This document shows, piece after piece, positions 1 through 64,000 of a stretch of DNA of 64,000 bases; position 1 is the first letter of the stretch; each line of letters opens with the position of its first letter. The stretch comes from an uncultured Acidobacteriaceae bacterium. GTDB lineage: Bacteria > Acidobacteriota > Terriglobia > Terriglobales > Acidobacteriaceae. The notes below the pieces were generated by a model. It was not told the DNA's origin and did not search any database. It saw nothing but the letters and a program-made list of their open reading frames with translations. The stretch is taken from the NCBI GenBank assembly GCA_963816335.1, contig CAWFKA010000009.1, positions 360,392-424,391 on the forward strand, read 5' to 3'. Both the position numbers and the translations under genes were made by a program.

Positions 1-627
1 GCTGACGAGATTGAAGCCAAGGGACGAAAGACGCTGAGGATTGCTTCCGACGTGCGGGATCGCAAGTCGCTCGAATCGGTCCGCGATCAGACTGTAAGCA
101 CTTTCGGCAAGGTGGATATATTGTTCAACTGCGCCGGTATTACGAAGCGCGCACCAACCTTGGATTTTTCCGAAGAGACATGGTCTGACATCATGGAGAT
201 CAATCTCACCGGCACTCTGCGCGGCTGCCAGGTCTTTGGGCAGCACATGCTTGATCGCAAGTATGGCCGAATTATCAATATTGCTTCCCTATCCACGTTT
301 GTAGGCCTCTTCGAAGTTGCGGCGTATGGCGCCAGCAAGGCCGCTGTAGGGTCGCTGACGAAAACGCTGGCGGTGGAGTGGTCACGCCATGGAGTTCTTG
401 TGAACGCGATCGCGCCAGGACTATTCCGAACAGCCTTGAACGCGAGCCTGCTGGATGGGACCGATCGAGGCCGCGAATTTCTGACTCGCACACCGATGGG
501 GAGATTTGGAAAAACGGAAGAACTGGTCGGGGCAGCCGTCTTTCTCGCGTCGGATGCGGCAGGTTTTATTACCGGCGAGATTATTGTGGTGGACGGCGGG
601 TTTCTTGCGAGCGGAGTGAACCAGTAG
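1..627 (+). CDS. SDR family oxidoreductase (KduD/IdnO/UxuB-like), 5' end cut by window edge
   Basis: Frame 1 is open from nt 1. The translation shows the classical SDR core (NIASLS, YGASKAAV Tyr-x3-Lys, PG..RT, VVDGGF tail). It lies directly upstream of uxaC. Confidence 0.85.
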   Translation, partial: ADEIEAKGRKTLRIASDVRDRKSLESVRDQTVSTFGKVDILFNCAGITKRAPTLDFSEETWSDIMEINLTGTLRGCQVFGQHMLDRKYGRIINIASLSTFVGLFEVAAYGASKAAVGSLTKTLAVEWSRHGVLVNAIAPGLFRTALNASLLDGTDRGREFLTRTPMGRFGKTEELVGAAVFLASDAAGFITGEIIVVDGGFLASGVNQ

Positions 628-668
628 ATAAGAAGGGTCGCCGATTTGACGATTTTGGACTGCGGGTT

Positions 669-2063
669 ATGACGATATTGAATGACGACAGGCTATTTCC
701 TTCGGATCCTACTACGCGTGCGACCGCTCGGCGCTTGTATTCCGAAATTCGTTCGCTCCCGATTCTCAGTCCGCACGGCCATACAAATGCTGAATGGTTT
801 GCGGAGGACCAGGCCTTTCCTGATCCGGCGCGCCTCTTCATTTCACCGGATCACTACATCTATCGAATGTTGTACAGCCAGGGTCTTCGTTTAGAGGACC
901 TTGGAGTAGGCACGCGGCTGGACATGGATCCGAGAAGCGTGTGGCGACTATTCGCGAAGCACTACTATTTGTTTCGTGGCACGCCGACGCGGATGTGGCT
1001 GGATTACGCATTTCAGGAACACTTTGGGTTGCAGGCGCGACTGTCGGAGACAAACGCGGATCAGTACTTCGACACAATCTCCGAAAGGCTCAACCAACCG
1101 GAGTTTCGGCCTCGCGCATTACTGGAGAAGTTCAAGATTGAAGTTTTGGCGACAACCGATTCTCCGCTGGATTCGCTCGAACACCACAAGAAACTCCAGA
1201 CGCTTAAATTGACGACGCGCATTCTTCCGACCTTTCGTCCTGACGCGGTTGTTGATCCTGCCTTCGATTCTTTCAAGGCTAACGTTCTGAGGTTGGCCAC
1301 ACTCTCTGCTGAAGATACGACGAGTTGGAGCGGTTATCTGGCAGCACTGCGTTGGTCGCGTGAGCAATTCAAAGCATTGGGTTGCACGGCAACGGATCAT
1401 GGTCATCCGACCGTAGCGACGGCTGATCTGGATTCTTCCTCCGCTGCAGCGTTGTTCAACACCGTGCTGGGTGACGCTGCGACGCCTGCGGATAAGGAAC
1501 TCTTTCGGGCACAAATGCTTACGGAAATGGCGCGAATGAGTATGGATGATGGATTGGTGATGCAGATCCATCCGGGAAGTTTCCGCAATCATAATCTGCA
1601 GCTATACAAGACTTTTGGCCGGGATGTTGGCGCGGATATTCCGACGCTGACTGACTATGCCCACAATCTGCAACCTCTGCTTAATCGCTTTGGAAATGAA
1701 GCGAGCCTGACAATCATTCTCTTTACGTTGGACGAATCTACTTACAGCCGTGAGCTTGCACCGTTGGCAGGCCATTATCCCTGCCTTCGACTTGGACCGG
1801 CGTGGTGGTTCCACGACAGCCCCGAGGGAATGATGCGATATCGTGAAACGACGACGGAGACTGCTGGCTTTTACAATACAGTGGGCTTCAATGACGATAC
1901 GCGCGCTTTTCTATCCATTCCGGCGAGGCATGACGTGGCGCGCCGAATTGATTGTGCGTACCTGGGCAGGCTGGTAACGGAACATCGACTGGATGAGGAT
2001 GAAGCTCACGAACTCGCACATGAACTTACATATGGACTGGCGCATCGGGCGTACAGGTTGTAG
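669..2063 (+). CDS. uxaC: glucuronate isomerase
   Basis: 465-aa product from the ATG at 669 (MTILNDDRLFPSDP...). It has UxaC-like length and motifs (SPHGHT, IHPGSFRNHN, WWFHDSPEGM). The upstream part of ORF 378..2063 overlaps the SDR gene and reads as non-protein-like Arg-rich sequence. Confidence 0.9.
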   Translation: MTILNDDRLFPSDPTTRATARRLYSEIRSLPILSPHGHTNAEWFAEDQAFPDPARLFISPDHYIYRMLYSQGLRLEDLGVGTRLDMDPRSVWRLFAKHYYLFRGTPTRMWLDYAFQEHFGLQARLSETNADQYFDTISERLNQPEFRPRALLEKFKIEVLATTDSPLDSLEHHKKLQTLKLTTRILPTFRPDAVVDPAFDSFKANVLRLATLSAEDTTSWSGYLAALRWSREQFKALGCTATDHGHPTVATADLDSSSAAALFNTVLGDAATPADKELFRAQMLTEMARMSMDDGLVMQIHPGSFRNHNLQLYKTFGRDVGADIPTLTDYAHNLQPLLNRFGNEASLTIILFTLDESTYSRELAPLAGHYPCLRLGPAWWFHDSPEGMMRYRETTTETAGFYNTVGFNDDTRAFLSIPARHDVARRIDCAYLGRLVTEHRLDEDEAHELAHELTYGLAHRAYRL

Positions 2064-2167
2064 ATGTGTGCGAGTCGAGTTAGAAATGTCGCTCAACGGA
2101 CATGTAATTAGGAAACTTTTAGTCCGTTGAAGTAGTCACTGAAGGATGCAATTCAACTGGAGAAGAC

Positions 2168-3439
2168 TTGGTTAGCGGACTCCCACAATCAGGGTTGTAT
2201 ATGAGCGATGAGGACCTGCGCAAGGTCGTCGCTGACGCTGCTTCGTCTGGCCCATTCGATAACAAGCGAGTATTGGTCATTATCCCTGATGGAACTCGCA
2301 CAATGCCGATGGCGCAAATGTACTCCGCGCTGCTGGAGCTGTTGAAACCTCGGACCACTGCGCTCGATTACTTAGTTGCTCTCGGCACGCATCCGCCGAT
2401 GAACGATGCGCAACTGAGTAAGCTGATGGGACATCCGGTGGTCGACGGCACAATTGGTGAGTCCCGTATCTTCAACCATCGCTGGGAAGATCCAGAGACA
2501 TTCACCTGCTTTGGATCAATTTCAGCCAGTGAGATTGCTTCCATTACGAAGGGTCTGATATCGCAGGAAGTCCCCGTTACCTTGAATCGAATGATTCTTG
2601 ACTACGATCATATTGTGATTTGCGGACCCGTTTTTCCGCACGAGGTTGCGGGTTTCTCCGGAGGTAACAAGTACTTCTTCCCAGGCATCGCCGGATCGGA
2701 GATCATCAACCTTACTCACTGGCTGGGCGCGATGATCACCAACTATAACGTGATCGGAACGACTTACACGCCCGTGCGTGCGGTGATCGAACGAGCAGCC
2801 ACCTTCATCCCGCGGCCTACATCGTGCTTTGCCCTTGTCGTAACGGAGCAAGGTCTCGCAGGAATGTTTTTTGGGTCTGCTCCTGAGGCCTGGAAAGCAG
2901 CTGCATTGCTTTCGGCAAAAACTCATATCGTTTATGTCGATGCACCTTTCAAGAGAGTGCTTGCGATCATGCCTGAAATGTATGACGACTTGTGGACGGC
3001 TGCGAAGGGCATGTACAAGATGGAGCCCGCTGTATCGGATGGCGGTGAAGTCATTATCTACAGCCCAGGAATTACAGAGGTCAGCTACACGCATGGCAAG
3101 CTGATTGATGAGGTTGGATACCATTGCCGCGACTACTTTACGAAACAGTGGGACCGCTTTAAGGACTTTCCTGGTGGAGTGCTGGCCCACTCGACGCACC
3201 TGAAGGGCATGGGCCAATACGATACGGAGAGTGGCATAGAATATCCGCGGATTAATGTGACACTTGCCACTGGAATACCGCGAGAACGCTGTGAGCGATT
3301 GAATCTCGGCTATCTGGATCCGGCGAGTATAAACATTGAGGAGTGGCGCGATCGTGAGAGCGAGGGTGTCGTGGTTATTCCTCGCGCCGGAGAGACTCTA
3401 TTTCGACTTAAGGAACCGCATATGATCGCGGCAGACTAA
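2168..3439 (+). CDS. LarA-like (DUF2088) nickel-pincer-dependent 2-hydroxyacid racemase/epimerase family protein
   Basis: 423 aa with LarA N-domain signatures: VLVIIPDGTR, ALGTHPPM and FPHEVAGFSGGNKYFFPG (the GGxK segment). The TTG at 2168 follows GGAGA; an alternative ATG lies at 2201. Confidence 0.75.
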   Translation: MVSGLPQSGLYMSDEDLRKVVADAASSGPFDNKRVLVIIPDGTRTMPMAQMYSALLELLKPRTTALDYLVALGTHPPMNDAQLSKLMGHPVVDGTIGESRIFNHRWEDPETFTCFGSISASEIASITKGLISQEVPVTLNRMILDYDHIVICGPVFPHEVAGFSGGNKYFFPGIAGSEIINLTHWLGAMITNYNVIGTTYTPVRAVIERAATFIPRPTSCFALVVTEQGLAGMFFGSAPEAWKAAALLSAKTHIVYVDAPFKRVLAIMPEMYDDLWTAAKGMYKMEPAVSDGGEVIIYSPGITEVSYTHGKLIDEVGYHCRDYFTKQWDRFKDFPGGVLAHSTHLKGMGQYDTESGIEYPRINVTLATGIPRERCERLNLGYLDPASINIEEWRDRESEGVVVIPRAGETLFRLKEPHMIAAD

Positions 3440-3478
3440 CATTTCTTAGTTATCGGCTGTTGATTTCTTTGGGGGACG

Positions 3479-4567
3479 TTGCGGATGAGTTTAGGTTTCG
3501 AAATTGCCAAGCATAAGTCTTTGGATCTGCTTTCTCTCGGCGCCCTGGTCAATCGGGTTGATCCCGGGGTGATTCCTTTTCGGAAAGCTTCGCATTTCTC
3601 AATTCATGTAAGCGGGGGTGAATTTAACGTAGCAGCGAACTTGTCCGACTGCTTTCGGATGAACACTGGGATTGCTTCGGCCATGGTTTCTTACCCGGTC
3701 GGCGACCTTATAGCTGAGAGAGTTCGAGCAATGGGTGTGCGCCCCTTCTATCGCCATTTCGAGCACGATGGCACGCACGGACCTAACATGGCGACCGTCT
3801 ACAGTGACCGCGGATTCGGAGTACGGGTACCCGTGGTTTTTTACAACCGCTCCAACGAAGCTGCCGCGCTGCTGAAGCCCGGCGACTTTGACTGGAAGGC
3901 GATCTTCGACGAGGGCGTTCGTTGGTTTCACAGTGGTGGAATCTTTTCCTCTCTGTCCGACAGCACAGCGGAACTTGTCCTGGCGGCGATGCATGCCGCC
4001 AAGGCGGCAGGCGTCATCGTTTCCTTCGACTTGAACTATCGCGAGAAGCTATGGAAATCGCGCGGGGGCATTAAGCGCGCTCAGGAAGTTCTTGGATCCA
4101 TCATAGAAAATGTGGACGTGCTCGTCGGCAATGAAGAGGACTTGCAGAAGGGACTTGGCTTTTCGGGTCCGGAGGTCCATGGACGGTCTAAACTTGATCC
4201 CGGCGCGTTTCTATCCATGATTGGAAACGTCGTCCATCGTTTTCCGAACGTGAAGATCGTGGCCACAACTCTTCGCGAAGCTCATTCCACAAACCGGCAC
4301 AGTTGGGGAGCAGTTGCGTGGGTGAACGGCAAAACCGTATCTTCACCGACGTGCGAGCTTGATGTGTATGACCGTGTAGGCGGCGGCGATGGGTTTGCTT
4401 CGGGCTTCTTTTACGGTCTGCTCAATGGGGAGTCACCGGAGCAGGCCATTCGCCTTGGCTGGGCACATGGAGCGTTGCTGACAACCTATCCGGGCGATAC
4501 TACGATGGCCACAGTGGAGCAGGTGAGAGCTTTCGCTGAGGGCGGTTCCGCGCGGATTCAGCGTTAG
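3479..4567 (+). CDS. kdgK: PfkB-family sugar kinase, probable 2-dehydro-3-deoxygluconokinase
   Basis: Contains the PfkB signature DRVGGGDGFASGFFYGLL and NYREKLW. It sits with uxaC. The ATG at 3485, 9 nt after GGGGGA, is the likelier start. Confidence 0.8.
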   Translation: MRMSLGFEIAKHKSLDLLSLGALVNRVDPGVIPFRKASHFSIHVSGGEFNVAANLSDCFRMNTGIASAMVSYPVGDLIAERVRAMGVRPFYRHFEHDGTHGPNMATVYSDRGFGVRVPVVFYNRSNEAAALLKPGDFDWKAIFDEGVRWFHSGGIFSSLSDSTAELVLAAMHAAKAAGVIVSFDLNYREKLWKSRGGIKRAQEVLGSIIENVDVLVGNEEDLQKGLGFSGPEVHGRSKLDPGAFLSMIGNVVHRFPNVKIVATTLREAHSTNRHSWGAVAWVNGKTVSSPTCELDVYDRVGGGDGFASGFFYGLLNGESPEQAIRLGWAHGALLTTYPGDTTMATVEQVRAFAEGGSARIQR

Positions 4568-4686
4568 CAATTAGCGATGTGAGCGAACTGGCGCGAGCGC
4601 GAAACATCGAGCACCACGAACCAGCCACCTCGAATGATCTTCAGGCTGCAAAATGTATGAGCGGCACTCGAATCATACGAGGTGGT

Positions 4687-5109
4687 TTAAGTTTCCGTCC
4701 CGGTAGCCACAACAAAGTACTGCGCGTCCACGGAGCCGCTGTTCCGAACTCCATGTTCTTCGCCCGAATGGACGTAGGCGGCAGAGCCAGGTCCAATTGT
4801 GGATGTCTTGCCCGCGATCGTGACGTCCAAATTTCCCTTGCACATCAGAAATAGTTCGTCGTGCTTGTGATGATGAGGTGGATGGGGAGAACTTCCCGGC
4901 GCAAGGATCGTTTCGTGAACCTCCATCTGCGCACCGGACTCAGTCTTGCCATTCAGAATTGGCCTCATCGTGTTAGGGCCGCTCTTTTTAGCTTCTAATT
5001 TGTCAAAAGGAGTTACGAACGAGGCTAAACCCTGGTCCTGCGCAGAGGAGGCTATCGATGCGAACAGGATAGGTAGTGAAGCACATAGGCTACGCCGTGA
5101 TGCATCCAT
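4687..5109 (-). CDS. secreted cupin domain protein
   Basis: Cupin motifs HHHKHDELFLMCKG and AAYVHSGEEHGVRN. The internal start MDASRRSLCASLPILFASIASSAQ gives a signal peptide and removes the overlap with the TBDR stop. Confidence 0.7.
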   Translation of the reverse strand: MDASRRSLCASLPILFASIASSAQDQGLASFVTPFDKLEAKKSGPNTMRPILNGKTESGAQMEVHETILAPGSSPHPPHHHKHDELFLMCKGNLDVTIAGKTSTIGPGSAAYVHSGEEHGVRNSGSVDAQYFVVATGTET

Positions 5110-5185
5110 AAGAACCCCTGTGATTGAAAATTTGGGGATGATCGATTGGATTTCTCCGGCGATCATCCCCGCTGAGGGCGTGAGC

Positions 5186-8100
5186 CTAAAAGGAGAGCTT
5201 GGCGGATAGCTGAAGTGCGCGTCCACCGCCGACACCGTTCACTCCGCTTCCGCTGCCGAGTGTGCTGGTAACTTGTCCAAACGTACCGCTGGTTAGCGAC
5301 GCTTGGGGATTCGCAAACTGTGGTGTGTTGGTTAACTGGAAAGCATCGGCACGGACATTGAGGATCCATCTTTCCGTGATCCTGAAGTCCTTGAACATGG
5401 AAAGATTGTTCTGAAAGTAGCCCGGACCATAGAACTGGTTGCGGCCGGTGTTTCCAACGAACGCTTGTCCGTTGGGGTAGGTCCCTACATACCCTAACGG
5501 TTGAGCAAAGCTGGAAGTATCAAACCACTGCTTTCCGGCTCCGATATGTCCAAGCTTGTGAAACGGCTTTACCAGGTTCGCAGTCTGTGTGGTTCCAGGC
5601 GTGTTAAGCGTTCCGCCGTTCGCAGTCACGGTGAAGGGAATACCGGAGACTACCGATATGATTCCTGCGATCTTCCAACCACCAATAATCGAGGACGCTA
5701 TACCGGAAGAATTCACCCAGCGTTTGCCCTGTCCAATTGGCAGCTCATAGGTAAAGCTCTGTTCAAAATTGAGCCTGCGATCGTAGTCGGCAGGACCATA
5801 GTTTCTCCGCTGATCGACGTAGAACAAAAGACCGCCATCGTCTCCGCTCTGATAGTTCAACCCTTTGGCCCAGGTAAATGCTGTTGTGGATGCAAGTCCG
5901 TTGACAAAGTGTCTGACTAACTGCGTTTGCAGGGATTGGTAATTCGACGAATAGCCAAGAAAGATCGCATTGGTGCTGGCGGTACGATGTAAGGTCGTGC
6001 CAGGAAGAGAATTGGGCAAGTTATATTCCGGGTCGCTTGCGCTCCCACCACCGTAAACACTGGGCAGATTGATGTTCTGGTTTGACGCAATGTTAACGCC
6101 GTGATTGGCCACATACGCTATCTGCAGGGAAAACTGCCCGGGCAACGCCTGCTGAACCGTCAGATTCCAGGACATTGCGTAGGGATTCTTCCAGTCAGTT
6201 GGAACCACGTTATAGTTCTGCGCGACGAGTTGCGGAGTATTCGTCGCAATGATTCCATCCGATGGAATTACAACGGGCACAGGTGCCGGAAATCCTGCCT
6301 GGAATGTTGGCACAGTGACGTTATCAGCCAGCACTGCGGGCTGATAGCTGTTAAGAGAGTTGTACGAGTTGTTAGACCGCACGGGATAGTTATACGCATA
6401 ACTGTTGTCCGGATACGGTGTATAGCTTATTCCGAAGCCGCCGCGTAGTACCGTAGCTTCGCTTACACGGTAGGCGAAGCCCGTTCTCGGAGCGAAGTAG
6501 CTGTAATACGTTTTCATTCCCAGATTCGATGGATTGGTTCCAACGCCCGCTAAAACCAGCTGGTTCGCGGCTGGATCAAAGTTGGAAAAGCCGCCCGTTA
6601 CCGCTGGTGTAGCAGGAGGATAGAGTTCCCAACGGAGGCCGAGATCGAGGGTTAATTTCGATGTCGCCTGCCACTTGTCATTGACGAAGCTAAAGATCCA
6701 CCACTGTCGGTATGCCGGAGTGAAGGTATTCAAGTCACGTCCCGCCTGGCTGGGCAAATCGAGGAGGAAACTGGCCATGTCGTTGGCAATATTCGTAGCT
6801 GTGCCCGGCGTGGAAGTCTGGTTTTCCGCAAAGGTGTAGACGCCTCTGGGACTGAACGTCTGATCCTGGAGGAGGTCGTCTCGAATGCGCCGCAAATCAC
6901 CGCCAAACTTGAGGGTGTGATTCTTTATGATCTTGGTCCAATGGTTTACAAAGTCGATGTTAGACTCTGCACGGATCCAGGGCACGCTGGCTGAATATCC
7001 AATGATGGGGTTCGAGAAATTTCCAAGAGTGATTCCGACCTGTCCGGAGGTGAACGGCTGTCCGGGAATATTGACTCCGGGAACGCCGAGCGTGTCGGCA
7101 TCGTTCGAACCATAGTTTGATGGAGTGGCGTTGTTTGCGAGATGTGCAACGCCAATTCTCGCCTCAGTCAGCAGCGTGGGAGAGAAGACCCGGTTGTAAT
7201 AGACACCGGTGCTATAGGCGCCCTGGTTGCCTGTTGCCTCGAAGCCTCCCTGTGCGGGGCCTCCAAAGAATGGTCCAAAGACGGGTGCCTGGTAAGTTAG
7301 AACGCCCTGGTAGCTGTAACGACCGCTCAGAGTGTCCTTTGAATCGATTACCCAATCAACCTTGGAATCATAAGTATTGCTGCCCTTGGTAAAAGCTAGA
7401 TTGGCGTTGTAGTCATTCGCGAGCGTATATCCATTGGGAACGGTGCGATTAGGTGCAGGTAGTCCATTAAGAATGGACAGCGTGACAGGATTTACACGGC
7501 TCATCGGGATTTGATTGTTGGGGAACTGCTGCCTTCCGGTTCCATCCACATTACCTGTCGTCGGGTCATAGATGTTGCCGGCGTTTGTAGTGGGATTATG
7601 CGCGCCGTTGAGATCGATGCATTCTCCACCACCGGTCAAGCAAGGAACCGGGGTAGAAAACTCCTTCAATGGAATTGTGAGGCTGTTGTTATTTGCTTCG
7701 TGGTCCGAAGTTCTCAGGTAGTCAAAGTAGAAGAACAATTTGTTCCTCACGATTGGTCCACCTATACCACCACCAAAATAGTTATAGGCAACATGGGGCA
7801 AAGTGGTCGAGAAGTAATTCTTGGCGTTGAATGCCTGGTTCTGCAGGAATTCTTCGACGAACCCGTGGAACTGGTTGGTTCCCGATTTCAGAATGACGTT
7901 CGTTACAGCTCCGGTCGCGCGGCCAAGCTCTGCTTCGAAATTGTTGGTCGAAATATCAACCGTCTGAATCGCTTCTGCAGGCGGAATCAATATTTGCAAA
8001 AGGCCAGTTCGCTCGTTGTCGTCAATACCTTCGATCTGGTAGCTGTTTCCCTGTCGAGGCAAGCCGTTCACTTGCGTTTGCAGCGAACTTTGCGCATTGA

Positions 8101-8656
8101 AGAATTGCGAGTGCTGGAAAGTGGCGGGTGTCGTTCCCGGAACGAGGTTAAGAAGTCCCTGGAAGTTACGGTTCACCGACAACGGCATGTCGGCCACCTG
8201 TCGCGTGTCGAAGTTGACGCTGATATCGGCGCGGTCAGTCTGCAGCATCGGCGGCGCATCCGTAACGGTGACCGTTTCGCTTACATCGCCTGTGGCCATC
8301 GCGATGTCGACTCGGCTTGTGGAGTTGACGTTGACATCCACGTTTTCACGCAACGCTTTTTTGAAACTGGCTGCCGTAGCCGCTACGGAATAACGCCCCG
8401 GCGACAGATCAGGAAACGTGTAGTTGCCGCTATCGTTGGTTTTTGCTTCATGTGTAAGACCTGTGTTTACCTCGGTTATTGTCACGGTTGCGTTAGGGAC
8501 CGACGCACCCGAGGAATCCGTCACGGTTCCCAGAAGGGTTGCGCTGACGGCCTGTGCTCTTGCTTGCTGTCCTGCAGCGAGGAGCGTGCAGAAGACGAGA
8601 GCATAAATCATTTTTTTTATATTTTGATTGAACACCTTGCGGCCTCCGAGGAACAT
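5186..8656 (-). CDS. TonB-dependent receptor with N-terminal carboxypeptidase-regulatory-like domain
   Basis: 1156 aa. Signal peptide, then GTVTDSSGASVPNATVTITEVNTGLTHEAKTNDSGNYTFPDLSPGRYSV (CarboxypepD_reg), a plug region, a long beta-barrel and a C-terminal aromatic residue (LSF). An alternative start lies at 8611. Confidence 0.85.
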   Translation of the reverse strand: MFLGGRKVFNQNIKKMIYALVFCTLLAAGQQARAQAVSATLLGTVTDSSGASVPNATVTITEVNTGLTHEAKTNDSGNYTFPDLSPGRYSVAATAASFKKALRENVDVNVNSTSRVDIAMATGDVSETVTVTDAPPMLQTDRADISVNFDTRQVADMPLSVNRNFQGLLNLVPGTTPATFQHSQFFNAQSSLQTQVNGLPRQGNSYQIEGIDDNERTGLLQILIPPAEAIQTVDISTNNFEAELGRATGAVTNVILKSGTNQFHGFVEEFLQNQAFNAKNYFSTTLPHVAYNYFGGGIGGPIVRNKLFFYFDYLRTSDHEANNNSLTIPLKEFSTPVPCLTGGGECIDLNGAHNPTTNAGNIYDPTTGNVDGTGRQQFPNNQIPMSRVNPVTLSILNGLPAPNRTVPNGYTLANDYNANLAFTKGSNTYDSKVDWVIDSKDTLSGRYSYQGVLTYQAPVFGPFFGGPAQGGFEATGNQGAYSTGVYYNRVFSPTLLTEARIGVAHLANNATPSNYGSNDADTLGVPGVNIPGQPFTSGQVGITLGNFSNPIIGYSASVPWIRAESNIDFVNHWTKIIKNHTLKFGGDLRRIRDDLLQDQTFSPRGVYTFAENQTSTPGTATNIANDMASFLLDLPSQAGRDLNTFTPAYRQWWIFSFVNDKWQATSKLTLDLGLRWELYPPATPAVTGGFSNFDPAANQLVLAGVGTNPSNLGMKTYYSYFAPRTGFAYRVSEATVLRGGFGISYTPYPDNSYAYNYPVRSNNSYNSLNSYQPAVLADNVTVPTFQAGFPAPVPVVIPSDGIIATNTPQLVAQNYNVVPTDWKNPYAMSWNLTVQQALPGQFSLQIAYVANHGVNIASNQNINLPSVYGGGSASDPEYNLPNSLPGTTLHRTASTNAIFLGYSSNYQSLQTQLVRHFVNGLASTTAFTWAKGLNYQSGDDGGLLFYVDQRRNYGPADYDRRLNFEQSFTYELPIGQGKRWVNSSGIASSIIGGWKIAGIISVVSGIPFTVTANGGTLNTPGTTQTANLVKPFHKLGHIGAGKQWFDTSSFAQPLGYVGTYPNGQAFVGNTGRNQFYGPGYFQNNLSMFKDFRITERWILNVRADAFQLTNTPQFANPQASLTSGTFGQVTSTLGSGSGVNGVGGGRALQLSAKLSF

Positions 8657-8661
8657 ACTTG

Positions 8662-8674
8662 GCTGTCAGATAGC
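8662..8674. promoter_or_regulatory. candidate GntR/FadR operator (GCTGTCAGATAGC)
   Basis: Near-perfect palindrome immediately upstream of the TBDR start. It differs at one position from the palindrome at 9632-9644. Confidence 0.35.
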
Positions 8675-8869
8675 TTTACCGAAATCAGATGGACGTTAGC
8701 ATCCCATTTCCAAAGCTGTCAAACAAATTCGCCCGACCGGAGGTGGTCATTTTCCGATTTGGATCGTCGCTTCAAGGGGCTTTTACTAAGTGGTTTTCCG
8801 TCCCAGTTAAGCATTGAAGCGGAAGGGCTTGCCCGCGCCCTAAGTCCGATTACCAATTGACGGCACTCG

Positions 8870-9604
8870 TTATTTGGTGGGAGGGGAGACCATCTGGCTA
8901 GACACGCCGGTGGTTTCTACAATAGGTTCTCCGGAGAGCACACCCTGAACCCTGAGCAGGTGCTGGCGCATCGCGGTTCGGGCTCCCAGAGCGTCCCGTG
9001 TAGAAAGGGCTGCCACAATCGCCTTGTGATCCCGGATCGTCTTTTCCTGGTTTTTCAGGAGCCCGGTTCGTTCGCTTAGCTTGTTAAACATGGGGTTGAA
9101 CATATTGCTCCACAACGTATCCACAAGTCCTGTAAGTACGCTGTTCCCCATTACGGCAGCAATCCGCTTGTGAAACGCCTGATCCGCATCTCGGCCCTGG
9201 CTGCCGGCGGCCATGGCTCGCTCCATGTCGTCGATCGTCATTTGAATCTCGTTCAGATCCTCAATTGTGGCCTGAACCGCCACATTTGCGGCTATTTCAC
9301 CTTCAATCAGCAACCGCGCATTCAGTAATTCGAATGGCCCCGGGCCAGAGTCAATGATGACGGTTCGCGATGGGGAGGGCTTGCTAACGTAGATTCCAGA
9401 GCCTGTCCGTACCTCCACCAATCCAGCAATCTCAAGGGCGATCATTGCTTCGCGAATGGTGGGCCGACTGACCCCGAGCTGGCGAGCTAGTTCCTTTTCG
9501 GCAGGGAGTCTCTTTCCTGCGCCGATTCTGCCGCCTGAAATCAGTTCCTCAATGCGACTTGCCACCTGCTGATAAAGACGTTGCGTAGCAATGGGCTGTA
9601 ACAT
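8870..9604 (-). CDS. GntR family transcriptional regulator, FadR/FCD subfamily
   Basis: N-terminal wHTH (LPAEKELARQLGVSRPTIREAMIALEIAGLVEVRTGSGIYV) plus an all-helical FCD-like C-terminal domain. Confidence 0.9.
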   Translation of the reverse strand: MLQPIATQRLYQQVASRIEELISGGRIGAGKRLPAEKELARQLGVSRPTIREAMIALEIAGLVEVRTGSGIYVSKPSPSRTVIIDSGPGPFELLNARLLIEGEIAANVAVQATIEDLNEIQMTIDDMERAMAAGSQGRDADQAFHKRIAAVMGNSVLTGLVDTLWSNMFNPMFNKLSERTGLLKNQEKTIRDHKAIVAALSTRDALGARTAMRQHLLRVQGVLSGEPIVETTGVSSQMVSPPTK

Positions 9605-9631
9605 GACTCTCGATTCTAAGCTTACCTAGGA

Positions 9632-9644
9632 GGCTATCAGATAG
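9632..9644. promoter_or_regulatory. candidate GntR/FadR operator (GCTATCAGATAGC)
   Basis: Perfect 13-nt palindrome in the divergent gntR / GH79 intergenic region. Confidence 0.35.
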
Positions 9645-9710
9645 CTAGACAGCAGTCCACCTCTTGATTCATTATGGGGTCTGTCCCAGCGAGGAAGGAC
9701 GCGCGTCATC

Positions 9711-11312
9711 ATGATCAAGGCCGATGTGTTCCCAGTTCTACGACCGACACTGCTTATTTTCGCTTGCGCCTTTGGCCCATGGACCATCGCGCACAGCCAG
9801 ACTCTCACGCTCTCGCCATCAACTTTGCCAAAAGTTGGCGAGGTGGATGAGCGCTTCCAGTCTTACAACATCGAGATGGTGGAAGTGACCGGTGGAAAGT
9901 TCTGGAAACCCTACGATCAGAAGGTTGACGCGATTCTTGCTGCACAGGCAGCTGCTCAAAAGACAGGTGCGGGCCAGCCAACTGGAATGAATCCAGATCT
10001 CTACCAGTACAGGTCACCGATCAATTTAAGTAGTCCACGACTTCGCAAACTAGCGGGTGCGTTGGGTCCGGCCTATCTGCGGGTAAGCGGCACATGGCAG
10101 AACTCCACATATTTTCTGAACTCGGACGATTCGTCGGTACCACCTCCACCTAAAGGGTTCAACAGCGTTTTGACACGCCAGCAGTGGAAAGGCGTGGTGG
10201 ATTTTGCCCACAATGCCGATGCGAAGATCGTCACTTCCTTCGCCACAAGCGTCGGAACGCGGGATGCGGCAGGTGTCTGGACACCAGAGCAGGCACACCA
10301 GTTCCTGGCGTATACGAAATCCATCGGCGGCAGCATCGCTGCGGCGGAATTTATGAACGAGCCAACATATGCCGAGATTGGTGGGGCGCCAAAAGGATAC
10401 AGTGCTGCCGATTATGGTCGGGACATATCCGTGTTTGTTCCGTTCATTCGACGAGAGGCGCCGAATATGATCCTACTTGGCCCAGGATCAGTGGGCGAAG
10501 GCGCCAGTCTGGGCGCGATGCGTCTACTGAAGTCTGAAGATCTCCTGACGGCGAGCGGGCCTGTGTTTGACGCATTTTCGTACCATTTCTACGGTGCGAT
10601 TTCGAATCGTTGTTCCTCCATGGGGGGAGGCAAGGGCGGGATCACTCCCGAACTCGCACTCTCTAACGAATGGCTATCAAGAACGAATACTGTCGAGGCC
10701 TTTTATGCGGGGCTTCGAGACCGTTTCATGCCTGGCAAGCCAATGTGGAATACGGAAACGGCGCAAGCCGCCTGCGGAGGAGATCGCTGGGCCGCGACTT
10801 TCATTGACAGTTTTCGCTATCTAAATCAGTTGGGAAGCCTCGCCAGGCACGGGGTTCAGGTGGTTGCGCACAATACTCTCGCGGCAAGCGACTATGGTCT
10901 GATCGACGAAAAGACGCTAAACCCGCGTCCGAATTATTGGGCAGCCCTTCTGTGGCGACAGTTGATGGGGACAACGGTACTGGATGCCGGAGCTTCGCCT
11001 TCAGAAAACCTGCACCTGTACGCTCACTGCATGCGTGGGAACTCAGGCGGAGTAGTGTTGATGGCAATTAATGCCGATCGCACAACGGCGCAATCGATCC
11101 AGTTGCCGAAGGCGGGAGAACGGTACACTCTGACTGCCAAAGATCTACTTGGCTCCGAAGTTAAGTTGAACGGCAACACGCTCTCTGTTGGTGGTGATAA
11201 TTCACTGCCAAAGATCGCCGGCGTCGCCACCAAGTCTGGAGTGATTACATTTGCGCCAACGAGCATTACGTTTCTCGCGTTCCCTAAAGCAAACAACCAA
11301 ACTTGTCATTAG
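9711..11312 (+). CDS. glycoside hydrolase family 79 (beta-glucuronidase / heparanase-like)
   Basis: Signal peptide. FMNEPT (acid/base Glu region) and WNTETAQAACGGDRWA (nucleophile Glu region) are typical of GH79. It lies adjacent to hexuronate catabolic genes. Confidence 0.8.
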   Translation: MIKADVFPVLRPTLLIFACAFGPWTIAHSQTLTLSPSTLPKVGEVDERFQSYNIEMVEVTGGKFWKPYDQKVDAILAAQAAAQKTGAGQPTGMNPDLYQYRSPINLSSPRLRKLAGALGPAYLRVSGTWQNSTYFLNSDDSSVPPPPKGFNSVLTRQQWKGVVDFAHNADAKIVTSFATSVGTRDAAGVWTPEQAHQFLAYTKSIGGSIAAAEFMNEPTYAEIGGAPKGYSAADYGRDISVFVPFIRREAPNMILLGPGSVGEGASLGAMRLLKSEDLLTASGPVFDAFSYHFYGAISNRCSSMGGGKGGITPELALSNEWLSRTNTVEAFYAGLRDRFMPGKPMWNTETAQAACGGDRWAATFIDSFRYLNQLGSLARHGVQVVAHNTLAASDYGLIDEKTLNPRPNYWAALLWRQLMGTTVLDAGASPSENLHLYAHCMRGNSGGVVLMAINADRTTAQSIQLPKAGERYTLTAKDLLGSEVKLNGNTLSVGGDNSLPKIAGVATKSGVITFAPTSITFLAFPKANNQTCH

Positions 11313-11540
11313 AGCGGCAGCTGAGGAGTGCTTGCGATGAGAAATTGCGAGTCTGGGAATATGCAATAGTGGCGTGATCCGTCTTGTTTACCTGAACAGG
11401 AATGGACATATTCCCTTCCCCGCGTTGCCTTGGCGGTGATTGTCGGCTATGCGATACTGAAAGGGCCCCGGAGAGATCCTGTCGACTCTTCAGCGATGGG
11501 GCAAGATTGTTCCTTTGAGACGTTCCTGTTTCAAGAGAGC

Positions 11541-11627
11541 GCCGGGATGGCGGAACTGGCAGACGCAGCGGACTCAAAATCCGCCGAGGGCAACCTCATC
11601 GGGGTTCGACCCCCCGTCCCGGCACCA
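11541..11627 (+). tRNA. tRNA-Leu (anticodon CAA)
   Basis: 87-nt cloverleaf: acceptor GCCGGGA/TCCCGGC, anticodon stem GCGGA/TCCGC with loop CTCAAAA, a long variable arm, T-arm CGGGG-TTCGACC-CCCCG and an encoded CCA. Confidence 0.9.
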
Positions 11628-11699
11628 GTGTAAATATCTGATATAAAACCACTTGTCTCTTTCTCTAAGGTTGATCCCTGCCAGAAGGAGCCCTCTAAG

Positions 11700-11790
11700 T
11701 TTCGCCTAAAATTCGCTTTCGGTACAATTTCGGTACAGTCGAGCTAGTTATCCTGGGTGTAACTGTTTGACATGAAAAGACTTCTAAAAT
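11700..11790 (+). repeat. conserved att-arm block (type 1, tRNA-distal arm) with CGGTACA direct repeats
   Basis: TTTCGCCTAAAATTCGCTTTCGGTACAATTTCGGTACAGTCGAGCTAG... starts 73 nt after the CCA. A near-identical block lies at 25527 and a diverged copy at 55726. Confidence 0.7.
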
Positions 11791-12122
11791 TTCGTAGGCT
11801 CGAGCCGCCCTCTCGGAATCGTGGCGGATAACCGATCCGCGAAAGAGGTAGAGAGTAGAGCATGTTTTCCCCTGATGTAGCAGATACTTGGTTGAAATCG
11901 ACTGAGAAAACGGAACGCCACGTTTACGGAACGGCGACTCCTCCTCCAGGTGAATGTGCTTCCTGAATCATTGCTCAATGAGTGCACTAGAGATTTCGCA
12001 CTCAATCGAGAAGGTGCGCTGGTGATCTTGGGCAGTCTACGTCTCCGTAAACATCAACTTGAGGAGCATGGCACGGCGGCTCGTCTTGCCCGGTGCAAGG
12101 CGGGAGGGACATGAGCCGCCGC

Positions 12123-14516
12123 TCAACGGAAGGTGCCTGTAAGAACAACCGCTTTGCCGGGCGTGATGGTAACCATGGCAGATTGTTCGCCGTAGAGCAC
12201 ACGATATTTTACCCGGTGGGCGGCGGATAACTTGAGCTTGGTCAGGTGGCCAGCCGTCCACTCAATGTCCAACTTCCCTCCGCCTCGTAGGCGCACGCCC
12301 TTCAGGCTGCCGTTCTGCCAGAGATGGGGGAGTGCCGGCAATACGGTGATTTCGGATTCGGTGCTCTGGACCAGCATCTCGGTGATCGCCCCCGGGCCGC
12401 CGAGGTTGCCGTCGATCTGGAAGGGTGGGCAGAGATCGAACATGTCGGGAAGGGTGTTGTTTGTGATCAAGGTCTTCAAGTTGGCGTAGGCCTGCTCGGA
12501 ATTGTGCAGCCGCGCCCAGAGGGCTATTCTCCACACGTCGGACCAGCCCGTTTCGCCAATTCCTCGCAGGTCGAGTGACTTATTCGCGGCCACGGCGAGC
12601 GCGGGAGTGGACTTGAGACTGATGTCGTGTCCTGGATAAAGAGAGTAGAGATGCGAGACGTGGCGATGGTGCGGCTCTGACTCCGGATAGTCTTCGATCC
12701 ATTCCTGAAGCTGGCCGCGCTTGCCGACCTGGAGCGGAGGGAGGCGCTGTTCGGTGCGGTCCAGCCGGGATTGAAACTCGGCGTCGGTTGCGAGTATTTT
12801 GGCGGCGCGGCGGCAGTTCTCGAAGAGCTCGCGTATCAATTCGAGGTCCATGGTGGAGGCGTAGGTGAGGCTGGCGGGCTGGCCGTTGAGAAGGTAGGAG
12901 TTCTCGGGTGAGGTTGAGGGGCTTGTGACCAGGAGGCCGGCGAAGGGGCTGCCAGCCGGGGCCTCGACCAGGGTACCGAGGATGAATTCAGCGGCGCCCT
13001 TCATGGCGGGGTAGGCGTCGCGGCGGAGGAACTCGCGATCGCCGCTGAACTCGTAGTGGTCCCACATCTGGTTGGCGAGCCACGCTTGTCCCATGGGCCA
13101 AATGCCGCTGGTGGCGTCGACTGGGGCGGTTGCGCCCCAGATATCGGTGTTGTGGTGAAGCACCCAGCCGTCACTGTGATACTCCACCTGTGCCGTCTTC
13201 GCGCCGCTCACTCGCAATTCGCGGATCAGGTTCCAGAGCGGCTGCTGCGTCTCCCACAGATCTCCTGTGTCAGCCTGCCAGTAGTTCATCTCGAGGTTGA
13301 TGTTGGTGGTGAACTTGCTGCTCCACGCGGGGCTGAGATCCTGGTTCCAGATTCCCTGCAGGTTGGCGGGCGGGCCGCCGGGACGGGAGGAGGAAATGAG
13401 CAGATAGCGGCCAAACTCGAAGTAAAGCGCGAGCAGGGTGGGATCGTCGCTGGCGGCGAAGGCCTTGATGCGGCGGTCGGTTGTCTCGGTGGATTGATCT
13501 TCCCCGAGGCTTAGTTGAACGCGGTTGAACAGGCCCTGGAAATCTTGCAGATGCCTCTGCCTCAGCTCGGCGTAGGAGTGCTTCTCCGCGCGCTGAAGAT
13601 AGCCTTGCGCCGCGCCCACAGCGTCGCCGCTGATGTTCTGGAAGTTTTTAAAGCTGGTGGCGTTGCTGAAGAGGAGGGTGACCGCGTTGGCGCCGGAGAT
13701 CTCAAGGCTCCCGCCGGCGGCTCGCACCGTGCCTCCTTCGGGGAGCGCCTTCACCACTGCGGCGAACCGCATCCCCGGCTGGTCCCAGCCGCCGGTCCAG
13801 TTGCGTGGCGAGGCCGGCCGCGGCTGGATCTGACCAGTGAGCCGCAGCGAGTTCTCCGCGGTGCTTTCGACGCTGGAGCCTGTTTGCGGAGAATCCATGC
13901 GTAACGTAAACGCGAGCTGGCCTGGCTGGCTGGAGGTGATTCGAACGACTAGCACCTGGTCAGGAAAGGAGATGAAAGCTTCGCGCCGGAAGGTGGTGGA
14001 GCCGACCTTATACGTCGTCTCCGCGGTTGCGTCGTTGAGATTGAGGTCGCGGCGATAGTCGGTGGCCTGGCCATGGCCGGCGAAGTGCATCCGTAGATCG
14101 CAAAAGGGCTGGTAGGGCATCAACATTCTCGGCTGGCCCATCATGGACGACGCAGCCAGCTTTTCCGCATCAGCTACCTTGCCGGCGAAGATAAGACTCC
14201 TGATCTCGTCGAGGTGCGCATTGGAGTCGGGAGCCACATAGTCGCGCGGACCGCCTCCCCAGAGGGTGCTCTCGTTGATCTGGAGACGCTCATCCTCGGT
14301 GCCGCCGAAGACCATGGCGCCGATGCGGCCATTGCCCAGAGGCAATGCCTCGGTCCATGGTCCGGCAGGCTTGTCGTAGGCGAGCTTCAGGGGCGATTGA
14401 GCCACTGCATGGAAGGGATGGTACAGCGCCACCGTCAACAGCAGATTGAGCGCTAATTTTAGTTTGGATTGCATTCTCCCTCGCGTCCTTCCGGTCCTGC
14501 CATCCGTTCTCCTCAA
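12123..14516 (-). CDS. glycoside hydrolase family 95 (alpha-L-fucosidase-like)
   Basis: GH95 N-terminal signature PLGNGRIGAMVFGG...INESTLWGGGP, with typical size. The ATG at 14474 (MQSKLKLALNLLL...) gives a cleaner signal peptide than the TTG at 14516. Confidence 0.85.
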   Translation of the reverse strand: MRRTDGRTGRTRGRMQSKLKLALNLLLTVALYHPFHAVAQSPLKLAYDKPAGPWTEALPLGNGRIGAMVFGGTEDERLQINESTLWGGGPRDYVAPDSNAHLDEIRSLIFAGKVADAEKLAASSMMGQPRMLMPYQPFCDLRMHFAGHGQATDYRRDLNLNDATAETTYKVGSTTFRREAFISFPDQVLVVRITSSQPGQLAFTLRMDSPQTGSSVESTAENSLRLTGQIQPRPASPRNWTGGWDQPGMRFAAVVKALPEGGTVRAAGGSLEISGANAVTLLFSNATSFKNFQNISGDAVGAAQGYLQRAEKHSYAELRQRHLQDFQGLFNRVQLSLGEDQSTETTDRRIKAFAASDDPTLLALYFEFGRYLLISSSRPGGPPANLQGIWNQDLSPAWSSKFTTNINLEMNYWQADTGDLWETQQPLWNLIRELRVSGAKTAQVEYHSDGWVLHHNTDIWGATAPVDATSGIWPMGQAWLANQMWDHYEFSGDREFLRRDAYPAMKGAAEFILGTLVEAPAGSPFAGLLVTSPSTSPENSYLLNGQPASLTYASTMDLELIRELFENCRRAAKILATDAEFQSRLDRTEQRLPPLQVGKRGQLQEWIEDYPESEPHHRHVSHLYSLYPGHDISLKSTPALAVAANKSLDLRGIGETGWSDVWRIALWARLHNSEQAYANLKTLITNNTLPDMFDLCPPFQIDGNLGGPGAITEMLVQSTESEITVLPALPHLWQNGSLKGVRLRGGGKLDIEWTAGHLTKLKLSAAHRVKYRVLYGEQSAMVTITPGKAVVLTGTFR

Positions 14517-15179
14517 TCGTTTCTGCTTATCCGCGCACGATGACGCAGACTCATCGGTCCTGACTTGGTTGCTTCAAGCTGGTTTGAATCGCGACCTATC
14601 CTACATTATGGCAGCCGTGCGATCAGGGGCGCCTGGTCCGGTCGCGCCGGCTATTCCTTGCAAAGCCTCTCGGCTGTCAACAAGAAAGGACCTCTTCCGC
14701 AAGGCCGTCGAGGCCGGGGTTGTTGCATAAAGATCGACTTTCCTTCGGCGTCCAATCGTGACCTCTCCAACTGGTTCGGCGACACGGCGAGGGACGCCGC
14801 GGACGCGCATCTGCTGTTGGACGCGTGGATTCGCACGGACGACAGTGTCACGCGAACGGACCATATCAATGTGGATCTCTCGCCGGGTGGTGGTTTCGTC
14901 GGATGGATTCGCAAATAGGATCGCCGCTCGAACATTTGGTGAACTCACAACAAGCCGGGAACTCAAGCCATCCCGAGACCGAGTCCCAGAGTCAATCTGT
15001 CCCGCTGTTCATTGGCATGGTCAGCGCAGTGCACCTGCTCAACTGGCGAGAACAGGACTTACCGCTTATCGAGCGGGAGAACAACCCGGCAGCGGGTCAG
15101 TTTACGATTTGGCGATTTGTCGCCAATGCACGACAAAGTTACTTCAGGCTTCTTTGCCGTCAATTCGGGCAGGTCCAAG

Positions 15180-17945
15180 CTAATCCAGTCGCAAGGCCCT
15201 CACGGGGTCAATGGATGCCGCACGGCGTGCGGGGATCATTCCAGCAACGAATGCCGCCATTGCCAGGGTCACAATCGCGCCTGCCATCACGTTGAAGTCT
15301 GCGCTGGTGATCTCATAGAGCTGAGATTTCACAAATCGCACGCAGAGCAGCGCAACAGGGATTCCGATCGCCAGCCCGAGCGGCGGCTTGAATCATTGCC
15401 CCCCGCATCACCATCGCAATCACTCCTCTGCGTTCTGCACCGAGCGCCATGCGGATACCAATCTCCGGAGTCCGCCGCACAACGGAATACGCGGTCACGC
15501 CGTATAAGCCAATCAGTCGCCAGCAGCAGGGCCAATGCGCCAAAGAGCGTTGATAGTCGCGACATCATTCTGTCGGTGGAAAACCGATCGGCGATCTGAT
15601 CATCGAATGTCTCAAACTTCATCACGGTCAGGTTCGGATTGATGCCGGCAAGCGTAGTCCGGGCAAGTTTTTCCATGTCGTTCATCGGACGTTCGGTTTC
15701 GATGCACAATCGCTCCCAGATAGAGCGAATCATCTTTTTCAATCGGCACTTTTGAGCTGATCGACCGCTGCATCGTCGGCACGAAATACATTCGGTGATC
15801 CTTCCAACGCGCGCTGGTGTAGGCCGTGTCCTCCACCACTCCAACGATCTCAAAATCTCCGGGCGAATTCGGCCCCGGCGATCCGATGTGATGTCCGATC
15901 GGGTTTTCACCAGGACTGAAAAGCTTCTTTACGAGCGATTCGTTTACCACTGCGACCGGGCGTTGCAGCCGGCGTATCCCGAATGCTGATGCCGCGACCC
16001 ATCACAACGCGCGTTCCCACCGAATCGAAATACTCCGCGTTTGCCCGTATGACTGAGGCTACGACATGCTGGAAAGGCTGTCCCTGCACCTGAACGCCCC
16101 AGCCGTTGTTGTTGTCTTCCATCGGCGTATACGAGGCGATGCCCACTTTCAACACGCCCGGAAGCGCATGGAATCGGTCCTCCATGGTCCGGTACAGTGC
16201 CTCCAATTGGACTTGTGTATAGCCCGCTGCTTGAGGATTGATGTGCACGATGTACCGGTTCCTCGCGTCCAGCTTCAGATCTTTGCGCTCGAGTTTTCTC
16301 AGGCTCTGCAAGAACAACCCCGCGCCAACCAGCAGCACCAGGGATAGTCCCACCTGAAGTACGACGAGCGAACGCTGCATAAGAGAAGCTCCCGTCGTCG
16401 TCATTCCGCGCGCCGCTCCGCAGTGCGTCGATCGGATCCGCCTGCGCCGCAATCCAGGCCGGCGCCACGCCGAAGAGAAGTCCAGTGAGCAAGCGACAGC
16501 CCGCACGCAAATCCAAGAACGACAGCGACGGGCTGGCATGGATCGGAATATTTTGCGCTCCGGGGAAAGCCAACATCAACAGCATGCGCGCTCCTGCATA
16601 GGCAACGACGAGTCCGACGATACCGCCCATTCCAGCCAGCACGATGCTTTCCGTAAGCAATTGACGAATGATTCTTCCGCGCACTGCTCCCAGCGCGGCG
16701 CGCATTGAGATCTCCGCGCGACGTCCCATCCCGCGCACCAGCAGAAGATTGGCGATGTTAGCGCAGGCAATCAACAGAACGAGACCGGCAATCCACATCA
16801 GCAGATGCAGTTGCGATCCATACCCCTCCTGCATTGCCTGAATCCCCGCGCCGCCCGGCGTCAGCACCACATGGACTTTCGTCAGCAATGTCTTGCCCTG
16901 CTTCCGATGAAAAAAACTCGTCTCGTTGCAAGTGCCTGCCGCAGCAAGCTCAGTCACCTTCTCCTGGAGCGGAGCGATCGCCACGCCCGGCTTTATGCGC
17001 CCAACAATGTAGAGCCAATTCTGGTTAGGGTTGTGAACGTAGGGGACATTCGCCAGCACCGGCATCGTCTCGATCGGCAGGTAGAATTCCGGCGGATCGG
17101 TCGCCAGCCGGTCACCATAAAATCCCTCCGGCGCAATGCCAACGATTGTTACCGGCTTCGTATTGATCCAGAAGGTGCTTCCCACCACCGATGCATCGCC
17201 CGCATAATTTCGCTGCCAGGCCTCATAGCTCATCACCGCTGTCATGGGTGCGCCCTGCGTATCGTCTGCATCCATCAACAAGCGCCCAGCCTGCGGCTGC
17301 AGCCCAAAGGTGCGGAAGTAATTGCCGGAGACAAACTCGCCCATCACCGAGCGCGATGTCGTCTGCGATGCCATCGCGCCGCGCAATGACAGGCCGGTAG
17401 CCGAAGCCGGCCTGCATCGCGGCCAGCTCTTCAAATTCCGGCAGGTTTTTCTTCAGCTGCTCATACGCGTCGGTGGAGAACATGGCATAGTCGCCATTCT
17501 GCCGAAGCCCGGAACCCAGGCAGCAATCGTTGTTGTCGCCCAGGCGCACCAAAGATCCAGGATCGGTGACGGGCAGCTTTTTCAAGCAGCACCGCGTTCA
17601 CCAGCGTGAAGATCGCGGCATTTGCGCCGATTCCCAATGCCAGCGTCAGCAGCACCGTAACTGTGAATGCGGGCGTCTTTCTCAGCTGCCGAAGCGCATA
17701 ACGAATATCCTGGGCGTGGTTGTCGAGAAGGGTTATGCCGCGAGATTCACGGCAGTCTTCCTTGACACTGCCGAGACTGCCGAACTCAAGGCGAGTCTGC
17801 CGCATCGCCTCCTTCTGCGAGAGGCCCGCTCGAACATACTTCTCCACCTGTTGTTCAAGATGAAATGCAGTTCCTCGTCAAGTTCGTTTTCAACTGTGGT
17901 CCGCCGAAACAGAGATCGAAGACGGAAAATCAAATCGCTCAGCAT
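15180..17945 (-). pseudogene. ADOP-type (FtsX/MacB-like) ABC transporter permease, multiply frameshifted
   Basis: Typical N-terminus [28 protein letters not shown], then [25 protein letters not shown] and periplasmic segments, and the C-terminal end IPARRAASIDPVRALRLD*. These pieces are spread over at least 6 ORF fragments in different frames. Confidence 0.8.
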
Positions 17946-17955
17946 GCAGCACCTC

Positions 17956-18288
17956 CTAAACCGTTCCCAGCACCTGGGCCACCGCGGCGGTCAGTTTCGC
18001 CCAGGCGTCCTTCTCCACCTCGAGTTGCTCACGCCCACTCTTTGAGAGTTCGTAGTATTTGGCACGACGGTTGTTCTCCGACGTTCCCCAGCGAGCCTTG
18101 ATCAATCCACGACGCTCCAGCCGGTGCAGTGCCGGATATAGCGAGCCTTGCTGAATCCGCAGCACGTCACTCGACATCTGCTGGACACGCTCAGAGATGG
18201 CCCAACCGTGTTGGCGGCCAAGGGCAAGCGTGCGAAGAATGAGGAGATCCAGGGTTCCTTGTGGAAGGTCGATATGTTGGGCAGTCAT
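17956..18288 (-). CDS. PadR family transcriptional regulator
   Basis: 110 aa from the ATG at 18288: LDLLILRTLALGRQHGWAISERV...GSLYPALHRLERRGLI. It is preceded by AAGGGGA. The longer track ORF (to 18753) is an artefactual extension. Confidence 0.9.
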   Translation of the reverse strand: MTAQHIDLPQGTLDLLILRTLALGRQHGWAISERVQQMSSDVLRIQQGSLYPALHRLERRGLIKARWGTSENNRRAKYYELSKSGREQLEVEKDAWAKLTAAVAQVLGTV

Positions 18289-18302
18289 TGCTTCCCCTTT
18301 CG

Positions 18303-18338
18303 CTTCTACAGGAAAAACTATAACACTTCTTGTAGAAG
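18303..18338. promoter_or_regulatory. inverted repeat CTTCTACA-N20-TGTAGAAG, candidate PadR operator
   Basis: Lies 15 nt upstream of the padR start, in the divergent region facing the propeller gene. Confidence 0.3.
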
Positions 18339-18650
18339 TGCAAGGGGAACGGTCGATCTTGTCGTAAGTAGCTTGCCAGCAAAGAGGGCGCAGCGAGCGC
18401 CTTGTTGGTCTGAAGAACACGGCATGGTTCAGCGATGAGTGAGCACTGAGCGATTCAGAAACAGCAAAGCGGGATGCTTGGCGAGTGCTCCGTTTCCCGT
18501 TTCCTTCTTTTGTCCGAATGGGGATATAGTAGGCCCTCCAAGGAAAATTCCCAGGAAGAGAGAATCCCATGGATCCCAACGCACCTGTATTGGAAGTTAC
18601 TTTTGTCTCTAATGACAACGATAACAAGATCTTAGCCTGCTCCTCCAGCA

Positions 18651-20315
18651 ATGGCCAGTCCGGCGGGTGCCAGTCAAGTATGGTGGAACTTTCAGTACTG
18701 GGTCGTTTTTGTAGCCAACGACAGCTCGCATGCCGTACTGCTCTCAAATTCATCAGACGGCTTTAACTGGTCTGCGCCGATCCAAACGAATCAGAGGAGT
18801 CAGGCCGCGCCGTCGCTGACGGTCTTCAACGATCAGCTCTGGATCGCGTTCATCGCCGACGATTCGAGCAATCAAATCCTGCTGTGCTTTTCGGGCGACG
18901 GGACAAATTGGTCGGGCACGGTGACCACCGGACAGTCGAGCCGGCAGCCGGTCGGTCTGGCAGTCACTGATTCCCGGCTCGCGATGGCGTTTATCTCCAA
19001 TGACGGAACCAACTCGCTTCTTGCCGCTGTTTCGGCGGATGGGAAGCATTGGTCGATGGGATCGACCGGGCAAACATGCCAGGGCGCACCGGGGCTTTCG
19101 AGTCTGAACGGGCGGCTGTGGGTTGTGTTCCAGGCGAACGACTCGAGCAACACGCTGCTGACGTGTTCCTCGGGGGATGGCCTGAACTGGAGTGGACTGG
19201 CATCTACGGGGCAGTCGAGCAAACTAGCGCCGAATCTTGTGACCTACAACAACCAGTTATGGATGGCGTTTGTTGCGAACGACTCGAGCAACACGTTGTA
19301 CGTGATGTCTTCGTCGGATGGCAGTTCCTGGAGTGGGCTGACGAATGTGAATCAGTCGAGCAAGACGTCGCCTTCGCTATCGTCGAAGTTCATCCAAACG
19401 GGAACGATCCAACCGAAGTATCATGTGTTGAGCGTGATGTACGCACCTCCTGGGACCGAGGGGAAGGCCAACCCTTCGTCGGTGAGCTACTCGACGGGGA
19501 GTTCGTTGGGGACGACCGTTTCAACGACCTCGGCCTTCAAGTCGACGGTGAAAGTAGAAGCGGAAGGGACTGGCGGCGGTGCGTCGTTCGGGTACTCCCA
19601 CTCCAGCTCCAACACCGACTCGATCCAGATCACGAAGACGGAAGGATCGACGGAAACACTGGGCGGTCCGTCTAGCGACGGCATCGACCACAACCAAGAC
19701 CGCTTCTCTCTCTGGCTGAACCCAATCCTGACGGTGACGATTGGGCCGGGTAAGGCTGTGAACTGGAAACTGGGAGTCTCTGACGGTCCCATGAGGATCC
19801 AGGAGGTGACGGTCGCGCAACTTAAAAACCCAGCGCTGCTCTCGCCGGGGGTGAAGGCAGACTTCGACAAAGTAGGCATGACGACTGACGATTTCGCCAC
19901 GATTTTGGCTTTAAATCCGTTTGCGGCATCGGCCAACTATGTTCCCGACCCAAATCGCTATGAGCCGCTCAGTCAATCGATTCCGTATGATCCACCCTAT
20001 TCGGATCAGGGGCTCGGATCTGATGCCCATAGCTACACCGTTTCTACCGCGAACATCAACGCCAGTTCGCAGACGCTGGAGAGCAAATACTCCGTAGGTG
20101 TGAAGCTCAATCTCGACTTCGGAGTCTTCAAATTGAAGAGCTCCACCGAACTGGAGTGGACAAACAGCTCCACCGACAGCACAAGCACGGGCTCGACGCA
20201 GTCTGCGACGGTGACGATCACCGGGCCGGCCTATGGGTACACGGGACCCACGGATGTGCTGGTGTACTGGGACAAGCTGTATAACACCTTCGCATTCACG
20301 TTGACGTCTGGGTAG
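18651..20315 (+). CDS. Asp-box (BNR-like) beta-propeller protein with a Ser/Thr-rich beta-rich C-terminal half
   Basis: Five ~47-aa tandem repeats (LWxAFxANDSSNxLL..S.DGxNWSG....QSS..AP.L). The following ~300 aa are rich in alternating polar/hydrophobic strands. An extra repeat-like unit sits out of frame at 18569-18650. Confidence 0.6.
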   Translation: MASPAGASQVWWNFQYWVVFVANDSSHAVLLSNSSDGFNWSAPIQTNQRSQAAPSLTVFNDQLWIAFIADDSSNQILLCFSGDGTNWSGTVTTGQSSRQPVGLAVTDSRLAMAFISNDGTNSLLAAVSADGKHWSMGSTGQTCQGAPGLSSLNGRLWVVFQANDSSNTLLTCSSGDGLNWSGLASTGQSSKLAPNLVTYNNQLWMAFVANDSSNTLYVMSSSDGSSWSGLTNVNQSSKTSPSLSSKFIQTGTIQPKYHVLSVMYAPPGTEGKANPSSVSYSTGSSLGTTVSTTSAFKSTVKVEAEGTGGGASFGYSHSSSNTDSIQITKTEGSTETLGGPSSDGIDHNQDRFSLWLNPILTVTIGPGKAVNWKLGVSDGPMRIQEVTVAQLKNPALLSPGVKADFDKVGMTTDDFATILALNPFAASANYVPDPNRYEPLSQSIPYDPPYSDQGLGSDAHSYTVSTANINASSQTLESKYSVGVKLNLDFGVFKLKSSTELEWTNSSTDSTSTGSTQSATVTITGPAYGYTGPTDVLVYWDKLYNTFAFTLTSG

Positions 20316-20591
20316 TGGACTCGGCGGGGAAAGCTGTTGCGAGTGTCCCAGTGACGCTGACCGCCGGAGCGACGAGGCTGCAGGCTTCACTCATGTCAAA
20401 GGGGAGTTCCGGAAATTCGTCTGCCGCTGTGAAGGCCTGTGTGCTCAAAATCGCAATCACTTCCTCGCCGGCGGGGCAGACTGATAGGCAGTATGCTGCT
20501 TTGTAATTCGCGCCAAAACGAAAGGCTCTGCCACATCGATGGCGCGCTGAAGACCAGACCTGCGATTCATCGCGCCTGGGTGCATACACCC

Positions 20592-23500
20592 TCACAGCAC
20601 CTGCGCCGCGAACAATGCGTGATGCGCAAGAATGAAGAGCGTGCGGTGATCCGAACCTCCGAAGATCAGCTGCAAAGGTCGCTCCGGCACATCGATCTCG
20701 GCAATCTGGTGACCGTCCGGCGCGTAGACGAAGATTTGCCCGTTGGCCACGTAAACGTTCCCGCGCGTGTCCACGGCCACGCTCTCGCCTCCTCGTTGCG
20801 CGAACGGCTTCAGCTCCGCGAGTGTCCCGTCCGGTTTGACCGTCGCGCTGTAGGTAATGTCCTCAGATTCGCTGCTGACATACACCCGCTGTCCCGGCTC
20901 TGCGACCAGGAACCCATAAGTATCGAGGTTGTCGCTGAATCGCCAGCCGGATGTGTCATTCGCCGGACCTTGCTGGAACACCCGGCCGGCGGGCAGAAAC
21001 ACGCTGCCATCTTGCAGAGACGTATTCGCGCGTCTTGGGCGTGCTCGCATCCGCGGCAAACATCTCCGCCAGCGTCGTGAAACGCATTGTCTCCAAGTTC
21101 AACTGGTCTTTGAATTCACCATTGTTCCACCAGTTCACCGGAAGAATCACGGCGGCTCTGCCGTGAGACTGTACAGGCTGCGGCTGTCAGCACCGTCAGT
21201 TCTTCGGCTGAGGTTCCCGGCTGGAACGTGTACACGGTGCTCTCCGGCCCAGCAGACGAAACCACCAGCAGGTTGCCTGATTTGTCGAACGCCAGGTTCA
21301 CCGGGTCGAGCGGATTGTCGCGTTCCACCGTGAGTCCTTCCTTCTCGGACCAGCCATAGATGCGCTGGTTGTGGTGGTCTACGAAATAGAGCTTGCCTGC
21401 GGCATCCACGGCTGCACCAGAAATAGAGAAGAAACCGTCCTCCAGCTTTTTCACGGTCGTTCCCTTCTCCAGCACAGCGGAGGCATCACTCTGCTGCGGC
21501 TGCTGCGGATCAGCCGGAATGTCCAGCACTGCGAACTCGCGTTCACGCACCTCGAGATGATGCGTCATATCCTCGATTGCATTCTCGTAAGGGAACTTGC
21601 TTAGGCGCAGGAAGGTGCCGCAGCCATTCGCGTCGCAAATGCCATACCCGCTCTCCGCGTTCACATGCACGTTGCGGAAGTGGATATCCGACGATCGATA
21701 GATGCGCACAGCCGCCGGAAACGGAGCCCGCGAACGCGTTACGCGATAGCCGTGATAGTTCGCAATCGTGAGATTGCGGCAGTCATCCATCTCCAGGGAA
21801 AGCGATTCAGGGCTCTCCCCAGCCTCCTCTTCGGTCTGCGGCGCGTTGATGTCCCAGTTCTCCACGTGATCGAACTTGATCTCGTTGCGCACGTGATGCT
21901 CGTTCGACAACTCGTACACATGCCCGGGTGTCTTCGTGTTCGATACCAGAAAGCCTGCCTGCGCAAACGTGTTTGGCGTCCAGATGTCTGCGAATGTTCC
22001 TCCGCCTCCATCCGCAACCCAGAGGCTGGGATACTGCCCGTCCCAGCGCTTGCGCAGGTCGGAATCAGCCGTGTGGTTGTTGTTGTAAGGATTGCTGCCG
22101 CTGCCGTGGCCGCCGAGAAAGCGCACGTCGTCAATCAGCGACTGCTCGCCCGCCTTCCACAGCACGGCTACCGCACGCGGGTTGATGCCGCCCGCGAATA
22201 CTCCGATTCCGCTGACGATGTTCTTTCCGCCTGGCGGAGCGAAGAAGCACGGCCTTCGGCGCGCCCACTCCCTGGTATTCAGGCGTCTCATCCAGCAGGT
22301 CAATCTGCGTGAGCGTGGGATGCAGCGCGATGAGCACGGTGTCGGGCCTGAGCGTAAGGCGTGTCGCGCACCACGTAATGCCCGCCGGGAAGATAGAGGA
22401 CGCGATGCGCATGGATGGCTTGCTGCAACGCAGCAGTGTCGTCGGTTGTCCCATCGCCCTTCACTCCCAGCGTGTGCACGTTCACCCATTCACTGCTTGG
22501 CGGTAGCGCTGGAATCGCGGGCGGAAGTGCCGCGGGTAAGGAGGAGAGCGGTGCAGCCTCATACCGCATGCCGATGGACCCCATCCGCCCTTCGCCCGGC
22601 ACGATCAACCCGTAAGCTGAAGTTCTTCACCGCGTAAACTGCGCCTTTTCCTGCAACCGTCTTGCCGCTCTCGCGCAGTTTGGCGAAGATCGGTACGTTG
22701 CTCAGTACTGCGTTCTCGAATCCGATCTCCGTTAACGGGCTTTTCTCCAGGCTGATCGTCACGACCGGCCCGCTGATATTCTAGAAAGCGCGAATCCTTC
22801 ACCCAAAGCTGATCAGGATAGCCCTCGTCGATGTCGATCGCCTTCGGCACATCGCGAAACGTATCGCGGATCAACGTCAACCCGGCTTCATGCTCGCGGA
22901 TGGCCGCTTCGCTTTGCCCCTCGAACACCGAGTCAATCAGCGTGAACTGCCAGGCCGGCGAGGTCTTCTCCGTGAGAATTCCGTAGCGCCCTCCGTAGAA
23001 GCGCAGGTCCTCCGCCTCATTGCCCGCCTGGTAGACCCCGGCCAGCCTGAGCCCAGGTGAAAATCCATGTGAGTCAGAAATGAGTGTTGCGCCACGTGAA
23101 AGCGCACCGCCACCGCAGCAGGATTACCGTCTCCGATCTCGAAGTCGATGTTGCTCATCGCCGAATAGAACGTATTCGGATTGGCATCGGCCACGTTGTT
23201 GTTCGGCGGTACCGATCCTGGAGGAGGAAACGCAATGCGATCTCCGGCCCGCAGACCGCTCGTGAGGTGTGAGGCCCGTGAACATCACCATCACGCCCAT
23301 ACCCTTCTGGAAGCCTGGCGTATTCGGCGGAAGCACGAACACCGGGCGCGTGGCGCCATATCCGATGAGCCGCACGCCCGGCCAGAGAATAGACGGTGCG
23401 CGTGATGGTGTAACGGCCGGCCGGGACAAACACGATGCCCTCGCGCCCGGTGCCCGATGCCTTGTCGATGGCTGCCTGCAGCGCGGCGGAACTGTCCGCA

Positions 23501-23637
23501 TTCGTCGCAGGGGGATCCACATAAATGGCCTTGGGGTCGTCGAGACGGGTAGTGATAACGGATGCGGCGAAAGCCGCCGGGCAAAAGCACAGCGTGACGG
23601 CGACCAGTACAGCTTTCTTCATGGGGCTCCCGGGCAA
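20592..23637 (-). pseudogene. secreted beta-helix glycosidase-like protein (two Pectate_lyase_3/GH55-like modules) fused to an SMP-30/gluconolactonase-like domain, multiply frameshifted
   Basis: Signal peptide plus NADSSAALQAAIDKASGTGREGIVFVPAGRYTI, and a second module VKGDGTTDDTAALQQAIHAHRVLYLPGGHYVV. The C-terminus reads GKLYFVDHHNQRIYGW...GNVYVANGQIFVYAPDGH. The pieces are distributed over at least 7 ORF fragments in different frames. Confidence 0.7.
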
Positions 23638-23762
23638 GGTGAGAGCTGAACTGCGGAATCCAGCATACCGGAACCGTTACGCCAGCCGGGATCGAATTGC
23701 AGCAGCGCGCGTGCTAACATCCACTCATTCGGCTCGCCACGGCTTGAGCCGCGGAGGTCGAG

Positions 23763-24654
23763 ATGAGTCCAATCACACGGCGTAGTTTCCTCAAAACAGG
23801 TCTGGCCGCCGGAGCCATGGCGACCGTAGGAACTCTTCCGCTGGTCGCCGCCAGGCGCACTGCGACCGATACCGTGGTGCTGGGCCGCTCCAAGGTGGAA
23901 GTGACGCGGCTGGCCTTCGGAACCGGGACGGACGGCGGTGCGGTGCAGGCCGCGCTCGGGCAGCAGGAGTTCACGCGGCTGGTGCATTATGCATACGATC
24001 ACGGCATCCGCTTCTTCGAGACGGCGGAGGCTTACCAGACGCCGGCAATGCTGGGCGAGGCACTGAAAGGCTTGCCGCGCGATAGCTATCAACTGATGAG
24101 CAAGGTGACTACGTTCCACGAGGGCATTGATCCGCAGGCAAAGTTCGACGAGCTGCGGCGCACTCTCGCAGACCGAGTACTTTGACATCATGTTGCTGCA
24201 CTGGCAACACACGGCTGACTGGCCGGAGACCACGAAACGCTGGCAGGATGGGATCCTTGAAGCGCAGCAGAGAAAGATCGTCCGCACGCATGGCGCCTCG
24301 GTGCACGGACTGCCGGCGTCTGCGCCAGATGCCGGGCACCAAGTGGCTCGACGTGGGATTGATCCGCATCAACCACAATGGGGCGCGCATGGACGGGCCG
24401 ACCTACGAGGACACCAACCACCCCGCCAACGTGAGCGAAGTGGTCGATCATATCCACCGTTGAAGAATGAAGGGCTCGGTGTGATCGGCATGAAGCTGTG
24501 CGGCGGCGGGCAGTTCCAGAATAGTCATGACGACCGAGTGAAGGCGATGAGGTTCGCTTTCCAGAATGCAGGGGTGGACAGCGCGACGATCGGCTTCAAG
24601 AGCACGCAGGAGATCGACGAAGCCATCAGCAACATGAACCTGGCGCTTGCGTAA
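23763..24654 (+). pseudogene. Tat-signal aldo/keto reductase, frameshifted
   Basis: MSPITRRSFLKTGLAAGAMA then AKR motifs (GIRFFETAEAYQ). The reading frame breaks near 24170 (an extra nt in CTCGCAG) and again near 24460. The C-terminal part lies in ORF 24127..24654. Confidence 0.7.
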
Positions 24655-25258
24655 GTTTCACGCCAAACACTTATGCAGTGTGACAGGCACAAGTGGGTGC
24701 TCAAGGCGTCAGATGCGATATCTGTAAGGAGTAGAGTTCTCATCGCGATAAGACGGTCGAGCAGGGAGCAAAGCAGGCAGTAAAGATGGCTTTGATCGGT
24801 CCCGACGGTCCGCCTGGTACGTTCACCGACGACGACGGAACGGTGCCTTGGTAGTTTTGAACTGAAAATCTATCCCGCAAGCAATGCATCCGCTTGCGTG
24901 ACAGTCGTCTTTTCGCAAGGCATTCGTTATCGCCACATCGCTAATGGTCTAGTCGAAAGCGGACCGGTCCCGTGAAGTCGGTGTGTGTTGAAGATCCGTC
25001 GCGTTGATTGCTTACTGGCGATATCAGCCGATGCGCTCATTGACCGGTTCAGGTCGATCCAGATGTATTGCACTTGAACGTATACCGGATTTACGGACAA
25101 GGGTGTGGAACGAAGTCCGTCATGACAGCGTTCTTGATGGGCAAATCAATGACGGCTACATTGAAGAAGCGACCAATTTCCGTGGGGCGCGTACACGACT
25201 GAACAGCCAGTACTAAGGCTCCGCAAACGTCAGAAAATGAAAGCATAACGAAGGACTG

Positions 25259-25398
25259 TCGGTACTGTAGCGGTACACACATCAGCTTTTTTCGCTTGCG
25301 TTGGATTGCGCTAAATTACGGTCCGTCAGCTACTTAGCATTACGCTCGATTACGCTATCATTTGCTTTATTTTCATAGACATAGCGTCTTCGCAGGAA
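25259..25398 (+). repeat. conserved att-arm block (type 1, tRNA-proximal arm)
   Basis: TCGGTACTGTAGCGGTACAC... starts exactly 140 nt upstream of the tRNA fragment. A homologous 140-nt block lies at 42991-43130. Confidence 0.7.
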
Positions 25399-25454
25399 AC
25401 TCAAAATCCGCCGATCGCAAGGTCGTGGGGGTTCAACTCCCCCTCCCGGCACCA
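25399..25454 (+). repeat. partial tRNA-Leu copy (anticodon loop to CCA), att core
   Basis: ACTCAAAATCCGCC...GGGGGTTCAACTCCCCCTCCCGGCACCA. There is no 5' half, so it cannot fold as a tRNA. Confidence 0.85.
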
Positions 25455-25526
25455 CTGTATGTACTTGATAAAGTAGCACTTGGGCATCTCTTCGCAGTCA
25501 GTGAGAAGAGATTGACGGCTCTCAGG

Positions 25527-25615
25527 TTTCGCCTAAAATTCGCTTTCGGTACAGTTTCGGTACAGTTAAGCTAGCTATCCTGGGCGTAACTATCTGATCA
25601 GAAGAGACTTTTACG
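25527..25615 (+). repeat. conserved att-arm block (type 1, tRNA-distal arm)
   Basis: TTTCGCCTAAAATTCGCTTTCGGTACAGTTTCGGTACAGTTAAGCTAG... starts 73 nt after the fragment's CCA, the same spacing as at 11700. Confidence 0.7.
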
Positions 25616-25648
25616 AATACAGCAGGCCGGCCGATCCTGATCACGGGG

Positions 25649-26063
25649 ATGCGCGGCGGACCTGGGAGGGTTCGTGACCGGCGCCACCACGGTGATCAAT
25701 GGAGGCTGGTCGCGGAATGGTTCACGGGAACGGTTTGCAGCGACCCTCTGTTCACCGCCCCTGATCGGCGTTGGTTGCCGGCGCCAGTGTCATATTTGAG
25801 CCTGGCGCACACACTGCTTGGCACACCATCCACTTGGGCAAACTTTGATCGTGACCGCCGGTTGCGGATGTGCACAGCGAGAGGGCGGTCCAAGTGAGGA
25901 GATCCATCCAGGAGATGTGATCTGGTTTGCACCCGGCGAGAAGCAATGGCACGGCGCCGCTCCTACGACAGCCATGACGCATATCGCCATTCAGGAGAGG
26001 AAGGATGGCAAGATGGTGGACTGGATGGAGCATGTTTCTGACGAGCAATATCGGAAAGCGTGA
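25649..26063 (+). pseudogene. cupin domain protein with two frameshifts
   Basis: AEWFTGTV..DPLFTAPD (frame a), [13 protein letters not shown] (frame b) and [14 protein letters not shown]...[17 protein letters not shown] (frame c). Both breaks map to short homopolymers (GG and CC). Confidence 0.6.
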
Positions 26064-26066
26064 AAT

Positions 26067-26834
26067 ATGAGTCGTATTTTCATTACCGGCAGCACAGATG
26101 GGCTCGGCTATGCTGCGGCACGGGATCTTATCGAGGATGGCCACGAAGTCCTGCTGCATGCGCGGTCGCAAAGCCGTGCCGATGACCTGGGCGATCTAGC
26201 CTCGCAATCCGCTGGGGTTGTGATCGGCGATCTGAGCAGTGCTGCCGAGACACACAAGGTTGCGGAACAGGTCAGCCGGATCGGTCGAATGGACGCGGTG
26301 ATTCACAACGCGGGCATCTACCGCGTACCGAACCGGAGCGCGACTGACGAAGGTCACGCGAGAACTCTCGCGGTGAATGCGCTGGCGCCTTACATCCTAA
26401 CGGCACAGATCGAGCGTCCTCGCCGCCTGATTTATCTCAGCAGCGGCATGCATCGCAGCGCGAGTTCTTCGCTCGACGACGTGGACTGGCTGAAGCAGAC
26501 GTGGGATCAGACCCAGGCCTATTGTGACAGCAAGCTCTATGTCACAGCGCTCGCGTTTGCGGTTGCTCGGCTGTGGCCTGATGTTCTGAGCAATGCGGTG
26601 GATCCGGGGTGGGTGCCAACCAAGATGGGCGGCGCAGGCGCGACAGACGACCTCGAACTCGGTCACCTGACCCAAACGTGGCTGGCAGTTTGTGACGATG
26701 CTGCTGCCGCGGTGAGTGGCCGGTACTGGCATCATCGCCAGGTGCAAACCCCTGCTGCGCAGGTAACGGATCGTGGCTTCCAGGAGCGGCTCATCGGCAC
26801 ACTGGCCAGATTGAGCGGGGTGAGCTTGCTCTAG
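26067..26834 (+). CDS. SDR family oxidoreductase
   Basis: ITGSTDGLGYAAA Rossmann motif, NAG, and YCDSK catalytic Tyr-x3-Lys. Confidence 0.85.
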   Translation: MSRIFITGSTDGLGYAAARDLIEDGHEVLLHARSQSRADDLGDLASQSAGVVIGDLSSAAETHKVAEQVSRIGRMDAVIHNAGIYRVPNRSATDEGHARTLAVNALAPYILTAQIERPRRLIYLSSGMHRSASSSLDDVDWLKQTWDQTQAYCDSKLYVTALAFAVARLWPDVLSNAVDPGWVPTKMGGAGATDDLELGHLTQTWLAVCDDAAAAVSGRYWHHRQVQTPAAQVTDRGFQERLIGTLARLSGVSLL

Positions 26835-26852
26835 TCTGGCGAACGCCGCGTT

Positions 26853-28217
26853 TCACCAGCAGTTGAGGCGCAGAACGTGGGCCGGTCCGGATTTCATGTC
26901 AATGATCTCTGTGCCGACGACTGCCTCGAAATTGGCTTTGCCTTTGCAGGAAGTATCGCCCGCCAGGATTTTCTCCATCGCGCCTGTGTTGAGCAGTTCG
27001 CTTGCGGCAACTGTCCCGTCGTTTCCCAGACCGGCTTCAATCAACACCGGGACCCCAGTTGTTGGATCATCCATTCGGGCCAGGATTGCATAGTCGCTCT
27101 TCCACTGCGTGAAGGGGACCGAAAGATCGGTGACCCAGGCACGGCTTGCCGGGTTCTGAGAATCGATGATGGAGGCGATGGGCTCCTTCGCTGCTCCGGA
27201 GCCGGGAGGATTTGCAACCTCGATGCGATAGCGCAGGTTCTGAGTCAGACGAAGTGTCCACCTGTTGTCAATGGCGCCGATCAGGATCACGGGCTGCCGG
27301 CGAAGGTCTTCGAGCGACGTCAGCTCGGCTCCCACCACGCGGAATGCAATGCCCTTCTTGCCAAGTTCGCTGGCCATCGAGGAGAGGATCGCAGCATCGT
27401 CGAGCGAAATGATCTGTCGACGAAGCACCAGATTCACAAACCTGTCGCGGTCAGGGGATTGATCCAGCGCGAGCGGTTGCAGGTTATGCGTATCGATGCA
27501 GACGAGAACAGGAACCTTTGCATGCACGAAGGCGGCCCAGAGATCGGGACTGGTGTTTGCCTCTGTTCCCTTCCATATCCAGAATGCTGCGAAGCTGGCG
27601 GCGATCAGAACAAAGAGGATCGAATACAAGATTAGCCTGCGTAGCGCCTGACGCCCGGGTTTACTGACCGCCACGAACGGCTCCTGACCGGTAGTCGGGA
27701 TGGGGATCCTTGCGGCATTTGGATGCAGGTCAATCGCATCCGCACCCAACACGGGCTCGGGCTCTACAGCGTCTGCAGAAACAGCCGGTTTCTCAACCTG
27801 ATGCGAAGGTTGGATTCCAACCTGGCGCGACGGCTGAATTCGAAACTCCGGTACGTACGATCCTCTGGGAAGATCAATCTGAACCAGATGTGACTGGGGC
27901 GATTCCTGGTAAAACTGGCCGATGCGCTTGCGAACTTCATTGGCGGTTACTCGAACGATCGAATCATCGCCGGTGTCGTAATCGTTAGCACGCTCAAAGA
28001 CGTTAATCCCAATCGTCCGTTCTTTGAGGTGACTGGCATGCCCCGACAGCGTCTGCTCCACGACGTAATTCAGGAATCGTTTGCAGCGGCCGCTTTGAAC
28101 GAAGATGGGGGTCACCAGCATTGCTTCGAGCTCTGCCCTGACCGCCGCCTGGAACTCCTCACCGAACGGACCAGCTTTCGCTCTTATCGGTTCCGAACTG
28201 TTTGCGGCCCGCGGCAT
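26853..28217 (-). CDS. ToxR/CadC-like membrane-anchored regulator (degenerate OmpR-type winged helix, one TM, periplasmic domain of unknown family)
   Basis: N-terminal FLNYVVEQTLSG..LKERTIGINVFER..DYDTGDDSIVRVTANEVRKRIGQFY...DLPRGSYVPEF follows the Trans_reg_C pattern. The TM segment is LILYSILFVLIAASFAAFWIW. The start is taken at the ATG at 28217. Confidence 0.55.
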   Translation of the reverse strand: MPRAANSSEPIRAKAGPFGEEFQAAVRAELEAMLVTPIFVQSGRCKRFLNYVVEQTLSGHASHLKERTIGINVFERANDYDTGDDSIVRVTANEVRKRIGQFYQESPQSHLVQIDLPRGSYVPEFRIQPSRQVGIQPSHQVEKPAVSADAVEPEPVLGADAIDLHPNAARIPIPTTGQEPFVAVSKPGRQALRRLILYSILFVLIAASFAAFWIWKGTEANTSPDLWAAFVHAKVPVLVCIDTHNLQPLALDQSPDRDRFVNLVLRRQIISLDDAAILSSMASELGKKGIAFRVVGAELTSLEDLRRQPVILIGAIDNRWTLRLTQNLRYRIEVANPPGSGAAKEPIASIIDSQNPASRAWVTDLSVPFTQWKSDYAILARMDDPTTGVPVLIEAGLGNDGTVAASELLNTGAMEKILAGDTSCKGKANFEAVVGTEIIDMKSGPAHVLRLNCW

Positions 28218-28407
28218 CTCGTACTCGCAACTCCTCTTTACCCGGTGCCCCAGAATCTTAACAGAGCGCGGGTTTCTGACCCTCCACACCCCCGACAGAG
28301 CCCTTAACCTCACAGGCTGCTGAGACTGATTCCAAAGGGCTTCAATGCTGAATCCCCGTAACGTCTTGTGTCCAACCGTTTAGAACCTTGTTGATCGTCA
28401 ACTCGCC

Positions 28408-30153
28408 GTGCAGCTTAGAGGAGAACGCGGAGGGCCTGGTCCAGTGCTGACACGATGGAATATCTCACGCAGGAATTTCCTGTTACAGGGTTCAATGGCG
28501 CTCACGAGCGGTGCCGCGTTGAGCCGTTATGCCAAGGCGGTTGAAACCGCAGGCCAAGAGCATGTCGAAGTCGAGACGACCTATGGCCGCATTCGCGGGC
28601 TACGGACGAATGGTCTTCAGACCTTCAAAGGCATTCCGTATGGCGGTCCTGTTTCGGGTGCACATCGTTTCAAGGCCGCGCCACCGCTGCAACCCTGGAC
28701 CGGCGTCCGCGACGCACTCAAAGGCGGCGCGCCTTCGCTGCAATCGCCATTGAGACCTTACTACGGCATTAGCGAGGGATTGCCTGCGGAAGACTGCCTC
28801 TTTCTAAATGTCTGGACCCCGGCAGCCGACGGACAAAAGCGCCCCGTCATGTTTTACAGCCACGGGGGCGGATTTAGCGTTGGATCAGGAAGCGCTCCGT
28901 ACCAGGACGGCGGCACGCTGGCGCGTACGTGGGACGTGGTTGTGGTCGAAACGAATCACCGGCTCGGCCTGATGGGCTTTCTTTTTCTCGGCGACCTGGC
29001 TGGCGAAGAGTACGCTACCTCCGGCAACCAGGGCCTGCTTGACATCTGTGACGGGCTCAAGTGGGTGCACCAGAACATCGGGCGCTTTGGCGGCGATCCT
29101 GACAACGTAATGATCTTTGGCGAGAGCGGCGGGGGCGCGAAAACTTCCTGCCTCTACGCGATGCCCGCGGCGGCGCCTTACTTCAATAAGGCATCGATCG
29201 AGAGCGGCCCGGGCGTCCGCATGATGCCGCGCGATATGGCGACAGAAACCACAATCATGGTCCTGAAGGAACTCGGGCTGACAAAGACCGATTGGCGGAA
29301 GCTGCTCGAGGTGTCCGGAGACAAGCTTCTTGATATTCAGGTTGCTTTGGGCAAGCGCCCCGGCGGCCCGTTGACGATGAGCGGCGGACGCAAGGGGATA
29401 GGAGGCGGGGGACGTCCTGGCGGCTTTGGTCCGGTGGTGGATGGCAGCATACTGCCTCACCATCCTTTCGATCCGAACGCACCGGCAATCTCGAAAGACA
29501 AGCCGTTGATGGTGGGTTACAACCGCGATGAGACGATCTTTTTCTTCATGGAATCCCATAATACCGACGTCTTCAACCTGACTGAGGCCTCGCTGAAGGA
29601 CCGCCTGCAGAAGGAGTTCGGGGAGCACGCGGACGAAGTCTACATCGCGTACCACAAGAGCCGTCCTGAAGCTTCTCCCACGGACCTGTATATCGCGATC
29701 AGTACGGCGCGGATGATCGGCTTCGGTTCGATCACCATTGCCGAACGCAAGTTCGCTCAGCACGGTGCGCCCGTTTACTCCTACATCTTCACCTACGAGT
29801 CGGAACGCATCGTTCCGGGCACGCAGCACAAGGTTGGCGCGGCGCACGCGCTCGAGATCGCCTACAAGTTCGACCTGATCGAGCCCACGGACAAACCTTC
29901 GACAGGAGATCCTGCGCAAACGGCCACCCGCACGATGATGGATACCGGACCGGCCAGCGTAAAGACGGCGGAGAACATGAGCCAGATGTGGAGCACCTTT
30001 GCGAGAACCGGCAAGCCGGGCGCAAAAGGTCAACCGGCGTGGCCAGCCTACGACACCACACGACGGGCGACGATGATGATCAATGCCGAATGCAAAGTGG
30101 TCGATGATCCGTTCAGCCTGGAAAGGAATTTCTGGGAGCGAATGGAGCCTTGA
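28408..30153 (+). CDS. type-B carboxylesterase/lipase family protein with Tat-like signal
   Basis: SRRNFLLQGSMALTSGAAL; EDCLFLNVWTP; the nucleophile elbow FGESGGG; typical length. Confidence 0.9.
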   Translation: MQLRGERGGPGPVLTRWNISRRNFLLQGSMALTSGAALSRYAKAVETAGQEHVEVETTYGRIRGLRTNGLQTFKGIPYGGPVSGAHRFKAAPPLQPWTGVRDALKGGAPSLQSPLRPYYGISEGLPAEDCLFLNVWTPAADGQKRPVMFYSHGGGFSVGSGSAPYQDGGTLARTWDVVVVETNHRLGLMGFLFLGDLAGEEYATSGNQGLLDICDGLKWVHQNIGRFGGDPDNVMIFGESGGGAKTSCLYAMPAAAPYFNKASIESGPGVRMMPRDMATETTIMVLKELGLTKTDWRKLLEVSGDKLLDIQVALGKRPGGPLTMSGGRKGIGGGGRPGGFGPVVDGSILPHHPFDPNAPAISKDKPLMVGYNRDETIFFFMESHNTDVFNLTEASLKDRLQKEFGEHADEVYIAYHKSRPEASPTDLYIAISTARMIGFGSITIAERKFAQHGAPVYSYIFTYESERIVPGTQHKVGAAHALEIAYKFDLIEPTDKPSTGDPAQTATRTMMDTGPASVKTAENMSQMWSTFARTGKPGAKGQPAWPAYDTTRRATMMINAECKVVDDPFSLERNFWERMEP

Positions 30154-30277
30154 GACACGCAGGTGAGTCTCTTCTGATCGAACCTGTCGAGTTGTCTAGT
30201 TTCGTTGTTTGCCGTCCGGGTCCCGGCGTGTTGCCGGTTTCCCGCCCATTGGCCGCAAGACACTGAAAGGAATTTTA

Positions 30278-30856
30278 ATGAGCAAACGTTTCTCATGCAT
30301 TTTCGGACTATTGCTTCTGTCTGCCTCATTGACACAAGCTCAGTCTTCTACTTGGACACCGGATAAAGCTCATAGCGGAGTGGATTTTTCCATTCTGCAC
30401 ATGAGTCTCTCTCAGGTGCGAGGTCACTTCGGAAACATTGGAGGCACTATCGTCCTCGATGAATCCGATATCACGAAATCGACAGTTAAGGTGACAATCG
30501 ACGTGAATACGGTCGACACTGGCGTTGCAGGGAGAGACGGCGATTTGAAGAGCCCGAACTTCTTCGATGTTGCCCAGTATCCGACCGCAACGTTTGTCAG
30601 CACAGCCGTCGTAAAGAATGGCAACGGGCTGATGGTTTCAGGAAATCTGACGCTGCACGGCGTTACCAAACCTGTAGTCCTCCAAGTGGAGGGCCCCACC
30701 GGACCAGTGCCTGGAATGGATAAGAAGCCTCACTCCGGGTTCTCAGCTACAACGACGATTAGCCGCACGGCATTCGGAATCGCTGCGAAATATCCGTCCG
30801 CGGTTGTGGGCGACGAAGTTAAGTTGACCATCGACCTTGATGTGGCAAAACAGTAG
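30278..30856 (+). CDS. YceI family periplasmic protein
   Basis: Signal peptide MSKRFSCIFGLLLLSASLTQAQS and YceI pattern (DKAHSGVDFSILHM...TLHGVTKPV). The start ATG at 30278 is preferred over the track start. Confidence 0.85.
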   Translation: MSKRFSCIFGLLLLSASLTQAQSSTWTPDKAHSGVDFSILHMSLSQVRGHFGNIGGTIVLDESDITKSTVKVTIDVNTVDTGVAGRDGDLKSPNFFDVAQYPTATFVSTAVVKNGNGLMVSGNLTLHGVTKPVVLQVEGPTGPVPGMDKKPHSGFSATTTISRTAFGIAAKYPSAVVGDEVKLTIDLDVAKQ

Positions 30857-31029
30857 TAAGTGAATGAGCACTCCGATTGATTTACTGCGATTGCAGCGAT
30901 CGCTGACGCAGTAGGCCAGCGATCGCTCATCGCCCCATGTTGCTCCCATCCGATGGAAACGCGGGCAGTCTGCCGATCCACATCGGGCCCTGGCTAGCCA
31001 GAATCTGCTTGAGGCAATGGAGAATAAGA

Positions 31030-31506
31030 ATGTGCTCTACCCTTTTTGTCGCCGCTGCTGTTTGCCTTGCAGGAGCGATTGCTTCTGCTCAAGACCCGGT
31101 CGTGCCCGCTGCCAATGTTGAGGTTCTTTTCAAGGACCATTACGCAAAGCTGAACGAAAACAAGCAGGTGGTTTATCACATCGTTCGGGACCTGCTGCAA
31201 TGCAAGCGCTGGAATGAGGCCGACAAATGGCTGACCGAGCGCTACATTCAACACAATCCCGTCATACCCTCTGGCAGGGCTGCAATCGTACAACTGTTCG
31301 GAAACGGTCCCGTCCCCGGGACTTGCGACGAAAAGATCGATGCCCCGATCGTCGCTGTTCTGGCCGACGGCGATCTCGTCACCGTGGTCACGGTCGCCAA
31401 TCTCAAAGATTCAAAGGGAGAGACCTACAGAACAACGTGGTTTGACATGTGGAGAATTGTCGGCGGCAAAGCCGATGAACACTGGGATCCGATGGTAAAA
31501 CGCTAG
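31030..31506 (+). CDS. SnoaL-like / NTF2-fold protein, secreted
   Basis: Signal peptide MCSTLFVAAAVCLAGAIASAQ. ERYIQHNP...FDMWRIVGGKADEHWD is typical of the SnoaL-like family. Confidence 0.65.
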   Translation: MCSTLFVAAAVCLAGAIASAQDPVVPAANVEVLFKDHYAKLNENKQVVYHIVRDLLQCKRWNEADKWLTERYIQHNPVIPSGRAAIVQLFGNGPVPGTCDEKIDAPIVAVLADGDLVTVVTVANLKDSKGETYRTTWFDMWRIVGGKADEHWDPMVKR

Positions 31507-31747
31507 CCAAGACATAGGGCAGTCGCTGCGACCGGTCCTTCGCACGAACGAAAACGACAGTGTCGGCTTACTGCCCGATTCCACCTAGCCCCGTCGTCTC
31601 CGGCGCCAAATCACTCAGAACTAGACCAAAGGGATATCGCGGCCGATGCATTCGTGGTGTCAGCTGTGCCCCTGCGCTTATCTTCACGGGAGAAGACGCG
31701 AATCTCCAGGGAACATGTGCGCAAGCAACTGAGTTTCCGTGTTTCGC

Positions 31748-33344
31748 CTATCGGAGGCACTGTTGATTGCCTGCCGAGGGCATCTCGAGGAATGTAATGG
31801 TCAAGGGCGGGAATTTGTTTGTGCCCGGCTTCAATGCTTCTCCATGGATCGACGGAACCGTTCCATCCGGGCCTGCCCTCAATTCCTTGCCATTGAGTAG
31901 CACGGCTTGGCCGAAAATATCAGGCGACGAAAGGCTGTACCGTTCTCCGGCGACCGGCAGTTTGAGCAATGCTTCGGAAGTCTTGTCCATGTTAAGAACC
32001 ATGAGAGTCACTCCGCCGTTTGAATCTTTCATGCACTGTGCGTAGATGCGGACATTCTTTGCCGGCACAACCCCAGGGTCCAGAGACCGAGTTCCCATGG
32101 TGCGCTTCCACAGAAGAGCAGCCCAGTAGTTGGGGCGCGGTTCCAGGGTTTCCTCGTCGAGCATGCCATAGTCACTGCTCGCCAGCGTGTTGTACATGAT
32201 CGTCTTGACGCTTCTTTGTGCAAGAGCGCCGAACTGGTCTAGCAAGCGGAAGCTGTCGGCAAATTGGGCAGCCCAGGTATCGCCGCCGCATGATCCTTCG
32301 CCGGTTTCGGTGAGCCAGAGATTCTTGCCCGGAAGGTAGGCGTCACGCTCGTTCGCGTAGAAGTTGTAGACGGTCAGGTCGCGGTCCAGCCACTCAGAGG
32401 TGAGCAGCTGTTTGGCGATCAGCGCCGCTCTCTCCCAGGCAGCGATGCGACGGCATGGAATAGAAGTGATAGGAGAAGGCATCGAAGATCGGGCCCGTGG
32501 CCTTCATCAAGTCGTCGGTAGAAACAATCTCAAAACGCCGTCCGCCCGGCATTGACGGAAGTGGAAGCCCTTCGGCCGCGCTACCCGGTCCCAGGTAGAT
32601 TGTCGTCGGAGACTCGCGACGCAGGAAAGCGTCGAAGATCTTTGCGTCTCGGCCGAAGCTGGCGGCATCGTAGCCCTTCGGCACACCGCCGAAGCTGAGC
32701 AGAGTGGGTTCGTTCATGAACTCTATCGCCGCTATATGACCACCGATTTGTTTCGTGTAGTCGAGCCATGGTTTGGCTTGTACAGCGGTCCAGACTCCGT
32801 TCGCATCACGAGTTCCCGCGCTCGTCGCGACCGAAGCAACAATTTCGGCATTGACGGCCTTCGCAAAGTCGACGACCCCCTTCCACTCGGCGCGCGTGAG
32901 GACGCCGTTGAAGCCTTCCGGCGGACTCTTTAGCGGCGGATCGTCGTTGTTCTGGAAGTAGGTGGCATTGCGCCATGTGCCGCTGACGCGAACGTACGCT
33001 GGACCGAGCGCGGCAGCGAGTTTGCGAAGCTTCGGGTTCGAGAGATCGATGGGCGGACGGTACTGGAACAGGCTGCTATCGAGACCAGCAGGCTGATTGC
33101 CGGAATGCTTGTCGGAGCTAGCGGCAGCAGCTTTTTGTGCTGCGGATTTGTATGGCGCCCAGAACCGCCCACCGGTCACCTCAACGGCCTCCACATTGTA
33201 GGAGACGAAACGGGGATCGACTTCGCCGAGAACTTTCATACTCTGCGGCGAGACGGTCATTTGGGCGGTTGCCGACTGAACGCAGTTGATCGTGAGTGCG
33301 CCACCTGCTACCAATACCGAAGATAGGGCTGAAAAGGACTTCAT
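31748..33344 (-). pseudogene. second GH79 (beta-glucuronidase-like) copy, split by a frameshift near 32440-32470
   Basis: The N-terminal ORF (32394..33344, signal peptide, FMNEPT) and the C-terminal ORF (31748..32482, WLTETGEGSCGGDTWA) are collinear with the intact GH79 at 9711-11312 but lie in different frames. Confidence 0.75.
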
Positions 33345-33657
33345 CGTGACCGTCCTGACTTGTGGAAGGACGGTTGAGAAGCGTACCGCCTGGTTTTGGA
33401 GTTACTGCTGCCCATCCTTTGTATTAGACGCCTTCTCGGCGCGGCCGCGAAATGCTTTGCGTGGAAAAAAACCGCGAAAGCTGCCTGTTTTGCGTCCAGC
33501 GCATTGGCGAAAGTTGTTGAATTCACTCTCAATTCAGTAGACACCTGCGGCAAAAAAACCTAAGCTCCCGCACGACGTTTTGTTCTGCCCGCCGGCACTC
33601 AAAAAAACGCCATGAAATTTCGGCCCGCAAACCTTCACCATCCTCCGGAAAGGAAGA

Positions 33658-36210
33658 ATGGCCATGCTCACTCAGAGACTTTTAATCAACGCAACTATTT
33701 CACAACGCGCCGGAAATTTCTTACGGCAGATTTCAGCGTCTGGGCTTCTCACCCTGTTGGCCATTGGAATCAGCCACGCATCCGTCGCAACGCGATTCGT
33801 GCCATTCAATAATTTCCAAAGCGGTGGATCTCCGACTTACACCGTCTCCGGCGACTTCAACATGGACGGCAAACTCGACCTGATTGCGAGCAACTCCAAC
33901 GGAATTATCAGCTTCCTTGCCGGCAACGGTAAGGGCGGATTCGCAGCGCCCGTGACAATCACGCAGCCCAACTCTACCGCAGCCCAGATTGCCGTCGGCG
34001 ATTTCAACTTCGACGGCAAACCGGACATCCTTTATCTGCCGCTTCCCGGTACGAGGGTCTACTTGCTGCGCGGCAATGGCGACGGCACCTTCCAGGCGGC
34101 AACCAGTTTTCCCGATGGAACCCACCACGCCTCGCTATCTGCAAACGATAAGATGGCCGCCGCAGATGTAAATGGCGATGGCAAGCCTGACGTGATTCTC
34201 TACACTACGACAGGCATCAACGTTTTACTGAACAACGGGTCAGGAGTTTTCGGCACGGCGATTCACACCAACACAACTACATTTGCGAAGGGCGTCTTCT
34301 TCACCACCAGCGATTTCAATAACGACGGCAGACTGGACATTGCGCTCGCCGACTATCAGGGAGACCTGCAGGTGCTGCGGGGCCACGGCGACGGGACATT
34401 CACTGCGCTCGCTCCCGTACCCGGGGATCCGTTCAATCAAACATCCTTTATTCAGTGTGTAGCCGCGGACGTCGACGGCAACGGCAATGTCGACTTGATC
34501 CTTGCCCAGGCCGGCGACAACTACCCCGACGGATTAGGAAGCGGCGGCTTCAACATCGCTCTCGGCAACGGTGACGGCTCTTTCTCATCCATTCTCGGCT
34601 CATCGCATACCGCTTCTTATTTCGTAGCCGGCATCGCGGTGGCCGATCTCGACGGCAACGGCACGCCCGACATACTCACCCTCAATTCCAATGCAACCAG
34701 TGTCGGTTCTAAATCGATTGCGGTGTTCCCCAACAACGCGGGTAATTTCCCCGCCCATACCAGCTTCGCGGTGAACCGCATCCCGGCCACGCTTACCATC
34801 GGCGACTTCAACGGCGATGGCAGGCTGGACGTCGCGTCCGGAGAATCCGCCGGCGTCTCCATGCTGCTCAATCTCGGCGCTGCAGCTCTGCGTGCTCCCA
34901 TCACTGCGGATGCCGAGGAATATGGTACCGGTGGTATAACTACTGACCTGAATAAGGACGGACTTGCGGACATCGTGGTCCTTGCCGATGCTCAGCAGTT
35001 CCATGTCCCTTTCGGTCAAGTCACGGCCTTCCTCGGTAATCTCAACACAAAATTTGGCTTCACCACGATCCTGTCAGGCCTGCAGGGACCGTCCTTGCTG
35101 GCGGCTGCCAACTTCAATGGAGATGGATTTAACGATGTATGTGACGTCAGCGGAGATCAACTTGAAGTCGTCTTCTATACGTCGCCCGGCGGATTCGGTA
35201 ACACCTCGGCTCCCGTCACCCTGCCTGCCTATCCAAATGCTCTTGCCGCCGGAAGTTTCAACCCTGGACAGAAAGGCGACTTCGCCGACATCGCGTTCAC
35301 TGACGGCCTCAGTCTCTATGTGATGTTGGAGACCGGAGTCGCAACATTCGCCCCCGCCACTGTCTATGCGGTCGGATCGAACCCGGTAGCAGTCGTCACT
35401 CGCGACATGAACGGCGATGGAAAAACCGACCTCATCGTCGTCAATCATGACAGTGACAACGTCAGTATTCTTCTCGGCAAAGGAGACGGCTCCTTCATGC
35501 CCGCGGTGAACTATGCCGCCGGCACTGCTCCCACCGTCGTCACCACCGGTGATTTCAATCGCGACAACAAAATCGACCTCGCCGTGGCCAACGGAACCAA
35601 TGTCGCTATCCTGCTCGGCAATGGCGACGGCACCTTTCAGGCGTACAGCAATTTCCCCGCGACCCTGGCGGGGGCAACGTCCATTTCTCAGGAGTCGTTT
35701 GAAGTGCCAGGCATCGAAGACATCGTCGTTGCTGGCGGACTCGCTTTCTACATTCTCCCCGGCAAGGGCGATGGCACTTTCCAGGCGCCCGTTAGGCTCT
35801 GGGGCGGCTCTTCATTTAAATCCGATGTCGTCACCGGCGACTTCAATGGAGACGGCGCTCCCGACATAGCGCTGTATTCTCCGCAAAGCATGGGCACCGT
35901 TGTCTTCTACAACCATGGCGGCGTGCACGTCGGGTTGAAGAGTTCCATCAATCCTTCACATGTTGGCAGCTCCGTCACGTTTACCACGACTGTCACTCCC
36001 AGCTTCCGAGGGACCGCAACGCCAACCGGCACTGTCGTCTTCAAAGATGGATCAACGGTTCTCGCCTCCGTCGCACTCAGCGCCACACAGGCTTCCTTCA
36101 CAACCAGTCAACTCGGTCTGGGAACGCACTCCATTACAGCCGAGTATTCCGGATCAGCAACCTCCAGGGCCACTAAATCCCCCGCTCTGTCGCAAAGCGT
36201 CGTACCCTAG
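33658..36210 (+). CDS. FG-GAP/VCBS repeat protein with C-terminal bacterial Ig-like domain
   Basis: Many repeats of GDFNxDGxxDL plus GNGDGTF, and a C-terminal GTHSITAEYSGS Ig-like motif. The ATG has a good SD (GGAAAGGAAG). Confidence 0.85.
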   Translation: MAMLTQRLLINATISQRAGNFLRQISASGLLTLLAIGISHASVATRFVPFNNFQSGGSPTYTVSGDFNMDGKLDLIASNSNGIISFLAGNGKGGFAAPVTITQPNSTAAQIAVGDFNFDGKPDILYLPLPGTRVYLLRGNGDGTFQAATSFPDGTHHASLSANDKMAAADVNGDGKPDVILYTTTGINVLLNNGSGVFGTAIHTNTTTFAKGVFFTTSDFNNDGRLDIALADYQGDLQVLRGHGDGTFTALAPVPGDPFNQTSFIQCVAADVDGNGNVDLILAQAGDNYPDGLGSGGFNIALGNGDGSFSSILGSSHTASYFVAGIAVADLDGNGTPDILTLNSNATSVGSKSIAVFPNNAGNFPAHTSFAVNRIPATLTIGDFNGDGRLDVASGESAGVSMLLNLGAAALRAPITADAEEYGTGGITTDLNKDGLADIVVLADAQQFHVPFGQVTAFLGNLNTKFGFTTILSGLQGPSLLAAANFNGDGFNDVCDVSGDQLEVVFYTSPGGFGNTSAPVTLPAYPNALAAGSFNPGQKGDFADIAFTDGLSLYVMLETGVATFAPATVYAVGSNPVAVVTRDMNGDGKTDLIVVNHDSDNVSILLGKGDGSFMPAVNYAAGTAPTVVTTGDFNRDNKIDLAVANGTNVAILLGNGDGTFQAYSNFPATLAGATSISQESFEVPGIEDIVVAGGLAFYILPGKGDGTFQAPVRLWGGSSFKSDVVTGDFNGDGAPDIALYSPQSMGTVVFYNHGGVHVGLKSSINPSHVGSSVTFTTTVTPSFRGTATPTGTVVFKDGSTVLASVALSATQASFTTSQLGLGTHSITAEYSGSATSRATKSPALSQSVVP

Positions 36211-36223
36211 TTGACTCGCTCAT

Positions 36224-36268
36224 AAATGGCCCGGAGAGTCTAAAACTCTTCGGGCCATTTCTTTGCTT
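36224..36268 (+). terminator. Rho-independent terminator after the FG-GAP gene
   Basis: AAATGGCCCGGAGAG-loop-CTCTTCGGGCCATTT followed by a T-rich tract (TTTCTTTGCTT), 14 nt after the stop. Confidence 0.6.
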
Positions 36269-36349
36269 CCGCTTCAGAAGCTAGTCATGCTCATTTTCCA
36301 GAAGCAGGAAATTCCCCAACGCCTCCGCTGACCAATTCAACAGTTATGA

Positions 36350-36457
36350 AGCCTCTCTTCAAGTCGCGAACAAGTTCGGTCAATTCGGGCAATTGCGGCT
36401 GATCTGGGCATAGGTCCTGATACGGTTCACAAACTGGTGAAGCACCAGGACGAGTAA
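36350..36457 (+). pseudogene. remnant of a C-terminal HTH of recombinase/transposase type
   Basis: The 35-aa open frame ends ...REQVRSIRAIAADLGIGPDTVHKLVKHQDE*. No upstream catalytic domain remains. Confidence 0.25.
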
Positions 36458-37138
36458 GTGATGACACGAAAATTACGAAAAAGAATAGATCAAAGGACAC
36501 GGTCTGCTTCCACAACAATCTTGATGTTGGCCGCTCTCATATGGAGCATATAGCTGCCAATGTGATCAGGAACGTCTACCGGTTTTTCGCCTTCACCACA
36601 ATCCAGAGTCGCGCATGGTTACGACCCGGGCGGGAATGTTGTCGTTGCATCCTTTGCACCGAATGCAGAAGTCGCTGATCCCGGGTTTGGGCTGGTTCCA
36701 CACGAGAACAGTATAGGCGCGCTTGCTCGAAGAGTTTGGGATCAGTTGCGAGGGCGTGTATCAAGTCCGCGCTGATAACGGACAGGAGAACGCAAGACCG
36801 TTTCGCATCTACCATTGTCATTGCTGCTTCCATCATTTCGGCTGTTTCGCTTGGCACGCGAGCCTGACATTAGTTGACCCTCAACCCGGCTGACATCATT
36901 GCGCCCGCGACTTAAAAGGGGGACGACAAACAGTGAATACAGCGCCCTTTTTCTCATCGTAACGTTTGACTCTTGCTCTGCACAATGATATCGTCGTGCG
37001 CGCCACGTGAGTTTAGGTAAACCCGAGGCACTCAATCAACGGCTGCTGAGTCTAAAAAACGGTTCGAGCTTCAATCCTCCGGGGACAGCTAGTAATTTTC
37101 GACATCGCTCCAACGATGTCCGAACGAGGAGAGAATCA

Positions 37139-39060
37139 TTGAAGACCCTCTTGCATCTCAGAAATCTTTCTACTGTTATCCTGTGCATGCTCGCCGCCGC
37201 TGCGGCCCGTTCTCAGCAGGAACAAACAACGATTACGCCGCCCGCGAAATCCGCCACAGATTCCGATTGGGAAAGAATGCGCGAGGGGATGAGAATAGCT
37301 ACGCCAATGCCCCCTGCAAATGTCTACCGACCCGACACGGCAACGCCTTCAGAAGGCATGTTCAGCTATGACATCCGGTCGCGGCAGTCTTTCCATGTGT
37401 CATCTGGAACTCCAGAGCTTCAGCCGAACAGTCTCGTGATCGAAAAAGAAAATCCCGGAACACTTCCCGAATCAGCGGATGTGGATGGATCCACCGCTTT
37501 TAAAGCAGGCCTCGCTGGACAGTCAGACGTCGGCAAAACGGCGTCGAATGTCCTTACTCGTACCAACATCACGCCTACCCCTCCGGGCAGAGTTATTCGG
37601 CCCTACACTTTTCCGACGAGAACAGAATTTCGATTGCTCGTGCGGTTCAAGAATCCCGGGGGGCGGACAGTTATCATTATTGCAGCGCCTCATCCGTGTC
37701 AGACTTTCATTTGCTTACGTCAGGCAGCTGCCTCTATAGGCATTCGGCGAAAGGAGACGGATTTGCGGCTGAGATTTGGGCCTGGCCTGCGGAGACCGAC
37801 GTCGTCTTTCCTGCGGAGAACGCCGACCAGTTTCCTATTGATTATGGATTCTGGCCAGACTTTCCCTACGGCGTTGCCAAGGCGACCAGGCAAACTGTCT
37901 ATAACGCCTGGAAAGACACTTCTGACGAGAACTGGGACATTGGGTTTATCACCCTGGATAGACGAATTGGACACCGCGTTGGGTGGATGGGGCGCGAATT
38001 GGAACCAAATCCATCCTCTCTCCATTTGAGCGGCTATCCATTCGACAATTGGATCGAACAACCAGACCTAATCGACAATCCTTTTCAATATGATAGTTTC
38101 GATCCGGGAAATGTCTCCTCTTCCACCTGCTGTCGCATTGCCATGGATGCAATCACTTATCATGGCGAGCTAGGCGGCGGTGCCTGGAGATATACCGGGA
38201 CTGACCACGTTCTTCAGGGGGTCATCTCCGGTGTCTCACACAATCCGCCCCACTCTGGAATTACCCGAATCACGTCGCAGGTCAACAGCGATTTGAGCAG
38301 AAGGATCAGCGACGACCAGGCAGAAATACCTCCAGTAGACCGCGCGGAGCTGATTGAATACGTCTTCGACAACTCCTCAAAAGCCCTCATCACCGACAAC
38401 GTCTTCGTCGGGGACAAGATGAAGATCAAGGTGAACGCTTACGATGTGGGCTCCCTACCCTCAGTAGGAACAAAGGCGGCAATCTACCTCCTGCGTGCAA
38501 ATGTGGTACCGGTTGCACCGCCAATTCCAACGAGTAAGAATCTAACAAACAAAGGGATTCTTATTGGAACGATTGATCTCGGCACACTGGGTGCAAACAA
38601 ATTCACTGTCCAGACCCATTCCATTACGATCCCGCACGACCTGCCATTGGGTTACTACTATGTTGGATGGGAGCTGCAAAGTTCCACGCCTCAATACGGA
38701 GGCGACATAAAAGTTGCGCTTCTTAAGGGAATCCTCATAGCGAATGGATTGACCTCTATAGTGCTGGCCGATGTCGCCATTGAGGGGGGCACGTCTACTT
38801 TCTCTACGGTATTTTTTTCTAACATCGTGCCGGAGGCAGTTGACGTTGCATTGTCCAGCGATAATCCGGCAGCGCACGTACCCATGTCTGTGCATTTCAC
38901 CAAGAACGCTTATAAAGCGAGTTTTGACGTCAAGACGATGCCGGTATCAAGCGAGACAACCGCTACCATCACTGCGACGTATGGAAGCTTAACTAAGACG
39001 GTCGAACTTACCATTCTGCCGGCACCATCCGCGAAACCAACGGCTGCGATAGCTCCGTGA
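37139..39060 (+). pseudogene. secreted trypsin-like (S1) domain protein lacking catalytic His and Ser, interrupted at a G6 tract
   Basis: TTG start after GAGGAGAG, with a signal peptide. CSASSVSDFHLLTSGSCLY corresponds to the TAGHC motif with His replaced by Ser. WDIGFITLD retains the Asp. HGELGGGAW corresponds to GDSGGP with Ser replaced by Leu. Reading G6 at 37658-37663 as G7 fuses ORFs 37007.. and 37696.. into one 640-aa frame. Confidence 0.6.
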
Positions 39061-39580
39061 ACAGCCCTTGGCCTTGTTCTTCTGCGGAAACGCGTCGATA
39101 CCCGCGCTTGCTTCTTGCTATTTGGGATTGAAAGGGCAATTCACTCGCAGGGATTGCGCCGCGACCATCGGCCTTGGTAGACGCCGGCTCACCGAACTCC
39201 TCTAGGAACCTGTTGAAATTGGCCGCAACACCGCAGGGTTCTTGAGGATTTGGGAAGTTTGCGTGTTGGCGTCTGTTTGAATCGGGTGTTTGGGCAGTAT
39301 GGCCAACTCAGCACATCACTATATCTATGTGCGCTGAGGCCGAAGAAGGTCACTTGTCGCGTCGGTAGATTGTCTAACGCTGATGGATTACGAAACGCGA
39401 AGGGCTCAGCAAAGGCTGCGTGAGGAAAAGACTTTGCCACCGCTTTTCGATGCGCTAGAGTTCGAATAGACCGAAGGCTTGTTGCGTCTCTCTAGATCAG
39501 AGGAGAAGTTTGCCCTTTGACTAGTAAGAGATCAATTTGGATAGAACTGTGGTCGCTGCACTCGATTTGGAAAGGAAACT

Positions 39581-39723
39581 ATGCTGATCATCCTCATAAT
39601 TCTGTAGTTGTATTCGGTTTTGGCGGCTATCGACTCGGACCAGGACTAGGGTACTACGGCGGCGGTGGGATTAGTTTGATCCTGCTTATCGTGATTATCC
39701 TGCTGCTTTTGAAGGTGATCTAG
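39581..39723 (+). pseudogene. DUF3309-like small hydrophobic protein, frameshifted after codon 8
   Basis: The ATG at 39581 after AAAGGAAA gives MLIILIIL then a stop. The next frame continues VVVFGFGGYRLGPGLGYYGGGGISLILLIVIILLLLKVI. Confidence 0.4.
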
Positions 39724-40025
39724 GAATTCCCACTACTGCGACGATAGCCTGAAGACAACTGAGAACAACGTCTGTTGACAAGTGCTAACAAATGTTATCC
39801 CTTCGAGTCCAGCAACGGTGGGGCAGGGACGTATATTTTTTCGCTATTGTTGACAACAGTCGAACCGACACATAGGCTCCTGCCGATTTTAAAACCAATG
39901 CAAGCGAAAACCCTCCAAACGCCCGTCTTCATTGGCTGAAACCTTTCTAATCGAAGCCAGAATGATGTCATGGTTGCGGTCAAACCCTATTTCTGTTGAT
40001 GTTTAACTCTGAGATCAGATCGATC

Positions 40026-40625
40026 GTAAGCGTACGCAGATCCCCTCTTGACGATAGGTGGAGTGTGTCATGAGGTGCCCACTTCTTTTTTTAGTGGGCA
40101 CCTCATGAGTGTGTCTAAGCAGCTTGAGAGGAGTGGGTTTTGAGTGAGGTGACGAGGTTCCACGGCAGGAGGTCGTCGATTCGGCTGACGGGAAAGCGTG
40201 CGAAGTTCTGATTTCGTATTCTCGTTGCCGCGCGAACAGGAACGCGAATCGCGCTTGATCGGAGAGTTCTTCTGTCATTTTGGCAGTCGCCACCGAAATA
40301 AACTTGCGGTAATGTTTTGGAATGACAGGCAATTTACAACTCAATTCAGCCCAACTGTTTGCCAAGTGGTTGTTAGAGGACTCTGGAACGCTCACGCCAG
40401 ACTTTTCGGTTTTACGTATCCACCGCGCGGAACCGCGTTTTCAGACGAAAAATTATTTTGCACGATTCAAAGTTGAGATCGCCCATCTCGATGGCAGTGG
40501 TATGAACCCCACGCAAGTTAGCTGCGTCGTCGTGGAGGTATCTGAAACCGATCAGAGCTCGGCGGCTGTCTCCGGAGTTCGCTGCGAGTCTATTAAGAGC
40601 CTCTAAAAATCTCACTATCAAGGCC
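40026..40625 (-). mobile_element. IS66-family transposase C-terminal remnant with terminal repeat end
   Basis: Reverse-strand fragments ANSGDSRRALIGFRYL..., CKLPVIPKHYRKF and FPVSRIDDLLPWNL* (IS66 C-terminal signature) lie in three frames. The element end GTAAGCG sits at 40026-40032. Confidence 0.55.
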
Positions 40626-41285
40626 TACACCCAGGTTTTTCCTCGATTTATTAAGTAACGATTCCAGATTCGAAACTTTTGCCGCTTGTGGTGTAAAAAG
40701 CCTGAACGCTTCTAATCATCAATTCTTACAATGCCTAAATGCGCCGAAATGCGTGTAAAACCGGCCAATCAAGGGTGGAAGATGCGGGTGGAGGTTGTCG
40801 CCCAAGATTCGTTTCCGCTCAAAAGAATGACCTGACTCGTGTAAACGAGCCTAACAAATGACTATCGGGCTTTGTAAGCGCGCTCCTTCGTCATGTAATC
40901 CGCGGTGGGCCCAGGCATCTCTCTCCGTTGGAGTAGGGTTAGAGTCTGGGCCCTTTTCCATTACCGTTCATTGATCATCAACAAAGACTAGAGAGTCGCG
41001 GACGCCGATGCGCAGGCATAAAGCCGAGGATGGCTTACTTTTTTACGAGCAAGCGGGATGGCTCCACAACCAACACGTCATCCGGATGACCGCGATCTTT
41101 CGCACAGAATCTCGCCGAGTTTTAGTCCACGATCGATGCCGATTTCGAAGAGATTGGAAGCAAAACGCAGAGGATGGCGCGGAGGAGGAAAACTAAGAAA
41201 AGCGGGTTGACTCACATGACGACGAAGAATAATTCGAAATCGCTGTTCCCTTCATCCAATTGACCGGCCACCTTTCCCGTCTCAT

Positions 41286-42245
41286 TCATGGCGCAGGCGG
41301 GCCCGTAGGCTCCCCCGCCCCCAGGCTGTACACGACATGCACCTGGGTATGGACGTCCACCGGTTGGCCACTCACCAGGAACGGCTTGTACTTCCAGCTT
41401 CCAACGGCATCCATCGCCGACTTTTGCAGCAGGGGCGGACCGCTGACTAAAATCATATCCTCGATTTCGCCGGTCTTCGAGATCGTGACGTTGAGCACTA
41501 CCGTTCCGGAGATGTGCGCGGCCTTTGCGACTGCCGGATAAACAGGGTCCGTCTTAACCAATCGATTCGCCTCTGCGACGCCGGAAGAGAGCATAAGGTT
41601 CTGAACACCCGCCATTTTTCCTAATCCCGTTGCTCCCGTTGAATGAGCCGTATGGGTCATCATCGCCAGTGAGTAGCCCTCCTCGACGGTACATTCTGAA
41701 TGGGCATGAACGGGTTTACCCATGAAGTCAAGAGGTGGACCAGCGTATGGAACGGCGCTGGGAACTAATCTTTTTGTCGAGGCCATTTGAGAAGCTTCCA
41801 ACTTTTTCGCAGCCTCCGACCAATCCGGGATAAGGGCCGCACTGTCTCGACTCGGCAATAAGCAGAAGGTGACTTGGAGTGCTTTGATTGCTTCAGGCGT
41901 GAGAACGCAGGACGCTGTACACGACGGAGCTGTGCCGCACTCGGCCTCGAGATTAGTGCTCTTGCAAAGCTGGTACTTCTCGTAGTTTTCGACACAGGCC
42001 TTTGCGGGCTCAACACAAGAGGCTGCGAGCTTACGATTCATTTCGCCATACAGTCCCATTGCTTCTGGAGGATCTTTTACGGTCGGCTGCACTCTCCTCA
42101 TCGGACCGAAGTAAGTCGCACTACCACCGATTGCATAATGCAAAAGACAAGCCGTCCAGACATCGGGCGGCTTTGTAGTATGTTGCCGATGGCTTTTGCT
42201 ATCGCTACTTGCGATACAGACTGGTTCCTGTGACTCCAATCGCAA
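41286..42245 (-). CDS. TonB C-terminal domain protein with Cys-rich N-terminal region
   Basis: The C-terminal 80 aa (PVYPAVAKAAHISGTVVLNVTISKTGEIEDMILVSGPPLLQKSAMDAVGSWKYKPF) match the TonB_C fold pattern. No TM or Pro-rich spacer was recognised, and the start is uncertain. Confidence 0.55.
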   Translation of the reverse strand: MRLESQEPVCIASSDSKSHRQHTTKPPDVWTACLLHYAIGGSATYFGPMRRVQPTVKDPPEAMGLYGEMNRKLAASCVEPAKACVENYEKYQLCKSTNLEAECGTAPSCTASCVLTPEAIKALQVTFCLLPSRDSAALIPDWSEAAKKLEASQMASTKRLVPSAVPYAGPPLDFMGKPVHAHSECTVEEGYSLAMMTHTAHSTGATGLGKMAGVQNLMLSSGVAEANRLVKTDPVYPAVAKAAHISGTVVLNVTISKTGEIEDMILVSGPPLLQKSAMDAVGSWKYKPFLVSGQPVDVHTQVHVVYSLGAGEPTGPPAP

Positions 42246-42356
42246 CGCCTGCCGACGATTACTTTTATTAAAGCGAACTCCAAGGCCAAGGACTCAGTTC
42301 TCAGTCAGGTGTCCGGGATTCTCACCGTTACATTCACAACCGTAGTTCGTGGGGGC

Positions 42357-42743
42357 TCATAATCCCAAGGACTTCACTTGCTCCTCGGTTTCGTAGCCGA
42401 GCCAGTGTGCAACTTCGTGCCAGACCACGCGTTTCACTTCGGCATGCAAATCTCCTTTTGAACACCGCAGAATGGGGTCACGAAAAACAAATATCAAGTC
42501 GGGGGCATACTGCACTTGAGTGAATGACCGCTTGGTCCTAAATGTGCCGCTGTACAATCCCAATAACTCAGTTCCATCACGCCATTTCTCTCTGCTCGAT
42601 ATGTCCTCCAATACGTCCGCAGGAGGCTCGTCAACCACTTGGATGCCTGGGAAATCTGGCAGGTCCCTGATCTTCTGGGGCAGCGTGCTGTATGCCCACT
42701 CTACAATCTCCTCAAAGCTCTTGGGATTTGCGGCGTCGGCCAT
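42357..42743 (-). CDS. small zinc metallopeptidase family protein (DUF1025/zincin-like)
   Basis: 128 aa with the C-terminal HEVAHWLG HExxH motif, and size and layout typical of this family. Confidence 0.75.
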   Translation of the reverse strand: MADAANPKSFEEIVEWAYSTLPQKIRDLPDFPGIQVVDEPPADVLEDISSREKWRDGTELLGLYSGTFRTKRSFTQVQYAPDLIFVFRDPILRCSKGDLHAEVKRVVWHEVAHWLGYETEEQVKSLGL

Positions 42744-42990
42744 GACGCCAACTTTACTACCAGAATCACTCGCAAGGGGTTTGACCGATGTGTGAAATCA
42801 TGGGTGGAGATTGCGGGGTGGAGCGCTTCCGTTGCCCTTGTAAGTGTCTGAAATTAAACATATTACGAAGATGAGTTTCATCGAAGAGCTCAGCAACTTC
42901 AGTGCTGGCCTCGTAGTAAGCAAGAAAGACCGTTTTCCAGTGAAAGAGATACGTTCAAATGGGCGAGGACCTATTGCTTGGGGCTAAATT

Positions 42991-43130
42991 TCGGTACTAT
43001 AGCGGCACACGCGTCAGCTTCTCCACTTTTGCAGGGATTACGGCAAATTACTTCAAATTAGGCACTTAGAGCGTTTCATAATTACGCTGAATTTCTCTCT
43101 ATTTTCCTAAACATACAGCGATCTTCGGAA
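42991..43130 (+). repeat. conserved att-arm block (type 1, tRNA-proximal arm)
   Basis: TCGGTACTATAGCGGCACAC... starts exactly 140 nt upstream of the tRNA fragment and is homologous to 25259-25398. Confidence 0.7.
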
Positions 43131-43184
43131 ACTCAAAATCCGCCGAGGGCAACCTCATGGGGTTCGACCCCCGTCCCGGCACCA
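43131..43184 (+). repeat. partial tRNA-Leu copy (anticodon loop to CCA), att core
   Basis: ACTCAAAATCCGCCGAGGGCAACCTCATGGGGTTCGACCCCCGTCCCGGCACCA matches the resident gene except for two 1-nt deletions. Confidence 0.85.
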
Positions 43185-43224
43185 ATTAAATCATAGAGTT
43201 AAGTTGATACCAACTACCCGATGC

Positions 43225-43256
43225 CCCTTCGCTGTGCCCAAACCGTGCCCGAACGG
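43225..43256 (+). repeat. att-arm motif type 2 (GTGCCC direct repeats)
   Basis: CCCTTCGCTGTGCCCAAACCGTGCCCGAACGG. Its 12-mer CTGTGCCCAAAC recurs at 55487-55498. Confidence 0.5.
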
Positions 43257-43855
43257 CTAAAGATTCGATCTAATCAATTCTAGGTTCAGAGCTGCTAAGG
43301 ATCTTTCCGAACAGAATCTTCAATTATTGGAACGGAATTCTATTACTAGTTCGCGTGCAACTTCGAGAGCAGTCGGAGAGCCGATGTCTTCCTCTGCGCC
43401 CAGGGACAGCGAGGCGGAACATAAGCTGGTGGCGAACTTCGCCCGTGCTCCTCGATTGGCCATCAAGGCGAGGGTCTCGTGAATCTGCTAGCCGCAGTGC
43501 TTTCTAAGCGGAGCGTGCGAACGGCCCAGGCTTCTTCGCAAGCACCTGGGGCTCTCCAGCAGCGATCGATGCAATGGGCAGTTCTTCATTTGCAGCAACA
43601 CCAAAAGTGGCCCCTCAATCGGGATGGTGCATTTCGAGCCACACAGCGATCGCGACGCCCAAAATTATTGCGCAGGCTACTATGATGATAGCCGCAACAA
43701 GCTCGCGCGGCTTCCAACGTATTGCTCGCACTCTCCGCTTACTACCACGTCCTAAGATAATTTGGCGAGACATGCGCTATCCCCTAAGAGGGCGACTTGG
43801 AGCCACTTCGAGATTGCGGCTCCAAGGCCAATCGTTGGTTTGAGGGAACGTCCCG

Positions 43856-46567
43856 CTAAAAGTGAAAACCAATCTCGCCCGTCAGGGCCCGCGGCGTAAC
43901 GTAGTGTGTGCCGCTGAAGGTCGAGAGAAAGTTGTAAAGTGCGTACTTGTTTGTCACATTGATGGCCGTGACACGCGCGCTCCACCTGAACCGGTCGCCA
44001 CGGAATAGGTTGTCGTCGCCCAGCGTCATATCGAAAAGGCTACGTGGTGCGATGCGCGGCGGATTGTGGTCATCGTTCTCAGTGCCGGGCGCGGGTATCT
44101 GGATGAGGTTTGAGCCGTACTGCGATGGAGCGCAAGTAGTCAAAGGATTTGCCAACGTTGCGCGCTGACTGCCACAAAACAGTCCGGCTTGCTGTTGTTG
44201 ATCGGCGGTGAGAACCGTCAGGTCGACTGGCGTCGTCGTATCCGTTGCAAACGGAACCGCACCAGCGACAAGCCCGCTGTCATATCTCCAGTTGAATCCA
44301 AACCATGGCAGGTTTTGGAACGGCTGATATTGCAGATGCGCAGTTGAATTGAATTTCTCATCATGATCGATGCGGAACGGGTAGCCGCCGCTCTCCACGG
44401 TTGTACCCAAGCCGCCAATCTGCGGAGGGAAGAAGCGTGCCGCAACACTGGAAAAGACGAAGAAGCCCGTGAAGCCATGAACAGTAGGGACGCTAACTCT
44501 TCCTGCGTAGCCCGTGATCTTTGAGTTATGCCAGTCGATCGGGAAGGTGATTGGTGTGAGGCCCAGGACGCTGAAATCATAAGAGTCGTGCGTGTATTTC
44601 CAGATGTATTCACCGCTGGCGACGACGTACTTGCCAAATGCCTGCTCGAGCCCGGCGTGGAATTCATTTCGAAAGCCGGGATTGAATGCTGACGGTACGC
44701 AAGGAACCAACGCCGCAATTACCTGATAATCACACCCGGTAGAGGAAAGCACCAGGTTTTCGTTAAACGGCGTCTCTAGTGTTCGTGCGTAAGAAGCTCG
44801 CAGCACCGTGTTTGTCTTTGCGACATTGTATGCAATACCGACACGAGGTTGTGCCGATCTCGCAATTGCAAGCCCGTTGTAGAGATCCCCACGAATTCCT
44901 ACATTGAAACTCCAGTTCTTCAATGTTATCGAGTCCTGCAGGTACAGAGCGAGTTGCTTCACGTCTGTATGTCCAAAGAATGGATAAAGAGTACTGGTGC
45001 CGGCGCAACCGTCCGAACCAGCCGGGATTGGACGAGTGAGGTCGTAACAGCCGAGCAATGGATTGAACGGAGCAGTGGCGTTTGGATTGTCGGCCGTATT
45101 CGGTTGATAGCCAGCGGCGGCGCACTGCGAGGGGTCATTGAAGCCGGCGACCGGTTCGCCATCGCTGTCAATGCAGGGTGAGTTCAGCGAGGGATCAACG
45201 ATTCCAAGGTAGTCGTATTCACGCAAAAATGTCTGCTGGTAGACGGCTCCTAACTTGATGTTGTTTATCCCTTTGACATACGAAAAATCCGAGCGCAGGC
45301 CGGCATTGAGAAGAGTGCGGGCCTGGGAGACTGTTTCCTGCTGTGAGCCTGCTGTGAAGTCGGAAAATACGTCGGAGCTGGGGTAGTAGTTGTACCAATC
45401 CTTTCGGACAAACGCGCCGAAGTTGAATACTTTATCCGAGCCGATGACCCGAGTGTAGGTGGGTGCGACATTGAAAGTAAGAATCGAAGACTTCTGGTCT
45501 GTCGGGCCGACAGGCGCGCCCGTGATGGGGTTGGTTGAGCCGACATTCAGGTTGTCGTATGAGTTAGGCGTTTGGAACCATGAGCGCGTAAACCCAAGAT
45601 TCAAGTGGAGCGCGTCGGCCGGGGTCAGAACGTAGTCCACGCGGTCAAACACGTTCTCTTCGTTCCCTTTGCTATGAAAAACGCTGAACTCCGGCCCGTC
45701 GAGAAAGCGTCCGCTGTTCAGTCCGCTTGCTGCAATGAAATTTCCCCAATTCTGTTTGCCATAGGCAAGATCGAGGCCCAGAGTTGATGAACCAAACGAG
45801 CCATAGGAGGCGGTCACGCTGCCGGTGGGCCGGTCTACTCCTTGTCCGGAGCGCGTCACCACCTTGATGACAACGCTGGTCTTGTCTCCATATTCAGCAG
45901 GCGGAGCACCGGCGATCACCTCGAGGGATTGAATGGATTCCGCCGGAATCTGGTTGGAGAAGACCTTGCTTTGCTGATCTGTAATAGGCTGCCCATCTAC
46001 AGAAAAAGAGTTTTGAGCATGGTCCCCAAGCCCGTGAAAAAGGCCGTTTGAATCCGCCGCAATGCCCGGTGTCGAGAGTGTGACCAGCGAACTGACAGAC
46101 GACGAGGTACTCTCAAGAGGTAACTTGTCGAACAGGCCACGATCAACGTCGGTGTGGAAAGTGGAATCGTTTTCGACTAGATCTTGACCACCCTCCACGG
46201 TAACGGTTGTGGCCGCAGTTGAGATCTGAAGGGGAGTGTTCAGACTAATAGGCACGACTGACCGAACATCCACATCTTTCGCAACCGACCCGAAACCAGA
46301 TGCCGTGATGCTGACGTGATAGGGATTGAACGGTAAGTTGGTGAACTCAAAGTGACCGGTAGCATCGGTTTTAGCTACCCGGCTATATCCGCTGACAGGG
46401 TTTTCGAGAGTAACAGTAGCATTGGGCACAACGGCGCCGGTTGAATCGGTGACGACACCTGAGACTGTTCCCGAATTACCAACGGATTGCGCATCCAGGT
46501 GCGTGATAGCAAATGAAAATAAAAAGGCAAATACAAATACGACACTGCGTCGGATAGACGTGTGCAT
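43856..46567 (-). CDS. TonB-dependent receptor (CarboxypepD_reg N-domain)
   Basis: 903 aa: signal peptide, GTVSGVVTDSTGAVVPNATVTLENPVSGYSRVAKTDATGHFEFTNLPFNPYHV, plug, barrel and a C-terminal GEIGFHF. Confidence 0.9.
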   Translation of the reverse strand: MHTSIRRSVVFVFAFLFSFAITHLDAQSVGNSGTVSGVVTDSTGAVVPNATVTLENPVSGYSRVAKTDATGHFEFTNLPFNPYHVSITASGFGSVAKDVDVRSVVPISLNTPLQISTAATTVTVEGGQDLVENDSTFHTDVDRGLFDKLPLESTSSSVSSLVTLSTPGIAADSNGLFHGLGDHAQNSFSVDGQPITDQQSKVFSNQIPAESIQSLEVIAGAPPAEYGDKTSVVIKVVTRSGQGVDRPTGSVTASYGSFGSSTLGLDLAYGKQNWGNFIAASGLNSGRFLDGPEFSVFHSKGNEENVFDRVDYVLTPADALHLNLGFTRSWFQTPNSYDNLNVGSTNPITGAPVGPTDQKSSILTFNVAPTYTRVIGSDKVFNFGAFVRKDWYNYYPSSDVFSDFTAGSQQETVSQARTLLNAGLRSDFSYVKGINNIKLGAVYQQTFLREYDYLGIVDPSLNSPCIDSDGEPVAGFNDPSQCAAAGYQPNTADNPNATAPFNPLLGCYDLTRPIPAGSDGCAGTSTLYPFFGHTDVKQLALYLQDSITLKNWSFNVGIRGDLYNGLAIARSAQPRVGIAYNVAKTNTVLRASYARTLETPFNENLVLSSTGCDYQVIAALVPCVPSAFNPGFRNEFHAGLEQAFGKYVVASGEYIWKYTHDSYDFSVLGLTPITFPIDWHNSKITGYAGRVSVPTVHGFTGFFVFSSVAARFFPPQIGGLGTTVESGGYPFRIDHDEKFNSTAHLQYQPFQNLPWFGFNWRYDSGLVAGAVPFATDTTTPVDLTVLTADQQQQAGLFCGSQRATLANPLTTCAPSQYGSNLIQIPAPGTENDDHNPPRIAPRSLFDMTLGDDNLFRGDRFRWSARVTAINVTNKYALYNFLSTFSGTHYVTPRALTGEIGFHF

Positions 46568-46610
46568 ACGATACCCCCCTCAAATGTTGATCGAATGTTT
46601 CTTCCAGGAT

Positions 46611-46937
46611 TTAGGAGAAAGCAGGCGAGACAGGAGGAGGTCGTGTGTAGAGGGCGAAAACGGAAAGAGTAATCGGGGTGTGCGGACGAAGAAAATCGAC
46701 AATCCGGACTACGTGCCGGACGACGACCGGGACAACCGCAGGTGTTGCAGGCGAGATGACGACGTGGGCGGTTGTGCAAAGAGAGCAATCGGAATGCGAA
46801 ACATTCCCCGACTCGTGGCCGTGCGCCACCTGAATGGTTCCACCAAGAATAACGAGCGCCACGCACAACACGCCGAGCAGCAGACGTAGAGTGCCGTGGG
46901 ATCGCCGGGGGAACGTCAGGCGCAGCATAGCTAACAC
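46611..46937 (-). CDS. small membrane-anchored Cys/His protein (DUF2946-like?)
   Basis: 108 aa with TM LRLLLGVLCVALVILGG, then HGHESGNVSHSDCSLCTTAH, ending ...LYTRPPPVS. It lies immediately upstream of, and co-oriented with, the TBDR. Confidence 0.5.
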   Translation of the reverse strand: MLAMLRLTFPRRSHGTLRLLLGVLCVALVILGGTIQVAHGHESGNVSHSDCSLCTTAHVVISPATPAVVPVVVRHVVRIVDFLRPHTPITLSVFALYTRPPPVSPAFS

Positions 46938-47037
46938 TATAGCGCAGTCAGCGCCGAGTTTGTAAAGAGCACCAAGAGGTCTTGACTTCGTCAGAATTCA
47001 CTCGATCAAGATCTCTGGTGCAATGCGAGAACACGAA

Positions 47038-47064
47038 GCTGCGAGCGGAAAGCCCGCTCGCAGC
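47038..47064 (-). terminator. hairpin GCTGCGAGCGG-AAAGC-CCGCTCGCAGC, candidate terminator
   Basis: 11-bp perfect stem. On the reverse strand it is followed by TTCGTGTTCTC, and it lies downstream of TBDR 47280. Confidence 0.4.
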
Positions 47065-47235
47065 AAGCTTCGCTAGACAATCGAGGCGGACAGAGATGGT
47101 CCGTGGGCCAACAAGAAAGCTCAAGAGGGCAAGCTTTCTATTTCCCCACGTCTTTCGTAGCGTTCGGCAGTTCAACCAGCGCAACGGCCTTTAACTTCCC
47201 CAAGGTGCAGGCAAACCAGAACTCTTAACTGTGAT

Positions 47236-47273
47236 CCATGCTGCGCGGTTGCAGGTTCGTCCGCGCAGCATGG
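47236..47273 (-). terminator. hairpin CCATGCTGCGCGG-N12-CCGCGCAGCATGG directly after the TBDR stop
   Basis: 13-bp perfect stem 7 nt beyond the stop at 47280, with no U-tract. Confidence 0.35.
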
Positions 47274-47279
47274 CTTCGC

Positions 47280-49568
47280 TTAGTACTTGAATCGGTAGCG
47301 GATTTCGCCATAAATCTGCCGAGGATCGTTGTAGTGGAAGCCGCCGAAGGTAAGGCTGTTGTCGAGCAGGACCCGATGATTGGTCACGTTGAGACAAGTT
47401 GCGGAGAGCGATATTCGTTCGCCGAAATCCTTTGCGGCAGAGAGGTCAAAGGTGGTGTGTGAAGGCAGGTAGGCTCCTGGGTAAGGAGACGGCGGATCCT
47501 GTTGTCCGTTGGTGAATCCCGAGCCGTAGTAAACGTTCGTTGATGCGTAAATGTGACTCGGCAGAGTCGCATTAAAACCGACATTCAGGGTGTCGCGCTG
47601 ATCATGGTCCACCGGGGTGTAGTCAAAGCCAGAATCACATGCCGTCGATCCAACAGGAGTGCAGATGAGTCCGCCGGTAATGTTCCCGCGTTGTTGTGCA
47701 ATCTGGTTGGAATAGGCAAGATGAGCCTGCCCTAAGCGCCAGATGCGTGGCGAACGAAGGGTCAACTCCCAGGCCTGGATGAGTGCCCCATCCACCGTGA
47801 CGGGGTAATAGATGCTTGAATTGCCGATATTGGAGTGGTCGAGGAAGTTGTTCACCCTATTCTGGAAATGATCTGCGTCGAGAAGCCATCCCTTGTACGG
47901 AATCTGCACGCCGAACTGATACTCCTCATCGCGCTCTCCATAGAGTGGAACAAAGGCTGTGTTATTGGCGTTCGCATAGTCGACCACCGGCCCTGACGCT
48001 GTCAGCAACGGGGGCGGCTGATAGTACTTCCCCCAGAATCCACGAAACACCCAGTGGAGCTTCGGTAGCTCGAAGGCAATCCCAAAACGGGGATCGATTT
48101 GGTGTTCCGTGATGTCGGAAACGAAATTCGACTGACGAAGGCCGGCTATGAGTGTGAGCCAGGGAGTTGCCTTGTAGTTGTCAGAGATGTATTCCTCGAT
48201 GAGGCCGCCGCTGGCTGAGTCTGTAGTGCTGAAGTTCTCAAAGCTGCCGTCGTTGAAGATGGAGCCGAACAGATAGCTGTCGTGTTGACCCCAGCTATAG
48301 ATGCCGGCTTGAATTGTGTTCCGAGCGATATTGGTGTTAATTCCAGCTTGCAGTCCGCCGTAGTTGGTCGTCCGATCCGCGGTCGTGGCGACGGGGTAGT
48401 CATTCGGGTTAGCCGAGTAGTTGGCGCTGTTGTAGTGGTAGAACGGGGAGACCTCAAGCATGGTTGCTGCGTTGAAAGTATGTGCCCACGTTACGGCGGT
48501 CATTCCATCCGTCTCATGTTGTCCGTCTCGCAGTCCCTGGGAGGGATAGAACTGGTTCTGGTAGCTGTTGGGGTCTGGATCATAGGGAATCTGAAAGTAG
48601 TCCGCACGCAGCTGGCCGACAACACGGAGCTGGTCCTGTGGAGTACGGTTATAAATCAGCGAAGTGAAACCGCCATAGCCGTTGGCAGCATCGTGATAGA
48701 CCTCGCTGATGGGCGGCGATAGCCCGTAGTCGGTACGATTACCGTTGAGGCTGGCGTAGTAAGCGAACTTCTGTGTGTGGCCACCGAAGCTCAGTTGGTC
48801 GTTGGTCTGCCAGTAGTTGCCGAGGCTTACGATCAGTTCGCCTTCATGGTCGCGTTCAAATCCGTTGCGCGGCGCAACATTGAAGACACCGTAGGTCCGA
48901 TCTCCCACATCGGCGGCATAACTACCCCGCTGTATTTCCAGATAATTGATATCTTTTGGGTCGATCTGAGGGCCAATGTTGCTGGCGATATTTGTGTTCG
49001 GAATTTCGACCCCGTCGATCAGCCAGCTCACTTGATGACCACCGCGAATGTGGAGCATGTCGTGGGTCATGTAGGCACCTGGAACATAGTCGGTAATCAT
49101 CTCCATTCCGTAACTGCGGCTCGCCCCCGGAGTCTGCGTGATGTCTACGTGGTTCACGGTAGTTGTCGGAGTGGCGGTGTCTACATTTGTGACGTTTGCT
49201 TCCGCCTCTGCCGAGACGGACTGCTGCACGGTCGCGATCGGTAACTCAAAGTGCAAAATGGGCGAAGTCCCCGAGGCAAGCATCACGAGTTGTGTCTGTG
49301 AGGCAAAGCCAGGCTGAGAGACCGTTAGTTTGTACTCGCCAAAAGAGACGATCTGAAAGCGGAAGGCTCCGTCGCGATCAGTCTCAAGAGTTTTTACCAA
49401 ACTGGAATTGACGCTCGCTAAGACGACCTTGGCGCCGGAGATTGGGCGGTGCTGCGGATCATGAACAATTCCCTGCACCTGCCCATAGACCGTAGCGTGG
49501 GCACGATGCGCCGAAATTATGAGGACGAATAGAAAAAAGACCGGGAGAAGCAATGCGAACTTGCGCAT
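47280..49568 (-). CDS. TonB-dependent receptor (CarboxypepD_reg N-domain)
   Basis: The start is taken at ATG 49568 (MRKFALLLPVFFLFVLIISAHRAHA). It has GIVHDPQHRPISGAKVVLASVNS...DGAFRFQIVSFGEYKL, a plug, a barrel and a C-terminal EIRYRFKY. The 5' extension in the track ORF is Arg/Pro-rich and not protein-like. Confidence 0.9.
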   Translation of the reverse strand: MRKFALLLPVFFLFVLIISAHRAHATVYGQVQGIVHDPQHRPISGAKVVLASVNSSLVKTLETDRDGAFRFQIVSFGEYKLTVSQPGFASQTQLVMLASGTSPILHFELPIATVQQSVSAEAEANVTNVDTATPTTTVNHVDITQTPGASRSYGMEMITDYVPGAYMTHDMLHIRGGHQVSWLIDGVEIPNTNIASNIGPQIDPKDINYLEIQRGSYAADVGDRTYGVFNVAPRNGFERDHEGELIVSLGNYWQTNDQLSFGGHTQKFAYYASLNGNRTDYGLSPPISEVYHDAANGYGGFTSLIYNRTPQDQLRVVGQLRADYFQIPYDPDPNSYQNQFYPSQGLRDGQHETDGMTAVTWAHTFNAATMLEVSPFYHYNSANYSANPNDYPVATTADRTTNYGGLQAGINTNIARNTIQAGIYSWGQHDSYLFGSIFNDGSFENFSTTDSASGGLIEEYISDNYKATPWLTLIAGLRQSNFVSDITEHQIDPRFGIAFELPKLHWVFRGFWGKYYQPPPLLTASGPVVDYANANNTAFVPLYGERDEEYQFGVQIPYKGWLLDADHFQNRVNNFLDHSNIGNSSIYYPVTVDGALIQAWELTLRSPRIWRLGQAHLAYSNQIAQQRGNITGGLICTPVGSTACDSGFDYTPVDHDQRDTLNVGFNATLPSHIYASTNVYYGSGFTNGQQDPPSPYPGAYLPSHTTFDLSAAKDFGERISLSATCLNVTNHRVLLDNSLTFGGFHYNDPRQIYGEIRYRFKY

Positions 49569-49668
49569 GGACAAATCGACCTCCGCACCACGGGTGTGGC
49601 GAGCGTAGCAATGAATGAGATTGCAAGAGCGAGCCCGAACCGAGCTTTGACGAGGCGTGGTAGGAAAG

Positions 49669-50055
49669 CTAGAGGAGGAGGCTGGGAGGGCCGCGCTTCT
49701 GGCGGCTGCGATCGAGGGAGAGGCGATAGAGGGCTTCAGTCTGCGCGTGAATCGCGGGGTGACTGGCGATCTGGGCGTAATGGGTGGCAGAGGCCGCGGG
49801 CGCACCGTGGAACGGGAATGACGATGCAGTGACTGCGCGTGGGTAGAAGGCGCAGCGTTGCGGTGTCTGGCGCGCCTGGGTTCCAAGGCCCGCTGAGCGC
49901 AGGGCCCGATCCGTCATGGTGCAATGATGGTTACCATCGCGGCGGCAGCACGCCGGGAGACTTGCTTCGGGGTCGGAAGAAGAAAGCGCGAGGAGCGGCG
50001 CGGCCATGAACGAGCCGATCAGAGTGAGCATCAAAATGGCCGTAAATCGCCGCAT
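49669..50055 (-). CDS. small secreted Cys/His protein (paralogous in layout to 46611-46937)
   Basis: 128 aa from ATG 50055 with signal peptide MRRFTAILMLTLIGSFMAAPLLALS, then ACCRRDGNHHC, ending ...LYRLSLDRSRQKRGPPSLLL. It lies upstream of, and co-oriented with, TBDR 47280-49568. Confidence 0.5.
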   Translation of the reverse strand: MRRFTAILMLTLIGSFMAAPLLALSSSDPEASLPACCRRDGNHHCTMTDRALRSAGLGTQARQTPQRCAFYPRAVTASSFPFHGAPAASATHYAQIASHPAIHAQTEALYRLSLDRSRQKRGPPSLLL

Positions 50056-50766
50056 GGAGAACGTAGTGTAAGCGAGATCACACGCAAGACGCAATTTGCG
50101 AGCCTGCCTGGAGTGAGGGTTGGCGCGCCATTGCGAACGAACCACCGCGGCAAAAGGACATCGCAGTTCCCGTCAAAGCGCACCTTGCTTGTCCGAATTA
50201 CGCATTATGCGACGAGGGGCTGTCACGATTCCGCAGTGATTCAGACGTTCGACATTCCGCAAGGCTGGGTTGCGCCCGGGCAATTGCATCACCGAGGCAA
50301 CTCTCTGCGCAAGTAAGCAGCAAATCAAATGCGTCCGTTATCCTGGACGACGGGTCAGCGGAAATAGGGCCTACACCAACCCTAGCCGCAGGAGAAGGTT
50401 ACTGGGCCTGGTTGGTCACGGAGGGCACTCGAAGTGCTGATCGTAAAGATGGGTAGCATGAATTTGGAAAAGATGTTACTCTAACGTTTCCCCGGCAGGA
50501 TGTCTCTTTTCGACTGGAATTTGCATGCAGCAAGTGGGAAAACTTCGCGTTGCGTCAGTGGGTTGCCTCCTAAACGGCTGACCGAATGGCCCTACCCAGA
50601 GATTCTCTTTGAGTTCGGTGGAATCCTGCTTTGCAACTCCCTCCCTTGCCCAATCGGCCCGGCTCCTGTCGAGTGACTGGATCCAAACTCCTGTTTGTTG
50701 TTGTTGACCGAGCGGACACGTTATACCCCAGAACATTCATTTGAAGACTCGGAGGCAGGGAGATTC

Positions 50767-53250
50767 ATGAGGGCCGGTAACACGATTTATAGATTGTTCA
50801 TACCGCTCTTATTGCTATTCGTTCTTTGGGAGCCTCGTCTCGCAATAGCTCAGGCCATCTCTGGTCCAAAAAAGATGAAGGCTACTTTACTCATGGTTGC
50901 TGCGCAGGAGAGGGCGCCGGTCGCCACCAGTGACAAAGCTTATACGCCTCAGGTGACGGGGACAGTCGTTGACACGTCTGGCGCAACGATTGCCGGGGCT
51001 ACCGTAGAGGTTCGGAGCGCGGACAGCGCCGTCCAAAAACTGACGCAGTCAGACAACACCGGCTCCTTCAGTATTTCTGGACTCTCGACAGGTGATTATC
51101 GAATTATCGTATCGAGTCCCGGTTTTGCAACCAAAGAGATGCCTTTCGCGATCGGGATCTCCGCGGAACCGGGGCCGTTGCGCATTTCCCTGGCGGTGAA
51201 CGCCGTGAGCACCACGGTGGAGGTGCAGGGCCGGGAGGATAGCCTGATAGGAATCGCCGAATCCGCGACGCAGGGGACGGTGGGCGCAAAGCAACTCGAG
51301 GATCGTCCGCTGCTTCGTTCGGGGGAGATTCTGGAGGCAGTTCCCGGTCTGATCATCACGCAACACGCGGGGGGCGGTAAGGCCAACCAGTATTACGTTC
51401 GCGGGTTTAATCTCGACCACGGCACAGACTTCGCCATCTTCATCGACGGTATGCCTCTCAACCTGCCTTCGCACGCGCACGGCGAGGGGTATTCGGACAT
51501 GAATATTGTGGTGCCGGAGTTTGTGCAGCGGTTGAATTTCGAGAAGGGTCCTTACTACGCGGATATCGGCAACTACGGCTCAGTTGGATCGGCGAACGTG
51601 CAGTATTTCAAGACGCTGCCGCAGAACTTCGTCCAGGCGGAAGTGGGCATGTACGACTATGCGCGGGCCGTTTTCGGAGTTGCGCAAACGCTCGGCCCGG
51701 GTACTCTGCTGTACGGCGGAGAAGCGTATTACGATGACGGCCCATGGACGCATCCGGATGCGTATAAGAAGTTCAACGGGCTTGTAACGTACAGCCAGGG
51801 CGGCAGCACGAATGGCTTCAGCATGACGGCTCGCGGGTACCACGGGAAATGGAATTCGAGCGACCAGATTGCCGAGAACGCAGTGCCCCTCGTTGGTGTC
51901 TTCGGCACACTGAACACGACGGACGGTGGCAATTCACAGCGTTATAGCCTGCAGGGTGAATGGCATCGCCAAGGCGCGGATTCGGCGACGACGATGCTGG
52001 GCTATGGATTCTATTACGATCTCGATTTATTCTCAGATTTCACTTACTACCTGACGGACATCAATCGCGGCGACCAGTTTGAGCAGCAGGATAAGCGCTG
52101 GGTGGCGGGACTGGCTGCAGCGCACACAATTTTCAGCCGATGGTTTGGACACAGGGTGGAGAATACGTTCGGCGTGCAGGTTCGCAACGATTGGATCCAC
52201 AACGGCCTTTTCCAGACGGAAGATCGCGTACGCGTGGACAAAACTGATTCGGACACTGGTAACACTCTACCCGCGACTACACAGGAGGATCGGTTTACTG
52301 ACACGCAAGTTGGTCTCTATGCGCAAAACACAATCCAGTGGGCGGAGAAATTCCGCTCAGTTTTGGGGCTGCGCGGCGACCTGCAGTATTTTGATGTAAC
52401 CAGCCTGGTGGAGTCGGCCAATTCCGGCACGGCGAGCAAGTTTCTGCCCAGCCCGAAATTAAATCTGATTTTCGGTCCGTGGTTCAATACGGAGTTCTAT
52501 GCACAGGGCGGATTCAGTTTTCACAGCAACGACGGGCGGGGCACAACGCAGACGATCGAACCGATCTCGGGAGAGAACCCTTATCCCGGTACGCCGGCCA
52601 CGCCGATTCCTGCCCTGATACCAACCAAAGGCGCGGAGGTCGGCGTCCGCACACTGGCTGTACCACACCTGCAGAGCACACTCTCGCTCTGGCATCTACA
52701 CAGTGCTTCCGAGCTGCAGCAGTCCGGCGATACCGGCGGCACGACTGCTTCGAAACAGCCGAGTAACCGCTATGGCGTCGAGTGGGCGAACTATTACACG
52801 CCACGAGAACATCTGGCTTTTGATTTTGACTTCGCGGATTCCAAGGCGCTTTTTACAACAATCGACGAAGACGATGCTGCGCCGGACAGCCCGGGCGGCA
52901 GGTATGTTCCGGAGGCGGTTGAGCTGGTGATTTCGGCGGGCGTGACGGTGCAGCAGTACAAAAACTTTTGGGGGAGTTTGCATCTGCGCGCCTTTGGCCC
53001 GCGCAATTTGACGTCCGACGCAATCTACCGCTCAAGCTCAACACTCTTGCTCAACGCGGAAGTTGGCTATCACTTCAATGAGAAATGGCGCGTTTCGGCT
53101 CAATTTCTCAATTTGCTTGACCGCAGCGATCACGACATTGACTACGCGTATGAGTCCCGGGTATCGCCAACGGCCGAGGCAGAGTTCACCAACGTCTTCC
53201 ATCCGGTCGAACCCTTCCAGGTACGATTTCTGCTGGAAAGAACTTTTTGA
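50767..53250 (+). CDS. TonB-dependent receptor (CarboxypepD_reg N-domain), candidate nickel/cobalt receptor
   Basis: ATG at 50767 after GGAGGCAGGGAG, with a signal peptide. GTVVDTSGATIAGATVEVRS..NTGSFSISGLSTGDYRI, a plug (NQYYVRGFNLDHGTDF) and a barrel ending FLLERTF. It is convergent with the nikR / His-rich pair. Confidence 0.85.
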   Translation: MRAGNTIYRLFIPLLLLFVLWEPRLAIAQAISGPKKMKATLLMVAAQERAPVATSDKAYTPQVTGTVVDTSGATIAGATVEVRSADSAVQKLTQSDNTGSFSISGLSTGDYRIIVSSPGFATKEMPFAIGISAEPGPLRISLAVNAVSTTVEVQGREDSLIGIAESATQGTVGAKQLEDRPLLRSGEILEAVPGLIITQHAGGGKANQYYVRGFNLDHGTDFAIFIDGMPLNLPSHAHGEGYSDMNIVVPEFVQRLNFEKGPYYADIGNYGSVGSANVQYFKTLPQNFVQAEVGMYDYARAVFGVAQTLGPGTLLYGGEAYYDDGPWTHPDAYKKFNGLVTYSQGGSTNGFSMTARGYHGKWNSSDQIAENAVPLVGVFGTLNTTDGGNSQRYSLQGEWHRQGADSATTMLGYGFYYDLDLFSDFTYYLTDINRGDQFEQQDKRWVAGLAAAHTIFSRWFGHRVENTFGVQVRNDWIHNGLFQTEDRVRVDKTDSDTGNTLPATTQEDRFTDTQVGLYAQNTIQWAEKFRSVLGLRGDLQYFDVTSLVESANSGTASKFLPSPKLNLIFGPWFNTEFYAQGGFSFHSNDGRGTTQTIEPISGENPYPGTPATPIPALIPTKGAEVGVRTLAVPHLQSTLSLWHLHSASELQQSGDTGGTTASKQPSNRYGVEWANYYTPREHLAFDFDFADSKALFTTIDEDDAAPDSPGGRYVPEAVELVISAGVTVQQYKNFWGSLHLRAFGPRNLTSDAIYRSSSTLLLNAEVGYHFNEKWRVSAQFLNLLDRSDHDIDYAYESRVSPTAEAEFTNVFHPVEPFQVRFLLERTF

Positions 53251-53339
53251 CAAATCCGGCGGTTGTCATCCTGCTTATAGAAACTAGCAGGTCTACCCCC
53301 AATATCTATTTCGGTTCCGCTCCTTGTGGGCTCTTAACA

Positions 53340-53534
53340 CTATTCATGAGTATGCTCGTGGTAGTGATCATGGGAATGCGAGTGCGTAACCTCGTCGTGC
53401 GTATGCTCACGCGTGTGCTTTGTGCCAGCAGCCGGTGGGTTGGGATGAGAATGATCGTGGTGCTCGTCGTCATGAGAATGTTCGTGAGTTTGTGTCAATG
53501 TAACGTGGTCGTGACTGTGAGAATGCTCAGTCAT
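53340..53534 (-). CDS. histidine-rich small metal-binding protein (Hpn-like composition)
   Basis: 64 aa, about one third His arranged as HxH/HxxH runs (MTEHSHSHDH...HSHSHDHYHEHTHE). AGGAGG precedes the ATG. It lies 200 nt downstream of nikR on the same strand. Confidence 0.7.
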   Translation of the reverse strand: MTEHSHSHDHVTLTQTHEHSHDDEHHDHSHPNPPAAGTKHTREHTHDEVTHSHSHDHYHEHTHE

Positions 53535-53733
53535 AAATGCCTCCTTGGGACATTCCCAAACATTATGACGGAGGATTGTGCGATTGCCTGATTCAGCAGG
53601 CTGACGGTGACCTGGCGTCGGAAGGGGGGTTAAAGCTAGATAGCAGTATCCCGGCCCATCTGGATAGAGGCAACGTGACTTTCTTTCAGTGGCCGCGGTT
53701 CGCCGGGCACAATGCTTCGGAAACTTGGACGGT

Positions 53734-54168
53734 CTAGTGCGAGTGTATGGAGCTCTTGAGATTCTTGCCGGATTTTGTCAGGACGAGTTTTCCGAGTTCT
53801 ACGCCACGCAAAGCGAGCATGCCGTCGGCAACGGCCTGGATGTCTCTTCCTCTGCCTTTCATGATAATGACTTCCAGGCAATAGTTGTGATCTAGATGGA
53901 CATGCGTGGCCGCGAGAACCATCGTGCCCGCAACGTGTTGGACCTCTGTCAGCTTTTGCGCAAGATTCGGAACGTGATGGTCGTAGACCAGCGTCAAAGT
54001 GCCAACCACTGGCTCATTCGATGCAACAGTCTCCGACAGAAGCGCCTCTCGTATAAGATCGCGAAACGCCTCCGAGCGGTTCGCGTAACCGCGCTTGGCA
54101 ATGAGCCGATCGAATTCCTTCAAAAGATCATCTTCGAGCGAAACGCCTGTTCTGCTCAAATGTGACAT
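53734..54168 (-). CDS. nikR: nickel-responsive regulator NikR
   Basis: 144 aa from ATG 54168 after GGAGAA. It has a ribbon-helix-helix N-terminus (RTGVSLEDDLLKEFDRLIAKRGYANRSEAFRDLIR) and an ACT-like C-domain with the His cluster (VYDHH...ATHVHLDH..CLEV). Confidence 0.9.
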   Translation of the reverse strand: MSHLSRTGVSLEDDLLKEFDRLIAKRGYANRSEAFRDLIREALLSETVASNEPVVGTLTLVYDHHVPNLAQKLTEVQHVAGTMVLAATHVHLDHNYCLEVIIMKGRGRDIQAVADGMLALRGVELGKLVLTKSGKNLKSSIHSH

Positions 54169-54302
54169 CTCGTTTTCTCCATCCCGATTGTAATGGGGTA
54201 CAGATGACTTGTGAGTACTCATTGCGTCCGTCGCTCTCGCCGGCCGACTATGCGCAATCTGCTGGAGCAATCGCTCGTAAGGAAATGTCGATGGGCGGGC
54301 TG

Positions 54303-55552
54303 TAAAGGTTTGTCCCTATCAAACCCAAGGAATGCCGTAAAAGAGTTTGGGGTAGCTTCGTAGCTGGCGCGTGGAGAGCAACGGGATCCGGAGAGCGACG
54401 GCTCTACGTATTAGACGAATCGTCGCTGGCATCAACCCGGCAGGTGCATGACTTTTTGAATCGTCTCCATCCGAATGACCGCGTGCTTTTGGTCGGCGAC
54501 CGTCGGCAACATGAAGCGGTCGAGGCCGGGCGGCCGTTCGCGCAACTCCAGGACGCAGGCATGAAGACTGTGAAGCTCCAAGAGATCGTGCGCCAGAAAG
54601 ATCCTGAGCTGAAGTGGGTAGTCGAGCAGCTCGCTCGAGGCGAAGTGCGCGAAGCCATCCAGAATCTTCAACGGCAGGGTCGGGTCCATGAGGTCCCGGT
54701 CAACGATGAACGACTTACTGCCATCGCAAGGAGTATGCCAGAGCCCCGGAGAAAACATTGGTGGTTTCCCCTGACAACCGCTCCCGCATGGAGTTCAATG
54801 CGCGCATCCACGCCGAATTGCAATCACTTGGCGTTGTCAGCAATGAGGAGCATCGCATTCGAACGCTTGTTCCGCGTCAGGATCTTACAGGGGCAGACGG
54901 CACTTGGGCCGGGCGGTACGAAGTGGGCGACGTATTGCGCCACTCGCGAACATCGCGGGAGACGGGCATCACTAAGGGGAAATACGCACAGGTGAATAGC
55001 ATCGACGCTTCGAACAACCGGCTGACAATCGAGTTACGAGACCGCGGAGTGCACCTATGATCCACGGCGGCAGCAAGGAGTCACCGCACCAGCCCACGAA
55101 TTGAAAGTTGCGAACCGTGAGTTGGGAGCCATCGAGCACATCGGCCAGGACGGAACGTTGTGCCTGAAGATGGGCGCAAAGTTGAACTCGATCCGCAAAG
55201 GCAGCTGCATCTCGATTACGGCTATGCCATGACAAGCCATTCCAGCCAGGGCCAGACCGCCGATCGTGTCCTGATACACGTGGACACTGAATTGGGCGCT
55301 AAGGAACTGATCAACAGCCGCATGGCCTATGTAGCGATCTCACGGGGCGCATATGATGCGCAGATTTATACATCTAACGCATCCACATTGGGGAAGGAAC
55401 TCACCCGAGATGTACGCCATCCCTCTGCACTTCAACCAGAATCGGTGACGCAAAAGAACGAGCCTAAGCCCGCGCATACTCTGGAACTGTGCCCAAACGA
55501 ACGAAATTACCCCTCCCGGAACCATCCGGAGCCGCAATGTGAAGTCCGTTAA
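54303..55552 (+). pseudogene. conjugative relaxase (MobF/TraA-type) RecD-like helicase domain, 5'-truncated and frameshifted
   Basis: LYVLDESSLAS...RVLLVGDRRQHEAVEAGRPF...EIVRQKD, then VVSPDNRSRMEFNARIH, then LDYGYAMTSHSSQGQTADRVLIHVD...MAYVAISRGAYDAQIYT. These lie in at least 4 frames, and no relaxase (HUH) domain or Walker A is present. Confidence 0.75.
55487..55498 (+). repeat. att-arm motif type 2 copy (CTGTGCCCAAAC)
   Basis: Identical 12-mer to 43232-43243, about 100 nt upstream of the third tRNA fragment. Confidence 0.45.
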
Positions 55553-55600
55553 GTCGTTGTAAGCGCGGCATCTTCAGTACTTGGCTGAGCCCCGTCAAGG

Positions 55601-55656
55601 ACTCAAAATCCGTCGGAGGCAACTCCATGGGGGTTCAACTCCCCCTCCCGGCACCA
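55601..55656 (+). repeat. partial tRNA-Leu copy (anticodon loop to CCA), att core
   Basis: ACTCAAAATCCGTCGGAGGCAACTCCATGGGGGTTCAACTCCCCCTCCCGGCACCA. The upstream sequence cannot form the acceptor or D arms. Confidence 0.85.
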
Positions 55657-55725
55657 TTGGAAGCGAGTGACAAAAACACTTAAGTCGAACTAGAGCAGTT
55701 GATGTCACCAATCGGCGCGACTCGA

Positions 55726-55775
55726 TTTTCGCCTTAAATTTGGATTTCAGTACAGTTCCGGTACAGTTCGGCTTA
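55726..55775 (+). repeat. diverged copy of the type-1 tRNA-distal arm block
   Basis: TTTTCGCCTTAAATTTGGATTTCAGTACAGTTCCGGTACAGTTCGG starts 70-71 nt after the CCA and aligns with 11700 and 25527. Confidence 0.55.
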
Positions 55776-56107
55776 TGACCTTGCAATGACTTTCCACGAC
55801 TTCAGGCTCAAACTTCCGATTCTGATCATCGAATGCGTAGCGGATAATCGGTCCGCGCGGCTCTTCTCTAGGACTAGGCCCGAAATGAAATGATGGTTTG
55901 GCTCCACGCTCGCACCCAGTTCGGGGTAATGAATCCCTGGAGTATTGAAGATTCCAGGCTGAACAGATTCGAAGAGATTCGCCATTTGTGCTCCTGTTGA
56001 TCAACGAAGCAGTGGATTGGTTGAGATCAGTTGGCGGTGAAGAACTCCCGTCAGGTTCGACACTCCTGCTCAGCGCTCCGACCGAATATTGTTGCGTTCG
56101 AACTCCG

Positions 56108-56602
56108 TTATTGAGTCAGCATGTCGCTAACCTTCTCGGCTCGCCGCTCCTTCCAAACAGCCAATGCAGTAAGCAATCCGAGCAAGAGAACGACAACTGG
56201 AATCACGGGTGGCTTGATGCCGAGGGGAAGAACGCTAGCAGGCACCCCAGGCTGCAGGTGGACATAGATTGCCACGCCCATCTGAGTAAAGAGGATCAAA
56301 CACGCGATCAGCAGGAGTCGATTTCTGCTTTTTGCGGTCAACGATTTTCGAAACCATGGCAGTAAGAAGAGGACTCCGGTAACCATTTCCCCCAGTTTGC
56401 CCGCGAGAATCGCCTCGTGGGGTAGATGACTTTGTTGAATCTGGATATCAAACCATCCACGGAATGGCTGGAATAATTTCAGGAATCCGAACATGAACAT
56501 CAGAGCTCCCAGGAACAGCGATAAAGCCTTGCTCAGGCGACGAGACATTTCTTTCTCCACTTTCGAAATTTTCGACTTCTCAGCGCCAGGCCCACGATCC
56601 AT
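56108..56602 (-). CDS. DoxX-like four-TM membrane protein
   Basis: Hydrophobic profile with four helices and FGFLKLFQPF, typical of DoxX-like proteins. An alternative start lies at 56548 (MSRRLSK). Confidence 0.5.
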   Translation of the reverse strand: MDRGPGAEKSKISKVEKEMSRRLSKALSLFLGALMFMFGFLKLFQPFRGWFDIQIQQSHLPHEAILAGKLGEMVTGVLFLLPWFRKSLTAKSRNRLLLIACLILFTQMGVAIYVHLQPGVPASVLPLGIKPPVIPVVVLLLGLLTALAVWKERRAEKVSDMLTQ

Positions 56603-56757
56603 TTGTCAGGATTGGAGCGTTTTGAAACGGCGCGATACTCCGGGTGCTGGCCGAGCAGCTTCGGAAGTGAGGGACCAACCAAAGGATTCCAGCATCTAGC
56701 GGTGGCCCCAGATGCTGGGAGATACATCGACAGGCCCTCAAGCAAGATCACTTTAAG

Positions 56758-57000
56758 GTGGAGGTTGAAATTGCAATTAGGACAGATGGCCATCTCGTCA
56801 GCGCACAAGCTGTTACCGAACCAACTAAAGCGTATAAAGCTGCTGAAGACACTGTGTGGAAATGGACCTTCCAACCTTTTCTCGTTCTCGGCGAGCCCGT
56901 CGAGGTGGAATCCAAGGTTCAACTCCAGAATAACCAGCGTGGGTTTCGGGCTGCGTGTGCGCCAGGCAACTCTAGTGCTGACCCTACTTCGATTCCTTAG
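56758..57000 (+). pseudogene. TonB C-terminal domain fragment
   Basis: VEVEIAIRTDGHLVSAQAVTEPTKAYKAAEDTVWKWTFQPFLVLGEPVEVESKVQL follows the TonB_C pattern. There is no N-terminal part, and it overlaps the 3' end of the GH9 gene. Confidence 0.3.
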
Positions 57001-59677
57001 TGATCGCGTCTGCAGCGTTGCCGGCCACAACCCAGCTTGCCGACCCGGCAACTACGGCCTCGTCCTCGAACCAAAGGAATCCGAAGTCGTCGATGCACTC
57101 CGGAAAATCCGGCTTGATGATGATGTAGCCCGGAATCACAGCACCCGGAATGTAAGCGTTGTCGGCACGGTTGTTGCTGTAGGTCTTCGTCTTCGAGACC
57201 GTGCCGACGCCGGCTACATACGAAGTGCTGGATACCGGGTGAGTGCCGAGAATGTAGTTCACGGCGCGAAGGGTATATTCGGGGCCCACAAGGTCCGGAA
57301 ACGCCTTGTGCAGGAAGTACATCCGTATAGCCATGTCAACCACGGCACCCGATCCGCCCCAGGTGCCCAGGCTGGGAGGCACACCGAACGGAGTGTCATC
57401 CAACTTTTTGCCCTCTGCCGCCATGTATGTCTTCACCGCTGCCCGCATTTGCTCTTTCGCGCTCGCGTCCAGATAAGGCAATGCCCGGACCGCCGTCCAG
57501 CCGCGAATGCCCATCATCTGCGGTGTGATCATCTCAGGGAACAACTCCTTCAAGCGGGACTTGTAGGGCTCGGCGCCATTCGTGGCAATGGTCAATTCCA
57601 GAGCCGCCGCCCAGTCGAGTCCAACGGTGAATGCCCGCCGGTCAAAGCCATCCGGTGGAGGTGTTGGTGGGGCAGCCGGGGCGGAAGTTGCAGGAGCGCC
57701 CGCGTTGCCCGGTCCGTTGTGAGCGCCAGCGACTGCGCCTTGAGATGCAGCCAGCACGCCTCCCGGAGCACCCGGAGGTTGCGCTCCGCCAAAGCCGCCG
57801 GTTGGAGGTGGCGTGGGATGAGCCTTCTCTTCGTTCCAAGCTTTAATCGCGGTCTCCAGACAGTCTTTCGCGAGTGCGTCGTCCCAGCCTTTCAGCACGT
57901 CGGCGGCTGCAGCCAGCGCTGCGATGGCGTTCCACTGGAAAAACGGATTCGTGTTGGAGAAGATCCAGCGGTCGTCCGGTTTGCCGGAGTAGTCGCCCTT
58001 AACTTCGTTTGGACCGAGCTTTGGGTCATAGATGCGTCCGTCGGTTTTCGACGCTCCGTCGCCCAACTGGGTGTATTGGCGCAGATCCGGCTCATGAGTG
58101 CCACGGATGGAGTGGCCGATATTGTGGTACTGCGCCAGGATGTACAGCGCGCCATGCTTCACTTGCTGCACCGTATCCGGCACGCCATCGGGGCGGTGCA
58201 TCTCAACCTCTCGCGCGTTTTCATTCACCGTAAGCTCATCGTACTTGAGATTGAATTCGCGATACCCAAGAGCCAGGCTCTGAATCACGCTTAGTTGCGC
58301 AGGCTCTTCGAGATCGAAGTCGCCGGCGTCATACCATCCACCCACGTTCATCCCGGGAATGTGATCACCACCTTTGTACTTCCCGTCCGTTGCCGTGGCC
58401 TGGTTCCAGCCGTCAAATTGCTCCCCAACAACCGGCGCCAGGCGGCCATCATCCAGGTTCGAAGCGCCGTGCCACACGCGGTAGCCTTCGCGAACCGAAA
58501 CGTGATCCATCTGCTCCGCAATGTGATGGTCCAGGCTGTCCTGCCAGATCTTCGCATAAGCATCCCTGGAGATTGGGAAGGGGGCCGTACGTTGGTCCGC
58601 GTACTCGATGACATAAAGGCCAGGATCTTGAACCGGTGTGAAGTCAAATTTGGAATAGACGTACCGAAGCCAGGGCGTTGAGGGCGTGATCGGGCCCTCG
58701 AACGCCGGCTTATAAGATCCGTCCTCCATCAGGCGCAGCACTTTGGCTGTTTTCGGGCCGTTGTACTTCGGGTCGAGTTCGAGTACCGCCACCTTGGAGA
58801 AACCCGGCGCATAACCCACCTGGCTGTGCGCGATCATCGGCGGCCGCGTCCAATTCGGAATCACGTCCGGCCGGATATGCCATACGATGGCGCCGGTGGT
58901 CTTGCCCGAAGGGATCAGCGAGCGCAACACGAACCAGCCATTCTGCGCACGGTTGCGGCCGTCGAACAGCATCAGGTCGCCCGTATCCGACCTAACGGTG
59001 ACACGGGCCAACGCATCGTCTACCCCCAAGGTGATGCTTTTACCCTCAGCAAACGGCAGTGGCTGCGTATATCCCTTTGCCTTGTCCCAATCTTCCAGGT
59101 AGTAGGCCTTCTTCGGCTCATCCGCCAGCGGCAACACCTTCACCATTGGATCGTTAGGCGTTCGCGGGAAGATGCCGGCTTTGGTTCCGTCCACCAGGTA
59201 AGCCTTGCCCATGTAGATCGAGGGCAGGAACTCCAAGTTGAAGCCCGCCACCCCGGCCAGTTTCTGCGGTAGCGGCTTATCGAGATTGATGCTGACCTTC
59301 ACGCCGCCTGGCTCAGCTTCGACTTCAACGGTGTAGCTGAGATCGAAGCTCGGGAAAGCAAGGTTGGCTGTGAGCCGAGTGTTCACCTTATCGGCCTGGC
59401 GCCCTTTAAGGGTTGCCACCAGGTCCCACTGCTCGGGCGTTGGCATCAGGCGCACGTCGCCGTTAGTGGCGATACGCTGGCCATGGAGAATCATCTCCAT
59501 GGCCGTGTTTTTTTGGTCTACGAAAACGGGATGATACGTGCTGTCGTAGAGAAATACGCTGAAGCCTTGAGTATTCAGGTAATTTTTGTCGGTCACCCTC
59601 ATGGCAAAATCCGCGCCGAACAGACTTGGGCTGAAGGTCAGGGCCAAGAAGAGACATACTCCGATTCGGGTGAGCAT
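56984..59677 (-). CDS. glycoside hydrolase family 9-like protein with N-terminal Ig-like domain and a Pro/Gly/Ala-rich insert
   Basis: Signal peptide, GGWYDAGDFDLE (GH9 DAGD motif) and a C-terminal FLWFEDEAVVAGSASWVVAGNA. The low-complexity insert spans aa 620-677. Confidence 0.65.
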   Translation of the reverse strand: MLTRIGVCLFLALTFSPSLFGADFAMRVTDKNYLNTQGFSVFLYDSTYHPVFVDQKNTAMEMILHGQRIATNGDVRLMPTPEQWDLVATLKGRQADKVNTRLTANLAFPSFDLSYTVEVEAEPGGVKVSINLDKPLPQKLAGVAGFNLEFLPSIYMGKAYLVDGTKAGIFPRTPNDPMVKVLPLADEPKKAYYLEDWDKAKGYTQPLPFAEGKSITLGVDDALARVTVRSDTGDLMLFDGRNRAQNGWFVLRSLIPSGKTTGAIVWHIRPDVIPNWTRPPMIAHSQVGYAPGFSKVAVLELDPKYNGPKTAKVLRLMEDGSYKPAFEGPITPSTPWLRYVYSKFDFTPVQDPGLYVIEYADQRTAPFPISRDAYAKIWQDSLDHHIAEQMDHVSVREGYRVWHGASNLDDGRLAPVVGEQFDGWNQATATDGKYKGGDHIPGMNVGGWYDAGDFDLEEPAQLSVIQSLALGYREFNLKYDELTVNENAREVEMHRPDGVPDTVQQVKHGALYILAQYHNIGHSIRGTHEPDLRQYTQLGDGASKTDGRIYDPKLGPNEVKGDYSGKPDDRWIFSNTNPFFQWNAIAALAAAADVLKGWDDALAKDCLETAIKAWNEEKAHPTPPPTGGFGGAQPPGAPGGVLAASQGAVAGAHNGPGNAGAPATSAPAAPPTPPPDGFDRRAFTVGLDWAAALELTIATNGAEPYKSRLKELFPEMITPQMMGIRGWTAVRALPYLDASAKEQMRAAVKTYMAAEGKKLDDTPFGVPPSLGTWGGSGAVVDMAIRMYFLHKAFPDLVGPEYTLRAVNYILGTHPVSSTSYVAGVGTVSKTKTYSNNRADNAYIPGAVIPGYIIIKPDFPECIDDFGFLWFEDEAVVAGSASWVVAGNAADAITKESK

Positions 59678-60164
59678 AAATTGAATTGAGTGCTCCTTAG
59701 CCTAAAGCTAACATGCACACGGTCTGCGCGCCGTATGTTCCCCAGGCGCGGAGATTTTGAGGGGGACCGCTAAACAATGGATAACCCCAGCAATCGAAGC
59801 TGACGAGCGTGGACTCGGCGACGACGTGGTTTCGGTCGTCCTCGCAGAGCGGAGCTCCAGCCCCACCACGGTTTAGGTTTTTGATAGGCCTGGGAGCATT
59901 CGTTCCAAGCCGGTTTGGCAATATTGGATGAGCGAATTCTCGTTCGATCAATCGCTGCCGAAATAGCTTTGCACAGTGGGGGGCTGGTGAAGTTACACGC
60001 GAAAAATGCAGCAACGAAAAAATCTCTGCGTCGGATGTCTTTTCGATGCCCAAACTATGAACAAACAGGAATCGTAATTCGCGGGTGTTAGGGGCTGAAG
60101 GGAACTCCGGCGACATTCAAGTTCTGGGCGTACAGCTTCGGGCTCACCTATCTCTGGCGGCAAG

Positions 60165-61898
60165 CTATACGACAGGCCTTGAAGGAAGCAGCTTGTCGTA
60201 TTCCGCAAGAGCAATCCGCAAAGCAGGGAAGATCTTGTCGCGGCCCATCGCGGCCGCGACTCCATAGCGTTCCAGCAGAGCTAGCATCGATGGTTCAACG
60301 TCAGTGAACACCAGGCTCACGCCCATTTCATTCAGCCGATCAACTAAAGCCAAAATTGTTCTGGCGGCTGTGTAATCCACGTCCGGGATGGTGTTGAAGC
60401 GCAGAGCAAACCAGCGCAGTGGAGTCTGTGCATTTCTCACGAGCGACAGCACCTCGGTCATGAAGAACTGAGAGTTGGCATAATACAAGGGCGCCGAGAA
60501 GCGGTAAAGCATCAGCCCTGGCAGCGCGGTCTGCTCGCTGGCGGTATCAATAAAGACGGGATGTCCATCCTGCGACAGCGTCAGCAAATGAGTCGGAGGG
60601 CGGTAGCTGCGGCGAATGTGATCGATTAGCGAAATGCCCACGGCCAGCAATATGCCCTCTTCCACTCCAACGAATGCTACGCAAAGCGCGGTGAGTATCG
60701 CGATCCAGAACTCTTCCCGCCGTTTACTGTAAAGGTCGGTCAGTCCCTTTACATCAATCAGCTTGAGTCCGATCAGGAAGACGACCGCAGACAACACCGC
60801 CGCGGGCATGAAGCTCAACGGCCGAGTGGCGAACAGCAACACGAGCATCACTACGGCCGCAGTGGTGAGCTGCGCCAACTGGCTGCGTCCGCCAGCCATG
60901 TCGACCATTTCAGTCTTAGTAGGACTGCCGTTGACCATAAATGTCCCACTGCATGCCGCAGCCACATTGGCAGCGGCAAGTCCGATCATGTCGCGGTTCT
61001 CTCCGAAGGTGTCGTTGTAGCGCAAGGCGTAGCTTCGGGAGGTGGCGGCGCTTTGCGCGATGATCACAATAACGCACGAAGCGGCTGTACCCATAAGCGC
61101 GGGCGCCATCGACCATGGCACGTGCGGCAAGCCGATATGCGGCAAGCCGCTTGGCACCGATCCGAGCGTCTGAACTCCAAATTGTTCCAACTTGAAAACA
61201 GCGCTGGCAATAATGGCTCCAACCACCGCCAGCAGAGCTGCGGGGAACCGTGGCGCTATTCGTCCGAGTCCTACGATGACGAGCAATACACATCCTGAAA
61301 CGATGGCCGTCGACTTCTGGGTCTGGTCGATATTGCGGATGGTGTTCGTTATCATGCCGACGGTGCCATGCAAGTGTTTCGGAATGCCGAAGAGAGAGGG
61401 GAGCTCTCCGCATGCCACCTGGATGCCGACTCCCGTCAGGAACCCTGTCAGAGCACTTCGCGAAAGAAAGTCGGCAAGAAATCCAAGGCGAAAGACTCGC
61501 GCAACAACAAGCAAGCCCGCGCACAAAAGCGCCAGCAGACCAGCGAGTGCGACGTATTCCGGGCTGTAGGCAGCGGCGAATCTTACCAGAACTCCGGCCA
61601 TGATCGCGGCCGTTGCGGAGTCGGCTGCGACTGCGAGATGCCGAGACGATCCCAGGATGGCAAAGATGATGATGGGCAGCACGAGCGTGTAGAGTCCAGT
61701 GACTACCGGAGTGAGCGAGATCTTGGTATATCCCATCACCTCCGGTATTCCAAGGGCAGCCAGAGTAATGCCCGCGAAGACGTCCTTGGCGATCTCCTGC
61801 CGCTGAATAGGCAGGAGGCCATTAAACAGACCGAACCTGCTTATTACGCTCGTGTTCGTCTTCATGCTTCTCCTGACATCGAGAGATTCAAGCGGCAC
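60165..61898 (-). CDS. SulP family anion transporter with C-terminal STAS domain
   Basis: DVFAGITLAALGIPEVMGYTKI, multiple TM segments, and a STAS-like tail (LYRFSAPLYYANSQFF...DVDYTAARTILALVDRL). Confidence 0.9.
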   Translation of the reverse strand: MPLESLDVRRSMKTNTSVISRFGLFNGLLPIQRQEIAKDVFAGITLAALGIPEVMGYTKISLTPVVTGLYTLVLPIIIFAILGSSRHLAVAADSATAAIMAGVLVRFAAAYSPEYVALAGLLALLCAGLLVVARVFRLGFLADFLSRSALTGFLTGVGIQVACGELPSLFGIPKHLHGTVGMITNTIRNIDQTQKSTAIVSGCVLLVIVGLGRIAPRFPAALLAVVGAIIASAVFKLEQFGVQTLGSVPSGLPHIGLPHVPWSMAPALMGTAASCVIVIIAQSAATSRSYALRYNDTFGENRDMIGLAAANVAAACSGTFMVNGSPTKTEMVDMAGGRSQLAQLTTAAVVMLVLLFATRPLSFMPAAVLSAVVFLIGLKLIDVKGLTDLYSKRREEFWIAILTALCVAFVGVEEGILLAVGISLIDHIRRSYRPPTHLLTLSQDGHPVFIDTASEQTALPGLMLYRFSAPLYYANSQFFMTEVLSLVRNAQTPLRWFALRFNTIPDVDYTAARTILALVDRLNEMGVSLVFTDVEPSMLALLERYGVAAAMGRDKIFPALRIALAEYDKLLPSRPVV

Positions 61899-61996
61899 TC
61901 GGGCTCAGCCGGCCCGTAACGGTTCTGCCTATCTGCTGAGGGTGGATTACCCGGGTTGCTGGCTTCTGGATGTTGTCCGTAGCTTCCGCGAATCCG

Positions 61997-62413
61997 TCAC
62001 TTCGCTCGCAGAAGTAGAACAGGCACGCTAATACTGTGCTGGACTCGCATAGCCGTCGTGCCAAGAAACAAGTCGGCAAGAAACCTGTGTCCGTGAGTAC
62101 TCATCGCCACCAAGTCGCAACCCTTCTGCTCGACCCAATTAACAATTCCCTTGACGGGATCGCCATATGCCAGTTCGGCCTCCGCTGGAATGCCAATGGA
62201 CTTAAACTCTTCGCGAATCTTTGCCAAATACGCTGTATCTTCGGCGATTTCCGAACTTACAGCATCTGGGCCATAGGTTCTGGCGGCCCATCCATCCGCA
62301 ACGTGAAGCAGCACCACGCGGCTTTGCGCGAGTTTAGCGAGCTGCTTGACGTGTTCGATAATCGCTCGGTCAGTTGGCGTACTGTCTAACGTCACTAGAA
62401 TCGTTTTGTACAT
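61997..62413 (-). CDS. universal stress protein (UspA family)
   Basis: MYKTILVTLDSTPTDRAIIEHV...LVAMSTHGHRFLADLFLGTTAMRVQHSISVPVLLL. The start is taken at ATG 62413. Confidence 0.85.
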   Translation of the reverse strand: MYKTILVTLDSTPTDRAIIEHVKQLAKLAQSRVVLLHVADGWAARTYGPDAVSSEIAEDTAYLAKIREEFKSIGIPAEAELAYGDPVKGIVNWVEQKGCDLVAMSTHGHRFLADLFLGTTAMRVQHSISVPVLLLRAK

Positions 62414-62441
62414 TGTTGTTCCGTTCCTGCGATCCTTGGCA

Positions 62442-63842
62442 TCAGCCGCCGGCGATAACATGCCAAGCCGCTCTGAGCGAGTCTGGCAAACCGTAGATGT
62501 CCATCACGGTGATGAGAATAGCACTGCCCCAACCCGCCATCAGCAGGAACCGGCCGTTCTTCCATTTTCCCATTCGCTTGCGGGAACTCGTGAAGTGCAG
62601 GAGCGGAAACATTGCGAACGGAAGCTGAAGCGCCAACACTACTTGGCTGAGGGTCAACAGATCGGTAACGCTGCCATCGCCACGGAGCCCGATGATAAAG
62701 ACCGCTGGCAGGATTGCCAGCGTGCGCGTGATGAGCCGCCGTACCCAGGGTTGGATTCGCCAATGCATGAAGCCTTCCATCACGACCTGTCCGGCGAGCG
62801 TTCCGGTAATAGTGCTGCTTTGGCCGCTTGCGAGCAGCGCTACAGCAAACAGCGTGCTGGCAGCAACCGTTCCCATCAGCGGCGCCAGCGTCAAATATGC
62901 GATCCGAATCCAATCACTGTCGGAGCTGAACGTGACCACCTGCCCGCCCGCGACGACGAGACTTTCCTTACCAAAGAACACCGTCGCCGCTAGTACCAGA
63001 ATTGCTGCATTAACGAAGAAGGCCATCGTCAGGGCCACGATTGAATCGATCGTGTTGAACTGAATTGCACGCCGGATCGACAATTCGTCCTGCTGAAGCT
63101 TTCGGCTCTGTACCAGCGCTGAGTGCAGATAAAGATTGTGCGGCATAACGGTTGCGCCGATGATTCCGATAGCAACGTACAACATCCCCGCCTGACGGAG
63201 ATGGGGCTCAATCAGCGCACGGCCCATTTCCAGAAAACTCGGTCGGGTCTGTGGAAGTACGAAGAGTTCGATGAAGAAGCAGATTGCGATTGTCGCGATC
63301 AACAGCAAGACCACTGCTTCAATGGTGCGCATCCCGAACCTCTGCAACGTCAAGAGCAGGAGTACGTCCAGGCCGGTGATGATAACCGCCCACAGGAGCG
63401 GGATATGAAACAGCAAGTTGAGGGCTACGGCGCTCCCGAGTACCTCTGCCAAATCGCATGCGCCAATGGCTAATTCGCTCATCAGCCAGTTGGGCCAACG
63501 GGTCCACTTTGGATACCAATCGCGGCAACATTGGGCAAGATCCTTTCCCGTTACGACGCCCAATCGCGAAGAGATAACTTGCATGAAAATGGCCATCAGG
63601 CTGGCGAGGCCGACTACCCACAGGAGTCCGTACTTAAACTGAGCACCTGCCTGCAGGTCAGTTCCCCAATTGCCCGGGTCCATGTATCCAACGCTAACGA
63701 GGATCGCGGGGCCTACAAATGCTCGCCACTGTTTCCAAAAGCCGGCGCGATGATCAGGGACCTCGATGGAGCTGTGCACCCCTTCCAAAGACACATGCCC
63801 GCTCTTTGTGTCGATCCGGTCTTCTGGTACCGAATCATTCAT
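62442..63842 (-). CDS. mntH: NRAMP family divalent metal (Mn2+/Fe2+) transporter
   Basis: GPAILVSVGYMDPGNWGTDLQAG (the DPGN motif), ATVMPHNLYLHS, and about 11 TM segments. Confidence 0.9.
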   Translation of the reverse strand: MNDSVPEDRIDTKSGHVSLEGVHSSIEVPDHRAGFWKQWRAFVGPAILVSVGYMDPGNWGTDLQAGAQFKYGLLWVVGLASLMAIFMQVISSRLGVVTGKDLAQCCRDWYPKWTRWPNWLMSELAIGACDLAEVLGSAVALNLLFHIPLLWAVIITGLDVLLLLTLQRFGMRTIEAVVLLLIATIAICFFIELFVLPQTRPSFLEMGRALIEPHLRQAGMLYVAIGIIGATVMPHNLYLHSALVQSRKLQQDELSIRRAIQFNTIDSIVALTMAFFVNAAILVLAATVFFGKESLVVAGGQVVTFSSDSDWIRIAYLTLAPLMGTVAASTLFAVALLASGQSSTITGTLAGQVVMEGFMHWRIQPWVRRLITRTLAILPAVFIIGLRGDGSVTDLLTLSQVVLALQLPFAMFPLLHFTSSRKRMGKWKNGRFLLMAGWGSAILITVMDIYGLPDSLRAAWHVIAGG

Positions 63843-64000
63843 GTCCTACTCCGAGATTCATGCGAAACATTCTCCTCGAACCAGGAATTTTGCGTTCTCC
63901 GACGCGGTGCCGTTGCATCCATCGCATTGTTGGGACCCCGGGTGCAATGCCTATGCCTCCAACCTGGCCATACGTTCGGCTGTTTCCCCCAATGGTTGTG

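Follow-up and report, generated by a model that had tools for sequence, protein, structure and literature searches.

The window considered here is the whole stretch of 64,000 nucleotides that was analysed, from contig CAWFKA010000009.1 of an uncultured Acidobacteriaceae bacterium. An operon at its beginning reads, on the plus strand, MFS acid-sugar transporter, SDR oxidoreductase, glucuronate isomerase UxaC, LarA homologue and PfkB kinase. The MFS gene, which heads the operon just upstream of the window, matches the D-galactonate-transporter subfamily. The SDR (Pfam adh_short_C2; 258 aa when whole) starts 150 nt upstream of the window, so that its 3' part is found at 1..627 (+). UxaC, at 669..2063 (+), scores 577 bits with NCBIfam PRK02925, against a cut-off of 387; its longest open reading frame, from 378, overlaps the SDR gene, the PRK02925 match begins at residue 98 of that frame, and the true start is probably the in-frame ATG at 669. 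The LarA homologue follows at 2168..3439 (+), and then a KdgK-like sugar-acid kinase of the PfkB family (Pfam PfkB), at 3479..4567 (+), with a probable start at ATG 3485. Promoter and terminator scans of the operon gave sites no more numerous than in shuffled sequence.

Beyond the operon, Pfam identifies on the minus strand a Cupin_2 protein (4687..5235), a TonB-dependent outer-membrane receptor with a CarboxypepD_reg N-domain (5186..8656) and a GntR/FCD regulator (8870..9604). The plus strand then carries, at 9711..11312, a glycosidase of family GH79, the beta-glucuronidase family (Pfam Glyco_hydro_79n, 28 bits, cut-off 23), which is the likely source of free glucuronate. Operator-like 13-mers are present at the promoter of the GntR/FCD gene itself and at that of the receptor, and a copy with 2 mismatches is located upstream of the MFS gene; the GntR/FCD protein is the probable regulator of the locus. 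Apart from the cupin gene, which comes in addition, these are the neighbours listed in the initial annotation.

The LarA homologue is encoded by an uninterrupted frame of 423 aa (2168-3439, plus strand), starting at a TTG at 2168 with GGAG 5 nt upstream; an alternative in-frame ATG is found 11 codons later, at 2201. Pfam Lar_N (PF09861) is matched with 87 bits (cut-off 23.3), and the translation contains the segment FSGGNKYFFPG, so that the family, its GGxK segment and its His motifs had been correctly recognized from the sequence. Among solved structures, 4NAR is the closest in sequence (E 2.7e-63, residues 32-417); Desguin et al. 2020 (PMC7583248) identify it as the apo form of the T. maritima D-gluconate 2-epimerase GntE2. 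Lactate and malate racemase structures are matched at E values of only 1e-6 to 3e-4. An AlphaFold (AF2) model, built from 32 input sequences with a pLDDT of 89, superposes on 4NAR with a TM of 0.87 and on LarA structures with a TM of 0.70-0.74: as modelled, the protein has the two-domain LarA fold.

Residue equivalences were derived by aligning the protein to 4NAR and 2YJG, with the residue lists of Desguin 2020. The NPN-binding residues R75, K184 and H200 of LarA correspond to R44 (PDGTR), K168 (GGNK) and H184 (THW); the catalytic D72, H108, H174 and K298 correspond to D41 (PDGTR), H75 (GTH), H158 (PHEV) and K280 (WTAAKG). D41, R44, H75, H158, H184 and K280 are kept in 91/91 orthologues, K168 in 90/91. 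The active-site loop H158-E159-V160...G-G-N-K168, located by the same alignment, is encoded at 2639..2671 (+), and its first three residues are present in 91/91 orthologues. The loop includes one of the catalytic His residues and the Lys by which LarA tethers NPN, as well as the "EV" pair that is typical of the GntE branch. Judged by its aligned sequence, the protein is a probable nickel-cofactor (NPN) enzyme with a full set of cofactor-binding and catalytic residues.

The genes for the synthesis of the cofactor are found elsewhere in the genome. The initial annotation had reported no larB, larC or larE within the window, and none is found there; a profile search of the genome locates all three on contig C12, as one overlapping larE-larC-larB cluster (C12:12238-15190, minus strand), with scores of 293 bits for LarB, 438 for LarC and 320 for LarE, against curated cut-offs of 175, 22 and 150. 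LarC is found in 112/121 genomes of the class and in 10/11 of those bearing an orthologue of the window's protein, the exception being G078, which is 100% complete and where none was found.

LarA homologues were divided into groups by Desguin et al. 2020 (PMC7583248), on the basis of 20 logo positions. At these positions the window's protein reads DRHHEVKHVWTAKGLASTHK, that is, by letter, D R H H E V K H V W T A K G L A S T H K, and is identical at 20/20 positions to the group 19 row Npun_F5335 of Nostoc punctiforme. Group 19 rows, including GntE1 of C. glutamicum, read D R H H E V K H V W T A K G L/I A S T H R/K (PMC7583248); at signature position 362 the window's protein and the Nostoc row have Lys, while GntE1 has Arg. 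Group 18 is characterized by ...W L N K S A A L I H S, and group 20 by ...E S...W T G K N A A V I N R (PMC7583248). In the window's protein WTAK..GLASTH takes the place of the WLNK..SAALIH of group 18, and EV, WTAK and GLASTHK are found where group 20 has ES, WTGK and NAAVINR. The best NCBIfam match is NF052594, a group 18 putative hexonate epimerase (188.4 bits, below the cut-off of 500), while the LarA equivalog NF033504 gives 77.5 bits, below its cut-off of 460.

A quick maximum-likelihood tree, whose sequence set leaves the characterised group 19 enzymes outside, puts the protein in a clade of 69 rows (SH-aLRT 94) with members showing the group 19 signature. This clade is separate from a group-18-like clade and from the 4NAR-like P0202, a 50%-cluster representative with 571 bits to 4NAR, used as a stand-in for group 20. 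The GntE1 motif HDVIDISHW, taken from the printed sequence, is found in none of the 50%-cluster representatives. By its sequence signature, the protein belongs to the GntE branch and, within it, to group 19 (GntE1 type), the sister of group 20 (GntE2). This assignment to a subgroup is one addition to published work, and makes the protein a candidate NPN-dependent aldonate 2-epimerase.

Relatives are numerous. A word-indexed search returned at least 8000 matches, the top 120 being 67-92% identical to the window's protein, and those bearing a name are mostly called lactate racemase by their sources. A scan of one genome per species yielded 283 loci; the best 80 of these 283, 52-91% identical, were used for the analysis of gene neighbourhoods, and come from Acidobacteriota, Chloroflexota, Planctomycetota, Armatimonadota, Deinococcota, a Nostoc and others. 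Within a same-class sample of 120 genomes, an orthologue (56-73% identical) is present in 11, and a paralogue only (about 30% identical) in 28 more. Most of the 18 such Terriglobia paralogues examined show the group 18 signature, and the paralogues with that signature form a separate clade. Class-wide tallies include three unpublished genomes (G071, G087, G095), none of which carries an orthologue and which count in totals only.

Among the best 80 of the 283 loci, a same-strand SDR gene is located upstream of the orthologue in 47 of the 72 with enough flank. The SDR type that adjoins the epimerase in most loci passes the NCBIfam "D-mannonate oxidoreductase" model (363 bits, cut-off 281). The gene for 6-phosphogluconate dehydrogenase (Gnd) starts less than 400 nt downstream in 31/64 loci, and its product passes the gnd equivalog (680 bits, cut-off 413). 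A kinase is encoded within 4.5 kb downstream in 26/50 loci. A PfkB-family kinase is found in 23 loci, and in 20 of these it shares 68-95% identity with that of the window. The PFK-family protein present as kinase in 11 loci, mostly of Chloroflexota, passes the PPi-phosphofructokinase subfamily model, and the PFK-family gene that follows Gnd in Chloroflexota is not claimed as a gluconate kinase. UxaC or UxaE is found in 14 of the 36 loci of at least 15 kb, and UxuA or Eda near the orthologue in 0/80. The loci of one Terriglobia genus contain GH28 polygalacturonases and a pectinesterase, and are therefore regarded as pectin loci; a UxaE-like gene occurs in some other orthologue loci. SDR, epimerase, Gnd and kinase make up a cross-phylum module, which also adds to what has been published. 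A further conserved gene, of 296 aa and with no Pfam or NCBIfam match, is inserted between SDR and epimerase in 14/80 loci; a language-model search points to HAD hydrolases, as a lead only.

The window's own locus departs from this pattern in some respects. Gnd is not adjacent to the epimerase, and a short-type 6-phosphogluconate dehydrogenase is found in the genome (461 bits, cut-off 271). The SDR is of a different subtype, 35% identical to the usual SDR neighbour of orthologues, and its full-length sequence remains below the curated cut-offs for KduD (255/339), gluconate 5-dehydrogenase (244/279) and D-mannonate oxidoreductase (234/281); it is a candidate fructuronate reductase, giving D-mannonate. 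As to the kinase, the LarA homologue had been described as lying between uxaC and kdgK: it does lie between UxaC and the PfkB kinase, but the label KdgK is doubtful. The kinase finds its best PDB match in 2AFB, the KDG kinase of T. maritima (158 bits), and scores under every NCBIfam cut-off, including those of the KDG-kinase models (132/440, 80/400 and 34/400 bits). As the kinase accompanies the epimerase and 6-phosphogluconate dehydrogenase in different phyla, gluconate or mannonate, rather than KDG, may be its substrate; the doubt cast on its label is another addition to published work. A second PfkB copy (C16:539347-540378, 44% identical) was considered as the true KdgK, and its neighbourhood is uninformative.

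Some enzymes of the classical hexuronate pathway were not found in several genomes bearing an orthologue. UxuA was not found in the window's genome, where an absence is weak evidence, the genome being 69% complete, nor in 7 of the 11 orthologue-bearing, at least 92% complete genomes of the same class (G078, G010, G019, G028, G037, G075 and G099, all 96-100% complete). In the three of them that were searched, G078, G010 and G019, altronate dehydratase (UxaA) was not found, and likewise canonical GntK. A gluconate kinase of either known type is found above cut-off in none of five genomes, G078 giving no match at all. No anti-correlation with UxuA is claimed across the class: UxuA-family matches occur in 4/11 carriers and in 49/121 genomes overall, a difference which is not significant. 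Also encoded in the window's genome are two Eda proteins, several members of the enolase superfamily, of which one lies beside an Eda gene, and a dehydratase of the YjhG/YagF type; because of these genes, a route from gluconate or mannonate to KDG is conceivable there. A second gene of the IlvD/Edd family, considered as Edd, turned out to be a xylonate dehydratase of the YjhG/YagF type.

From these data we infer a pathway, together with the order of its steps and the substrates of epimerase and kinase. The GH79 enzyme would release glucuronate, to be imported by the MFS carrier; UxaC would isomerise it to D-fructuronate, with UxaE added for galacturonate, and the SDR would reduce fructuronate to D-mannonate. 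The LarA homologue would then invert C2 of D-mannonate, giving D-gluconate, and the adjacent PfkB kinase would phosphorylate gluconate to 6-phosphogluconate, which Gnd would convert to ribulose-5-P, leading into the pentose-phosphate pathway. The route would thus take the place of the classical step catalysed by mannonate dehydratase (UxuA). By analogy with the family, a hydride is expected to move from C2 of the substrate to C4 of the NPN pyridinium, His75 and His158, placed at opposite faces of a 2-keto intermediate, may serve as its acid and base, and Lys168 and His184 may hold the cofactor.

This pathway is the simplest that uses every conserved neighbour, and the conversion of D-mannonate into D-gluconate, with glucuronate breakdown entering the pentose-phosphate pathway, is considered probable, with some reserve. 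The 4NAR match, the signature, larBCE, the neighbourhood, the missing classical enzymes and a bypass known from Lactobacillus suebicus count for it. Counted against it are the KM of GntE1, given below, the lack of an adjoining Gnd at the window, an SDR below the mannonate-oxidoreductase cut-off, a kinase whose nearest characterised relatives are KDG kinases, the possible KDG route, the 69% completeness of the genome and the carrier G078 without LarC. A C2 aldonate epimerase of hexuronate catabolism, as proposed in the initial annotation, is the best-supported reading; the protein belongs to the GntE branch. On the points that could have spoken against it, the genome has LarBCE, the protein retains the Lys and His residues, and its orthologues lie in sugar-acid loci.

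Similar systems have been described. Epimerisation of D-mannonate to D-gluconate in vitro has been shown for GntE1, of group 19, and GntE2, of group 20 (PMC7583248), so that a D-gluconate 2-epimerase activity is indeed known in the superfamily, as had been noted. GntE1 is the only member of group 19 assayed by Desguin 2020; its KM for D-mannonate is 120 mM, and its authors doubt that mannonate is the native substrate (PMC7583248). The comparison with GntE1 (LarAH19, "G2E2"), made via the printed dataset, shows the 20-position signature, superfamily, fold and cofactor residues to be in common with the window's protein. The window's locus also resembles the published context of this group, as Desguin 2020 reported UxaC, SDR and sugar-kinase genes around groups 18 and 19 (PMC7583248), and tied group 19 to UxaC, SDR and mannitol-dehydrogenase-family genes. 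Gnd was given there for group 18 and not for group 19; in the 80 non-actinobacterial loci and the window, in contrast, Gnd and PfkB kinase neighbours dominate. Group 18 (A. capsulatum ACP_2683, Koribacter Acid345_4308) belongs to the same branch, shares the EV loop and the Trp in helix 11, and has a similar published context, with SDR, 6PGDH, a ribokinase-family kinase, MFS and UxaC.

GntE2 (TM0442, Thermotoga maritima, 4NAR) has the same catalytic and NPN residues as the window's protein, at about 30-40% identity. The logic of its operon is that of the proposed route, with UxaE, fructuronate reductase, GntE and gluconate kinase, and Gnd nearby; the gluconate kinase, however, is of the FGGY type in Thermotoga, while a PfkB kinase is present at the window's locus. 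In L. suebicus, Valk et al. 2020 demonstrated a mannonate kinase, acting first, and an epimerase acting on 6-phosphomannonate, assigning genes to neither; no later paper naming the genes of the two activities was found. This route has the same net result, mannonate to 6-phosphogluconate, bypassing UxuA, KdgK and KdgA, and is redox-neutral to ribulose-5-P. The kinase precedes the epimerase there, and the likeness is drawn on the net conversion, not on sequence.

The suggestion that the epimerase links hexuronate pathways is thus supported, but is not new. Rodionova 2012, as cited in PMC6978723, is credited with a GntE route proposed from Thermotoga gene order and with GntE homologues in Acidobacterium and Terriglobus, and Desguin 2020 (PMC7583248) gave it biochemical support by demonstrating the activity. 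Enzyme family, chemistry and pathway idea being already published, the gain lies in annotation and candidate genes, with no new principle. The GntE bypass, which leads from mannonate via gluconate to 6-phosphogluconate and is redox-neutral to ribulose-5-P, is probably a main route in abundant soil phyla, and the KdgK-like PfkB clade and group 19 epimerases provide concrete candidates for two activities without assigned genes.

The order of the last two steps may be reversed, the PfkB protein being a mannonate kinase and the LarA homologue a 6-phospho-D-mannonate 2-epimerase, giving 6-phosphogluconate directly. This is unlikely, as is the corresponding assignment of the epimerase and its co-conserved PfkB as the genes of the "mannonate kinase + 6-phosphomannonate 2-epimerase" route, but it is a live alternative because of the 120 mM KM of GntE1, of the same subgroup, for free mannonate. 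It would match L. suebicus; the co-conservation of epimerase, Gnd and kinase fits it, and the HAD-phosphatase-like gene between SDR and epimerase, in 14/80 loci, hints at phosphorylated intermediates. Both GntE1 and GntE2, however, turn over free mannonate, no phosphate-binding feature emerged from the present analysis, and GntE2, a free-acid enzyme, likewise has the conserved basic residue of signature position 362. If the reading is true, the LarA homologues of group 19 would act as epimerases on phospho-aldonates, accounting for the KM of GntE1; the KdgK-like PfkB clade would represent a new kinase of mannonate (or gluconate), and in many soil Acidobacteriota and Chloroflexota the two enzymes would stand in for UxuA, KdgK and Eda.

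Other substrates for the LarA homologue appear less probable than free mannonate, the substrate in the preferred reading. The doubt of Desguin et al. about the native substrate of group 19, and the nature of several orthologue loci as pectin (galacturonate) loci with GH28 and pectinesterase, leave some room for another sugar acid, such as altronate/allonate, L-gulonate/L-idonate, a uronate at C5 or an aldarate such as glucarate/mannarate, the last a speculation of the same authors for group 19. This is distinctly unlikely: about half of the loci have Gnd directly downstream, which asks for a product of gluconate configuration, and no aldarate or idonate pathway genes are found in orthologue neighbourhoods. 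The enzyme might also act one step earlier, converting D-fructuronate (5-dehydro-D-mannonate) to 5-dehydro-D-gluconate, which the SDR would reduce to D-gluconate. Fructuronate is a 2-hydroxy acid whose C2-C4 configuration, as deduced from its structure, is that of mannonate, the window's SDR scores equally for gluconate 5-dehydrogenase or KduD and for mannonate oxidoreductase, and the poor KM of GntE1 on mannonate would be accounted for. Against this, the usual SDR neighbour of the epimerase passes the model for D-mannonate oxidoreductase, and a search for precedents gave no LarA homologue with a keto-aldonate as substrate, so that we regard such a step as very improbable. A lactate racemase, finally, is hardly credible, despite the name "nickel-dependent lactate racemase" given by sources to close homologues, and a widespread database name is thereby corrected for thousands of them. 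The LarA equivalog score falls far below its cut-off, as reported above, the loop has Glu-Val and not Phe-Phe, helix 11 has WTAK and not YQ.VK, and a separate LarA/Mar-like paralogue, the second in this genome, is encoded on contig C4; GntE1, moreover, has no lactate racemase activity (Desguin 2020, Table 1, PMC7583248). LarA of L. plantarum (5HUQ) shares with the window's protein the fold, the NPN-binding Arg, Lys and His and the catalytic Asp, Lys and two His, at 17% identity in structural alignment; its substrate pocket is lined by Phe, Phe and Trp, while that of the window's protein is polar and small.

The 13-mer palindrome of the promoters of the regulator/GH79 genes (8870-9604, - strand, and 9711-11312, + strand) and of the TonB-dependent receptor (5186-8656, - strand) recurs with 2 mismatches, as GCTGTCAGACAGG, some 1.6 kb upstream of the window's first position (L151:786-798). 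This copy precedes by about 18 nt the ORF of the MFS transporter, the first gene of the operon containing the epimerase, and suggests that the operon and these promoters belong to one GntR regulon. Within the operon, the longest UxaC ORF includes a part, at window 378-668, which runs 250 nt into the 3' part of the SDR gene; both the profile match and the presence of an ATG in the same frame indicate that the true start is probably at 669. On the - strand, at about 31757-33260 (G000:C9:392148-393651), there is another GH79 copy, which shares 53-58% identity with that at 9711-11312 and is broken into two reading frames.

Additional genes are found in some orthologue loci. In 14 of the best 80 of 283 loci, from several phyla, a conserved gene encoding 296 aa separates the epimerase gene from that of the mannonate-oxidoreductase SDR (L064:10859-11749, - strand, and 13 further loci, e.g. 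L074, L100, L107, L125). Its product has no match in Pfam, NCBIfam or PDB, and a protein-atlas feature search (score 0.99) points to a candidate HAD-family hydrolase/phosphatase; the gene is absent from the window's genome, as assembled to 69% completeness. In 11 loci, mostly from Chloroflexota, LarAH-Gnd is followed by a PFK-family gene (L065:8067-9362, - strand, and 10 further loci), which occupies the place of the PfkB kinase in other loci and scores above the cut-off of the PPi-phosphofructokinase subfamily model.

Elsewhere in the window's genome, a second LarA homologue is encoded on contig C4 (G000:C4:61148-62107; L013:5852-7126, - strand): its nearest models are lactate racemase (372 bits) and malate racemase (332 bits), both under cut-off. 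Contig C8 has a KDPG-aldolase gene that is immediately preceded by a gene for an MR_MLE protein of the enolase superfamily (G000:C8:89487-91466); the two may form a sugar-acid dehydratase/aldolase pair, with gluconate, mannonate or galactonate as possible substrates.

Among the orthologue carriers, G078, a 100% complete genome of the same family, features a 73%-identical orthologue (L060:9085-10359); LarC has no match in the whole of this genome, and is present in all ten other carriers. The orthologue at L070:9179-10535 (G029:C10) is broken into two ORFs, of 157 and 290 aa, and is likely a frameshift or a pseudogene. An epimerase-like domain also occurs in a large fusion protein, the protein representative P0139 (2030 aa), where residues 1114-1540 are 45% identical to the epimerase.

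Follow-up and report, generated by a model that had tools for sequence, protein, structure and literature searches.

An array of integrase-less islands accreted in tandem at a tRNA-Leu(CAA) gene of an acidobacterium

Results and Discussion

In the 64-kb stretch of DNA analysed here (the window), a tRNA-Leu(CAA) gene heads an array of islands that is the product of tandem site-specific accretion. The array holds two element families: islands 1, 2 and 4 are CGGTAC-armed, and island 3 is GTGCCCRAAC-armed and carries a TrwC relaxase remnant. In the account towards which we incline, at least four elements accreted here and are now CIMEs, and the CGGTAC islands probably remain competent for recombination, to be moved by an integrase of their family when one is supplied.

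A tRNA-Leu(CAA) gene and its displaced 3' halves

ARAGORN called a single tRNA in the window, a tRNA-Leu(CAA) at 11541-11627 on the + strand, and Rfam, applied to the window at gathering thresholds, gave no match to any family. This intact gene is the attL of the array, and comparison of anticodon stem-loops places the crossover core at GCGGA-CTCAAAA-TCCGC (about 11568-11584). Three direct copies of a tRNA-Leu 3' half follow it on the + strand, at 25399-25454, 43131-43184 and 55601-55656, exactly where the original prediction had put them and far above chance. Direct reading confirmed that all three start with ACTCAAAATCCG in the anticodon loop and end with TCCCGGCACCA. All three are thus displaced direct repeats running from ACTCAAAATCC to GGCACCA in the orientation of the tRNA, as befits integration at the anticodon loop, which is reportedly one of the sublocations in the Williams 2002 classification of integration sites in tRNA genes.

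The fragments enclose three islands completely and mark where a fourth begins. By self-blastn and sequence, we assign fragment 1 (core plus 3' half) to island 2, fragment 2 to island 3 and fragment 3 (core plus 3' half) to island 4, as the elements that brought them. As had been claimed, the fragments at 25.4k and 55.6k have the T-arm GGGGGTTCAACTCCCCC, and fragment 2 equals the resident gene minus two single nucleotides. Both deletions fall in the T stem, which is damaged. The variable arm of fragment 1, GATC-GCAA-GGTC, is that of the tRNA in genome L012. Where the fragments differ, the changes are compensatory and lie in the variable and T arms, which is to be expected if these tRNA halves were once functional.

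Arm blocks are matched within islands

When the window was compared with itself by blastn, the predicted repeats proved significant (E = 3e-32 to 4.5e-5). The alignments paired 11564-11786 with 25391-25613 (228 nt, 74.6%, E = 3e-32), 25259-25454 with 42991-43184 (202 nt, 71.3%, E = 9e-14), 43131-43191 with 11572-11635 (93.8%, E = 1.5e-17), 55599-55662 with 11570-11633 (82.8%, E = 5e-11) and 55727-55768 with 25527-25567 (85.7%, E = 4.5e-5). The left-arm motif TTTCRGTACARTTYCGGTACAGT was found at 11717, 25544 and 55745, always on the + strand (three matches against none in 100 shuffles), and the right-arm motif TCGGTACTRTAGCGGYACAC at 25259 and 42991 (two matches against none in shuffles). The left block begins 73, 73 and 70 nt past the CCA, and the right block begins exactly 140 nt upstream of the core in both cases, again as claimed.

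In island 1, the left arm block (11700-11739, +) consists of TTTCGCCTAAAATTCGC and then a pair of direct TTTCGGTACA repeats with a spacing of 11 nt. Its 140-nt right arm (25259-25398, +) opens with TCGGTACTGTAGCGGTACAC, that is, two CGGTAC sites 11 nt apart, and in the alignment the homology among right arms begins exactly at 25259. Island 2 has its left block at 25527-25566 (+) and its right arm at 42991-43130, and island 4 has a left block (TTTCGCCTTAAATTTGGATTTCAGTACAGTTCCGGTACAGT) at 55726-55767 (+). These three islands have CGGTAC(A/T)(A/G)T repeats at 11-bp spacing. Island 3 has a different arm repeat, GTGCCCRAAC, which the original prediction did not mention: it occurs as GTGCCCAAAC/GTGCCCGAAC at 43234 and 43245 in the left arm (11-nt spacing) and as GTGCCCAAAC at 55489 in the right.

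Arm types agree inside each island (CGGTAC in 1, 2 and 4; GTGCCC in 3) and not across junctions. Islands 1, 2 and 3 are bounded by core repeats and matched arms in direct orientation, the attL/attR arrangement of a CIME. About 50 nt 3' of the left block are homologous between islands 1 and 2 (roughly 75%), while their cargo is unrelated. The small ORFs that follow the left arms were considered as conserved genes and rejected, none being common to different copies.

Island contents

Self-blastn showed that the cargo differs wholly between islands and that only the ends are shared. Island 1 (11628-25398, 13.8 kb) was characterised by Pfam, composition, blastn to locus L031 and tblastn with backbone ORFs. 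Its GC content is about 57-63%, against 51-56% upstream, and that of island 2 is likewise above the flank. Island 1 encodes a GH95 fucosidase, PadR, a truncated MacB/FtsX permease, pectate-lyase-like fragments and ORFs without assignment; it also contains GH97 pseudogene fragments (14686-15061), and no mobility backbone was found in it. The closest relative of the GH95 protein (88% amino acid identity) lies in a chromosomal glycosidase cluster without tRNA, arms or att sites, and so gives no evidence of a transferred copy of island 1. The search for GH95 homologues and their context found no second copy of a whole island elsewhere.

Island 2 (25455-43130, 17.7 kb; Pfam, self-blastn, motif search) encodes SDR, carboxylesterase, YceI, SnoaL, TonB, Zincin_1 and FG-GAP/Big_3 proteins, ORFs without assignment and a split GH79-like gene. 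Two GH79-like paralogues are present in the window according to self-blastn.

Island 3 (43185-55600, 12.4 kb), identified as a separate family by motif search and Pfam, encodes NikR and three TonB-dependent receptors. Near its right end lies a frameshifted 3' remnant of a TrwC-type relaxase/helicase gene (54390-55483, +), recognised by Pfam (AAA_30 and UvrD_C_2), NCBIfam (TraA/TraI) and tblastn. Its alignment to the TrwC relaxase of locus L042, a protein of 916 aa, covers residues 531-916 (43-45% identity, E = 3e-59, tblastn), and the N-terminal relaxase domain that Pfam assigns to the L042 protein is absent from it. L042, which encodes a T4 coupling protein as well as TrwC, and L044 both have a tRNA-Leu core with the same doubled GTGCCC-type repeat some 100 nt upstream of it. 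Judged by its sequence, island 3 is a decayed conjugative or mobilizable element, its derivation being marked by the TrwC remnant and the arms in common with L042. With backbone ORFs of related loci as tblastn queries, no mobility-backbone remnant was found in islands 1, 2 and 4; their descent from a complete element is therefore inferred from their ends, which alone tie them to integrase-bearing elements.

These contents bear on an origin without any integration, in which the tRNA flank was duplicated locally or underwent homologous recombination. Unequal crossing-over could in principle give direct repeats in the same orientation, and the GH79-like pair would suit it. This origin is effectively refuted by islands that are alike at their ends only, by fragment changes typical of different functional tRNA-Leu genes, by two unrelated arm types that are paired within islands and adjoin tRNA-Leu cores and integrases in unrelated genomes, and by the raised GC of islands 1 and 2. 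The repeats are better read, as originally proposed, as att scars of anticodon-loop integration, with arm types that match per island, differing cargo and compensatory changes in the fragments.

Absence of a recombinase

Pfam assigned no recombinase family to any of the 40 large ORFs, and no Phage_integrase, Resolvase, Recombinase or transposase family to 148 additional open frames (75 aa or longer) at E <= 0.01. A tblastn search of the window with 11 cognate integrases matched only the translated arm motif, or gave E > 0.01. Neither a recombinase nor a transposase was detectable across 11.6-60 kb, and the claim that the three contained intervals lack a recombinase stands. An integron, which would have an intI gene with attI beside it and cassettes ending in attC hairpins, was considered and rejected, since the window has no integrase and the islands are bounded by long-armed tRNA halves rather than by attC sites.

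A CIME is defined by attL and attR in direct orientation and by the lack of integration and transfer genes; it is the decay product of an ICE or IME, and can be excised or transferred when a related element supplies the integrase (PMC5704250). The resident islands keep attL and attR, and their only transfer gene is the truncated relaxase pseudogene, with recombinase and functional transfer genes absent; structurally, they would therefore class as CIMEs.

Island 4 starts at 55601 and runs past the window. It has no right arm up to 64000, and no further tRNA-Leu fragment or arm was found in 55.8-64 kb. An integrase could thus lie in cis just beyond the window, in island 4 or in an element further right, and the array would then be one live element with decayed neighbours; a functional element in tandem with CIMEs is a documented situation (PMC5704250). 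We consider this very improbable, as the integrase of intact relatives begins 20-35 nt past the left block and island 4 has no integrase sequence there.

A more credible possibility, which we entertain tentatively, is that the array is a pure fossil: the same integrations took place in succession, integrases and backbones were deleted in place, the att sites have so far escaped decay and the islands are immobile. Pseudogene fragments occur throughout the islands (GH97, MacB, pectate lyase, GH79, relaxase), and their abundance fits long residence and decay. The missing recombinases, the lack of backbone remnants in islands 1, 2 and 4, the T-stem deletions in fragment 2, the ordinary metabolic nature of the cargo and the failure to find an identical island elsewhere all agree with a fossil; the ends of such islands in other genomes, described below, speak against it.

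An integrase family with CGGTAC arms

In other genomes, the 23-nt CGGTAC motif lies 18-100 nt 3' of a tRNA, and all 21 of its genome matches come after a tRNA or a piece of one. In at least 13 other genomes the identical 23-mer has a tRNA gene on one side and the start codon of a tyrosine integrase on the other. At tRNA-Met, Phe and Leu(TAA) loci a Phage_integrase gene directly follows it, and the start codon lies about 20-35 nt 3' of the motif. That the 23-mer codes for the integrase N-terminus was considered and rejected, the ATG being 18-32 nt downstream of it in the loci inspected. The association with tyrosine integrases suggests that the CGGTAC repeats serve as arm-type sites, in line with the original prediction. 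The short motif is repeated on both arms at 11-nt spacing and is distinct from the core; the integrase N-terminus is highly conserved, and Pfam calls no arm-binding domain.

The integrases paired with CGGTAC arms start with MATxVKTPSGTWKA and are encoded immediately 3' of the left arm. The family comprises at least 5,600 proteins, with 65-89% identity across Acidobacteriaceae, Burkholderiales and Porticoccaceae, and its target tRNAs all share the core GGA-CTNANAA-TCC on comparison of anticodon stem-loops. A scan of viral contigs found no right-arm block. Family integrases adjoin an acidobacterial-type tRNA-Leu(CAA) at four loci (L024, L025, L026 and L038), and at L035 one lies beside a tRNA-Leu fragment downstream of a different complete tRNA-Leu(CAA). 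Such neighbours make the idea of an integrase encoded elsewhere concrete. Mobilisation of the islands in trans is plausible. A helper in this cell is hypothetical, since the 64-kb window contains no integrase of the CGGTAC family.

Integrase-less copies in other genomes

Three other Acidobacteriota genomes (L007, L012 and L020) show the same integrase-less architecture, and L020 has a right arm/fragment/left arm junction resembling window positions 25259-25568. Six integrase-less left ends, drawn from no more than about four independent lineages, have arm blocks that are on average 90% identical pair by pair, against 42% for the adjoining spacer and 33-50% beyond the block. In an exact-motif genome scan, an integrase reading frame followed all ten acidobacterial tRNA-Met copies and none of the six tRNA-Leu(CAA) copies. 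At least four genomes have left ends without an integrase in which the sequence past the block is homologous while the cargo next to it is unrelated.

The conserved arm block, the split between Met and Leu(CAA) copies and the left ends next to unrelated cargo weigh against a pure fossil. Independent random decay would hardly leave six of six copies without an integrase at Leu(CAA) and ten of ten with one at Met, and each deletion would have had to remove a whole integrase gene 20-35 nt past the block yet spare the block. Conservation of the arm block leans towards a CIME-like rather than a fossil state.

L007 is 97% identical to the window from the tRNA through 11985, and its upstream flank does not align, which may be a sign of transfer. 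L007 may represent the window's own species, in which case the argument for horizontal transfer would weaken.

Proposed course of accretion

We propose that tRNA-Leu(CAA) is an integration hotspot into which at least four elements were inserted successively by tyrosine integrases acting within the anticodon loop, at the core GGA-CTCAAAA-TCC. An incoming element would carry its own tRNA 3' half followed by its own left arm, and the earlier 3' half would be displaced to the newcomer's right end, behind the right arm. The 3' half of the resident tRNA-Leu(CAA), from 11572, would have come from island 1, and because earlier halves are displaced, island 1 would be the latest arrival and island 4 the earliest. 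The CGGTAC-type islands may descend from an integrase-less ancestor and remain recombination-competent; they would move only when a family integrase acts on them, either in trans or, after accretion with an intact element that arrives at the site, in cis. Such an integrase might come from the tRNA-Met or tRNA-Leu elements that are common in Acidobacteriaceae.

A bolder reading, which we think unlikely, makes the CGGTAC islands self-perpetuating, integrase-less, cargo-only cassettes of 10-20 kb with a complete lambda-like attP (core and both arms) under selection. They would be parasites of very widespread cross-phylum integrases recognising the generic anticodon core GGA-CTNANAA-TCC, and the tRNA-Leu(CAA) of Acidobacteriaceae would be a large-scale capture platform. 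Integrases acting in trans would serve it, among them perhaps those of the frequent tRNA-Met elements with the identical arm motif.

If the islands can be mobilised in trans, as in the CIME account that we favour, ordinary metabolic gene blocks could move between soil bacteria with no mobility gene of their own, and would escape integrase-based island finders. Mobile elements of Acidobacteriota are little characterised, and here one tRNA gene of a soil acidobacterium has gathered about 44 kb of accessory genome, covering glycosidases, TonB-dependent receptors, efflux genes and metal regulation. The array is a clear example of an already known mode of bacterial genome growth. New to this picture are a concrete family of integrases, known with its arm motif and the consensus of its core and 65-89% identical in protein sequence between Acidobacteriaceae and Proteobacteria, and a second, TrwC-relaxase-associated family on the same tRNA.

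Comparison with known systems

Tandem islands have reportedly been catalogued by Islander/TIGER through tRNA-fragment mapping. At the asparagine tDNAs of Klebsiella, as here, a single tRNA gene is reused by different islands and displaced fragments form the boundaries (PMC4891358); most islands there and in Islander/TIGER keep a P4-like integrase, whereas none does here. Dehalococcoides, as outlined in PMC3146451, likewise has tandem direct repeats of a small-RNA 3' end that bound successive islands with metabolic cargo; the target there is tmRNA, and the abstract locates the islands at the single-copy ssrA gene.

CIMEs and site-specific accretion are known from ICESt1/ICESt3-type elements of Streptococcus (Pavlovic 2004 and Bellanger 2011, as summarised by Guedon et al. 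2017, PMC5704250). In that summary, those CIMEs resemble the present islands in keeping attL and attR without integration and transfer genes, in their direct tandem arrangement at the 3' portion of the gene that they target and in the proposed mobilisation by the integrase of a related incoming element. Set against the same summary, the target here is a tRNA anticodon loop in a probable acidobacterium, three complete islands and a partial fourth belong to two att families, and the arms are long and lambda-like with 11-bp-spaced repeats. Islands 1, 2 and 4 also lack any backbone remnant.

The tycheposon islands of Prochlorococcus (bioRxiv 10.1101/2020.12.28.424599) are also tRNA-proximal and hypervariable, with full and partial tRNAs; later integrations drive older elements deeper, and the islands are mostly integrase-less with niche-adaptive metabolic cargo. 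Their integrase family differs, being unrelated by any test made here. Internal att sites and both arms are well preserved in the present array, whereas in Prochlorococcus they are scattered and degenerate.

tRNA-Leu fragments and the arrangement of the islands

The sole tRNA that ARAGORN identified in the window is tRNA-Leu(CAA), at 11541-11627 on the + strand; an Rfam scan of positions 1-64000 at gathering thresholds gave zero matches, the tRNA family included, despite the presence of this gene. Direct reading and fuzzy search located three 3' fragments of tRNA-Leu on the + strand, at 25399-25454, 43131-43184 and 55601-55656 (fragments 1 to 3). All three start with ACTCAAAATCCG in the anticodon loop, end with TCCCGGCACCA and lie in the same orientation as the tRNA, which confirmed the coordinates and shared start of the original prediction; the fixed spacings it gave for the flanks were exact. 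Self-blastn, suggested there as a check, recovered the repeats together with their flanks. The best match paired 11564-11786 with 25391-25613 (228 nt, 74.6% identity, E = 3e-32), and the others paired 25259-25454 with 42991-43184 (202 nt, 71.3%, E = 9e-14), 43131-43191 with 11572-11635 (93.8%), 55599-55662 with 11570-11633 (82.8%) and 55727-55768 with 25527-25567 (85.7%). Among the fragments the variable-arm stem is preserved by paired changes (GAGG/CCTC, GATC/GGTC, GGAG/CTCC) and the T arm occurs in alternative versions. The fragments resemble halves of slightly different tRNA-Leu genes, each of them functional at one time. Within its right arm island 3 has a sequence, CCCCTCCCGGAACCA (55510-55524, 77 nt ahead of fragment 3), that corresponds to the tRNA acceptor end with one mismatch; it may be left over from an earlier junction or have arisen by chance.

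Island 1 (11628-25398), island 2 (25455-43130) and island 4, of which only the start is present (from 55657), have CGGTAC-type arms, and island 3 (43185-55600) has arms of the GTGCCC type. In each CGGTAC-type island a left block about 72 nt past the CCA is composed of TTTCGCCTWAAATTYGC and then two direct TTTCGGTACA repeats with 11 nt spacing. Three copies of the left-arm 23-mer TTTCRGTACARTTYCGGTACAGT are present (at 11717, 25544 and 55745) as against none in 100 shuffles, and two of a right-arm 20-mer (at 25259 and 42991), again with none in shuffles. Islands 1 and 2 possess a 140-nt right arm which opens with two CGGTAC sites 11 nt apart, and on alignment the homology of the right arms begins exactly at these paired sites. 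Island 3 is devoid of CGGTAC-type motifs and carries exact GTGCCCRAAC repeats at 43234, 43245 (11 nt apart) and 55489. The arm types agree inside each island and not across junctions, as the integration model predicts, since each element brings its own attP. GC content is approximately 57-63% in islands 1 and 2 vs 51-56% in the sequence preceding the tRNA. A short, conserved sequence resembling a hairpin was also observed some 75-85 nt past the left arm block of island 1 (GGCGGATAACCGATCCGCG, 11822-11842) and island 4 (GCGGATAATCGGTCCGCG, 55839-55856). It is present as well in the related locus L007, with a weaker counterpart (TGCGGATG...) in loci L012 and L020.

An integrase family associated with the CGGTAC arms

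An exact-pattern scan with the 23-mer across 185,579 species genomes gave 21 loci (L001-L021). ARAGORN placed a tRNA (Met, Leu-CAA, Leu-TAA or Phe) 18-120 nt upstream of the motif in the same orientation at 18 of these, and the remaining three have tRNA fragments instead of a whole tRNA. The 23-nt motif, TTTCGGTACA(A/G)TT(T/C)CGGTACAGT, is identical across Acidobacteriaceae, Burkholderiales and Porticoccaceae (e.g. L003 2143-2165, L010 4908-4930), the hosts of these loci. At the tRNA-Met, Phe and Leu(TAA) loci it is followed by a gene for a tyrosine integrase (about 365 aa), with the ATG 18-32 nt beyond the motif at the loci inspected, and an inverted third arm copy, ACTGTACCG, is often present. 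These integrases match Pfam Phage_integrase with E values of 1e-29 to 1e-34, begin with MATxVKTPSGTWKAVIRKxGWPT, and are 65-78% identical to the integrase of the acidobacterial locus L025 (546-1631); at E <= 1e-30 the family comprises at least 5,612 proteins. The original prediction that the CGGTAC repeats are arm-type sites is hence tied to a real recombinase family, whose integrase we infer to bind them. The adjacent integrases are 65-89% identical across phyla though their tRNA targets differ (Met, Leu-CAA, Leu-TAA, Phe), and all target tRNAs have the anticodon stem-loop core GGA-CTNANAA-TCC in common. Judged from these sequences, the family looks very promiscuous, changing only the overlap sequence in order to switch target.

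Cargo genes and absence of a recombinase

Pfam was applied to 40 large ORFs of the window. Island 1 encodes GH95, a truncated MacB/FtsX permease and PadR; island 2 SDR, carboxylesterase, YceI, SnoaL, an FG-GAP protein, TonB and Zincin_1; island 3 three TonB-dependent receptors and NikR; and GH9, SulP, Usp and Nramp lie to the right of 55.7 kb. The window probably comes from an Acidobacteriaceae MAG, judging by its identity to L007, by the typical PadR-MacB and CarboxypepD_reg-TonB receptor genes, and by the acidobacterial origin of the best homologues. Another 148 open frames (75 aa or longer) lying outside confident genes were scanned together; they contained many pseudogene fragments, and at E <= 0.01 none matched a family of Phage_integrase, resolvase, large serine recombinase or transposase. 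By tblastn, no integrase remnant was found in islands 1, 2 and 4 with 11 cognate integrases, and no integrase or backbone remnant in the same islands with the proteins of L042, L044 and L047 and all ORFs of every fetched locus. The claim that the contained intervals encode no recombinase therefore held in all these searches. The sole mobility gene of the window, a frameshifted one, lies at the right end of island 3 (54390-55483) and corresponds to the helicase portion (AAA_30, UvrD_C_2) at the C terminus of a TraA/TraI/TrwC-type relaxase.

Positions 14686-15061 hold what is left of a GH97 gene, which in a related metagenome contig is part of a GH97-GH2-GH95-GH95 cluster. Beside these fragments, the permease next to PadR (14544-17434, - strand) has 496 aa only, with more MacB_PCD/FtsX matches in separate frames, and appears to be a broken ADOP-type permease gene. 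A GH79-like gene of island 2 (31751-33401, - strand), split over two frames, is about 67-73% identical in DNA by self-blastn to an oppositely oriented GH79-like gene that directly precedes the tRNA (9711-11312, + strand). The two form a paralogue pair, one core and one island-borne, the latter probably a pseudogene.

Are the islands fossils or CIME-like elements?

We compared six integrase-less left ends, the three of the window and those of L007, L012 and L020. Mean pairwise identity is 90% in the arm block, 42% in the preceding spacer and 33-50% in the following sequence. The 50 nt past the block are homologous between islands 1 and 2 (about 75%), despite their unrelated cargo, and weakly so in all six, and are not integrase sequence; because of this, the integrase was probably lost before islands 1 and 2 diverged. 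In L020 a right arm/fragment/left arm junction is co-linear with window 25259-25568, which indicates that such arrays recur. In the exact-motif scan an integrase frame follows the motif in 10/10 acidobacterial tRNA-Met copies (one with an apparent frameshift) vs 0/6 tRNA-Leu(CAA) copies. From the tRNA through position 11985, where an IS91-like element interrupts L007, its identity to the window is 97%; upstream of its tRNA L007 does not align with the window.

On balance, the islands are somewhat more likely to be CIME-like and dependent on an integrase acting in trans, as the integrase-less ends appear both to be under constraint and to have spread. That they are purely fossil is a possibility to which we give less weight. 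In its favour, pseudogenes abound, the searches turned up no further copy of a whole island, L007 may simply stand for the window's own species, and a helper integrase is not seen in the 64-kb window of the source genome. In structure the islands are CIMEs, which retain attL and attR and are without integration and transfer genes; the array is not an integron. It agrees in structure with a published scheme of three steps, in which an element integrates, decays to a CIME and is joined by others through accretion (PMC5704250), and is similar to islands near tRNA genes in Prochlorococcus that arose through successive integrations (bioRxiv 10.1101/2020.12.28.424599). It is a well-documented further example of a known process; in the host phylum such elements have barely been described.

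In L007, the gene interrupting the otherwise 97%-identical island left end (5124-7109, - strand, 358 nt past the CCA of tRNA-Leu) encodes a 662-aa protein with Phage_integrase and SAM-like domains fused to Zn_Tnp_IS91 and Y2_Tnp. Some 6 kb from the tRNA there is also a separate ORF for a XerC/D-like recombinase.

Island 3 and a second element family

A doubled GTGCCCAAAC motif was found in IMG/VR contigs. In L042 and L044 a core fragment of tRNA-Leu(CAA) or Leu(TAA) follows the motif about 100 nt downstream, and in L047 the motif is at the 3' end of an integrase gene with an Arm-DNA-bind_4 domain. Just inside its GTGCCC-type arm, L042 encodes both a T4 coupling protein and a TrwC relaxase of 916 aa; residues 531-916 of the relaxase match window 54390-55483 at 43-45% by tblastn. 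Since both the relaxase remnant and the arms match L042, island 3 is a decayed conjugative or mobilizable element. This second family, associated with a TrwC relaxase, and the cross-phylum family of integrases and arm motifs are useful by-products of the analysis.

Integrase-bearing elements at tRNA-Leu(CAA)

Elements with an integrase at tRNA-Leu(CAA) were found in L022 and L023 (IMG/VR) and in L024 and L025 (metagenome, acidobacterial-type tRNA). Integrase P0002, in L026-L029, adjoins a complete tRNA-Leu(CAA) and is followed by RepB-primase, restriction-modification, HipA and SIR2 genes. Integrase P0015 occurs in L035-L040 and in L038 adjoins a complete tRNA-Leu(CAA). In L035 the complete tRNA-Leu(CAA) is a different one, and the integrase adjoins a tRNA-Leu fragment that lies downstream of it. 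The fragment, of acidobacterial type and about 150 nt after the complete gene, begins in the D arm, its anticodon loop is mutated (CTAAAAA), and arm sites and the integrase come next; simple anticodon-loop integration does not account for this arrangement (9540-9850). In the IMG/VR provirus L023, the end of a different integrase gene (7392-8426) is separated by about 100 nt from a tRNA-Leu(CAA) fragment; CGGTAC-type arm sites and a MATxVKT-family integrase come after the fragment (region 8529-9843). We read L023 as a likely tandem of two elements, each with its own integrase, in a proteobacterial host.

Follow-up and report, generated by a model that had tools for sequence, protein, structure and literature searches.

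Among described systems, those closest to the locus studied here are the ICESt1/CIME elements of Streptococcus thermophilus, which were reportedly treated by Pavlovic et al. in 2004 and by Bellanger et al. in 2011. A CIME is defined by the loss of integration and transfer genes and the retention of attL and attR, and the CIME and accretion concept has been reviewed (PMC5704250). Canonical IMEs have their own relaxase and no T4SS (PMC5704250, section 3.1). For the cargo genes the comparison is with H. pylori, where the nickel TBDRs FrpB4 and FecA3 are repressed by NikR and the His-rich proteins Hpn and Hpn-2 are found (PMC3856676).

We analysed a 64-kb stretch of an Acidobacteriaceae genome (the window), whose contig is recorded as 437 kb, and focused on one interval of it, E3. 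As in the streptococcal CIMEs, E3 lies in a head-to-tail array at the 3' end of one tRNA gene, and its array is explained, as in CIME accretion, by integration, decay and then integration of the next element. It differs from ICESt1/CIME in its host, which is not a Firmicute, and in its parent, a MobF-relaxase IME; moreover, all units of the window are without integrase, and two arm/integrase types, CGGTAC and GTGCCCAAAC, share one tRNA-Leu core. E3 shows the gene loss and the att retention of the CIME definition, while excision and transfer are candidate properties. We consider it likely that E3 is what decay has left of an IME that a tyrosine integrase had recombined into the 3' end of tRNA-Leu(CAA). 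This type of decay is well known and the source island type is common in soil Acidobacteria; known concepts are extended to a new phylum and none is overturned. E3 offers a concrete case of island build-up and decay in Acidobacteriaceae, a dominant soil group that is genetically little studied.

E3 (positions 43185-55656) is bracketed by two fragments of a tRNA-Leu(CAA) gene, f2 and f3, because the 3' part of this gene, from the anticodon loop to CCA, recurs there; the repeat copies end at 25454 (f1), 43184 and 55656 (Table 1). The f2 fragment was aligned with the tRNA-Leu att copies of other loci (loci are given below as L-numbers) and is the attL core of E3 as well as the attR of E2. The f3 fragment is the attR core of E3; behind it, at 55747-55775, the next element starts with a left arm of the CGGTAC type. 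E3 has the att flanks of an integration at a specific target, a tRNA 3' end, with cognate arms inside both ends, and belongs to a tandem accretion array (E1-E2-E3-E4) at one tRNA-Leu gene. That gene has gathered at least four elements of two integrase types, none of which keeps an integrase within the 64-kb window. The GC content of E3 is 55.2% versus 55.7% in its surroundings, and composition gives no signal. No empty-site relative was found when the window flanks were compared with the fetched loci, and flank synteny consisted of isolated matches only (a GH9 orthologue in L058 and YceI beside nikR in L024).

Table 1. Features of E3 and of its tRNA-Leu(CAA) target within the window.
Feature	Position	Strand	Description
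tRNA-Leu(CAA) gene	11541-11627		
f2	43131..43184	+	54-nt tRNA-Leu(CAA) 3' fragment, anticodon loop to CCA, two 1-nt deletions
Left (P) arm-type site	43232..43254	+	tandem CTGTGCCCAAAC + CGTGCCCGAAC, 47 nt 3' of the f2 CCA end
Non-coding stretch	43255..43855	.	~600 nt; integrase-gene position in intact family members
TBDR1	43856..46567	-	CarboxypepD_reg + Plug, 903 aa, intact (Pfam)
s108	46611..46937	-	small membrane-anchored Cys/His protein, H..C.LC motif, operon with TBDR1
TBDR2	47280..49568	-	CarboxypepD_reg + Plug + beta-barrel, 762 aa from MRKF start, intact (Pfam)
sCH2	49669..50055	-	128-aa secreted protein, ACCRRDGNHHC and C-terminal RGPP motifs, operon with TBDR2
Candidate NikR operator	50453..50479	+	GTAGCAT-N13-ATGTTAC, 2 mismatches to GTARCAC-N13-GTGYTAC, divergent sCH2/TBDR3 intergenic region
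Second, weaker candidate NikR operator	50777..50803	+	3 mismatches, overlaps TBDR3 start
TBDR3	50767..53250	+	CarboxypepD_reg + Plug + beta-barrel, 827 aa from MRAG start (Pfam)
His-rich protein	53340..53534	-	64 aa with 21 His, co-oriented with nikR and downstream of it
NikR	53734..54168	-	ribbon-helix-helix + NikR_C, 144 aa, HVHLDHNYC nickel-site motif
TrwC/MobF relaxase-helicase pseudogene	~54295-55480	+	3' part, residues ~490/524-913 of 920-925
Right (P') arm region	55487..55600	+	single CTGTGCCCAAAC unit and conserved ~100-nt spacer up to attR
f3	55601..55656	+	56-nt tRNA-Leu 3' fragment

Exact copies of CTGTGCCCAAAC stand at 43232 and 55487; next to the left one comes CGTGCCCGAAC, a second unit with two substitutions. 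The tandem CTGTGCCCAAACTGTGCCCAAAC recurs in over 20 further Acidobacteriota loci, where it lies 49 nt after (left) or 154 nt before (right) the 3' end of tRNA-Leu. The left geometry, a tandem GTGCCCAAAC about 49 nt after the tRNA-Leu 3' end, was present in at least 13 Acidobacteriota loci and the right geometry, with the tandem 154 nt before it, in at least 6 loci; E3 fits both. A scan of 185,579 representative genomes with GTGCCCRAACNGTGCCCRAAC gave 71 matches, about 35 of them in Acidobacteriota. One 11-nt unit has been lost from the right arm of E3: its arm is 143 nt away from the att 25-mer, versus 154 nt in the family, and the difference equals one such unit. The end regions of E3 align with the family over their whole length (67% identity to the consensus on the left and 64% on the right), and the right spacer aligns along its length with L157, L183, L189, L199, L205, L179 and L212. 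The two-unit arm layout, with other repeat sequences, was also found in relaxase-bearing IMEs at tRNA-Lys and tRNA-Asn.

Tandem arms of the CGGTAC type were located after the tRNA (11720/11731), after f1 (25547/25558), before f1 (25260/25271), before f2 (42992) and after f3 (55759). Inside E3 there were no tandem CGGTAC pairs, only four lone hexamers (44693, 48731, 52587, 54914). An earlier note on this DNA had proposed that E3 lacks CGGTAC arms and has a motif of its own at both ends. The comparison bears this out, as many Acidobacteriota genomes have the motif equally far from their tRNA-Leu att sites; beyond the 12-mer, both ends align with the tRNA-Leu family elsewhere. CTGTGCCCAAAC is the arm-type site of a distinct integrase lineage and not a chance repeat.

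In L181, L207 and L184 an integrase of about 407 aa, the cognate type, is encoded directly inside the left arm; the N-terminus of the L181/L184 type reads MRGDGxIY. At the equivalent place in E3 tblastn with these three integrases and with int367 of L142 detected no remnant, and neither E3 nor the whole 64-kb window contained an integrase ORF or remnant according to Pfam on all large ORFs and tblastn with four family integrases (E up to 10). E3 is thus devoid of the integrase that a functional IME has of its own, and, there being none in the window, it is a CIME-like shell. Integrase-less islands with cargo right after the same left arm are common (L161, L174, L190, L204, L215, L217).

At the right end of E3 there is a relaxase-helicase stub of 1.2 kb with at least three frameshifts, in-frame stops, an 18-codon internal deletion and the last 7–10 codons gone. 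With a 920-aa relative as query, tblastn found residues 524-913 spread over two frames of 54387-55492, interrupted by stops and a gap of 18 residues, and a weaker third-frame homology begins near 54295. The conceptual translation has 72–77% amino acid identity to its relatives. Pfam assigned AAA_30 (profile positions 105-189) and UvrD_C_2 to the stub, and its best NCBIfam matches were the helicase regions of TraI and TraA, far under the equivalog cutoffs (111 vs 930 bits and 103 vs 590). Like TrwC (R388), TraA (Ti) and TraI (F), the relatives of the stub combine an N-terminal TrwC domain (PF08751), an AAA_30 SF1B helicase and UvrD_C_2; in contrast, the 5'-truncated E3 copy has lost the entire TrwC domain that marks a MobF relaxase, together with Walker A, and only frameshifted residues ~524-913 of 920 are left of what would be the element's own relaxase. 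The junctions of the stub lie at 54197-54295 and ~55478. It is joined on one side to the nikR upstream region, where DNA homology to the nikR of L068 ends at 54197, and on the other side directly to the right arm, at which its homology stops about 7–10 codons short of the family stop codon. No NikA-like gene or other backbone remnant was found in E3, nor was an oriT located. Judged by its sequence, the stub is a fragment of a MobF family member and not a functional member.

Intact relatives of the relaxase have 920-925 aa and comprise TrwC (E=1e-82 in L142), AAA_30 and UvrD_C_2; these frames were read in two loci with listed ORFs (L142 and L084). The N-terminal part is present in 74 of 80 loci, where the TrwC-containing protein of L142 is matched from a point among its first 30 residues onwards. 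A stand-alone helicase of 590-620 aa without relaxase domain, as given by database gene calls, was considered and rejected on account of the 920-925 aa ORFs, and the 591-aa copies beside tRNA-Ser (L001-L003) are themselves N-truncated. The helicase-like fragment therefore proved to be what it had been taken for: it comes from a true TrwC/MobF relaxase gene, of which only the 3' part is left and no longer functions. The profile search (AAA_30 and UvrD_C_2) and the relatives with a TrwC domain agree on this.

The backbone p389-p280-NikA-like-p139-TrwC was conserved in about 70 of the 80 loci. It belongs to IMEs of 9–16 kb (mostly 13–16) that are bounded by tRNA 3' direct repeats and are very abundant in Acidobacteriaceae, with at least 490 relaxase matches in representative genomes and several copies per genome. 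The backbone is constant, and integrase, arm repeat and tRNA target are swapped among members. As in canonical IMEs, the intact relatives of E3 carry a tyrosine integrase at attL, a NikA-like protein, the TrwC/MobF relaxase-helicase and variable cargo, are inserted at tRNA 3' ends and show no mating-pore genes among the ORFs listed; E3 differs in that its integrase is gone and its relaxase dead. The cargo of intact relatives lies downstream of the relaxase, and in canonical IMEs with the right arm of E3 the relaxase is 5–6 kb upstream of that arm (L189, L199). In L142, an intact relative of 13 kb, ten ORFs were scanned and contained no T4SS or coupling-protein domain; by Pfam, E3 has no such genes either. 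The source of E3 was hence probably an IME and not an ICE, because the intact copies belong to IMEs with no type IV secretion genes among the ORFs listed. Of the former ICE or mobilizable element that had been suspected, the mobilizable half stands and an ICE is unlikely. No published description of this MobF-IME family of Acidobacteriaceae was found in the literature searched, and its anatomy, in which the two-unit arm repeats vary with the type of att site, can be reused.

The 10.4 kb from the left arm to the stub hold three intact outer-membrane uptake modules: s108-TBDR1, sCH2-TBDR2, and TBDR3 with the convergent nikR/His-rich pair. All three TBDRs align end to end with homologues. TBDR2 and TBDR3 carry both PF07715 and PF00593, as expected of TBDRs, while TBDR1 has PF07715 only and yet aligns over residues 1-903 with hundreds of homologues, including 583 metagenome relatives of 58–68% identity. 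The exact-protein look-up of TBDR1 returned no record, probably owing to start-codon choice. TBDR2 has 87% amino acid identity to a receptor of L383, and the block 47248-50182 has 88.9% DNA identity to that locus; the segment 50897-53258 with TBDR3 has 91.7% DNA identity to L029. In 12 of 80 loci the TBDR1 orthologue had an s108 homologue immediately upstream, and an sCH2-type gene was found upstream of TBDRs in L014, L025, L055, L383 and the P0122 contig. The match of s108 to PF11162 (DUF2946) was below the cutoff (E=0.015), making it weakly DUF2946-like. The 202 homologues of sCH2 are all annotated as hypothetical; PF11162 was matched by 2 of the 120 that were listed and not by sCH2 itself. 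Like DUF2946 proteins, s108 and sCH2 are short, have an N-terminal signal or anchor and conserved His/Cys residues, and are encoded immediately upstream of a TBDR; unlike them, the ACCRRDGKHHC...RGPP signature lies outside the Pfam family description. DUF2946 proteins have a putative link to copper uptake. The two small Cys/His families that accompany CarboxypepD_reg receptors are likewise a reusable result. The ORF 49924-50316(+) was rejected as an antisense artefact of sCH2, and so was 53247-53591(+) as one of the His-rich gene.

In other genomes each TBDR module stands alone in an ordinary chromosomal context. No IME elsewhere was found to contain the three-TBDR combination or any one of its modules: the flanks of TBDR1 and TBDR3 (150 loci, 2.3 Mb, up to 10 kb) were free of relaxase, integrase homologue, att and arm repeat. 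The modules are of separate origin, and the cargo is intact and mosaic. The earlier note was right that the cargo genes are intact, since the TBDRs align end to end and NikR scores above its cutoff. Its suggestion of acquisition as one module is not supported: the three TBDRs do not travel together elsewhere, each module being alone there, and two blocks are 89–92% identical in DNA to genes of unrelated neighbourhoods. As to the metal-scavenging role it gave to the island, TBDR3 alone is linked to NikR; for the TBDR1 and TBDR2 modules a metal specificity is presumed. No TonB, ExbB/D or permease gene was detected between f2 and f3, in agreement with that note, yet E2 carries a TonB_C gene (41286-42245) close to the border of E3. 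TBDR genes commonly stand without linked tonB-exbBD.

According to the likely history, an IME would have entered the 3' end of tRNA-Leu(CAA). Both recombination ends are still there, in the f2 and f3 att cores and in the P and P' arms, whose repeats are specific to one integrase lineage. The integrase and mobilization backbone have been lost, save the frameshifted 3' stub of TrwC. The present layout would have arisen once the element was in place, either through two or more deletions or because a cargo-only island fused with a neighbouring IME of the same att type. The island is not self-contained, as had been claimed: it has no integrase, its cargo stands where the IME backbone, from integrase to relaxase N-terminus, should be, and the relaxase end is fused to the right arm, and therefore at least two deletion or fusion junctions post-date integration. 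Since this cargo position is unlike that of intact relatives, the TBDRs may have come with the IME or by later recombination. The fusion route is possible and is put forward tentatively. A cargo-only island (left arm and TBDR modules) would have been joined to a canonical IME of the same att and arm type at its right; one deletion would have removed the right end of the first island, the shared att and that part of the IME which runs from the integrase up to residue ~490 of the relaxase, and another the IME's own cargo. The frequent cargo-only islands with this left arm, the canonical IMEs with this right arm, the two visible junctions of the stub and the tandem accretion of same-site elements evident in the window are consistent with such a fusion. 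However, it needs two independent deletions and leaves no internal att or arm trace, a 28-nt att-like stretch at 55505-55532 having been rejected as a buried att copy because it is part of the conserved P' spacer. This scenario, which differs from the decay of an integrated IME in its route only, is indistinguishable from backbone replacement inside a single IME.

It is quite improbable that the TBDR/NikR block is native chromosome trapped between att copies, by elements on both sides or by a secondary site, with the stub and the ends alone being foreign. The chromosomal TBDR modules of other genomes, free of mobile-element hallmarks in their flanks, would suit this idea, as would cargo at the backbone position instead of the usual cargo position and a GC content equal to the surroundings. 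Matched left and right arms of one integrase type, in correct orientation and at canonical distances from f2 and f3, argue against it, and sequential tRNA integration makes all DNA between two att copies inserted element. Besides, the integrase-less islands with cargo right after this left arm are common, and E3 is a mosaic with its nearest DNA relatives in three neighbourhoods, unlike an old syntenic segment. We give practically no credence to a chance 12-mer, with E3 as a spacer between E2 and E4 and the helicase fragment from a non-conjugative RecD-like helicase. In 0.3% of trials, segments of 200 nt drawn at random in pairs from the window had a 12-mer in common; the pair alone is suggestive only, because ten exact 12-mer pairs exist within E3, and the comparison with other genomes made it decisive. 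The absence of the 12-mer from 80 relaxase-bearing IME loci was at first taken as a sign of chance, but those IMEs use other integrase and arm types. The top database matches of the stub were 'AAA family ATPase' or 'exonuclease V alpha subunit' entries of 390-680 aa without relaxase domain; against this, 74 of the 80 loci match the TrwC-containing protein practically from its beginning, so that the short entries are truncated calls or copies. Full-length TrwC relatives, together with the tandem motif at fixed tRNA-Leu distances in more than 20 independent genomes and homologous flanking spacers, refute the chance explanation.

A wider extension of the decayed-IME reading seems doubtful to us. 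E3 would then be no dead freight but a CIME that can still be mobilized: a cognate GTGCCCAAAC-type integrase from elsewhere in the genome or from an incoming IME could excise either E3 or the entire E1-E4 array. The MobF-IME family, with its constant backbone and exchangeable integrase/arm/tRNA modules, would be a main vehicle by which soil Terriglobia exchange genes for outer-membrane uptake, a NikR-controlled nickel receptor among them, and the ACCRRDGKHHC proteins would form a new class of periplasmic metal-handling TBDR partners.

The NikR of E3 scored 40 bits with PF01402 and 97 bits with PF08753, the domains of the family, and 169 against a cutoff of 105 with the NF003381 equivalog; its H-x-H-x5-C motif reads HVHLDHNYC. 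Only TBDR3 among the three receptors pairs with NikR, and in its orthologue group NikR is adjacent in about 45 of 70 genome loci. No description of NikR-linked TBDRs in Acidobacteria was found in the literature searched. The palindrome GTARCAC-N13-GTGYTAC was represented by 9 exact and 22 one-mismatch sites in the TBDR3 promoter space (75.9 kb), and by no exact and a single one-mismatch site in the other fetched DNA (5.66 Mb). Both candidates of the window lie within 350 nt at the TBDR3 start. In the whole window, 4 operator-like matches with up to 3 mismatches were found versus 4.5 expected from shuffles, and their significance lies in their location only. The site at 50777 has a poor right half; TBDR3 orthologues have operator-like sites at the equivalent offset. 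This conserved palindrome is probably the NikR box. A scan of the E3 promoters for E. coli-type NikR boxes and generic inverted repeats was uninformative. The E. coli NikR operator is GTATGA-N16-TCATAC, from which GTARCAC-N13-GTGYTAC differs. A probable operator consensus for Terriglobia NikR is tied here to one TBDR orthologue group, and nickel regulation in Terriglobia is therefore directly testable.

When nickel is plentiful, Ni-NikR would bind the palindromes at the promoter and start of TBDR3 and repress the receptor; when it is scarce, TBDR3 would be made and would import nickel or a nickel chelate, powered by the TonB-ExbBD of the host and completed by a host inner-membrane transporter. 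TBDR1 and TBDR2 with their small Cys/His, DUF2946-like partners may handle some metal or metal complex without NikR control. As in H. pylori, the E3 receptor is genetically tied to NikR, a small and very His-rich protein is encoded in the same locus, and the candidate palindromic operator stands at the receptor promoter with its half-sites about two helical turns apart. Unlike the H. pylori receptors, TBDR3 carries at its N-terminus the CarboxypepD_reg domain that is typical of Acidobacteriota receptors. The His-rich protein, for which the fetched loci held no homologue, might be a nickel buffer or store; an AAGGAGG motif lies 5 nt upstream of its ORF.

The only tRNA gene in the window is a tRNA-Leu(CAA) gene, whose 3' portion (anticodon loop through CCA end) recurs in three further copies in direct orientation (f1, f2 and f3). 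These copies are the signature of successive site-specific integrations at one tRNA gene, and the tandem units they separate (E1 to E4) form a textbook accretion array, a concept established for integrative elements (PMC5704250). Two-unit tandem repeats containing CGGTAC were found inside the ends of E1 and E2 and directly past f3, and none within E3, the interval between f2 and f3. E1 and E2 encode glycoside hydrolases, an esterase, a YceI protein and an FG-GAP/Big_3_5 protein that resembles cargo of the integrative mobilizable element (IME) L142 (37% identity). E2 may hold a last integrase remnant, a stretch with weak similarity to tyrosine integrases (25% identical across 134 aa to L184 integrase residues 158-275, E=0.05). 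The E2 YceI gene has a 76% identical homologue in L024 (13202-13780) that directly adjoins nikR, while in the window the two genes sit in separate units.

Features of the tRNA-Leu array and of E3 (window coordinates)
Feature	Position	Strand	Remark
tRNA-Leu(CAA) gene	11541-11627		
f1, f2, f3	end at 25454, 43184, 55656		partial tRNA-Leu 3' copies
E1	11628-25454		CGGTAC-type two-unit arms at both ends; no integrase
E2	25455-43184		CGGTAC-type two-unit arms at both ends; no integrase
E4	55657 onward		within the window only the left arm (CGGTAC-type) visible; no integrase
CGGTAC-type left arms	11720/11731, 25547/25558, 55759		
CGGTAC-type right arms	25260/25271, 42992		
YceI gene	30209-30856		E2
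FG-GAP/Big_3_5 gene	33658-36210		
Integrase-like stretch	40087-40482	-	candidate remnant
TonB_C gene	41286-42245		E2, just outside E3
E3 12-mer	43232, 55487		
TBDR1	43856-46567	-	TonB-dependent receptor
s108	46611-46937	-	small Cys/His protein
TBDR2	47280-49568	-	TonB-dependent receptor
sCH2	49669-50055	-	small Cys/His protein
Candidate operator	50453-50479		2 mismatches; at TBDR3
Candidate operator	50777-50803		3 mismatches; at TBDR3
TBDR3	50767-53250	+	TonB-dependent receptor
His-rich ORF	53340-53534	-	
nikR	53734-54168	-	
Junction J1	between 54197 and ~54295		end of DNA homology with other genomes' nikR loci, start of relaxase homology
Junction J2	~55478		relaxase minus its last codons abuts right arm
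Right arm-attR spacer	55505-55560		second doublet
Nramp gene	62442-63842		

The 12-mer CTGTGCCCAAAC is present exactly near both ends of E3, the left copy being followed by CGTGCCCGAAC. Two random 200-nt segments of the window shared a 12-mer in 0.3% of trials, ten exact 12-mer pairs lie inside E3, and the motif occurred in none of 80 loci bearing relaxase relatives; the evidence within the window is thus only suggestive. The decisive test was a scan for the tandem GTGCCCRAACNGTGCCCRAAC across one genome per species (185,579 species), which gave 71 matches, Acidobacteriota accounting for about 35. The tandem begins about 49 nt past the tRNA-Leu 3' end GGTTCGAYYCCCCCTCCCGGCACCA in at least 13 loci (L161, L170, L171, L173, L174, L193, L204, L211, L215, L217, L222 and others), and in at least six (L157, L160, L183, L189, L199, L205) it lies 154 nt ahead of the start of the tRNA-Leu 25-mer. 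The left tandem of E3 begins 47 nt after f2, its right unit lies 143 nt ahead of the f3 25-mer (154 minus one 11-nt unit), and its arm-to-att spacers align over their full length with those of the comparison loci. The fixed distances and the aligned spacers identify the 12-mer as the arm-type (P/P') site of one specific integrase lineage and both ends of E3 as authentic. The arms are worn: the right one is a unit short, and the second left unit carries two substitutions.

In L181, L207 and L184 the gene for the cognate integrase (about 407 aa, starting MRGDGxIY and with a tyrosine-recombinase C-terminus) lies on the opposite strand, immediately interior to the left arm. In L181 and L207 (arm at 2184 and 2061, respectively) the same GTGCCC(G/A)AAC arm pair, accompanied by an intact integrase, a Xis-like HTH protein and other genes on the minus strand, follows a different tRNA-like 3' end (…TCGAATCTCTCAGGGCGCACCA). 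This arm/integrase type is therefore confined neither to tRNA-Leu nor to IMEs with a TrwC relaxase. The conserved spacer between right arm and attR, in E3 and at the right ends of L157, L183, L189, L199 and L205, holds a second doublet, GAACCGCA...GAACCGCA, which may be a site for an excisionase or host factor.

The right end of E3 carries a helicase stub comprising the second half of AAA_30 and UvrD_C_2 (Pfam). Its best NCBIfam matches were the helicase regions of TraI and Ti-type TraA, all far under cutoff, and its nearest database proteins (72-76% identical) are annotated as 'AAA family ATPases' of 390-680 aa that lack a relaxase domain. The stand-alone helicase that these gene calls imply was overturned by the DNA of related loci, where the true reading frame spans 920-925 aa: in a full-length relative an N-terminal TrwC domain (PF08751, E=1e-82) precedes AAA_30 and UvrD_C_2, and 74 of 80 loci have the relaxase N-terminal part. 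The window copy aligns to relaxase residues 524-913; it is spread over at least three reading frames, is interrupted by in-frame stops and has lost 18 codons internally. In yet another frame, weaker homology begins at ~54295 (near residue 490, immediately beyond Walker A), and homology ends some 7-10 codons short of the family stop codon, exactly at the start of the right arm. Intact-looking helicase-only versions of 591-596 aa, without TrwC, were seen in L001-L003 (ORF 10001-11776; tRNA-Ser gene 9835-9924) and L004 (1867-3657), placed 77 nt past a tRNA-Ser gene or behind a response-regulator gene; they suggest recurrent 5' truncation or a retained helicase-only form.

The relaxase belongs to a family that is extremely abundant in Acidobacteriaceae MAGs (L075-L154, L226-L302): representative genomes gave at least 490 confirmed matches, with as many as four in one genome and often at contig ends. 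Most loci with enough flank have a tRNA gene (Lys, Asn, Asp, Phe, Ser, Met or Leu) about 4.9 kb upstream of the relaxase, and in eight loci the tRNA 3' end recurs 9-16 kb downstream, which defines integrative elements. Their order is attL, two-unit arm repeat, tyrosine integrase (opposite strand), the backbone proteins p389, p280, NikA-like, p139 and TrwC relaxase, variable cargo, two-unit arm repeat and attR. The backbone is constant and the arm repeat changes with att type (GTGTGCCGTAA at tRNA-Lys(ctt), TTGGAACCGTT at tRNA-Asn, CGGGCACCC at tRNA-Lys(ttt)); integrase, arm repeat and tRNA target are interchangeable among members. Elements with an GTGCCCAAAC right arm at tRNA-Leu (L189, L199) also bear the relaxase, which lies 5-6 kb upstream of that arm. 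The ten ORFs scanned in the 13-kb L142, the one bounded element examined closely, showed no T4SS or coupling-protein domain, so we class these elements as IMEs, not integrative conjugative elements (ICEs). We found no description of this MobF-IME family in the literature searched. An earlier note had given E3 its own arm motif in place of CGGTAC arms and a dead, 5'-truncated, multiply frameshifted MobF relaxase, and the related loci bear out both; of its 'former ICE or mobilizable element', the mobilizable part holds as well, the source having been an IME and not an ICE.

A tblastn search of the window with the backbone proteins and four family integrases recovered nothing but the relaxase stub. 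E3 keeps attL, attR and both arm regions and lacks an integrase, accessory genes and a working relaxase, a state that fits the published definition of a cis-mobilizable element, or CIME (PMC5704250); it is a CIME-like shell. Its cargo stands in the backbone position, whereas that of intact relatives lies downstream of the relaxase; at least two deletions are therefore required to reach the layout now seen. The deletions may have occurred inside one IME, or a cargo-only island may have fused with a neighbouring IME of the same type; integrase-less islands whose cargo starts right behind the same left arm are common.

All E3 cargo genes are full length relative to homologues (two mechanical ORFs, 49924-50316 and 53247-53591, were rejected as antisense artefacts). 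NikR adjoins the TBDR3 relative in about 45 of 70 genome loci, in which no TBDR1 or TBDR2 orthologue was found save one 52% TBDR2 relative in L014. In 80 metagenome loci with a TBDR1 relative only the s108 partner recurs (12 loci), and the closest sCH2-TBDR2 pairs are flanked by unrelated housekeeping-type genes. In one close relative (contig P0122, genes at 10001-14444) a PepSY_TM inner-membrane protein gene follows the pair; the E3 pair lacks it. The tRNA-Leu att, arm repeat, relaxase and query integrases (L142 int367 throughout, L184 also in TBDR1 loci) were found in none of 150 TBDR1 and TBDR3 loci (2.3 Mb). Two blocks, 47248-50182 against L383 9865-12817 (88.9% DNA identity) and 50897-53258 against L029 10194-12555 (91.7%), have sharp boundaries and unrelated flanks, which makes the cargo a mosaic whose modules other Terriglobia carry as ordinary chromosomal genes. 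From these identities, single receptor modules appear to have been recently exchanged among Terriglobia. MAGs of Verrucomicrobiota, Binatia and Desulfobacterota also contain TBDR3 relatives, at ~70% aa identity. E3 thereby holds three receptor modules, independent of one another and brought together by rearrangement into a mosaic, with only one of them tied to NikR. The 'self-contained island' of the earlier note does not survive the missing integrase, and its acquisition 'as a module' is weakened by the mosaic make-up of the cargo, although the block still lies inside an IME shell.

TBDR3 orthologues share a conserved palindrome, GTARCAC-N13-GTGYTAC, placed ahead of the gene or at its start (upstream in L008, L015, L018, L024, L027, L034, L035, L055, L063, L064, L066 and L068). 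In 75.9 kb of TBDR3 promoter space (36 of 66 loci) we counted 9 exact, 22 one-mismatch and 15 two-mismatch copies, against 0, 1 and 24 in the 5.66 Mb of all other DNA compared, a more than 1000-fold enrichment. The adjacency of NikR, together with the geometry of the two half-sites, makes this palindrome the probable NikR operator in Terriglobia and their relatives. Two candidate operators lie at TBDR3, and none was found before s108, sCH2 or nikR in the window. The best-supported mechanism would be Ni-dependent repression of TBDR3 by NikR, paralleling the NikR-repressed FrpB4 and FecA3 of H. pylori, and the His-rich protein may act as a nickel buffer like H. pylori Hpn (PMC3856676).

TBDR1 and TBDR2 are each paired with a small secreted Cys/His protein: s108, which matches DUF2946 weakly, and sCH2, which bears ACCRRDGNHHC...RGPP motifs, respectively. 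This partnership suggests metal handling. The E3 receptors would be energised by host TonB-ExbBD, their substrate passing a host inner-membrane transporter. TonB-dependent receptor genes are usually unlinked to genes for either, and the arrangement is no special property of E3; a TonB_C gene and an Nramp gene lie elsewhere in the window. The 202 database homologues of sCH2 are all unannotated, with a DUF2946 match in 2 of the 120 listed. Family members, of about 125 aa, share a signal peptide, ACCRRxGxHHC and a C-terminal RGPP, and are encoded directly upstream of CarboxypepD_reg TonB-dependent receptors; besides that of E3 they include L014 (8659-9018, 3539-3880), L025 (11715-12074), L055 (17856-18209), L343 and L383 (10001-10387).
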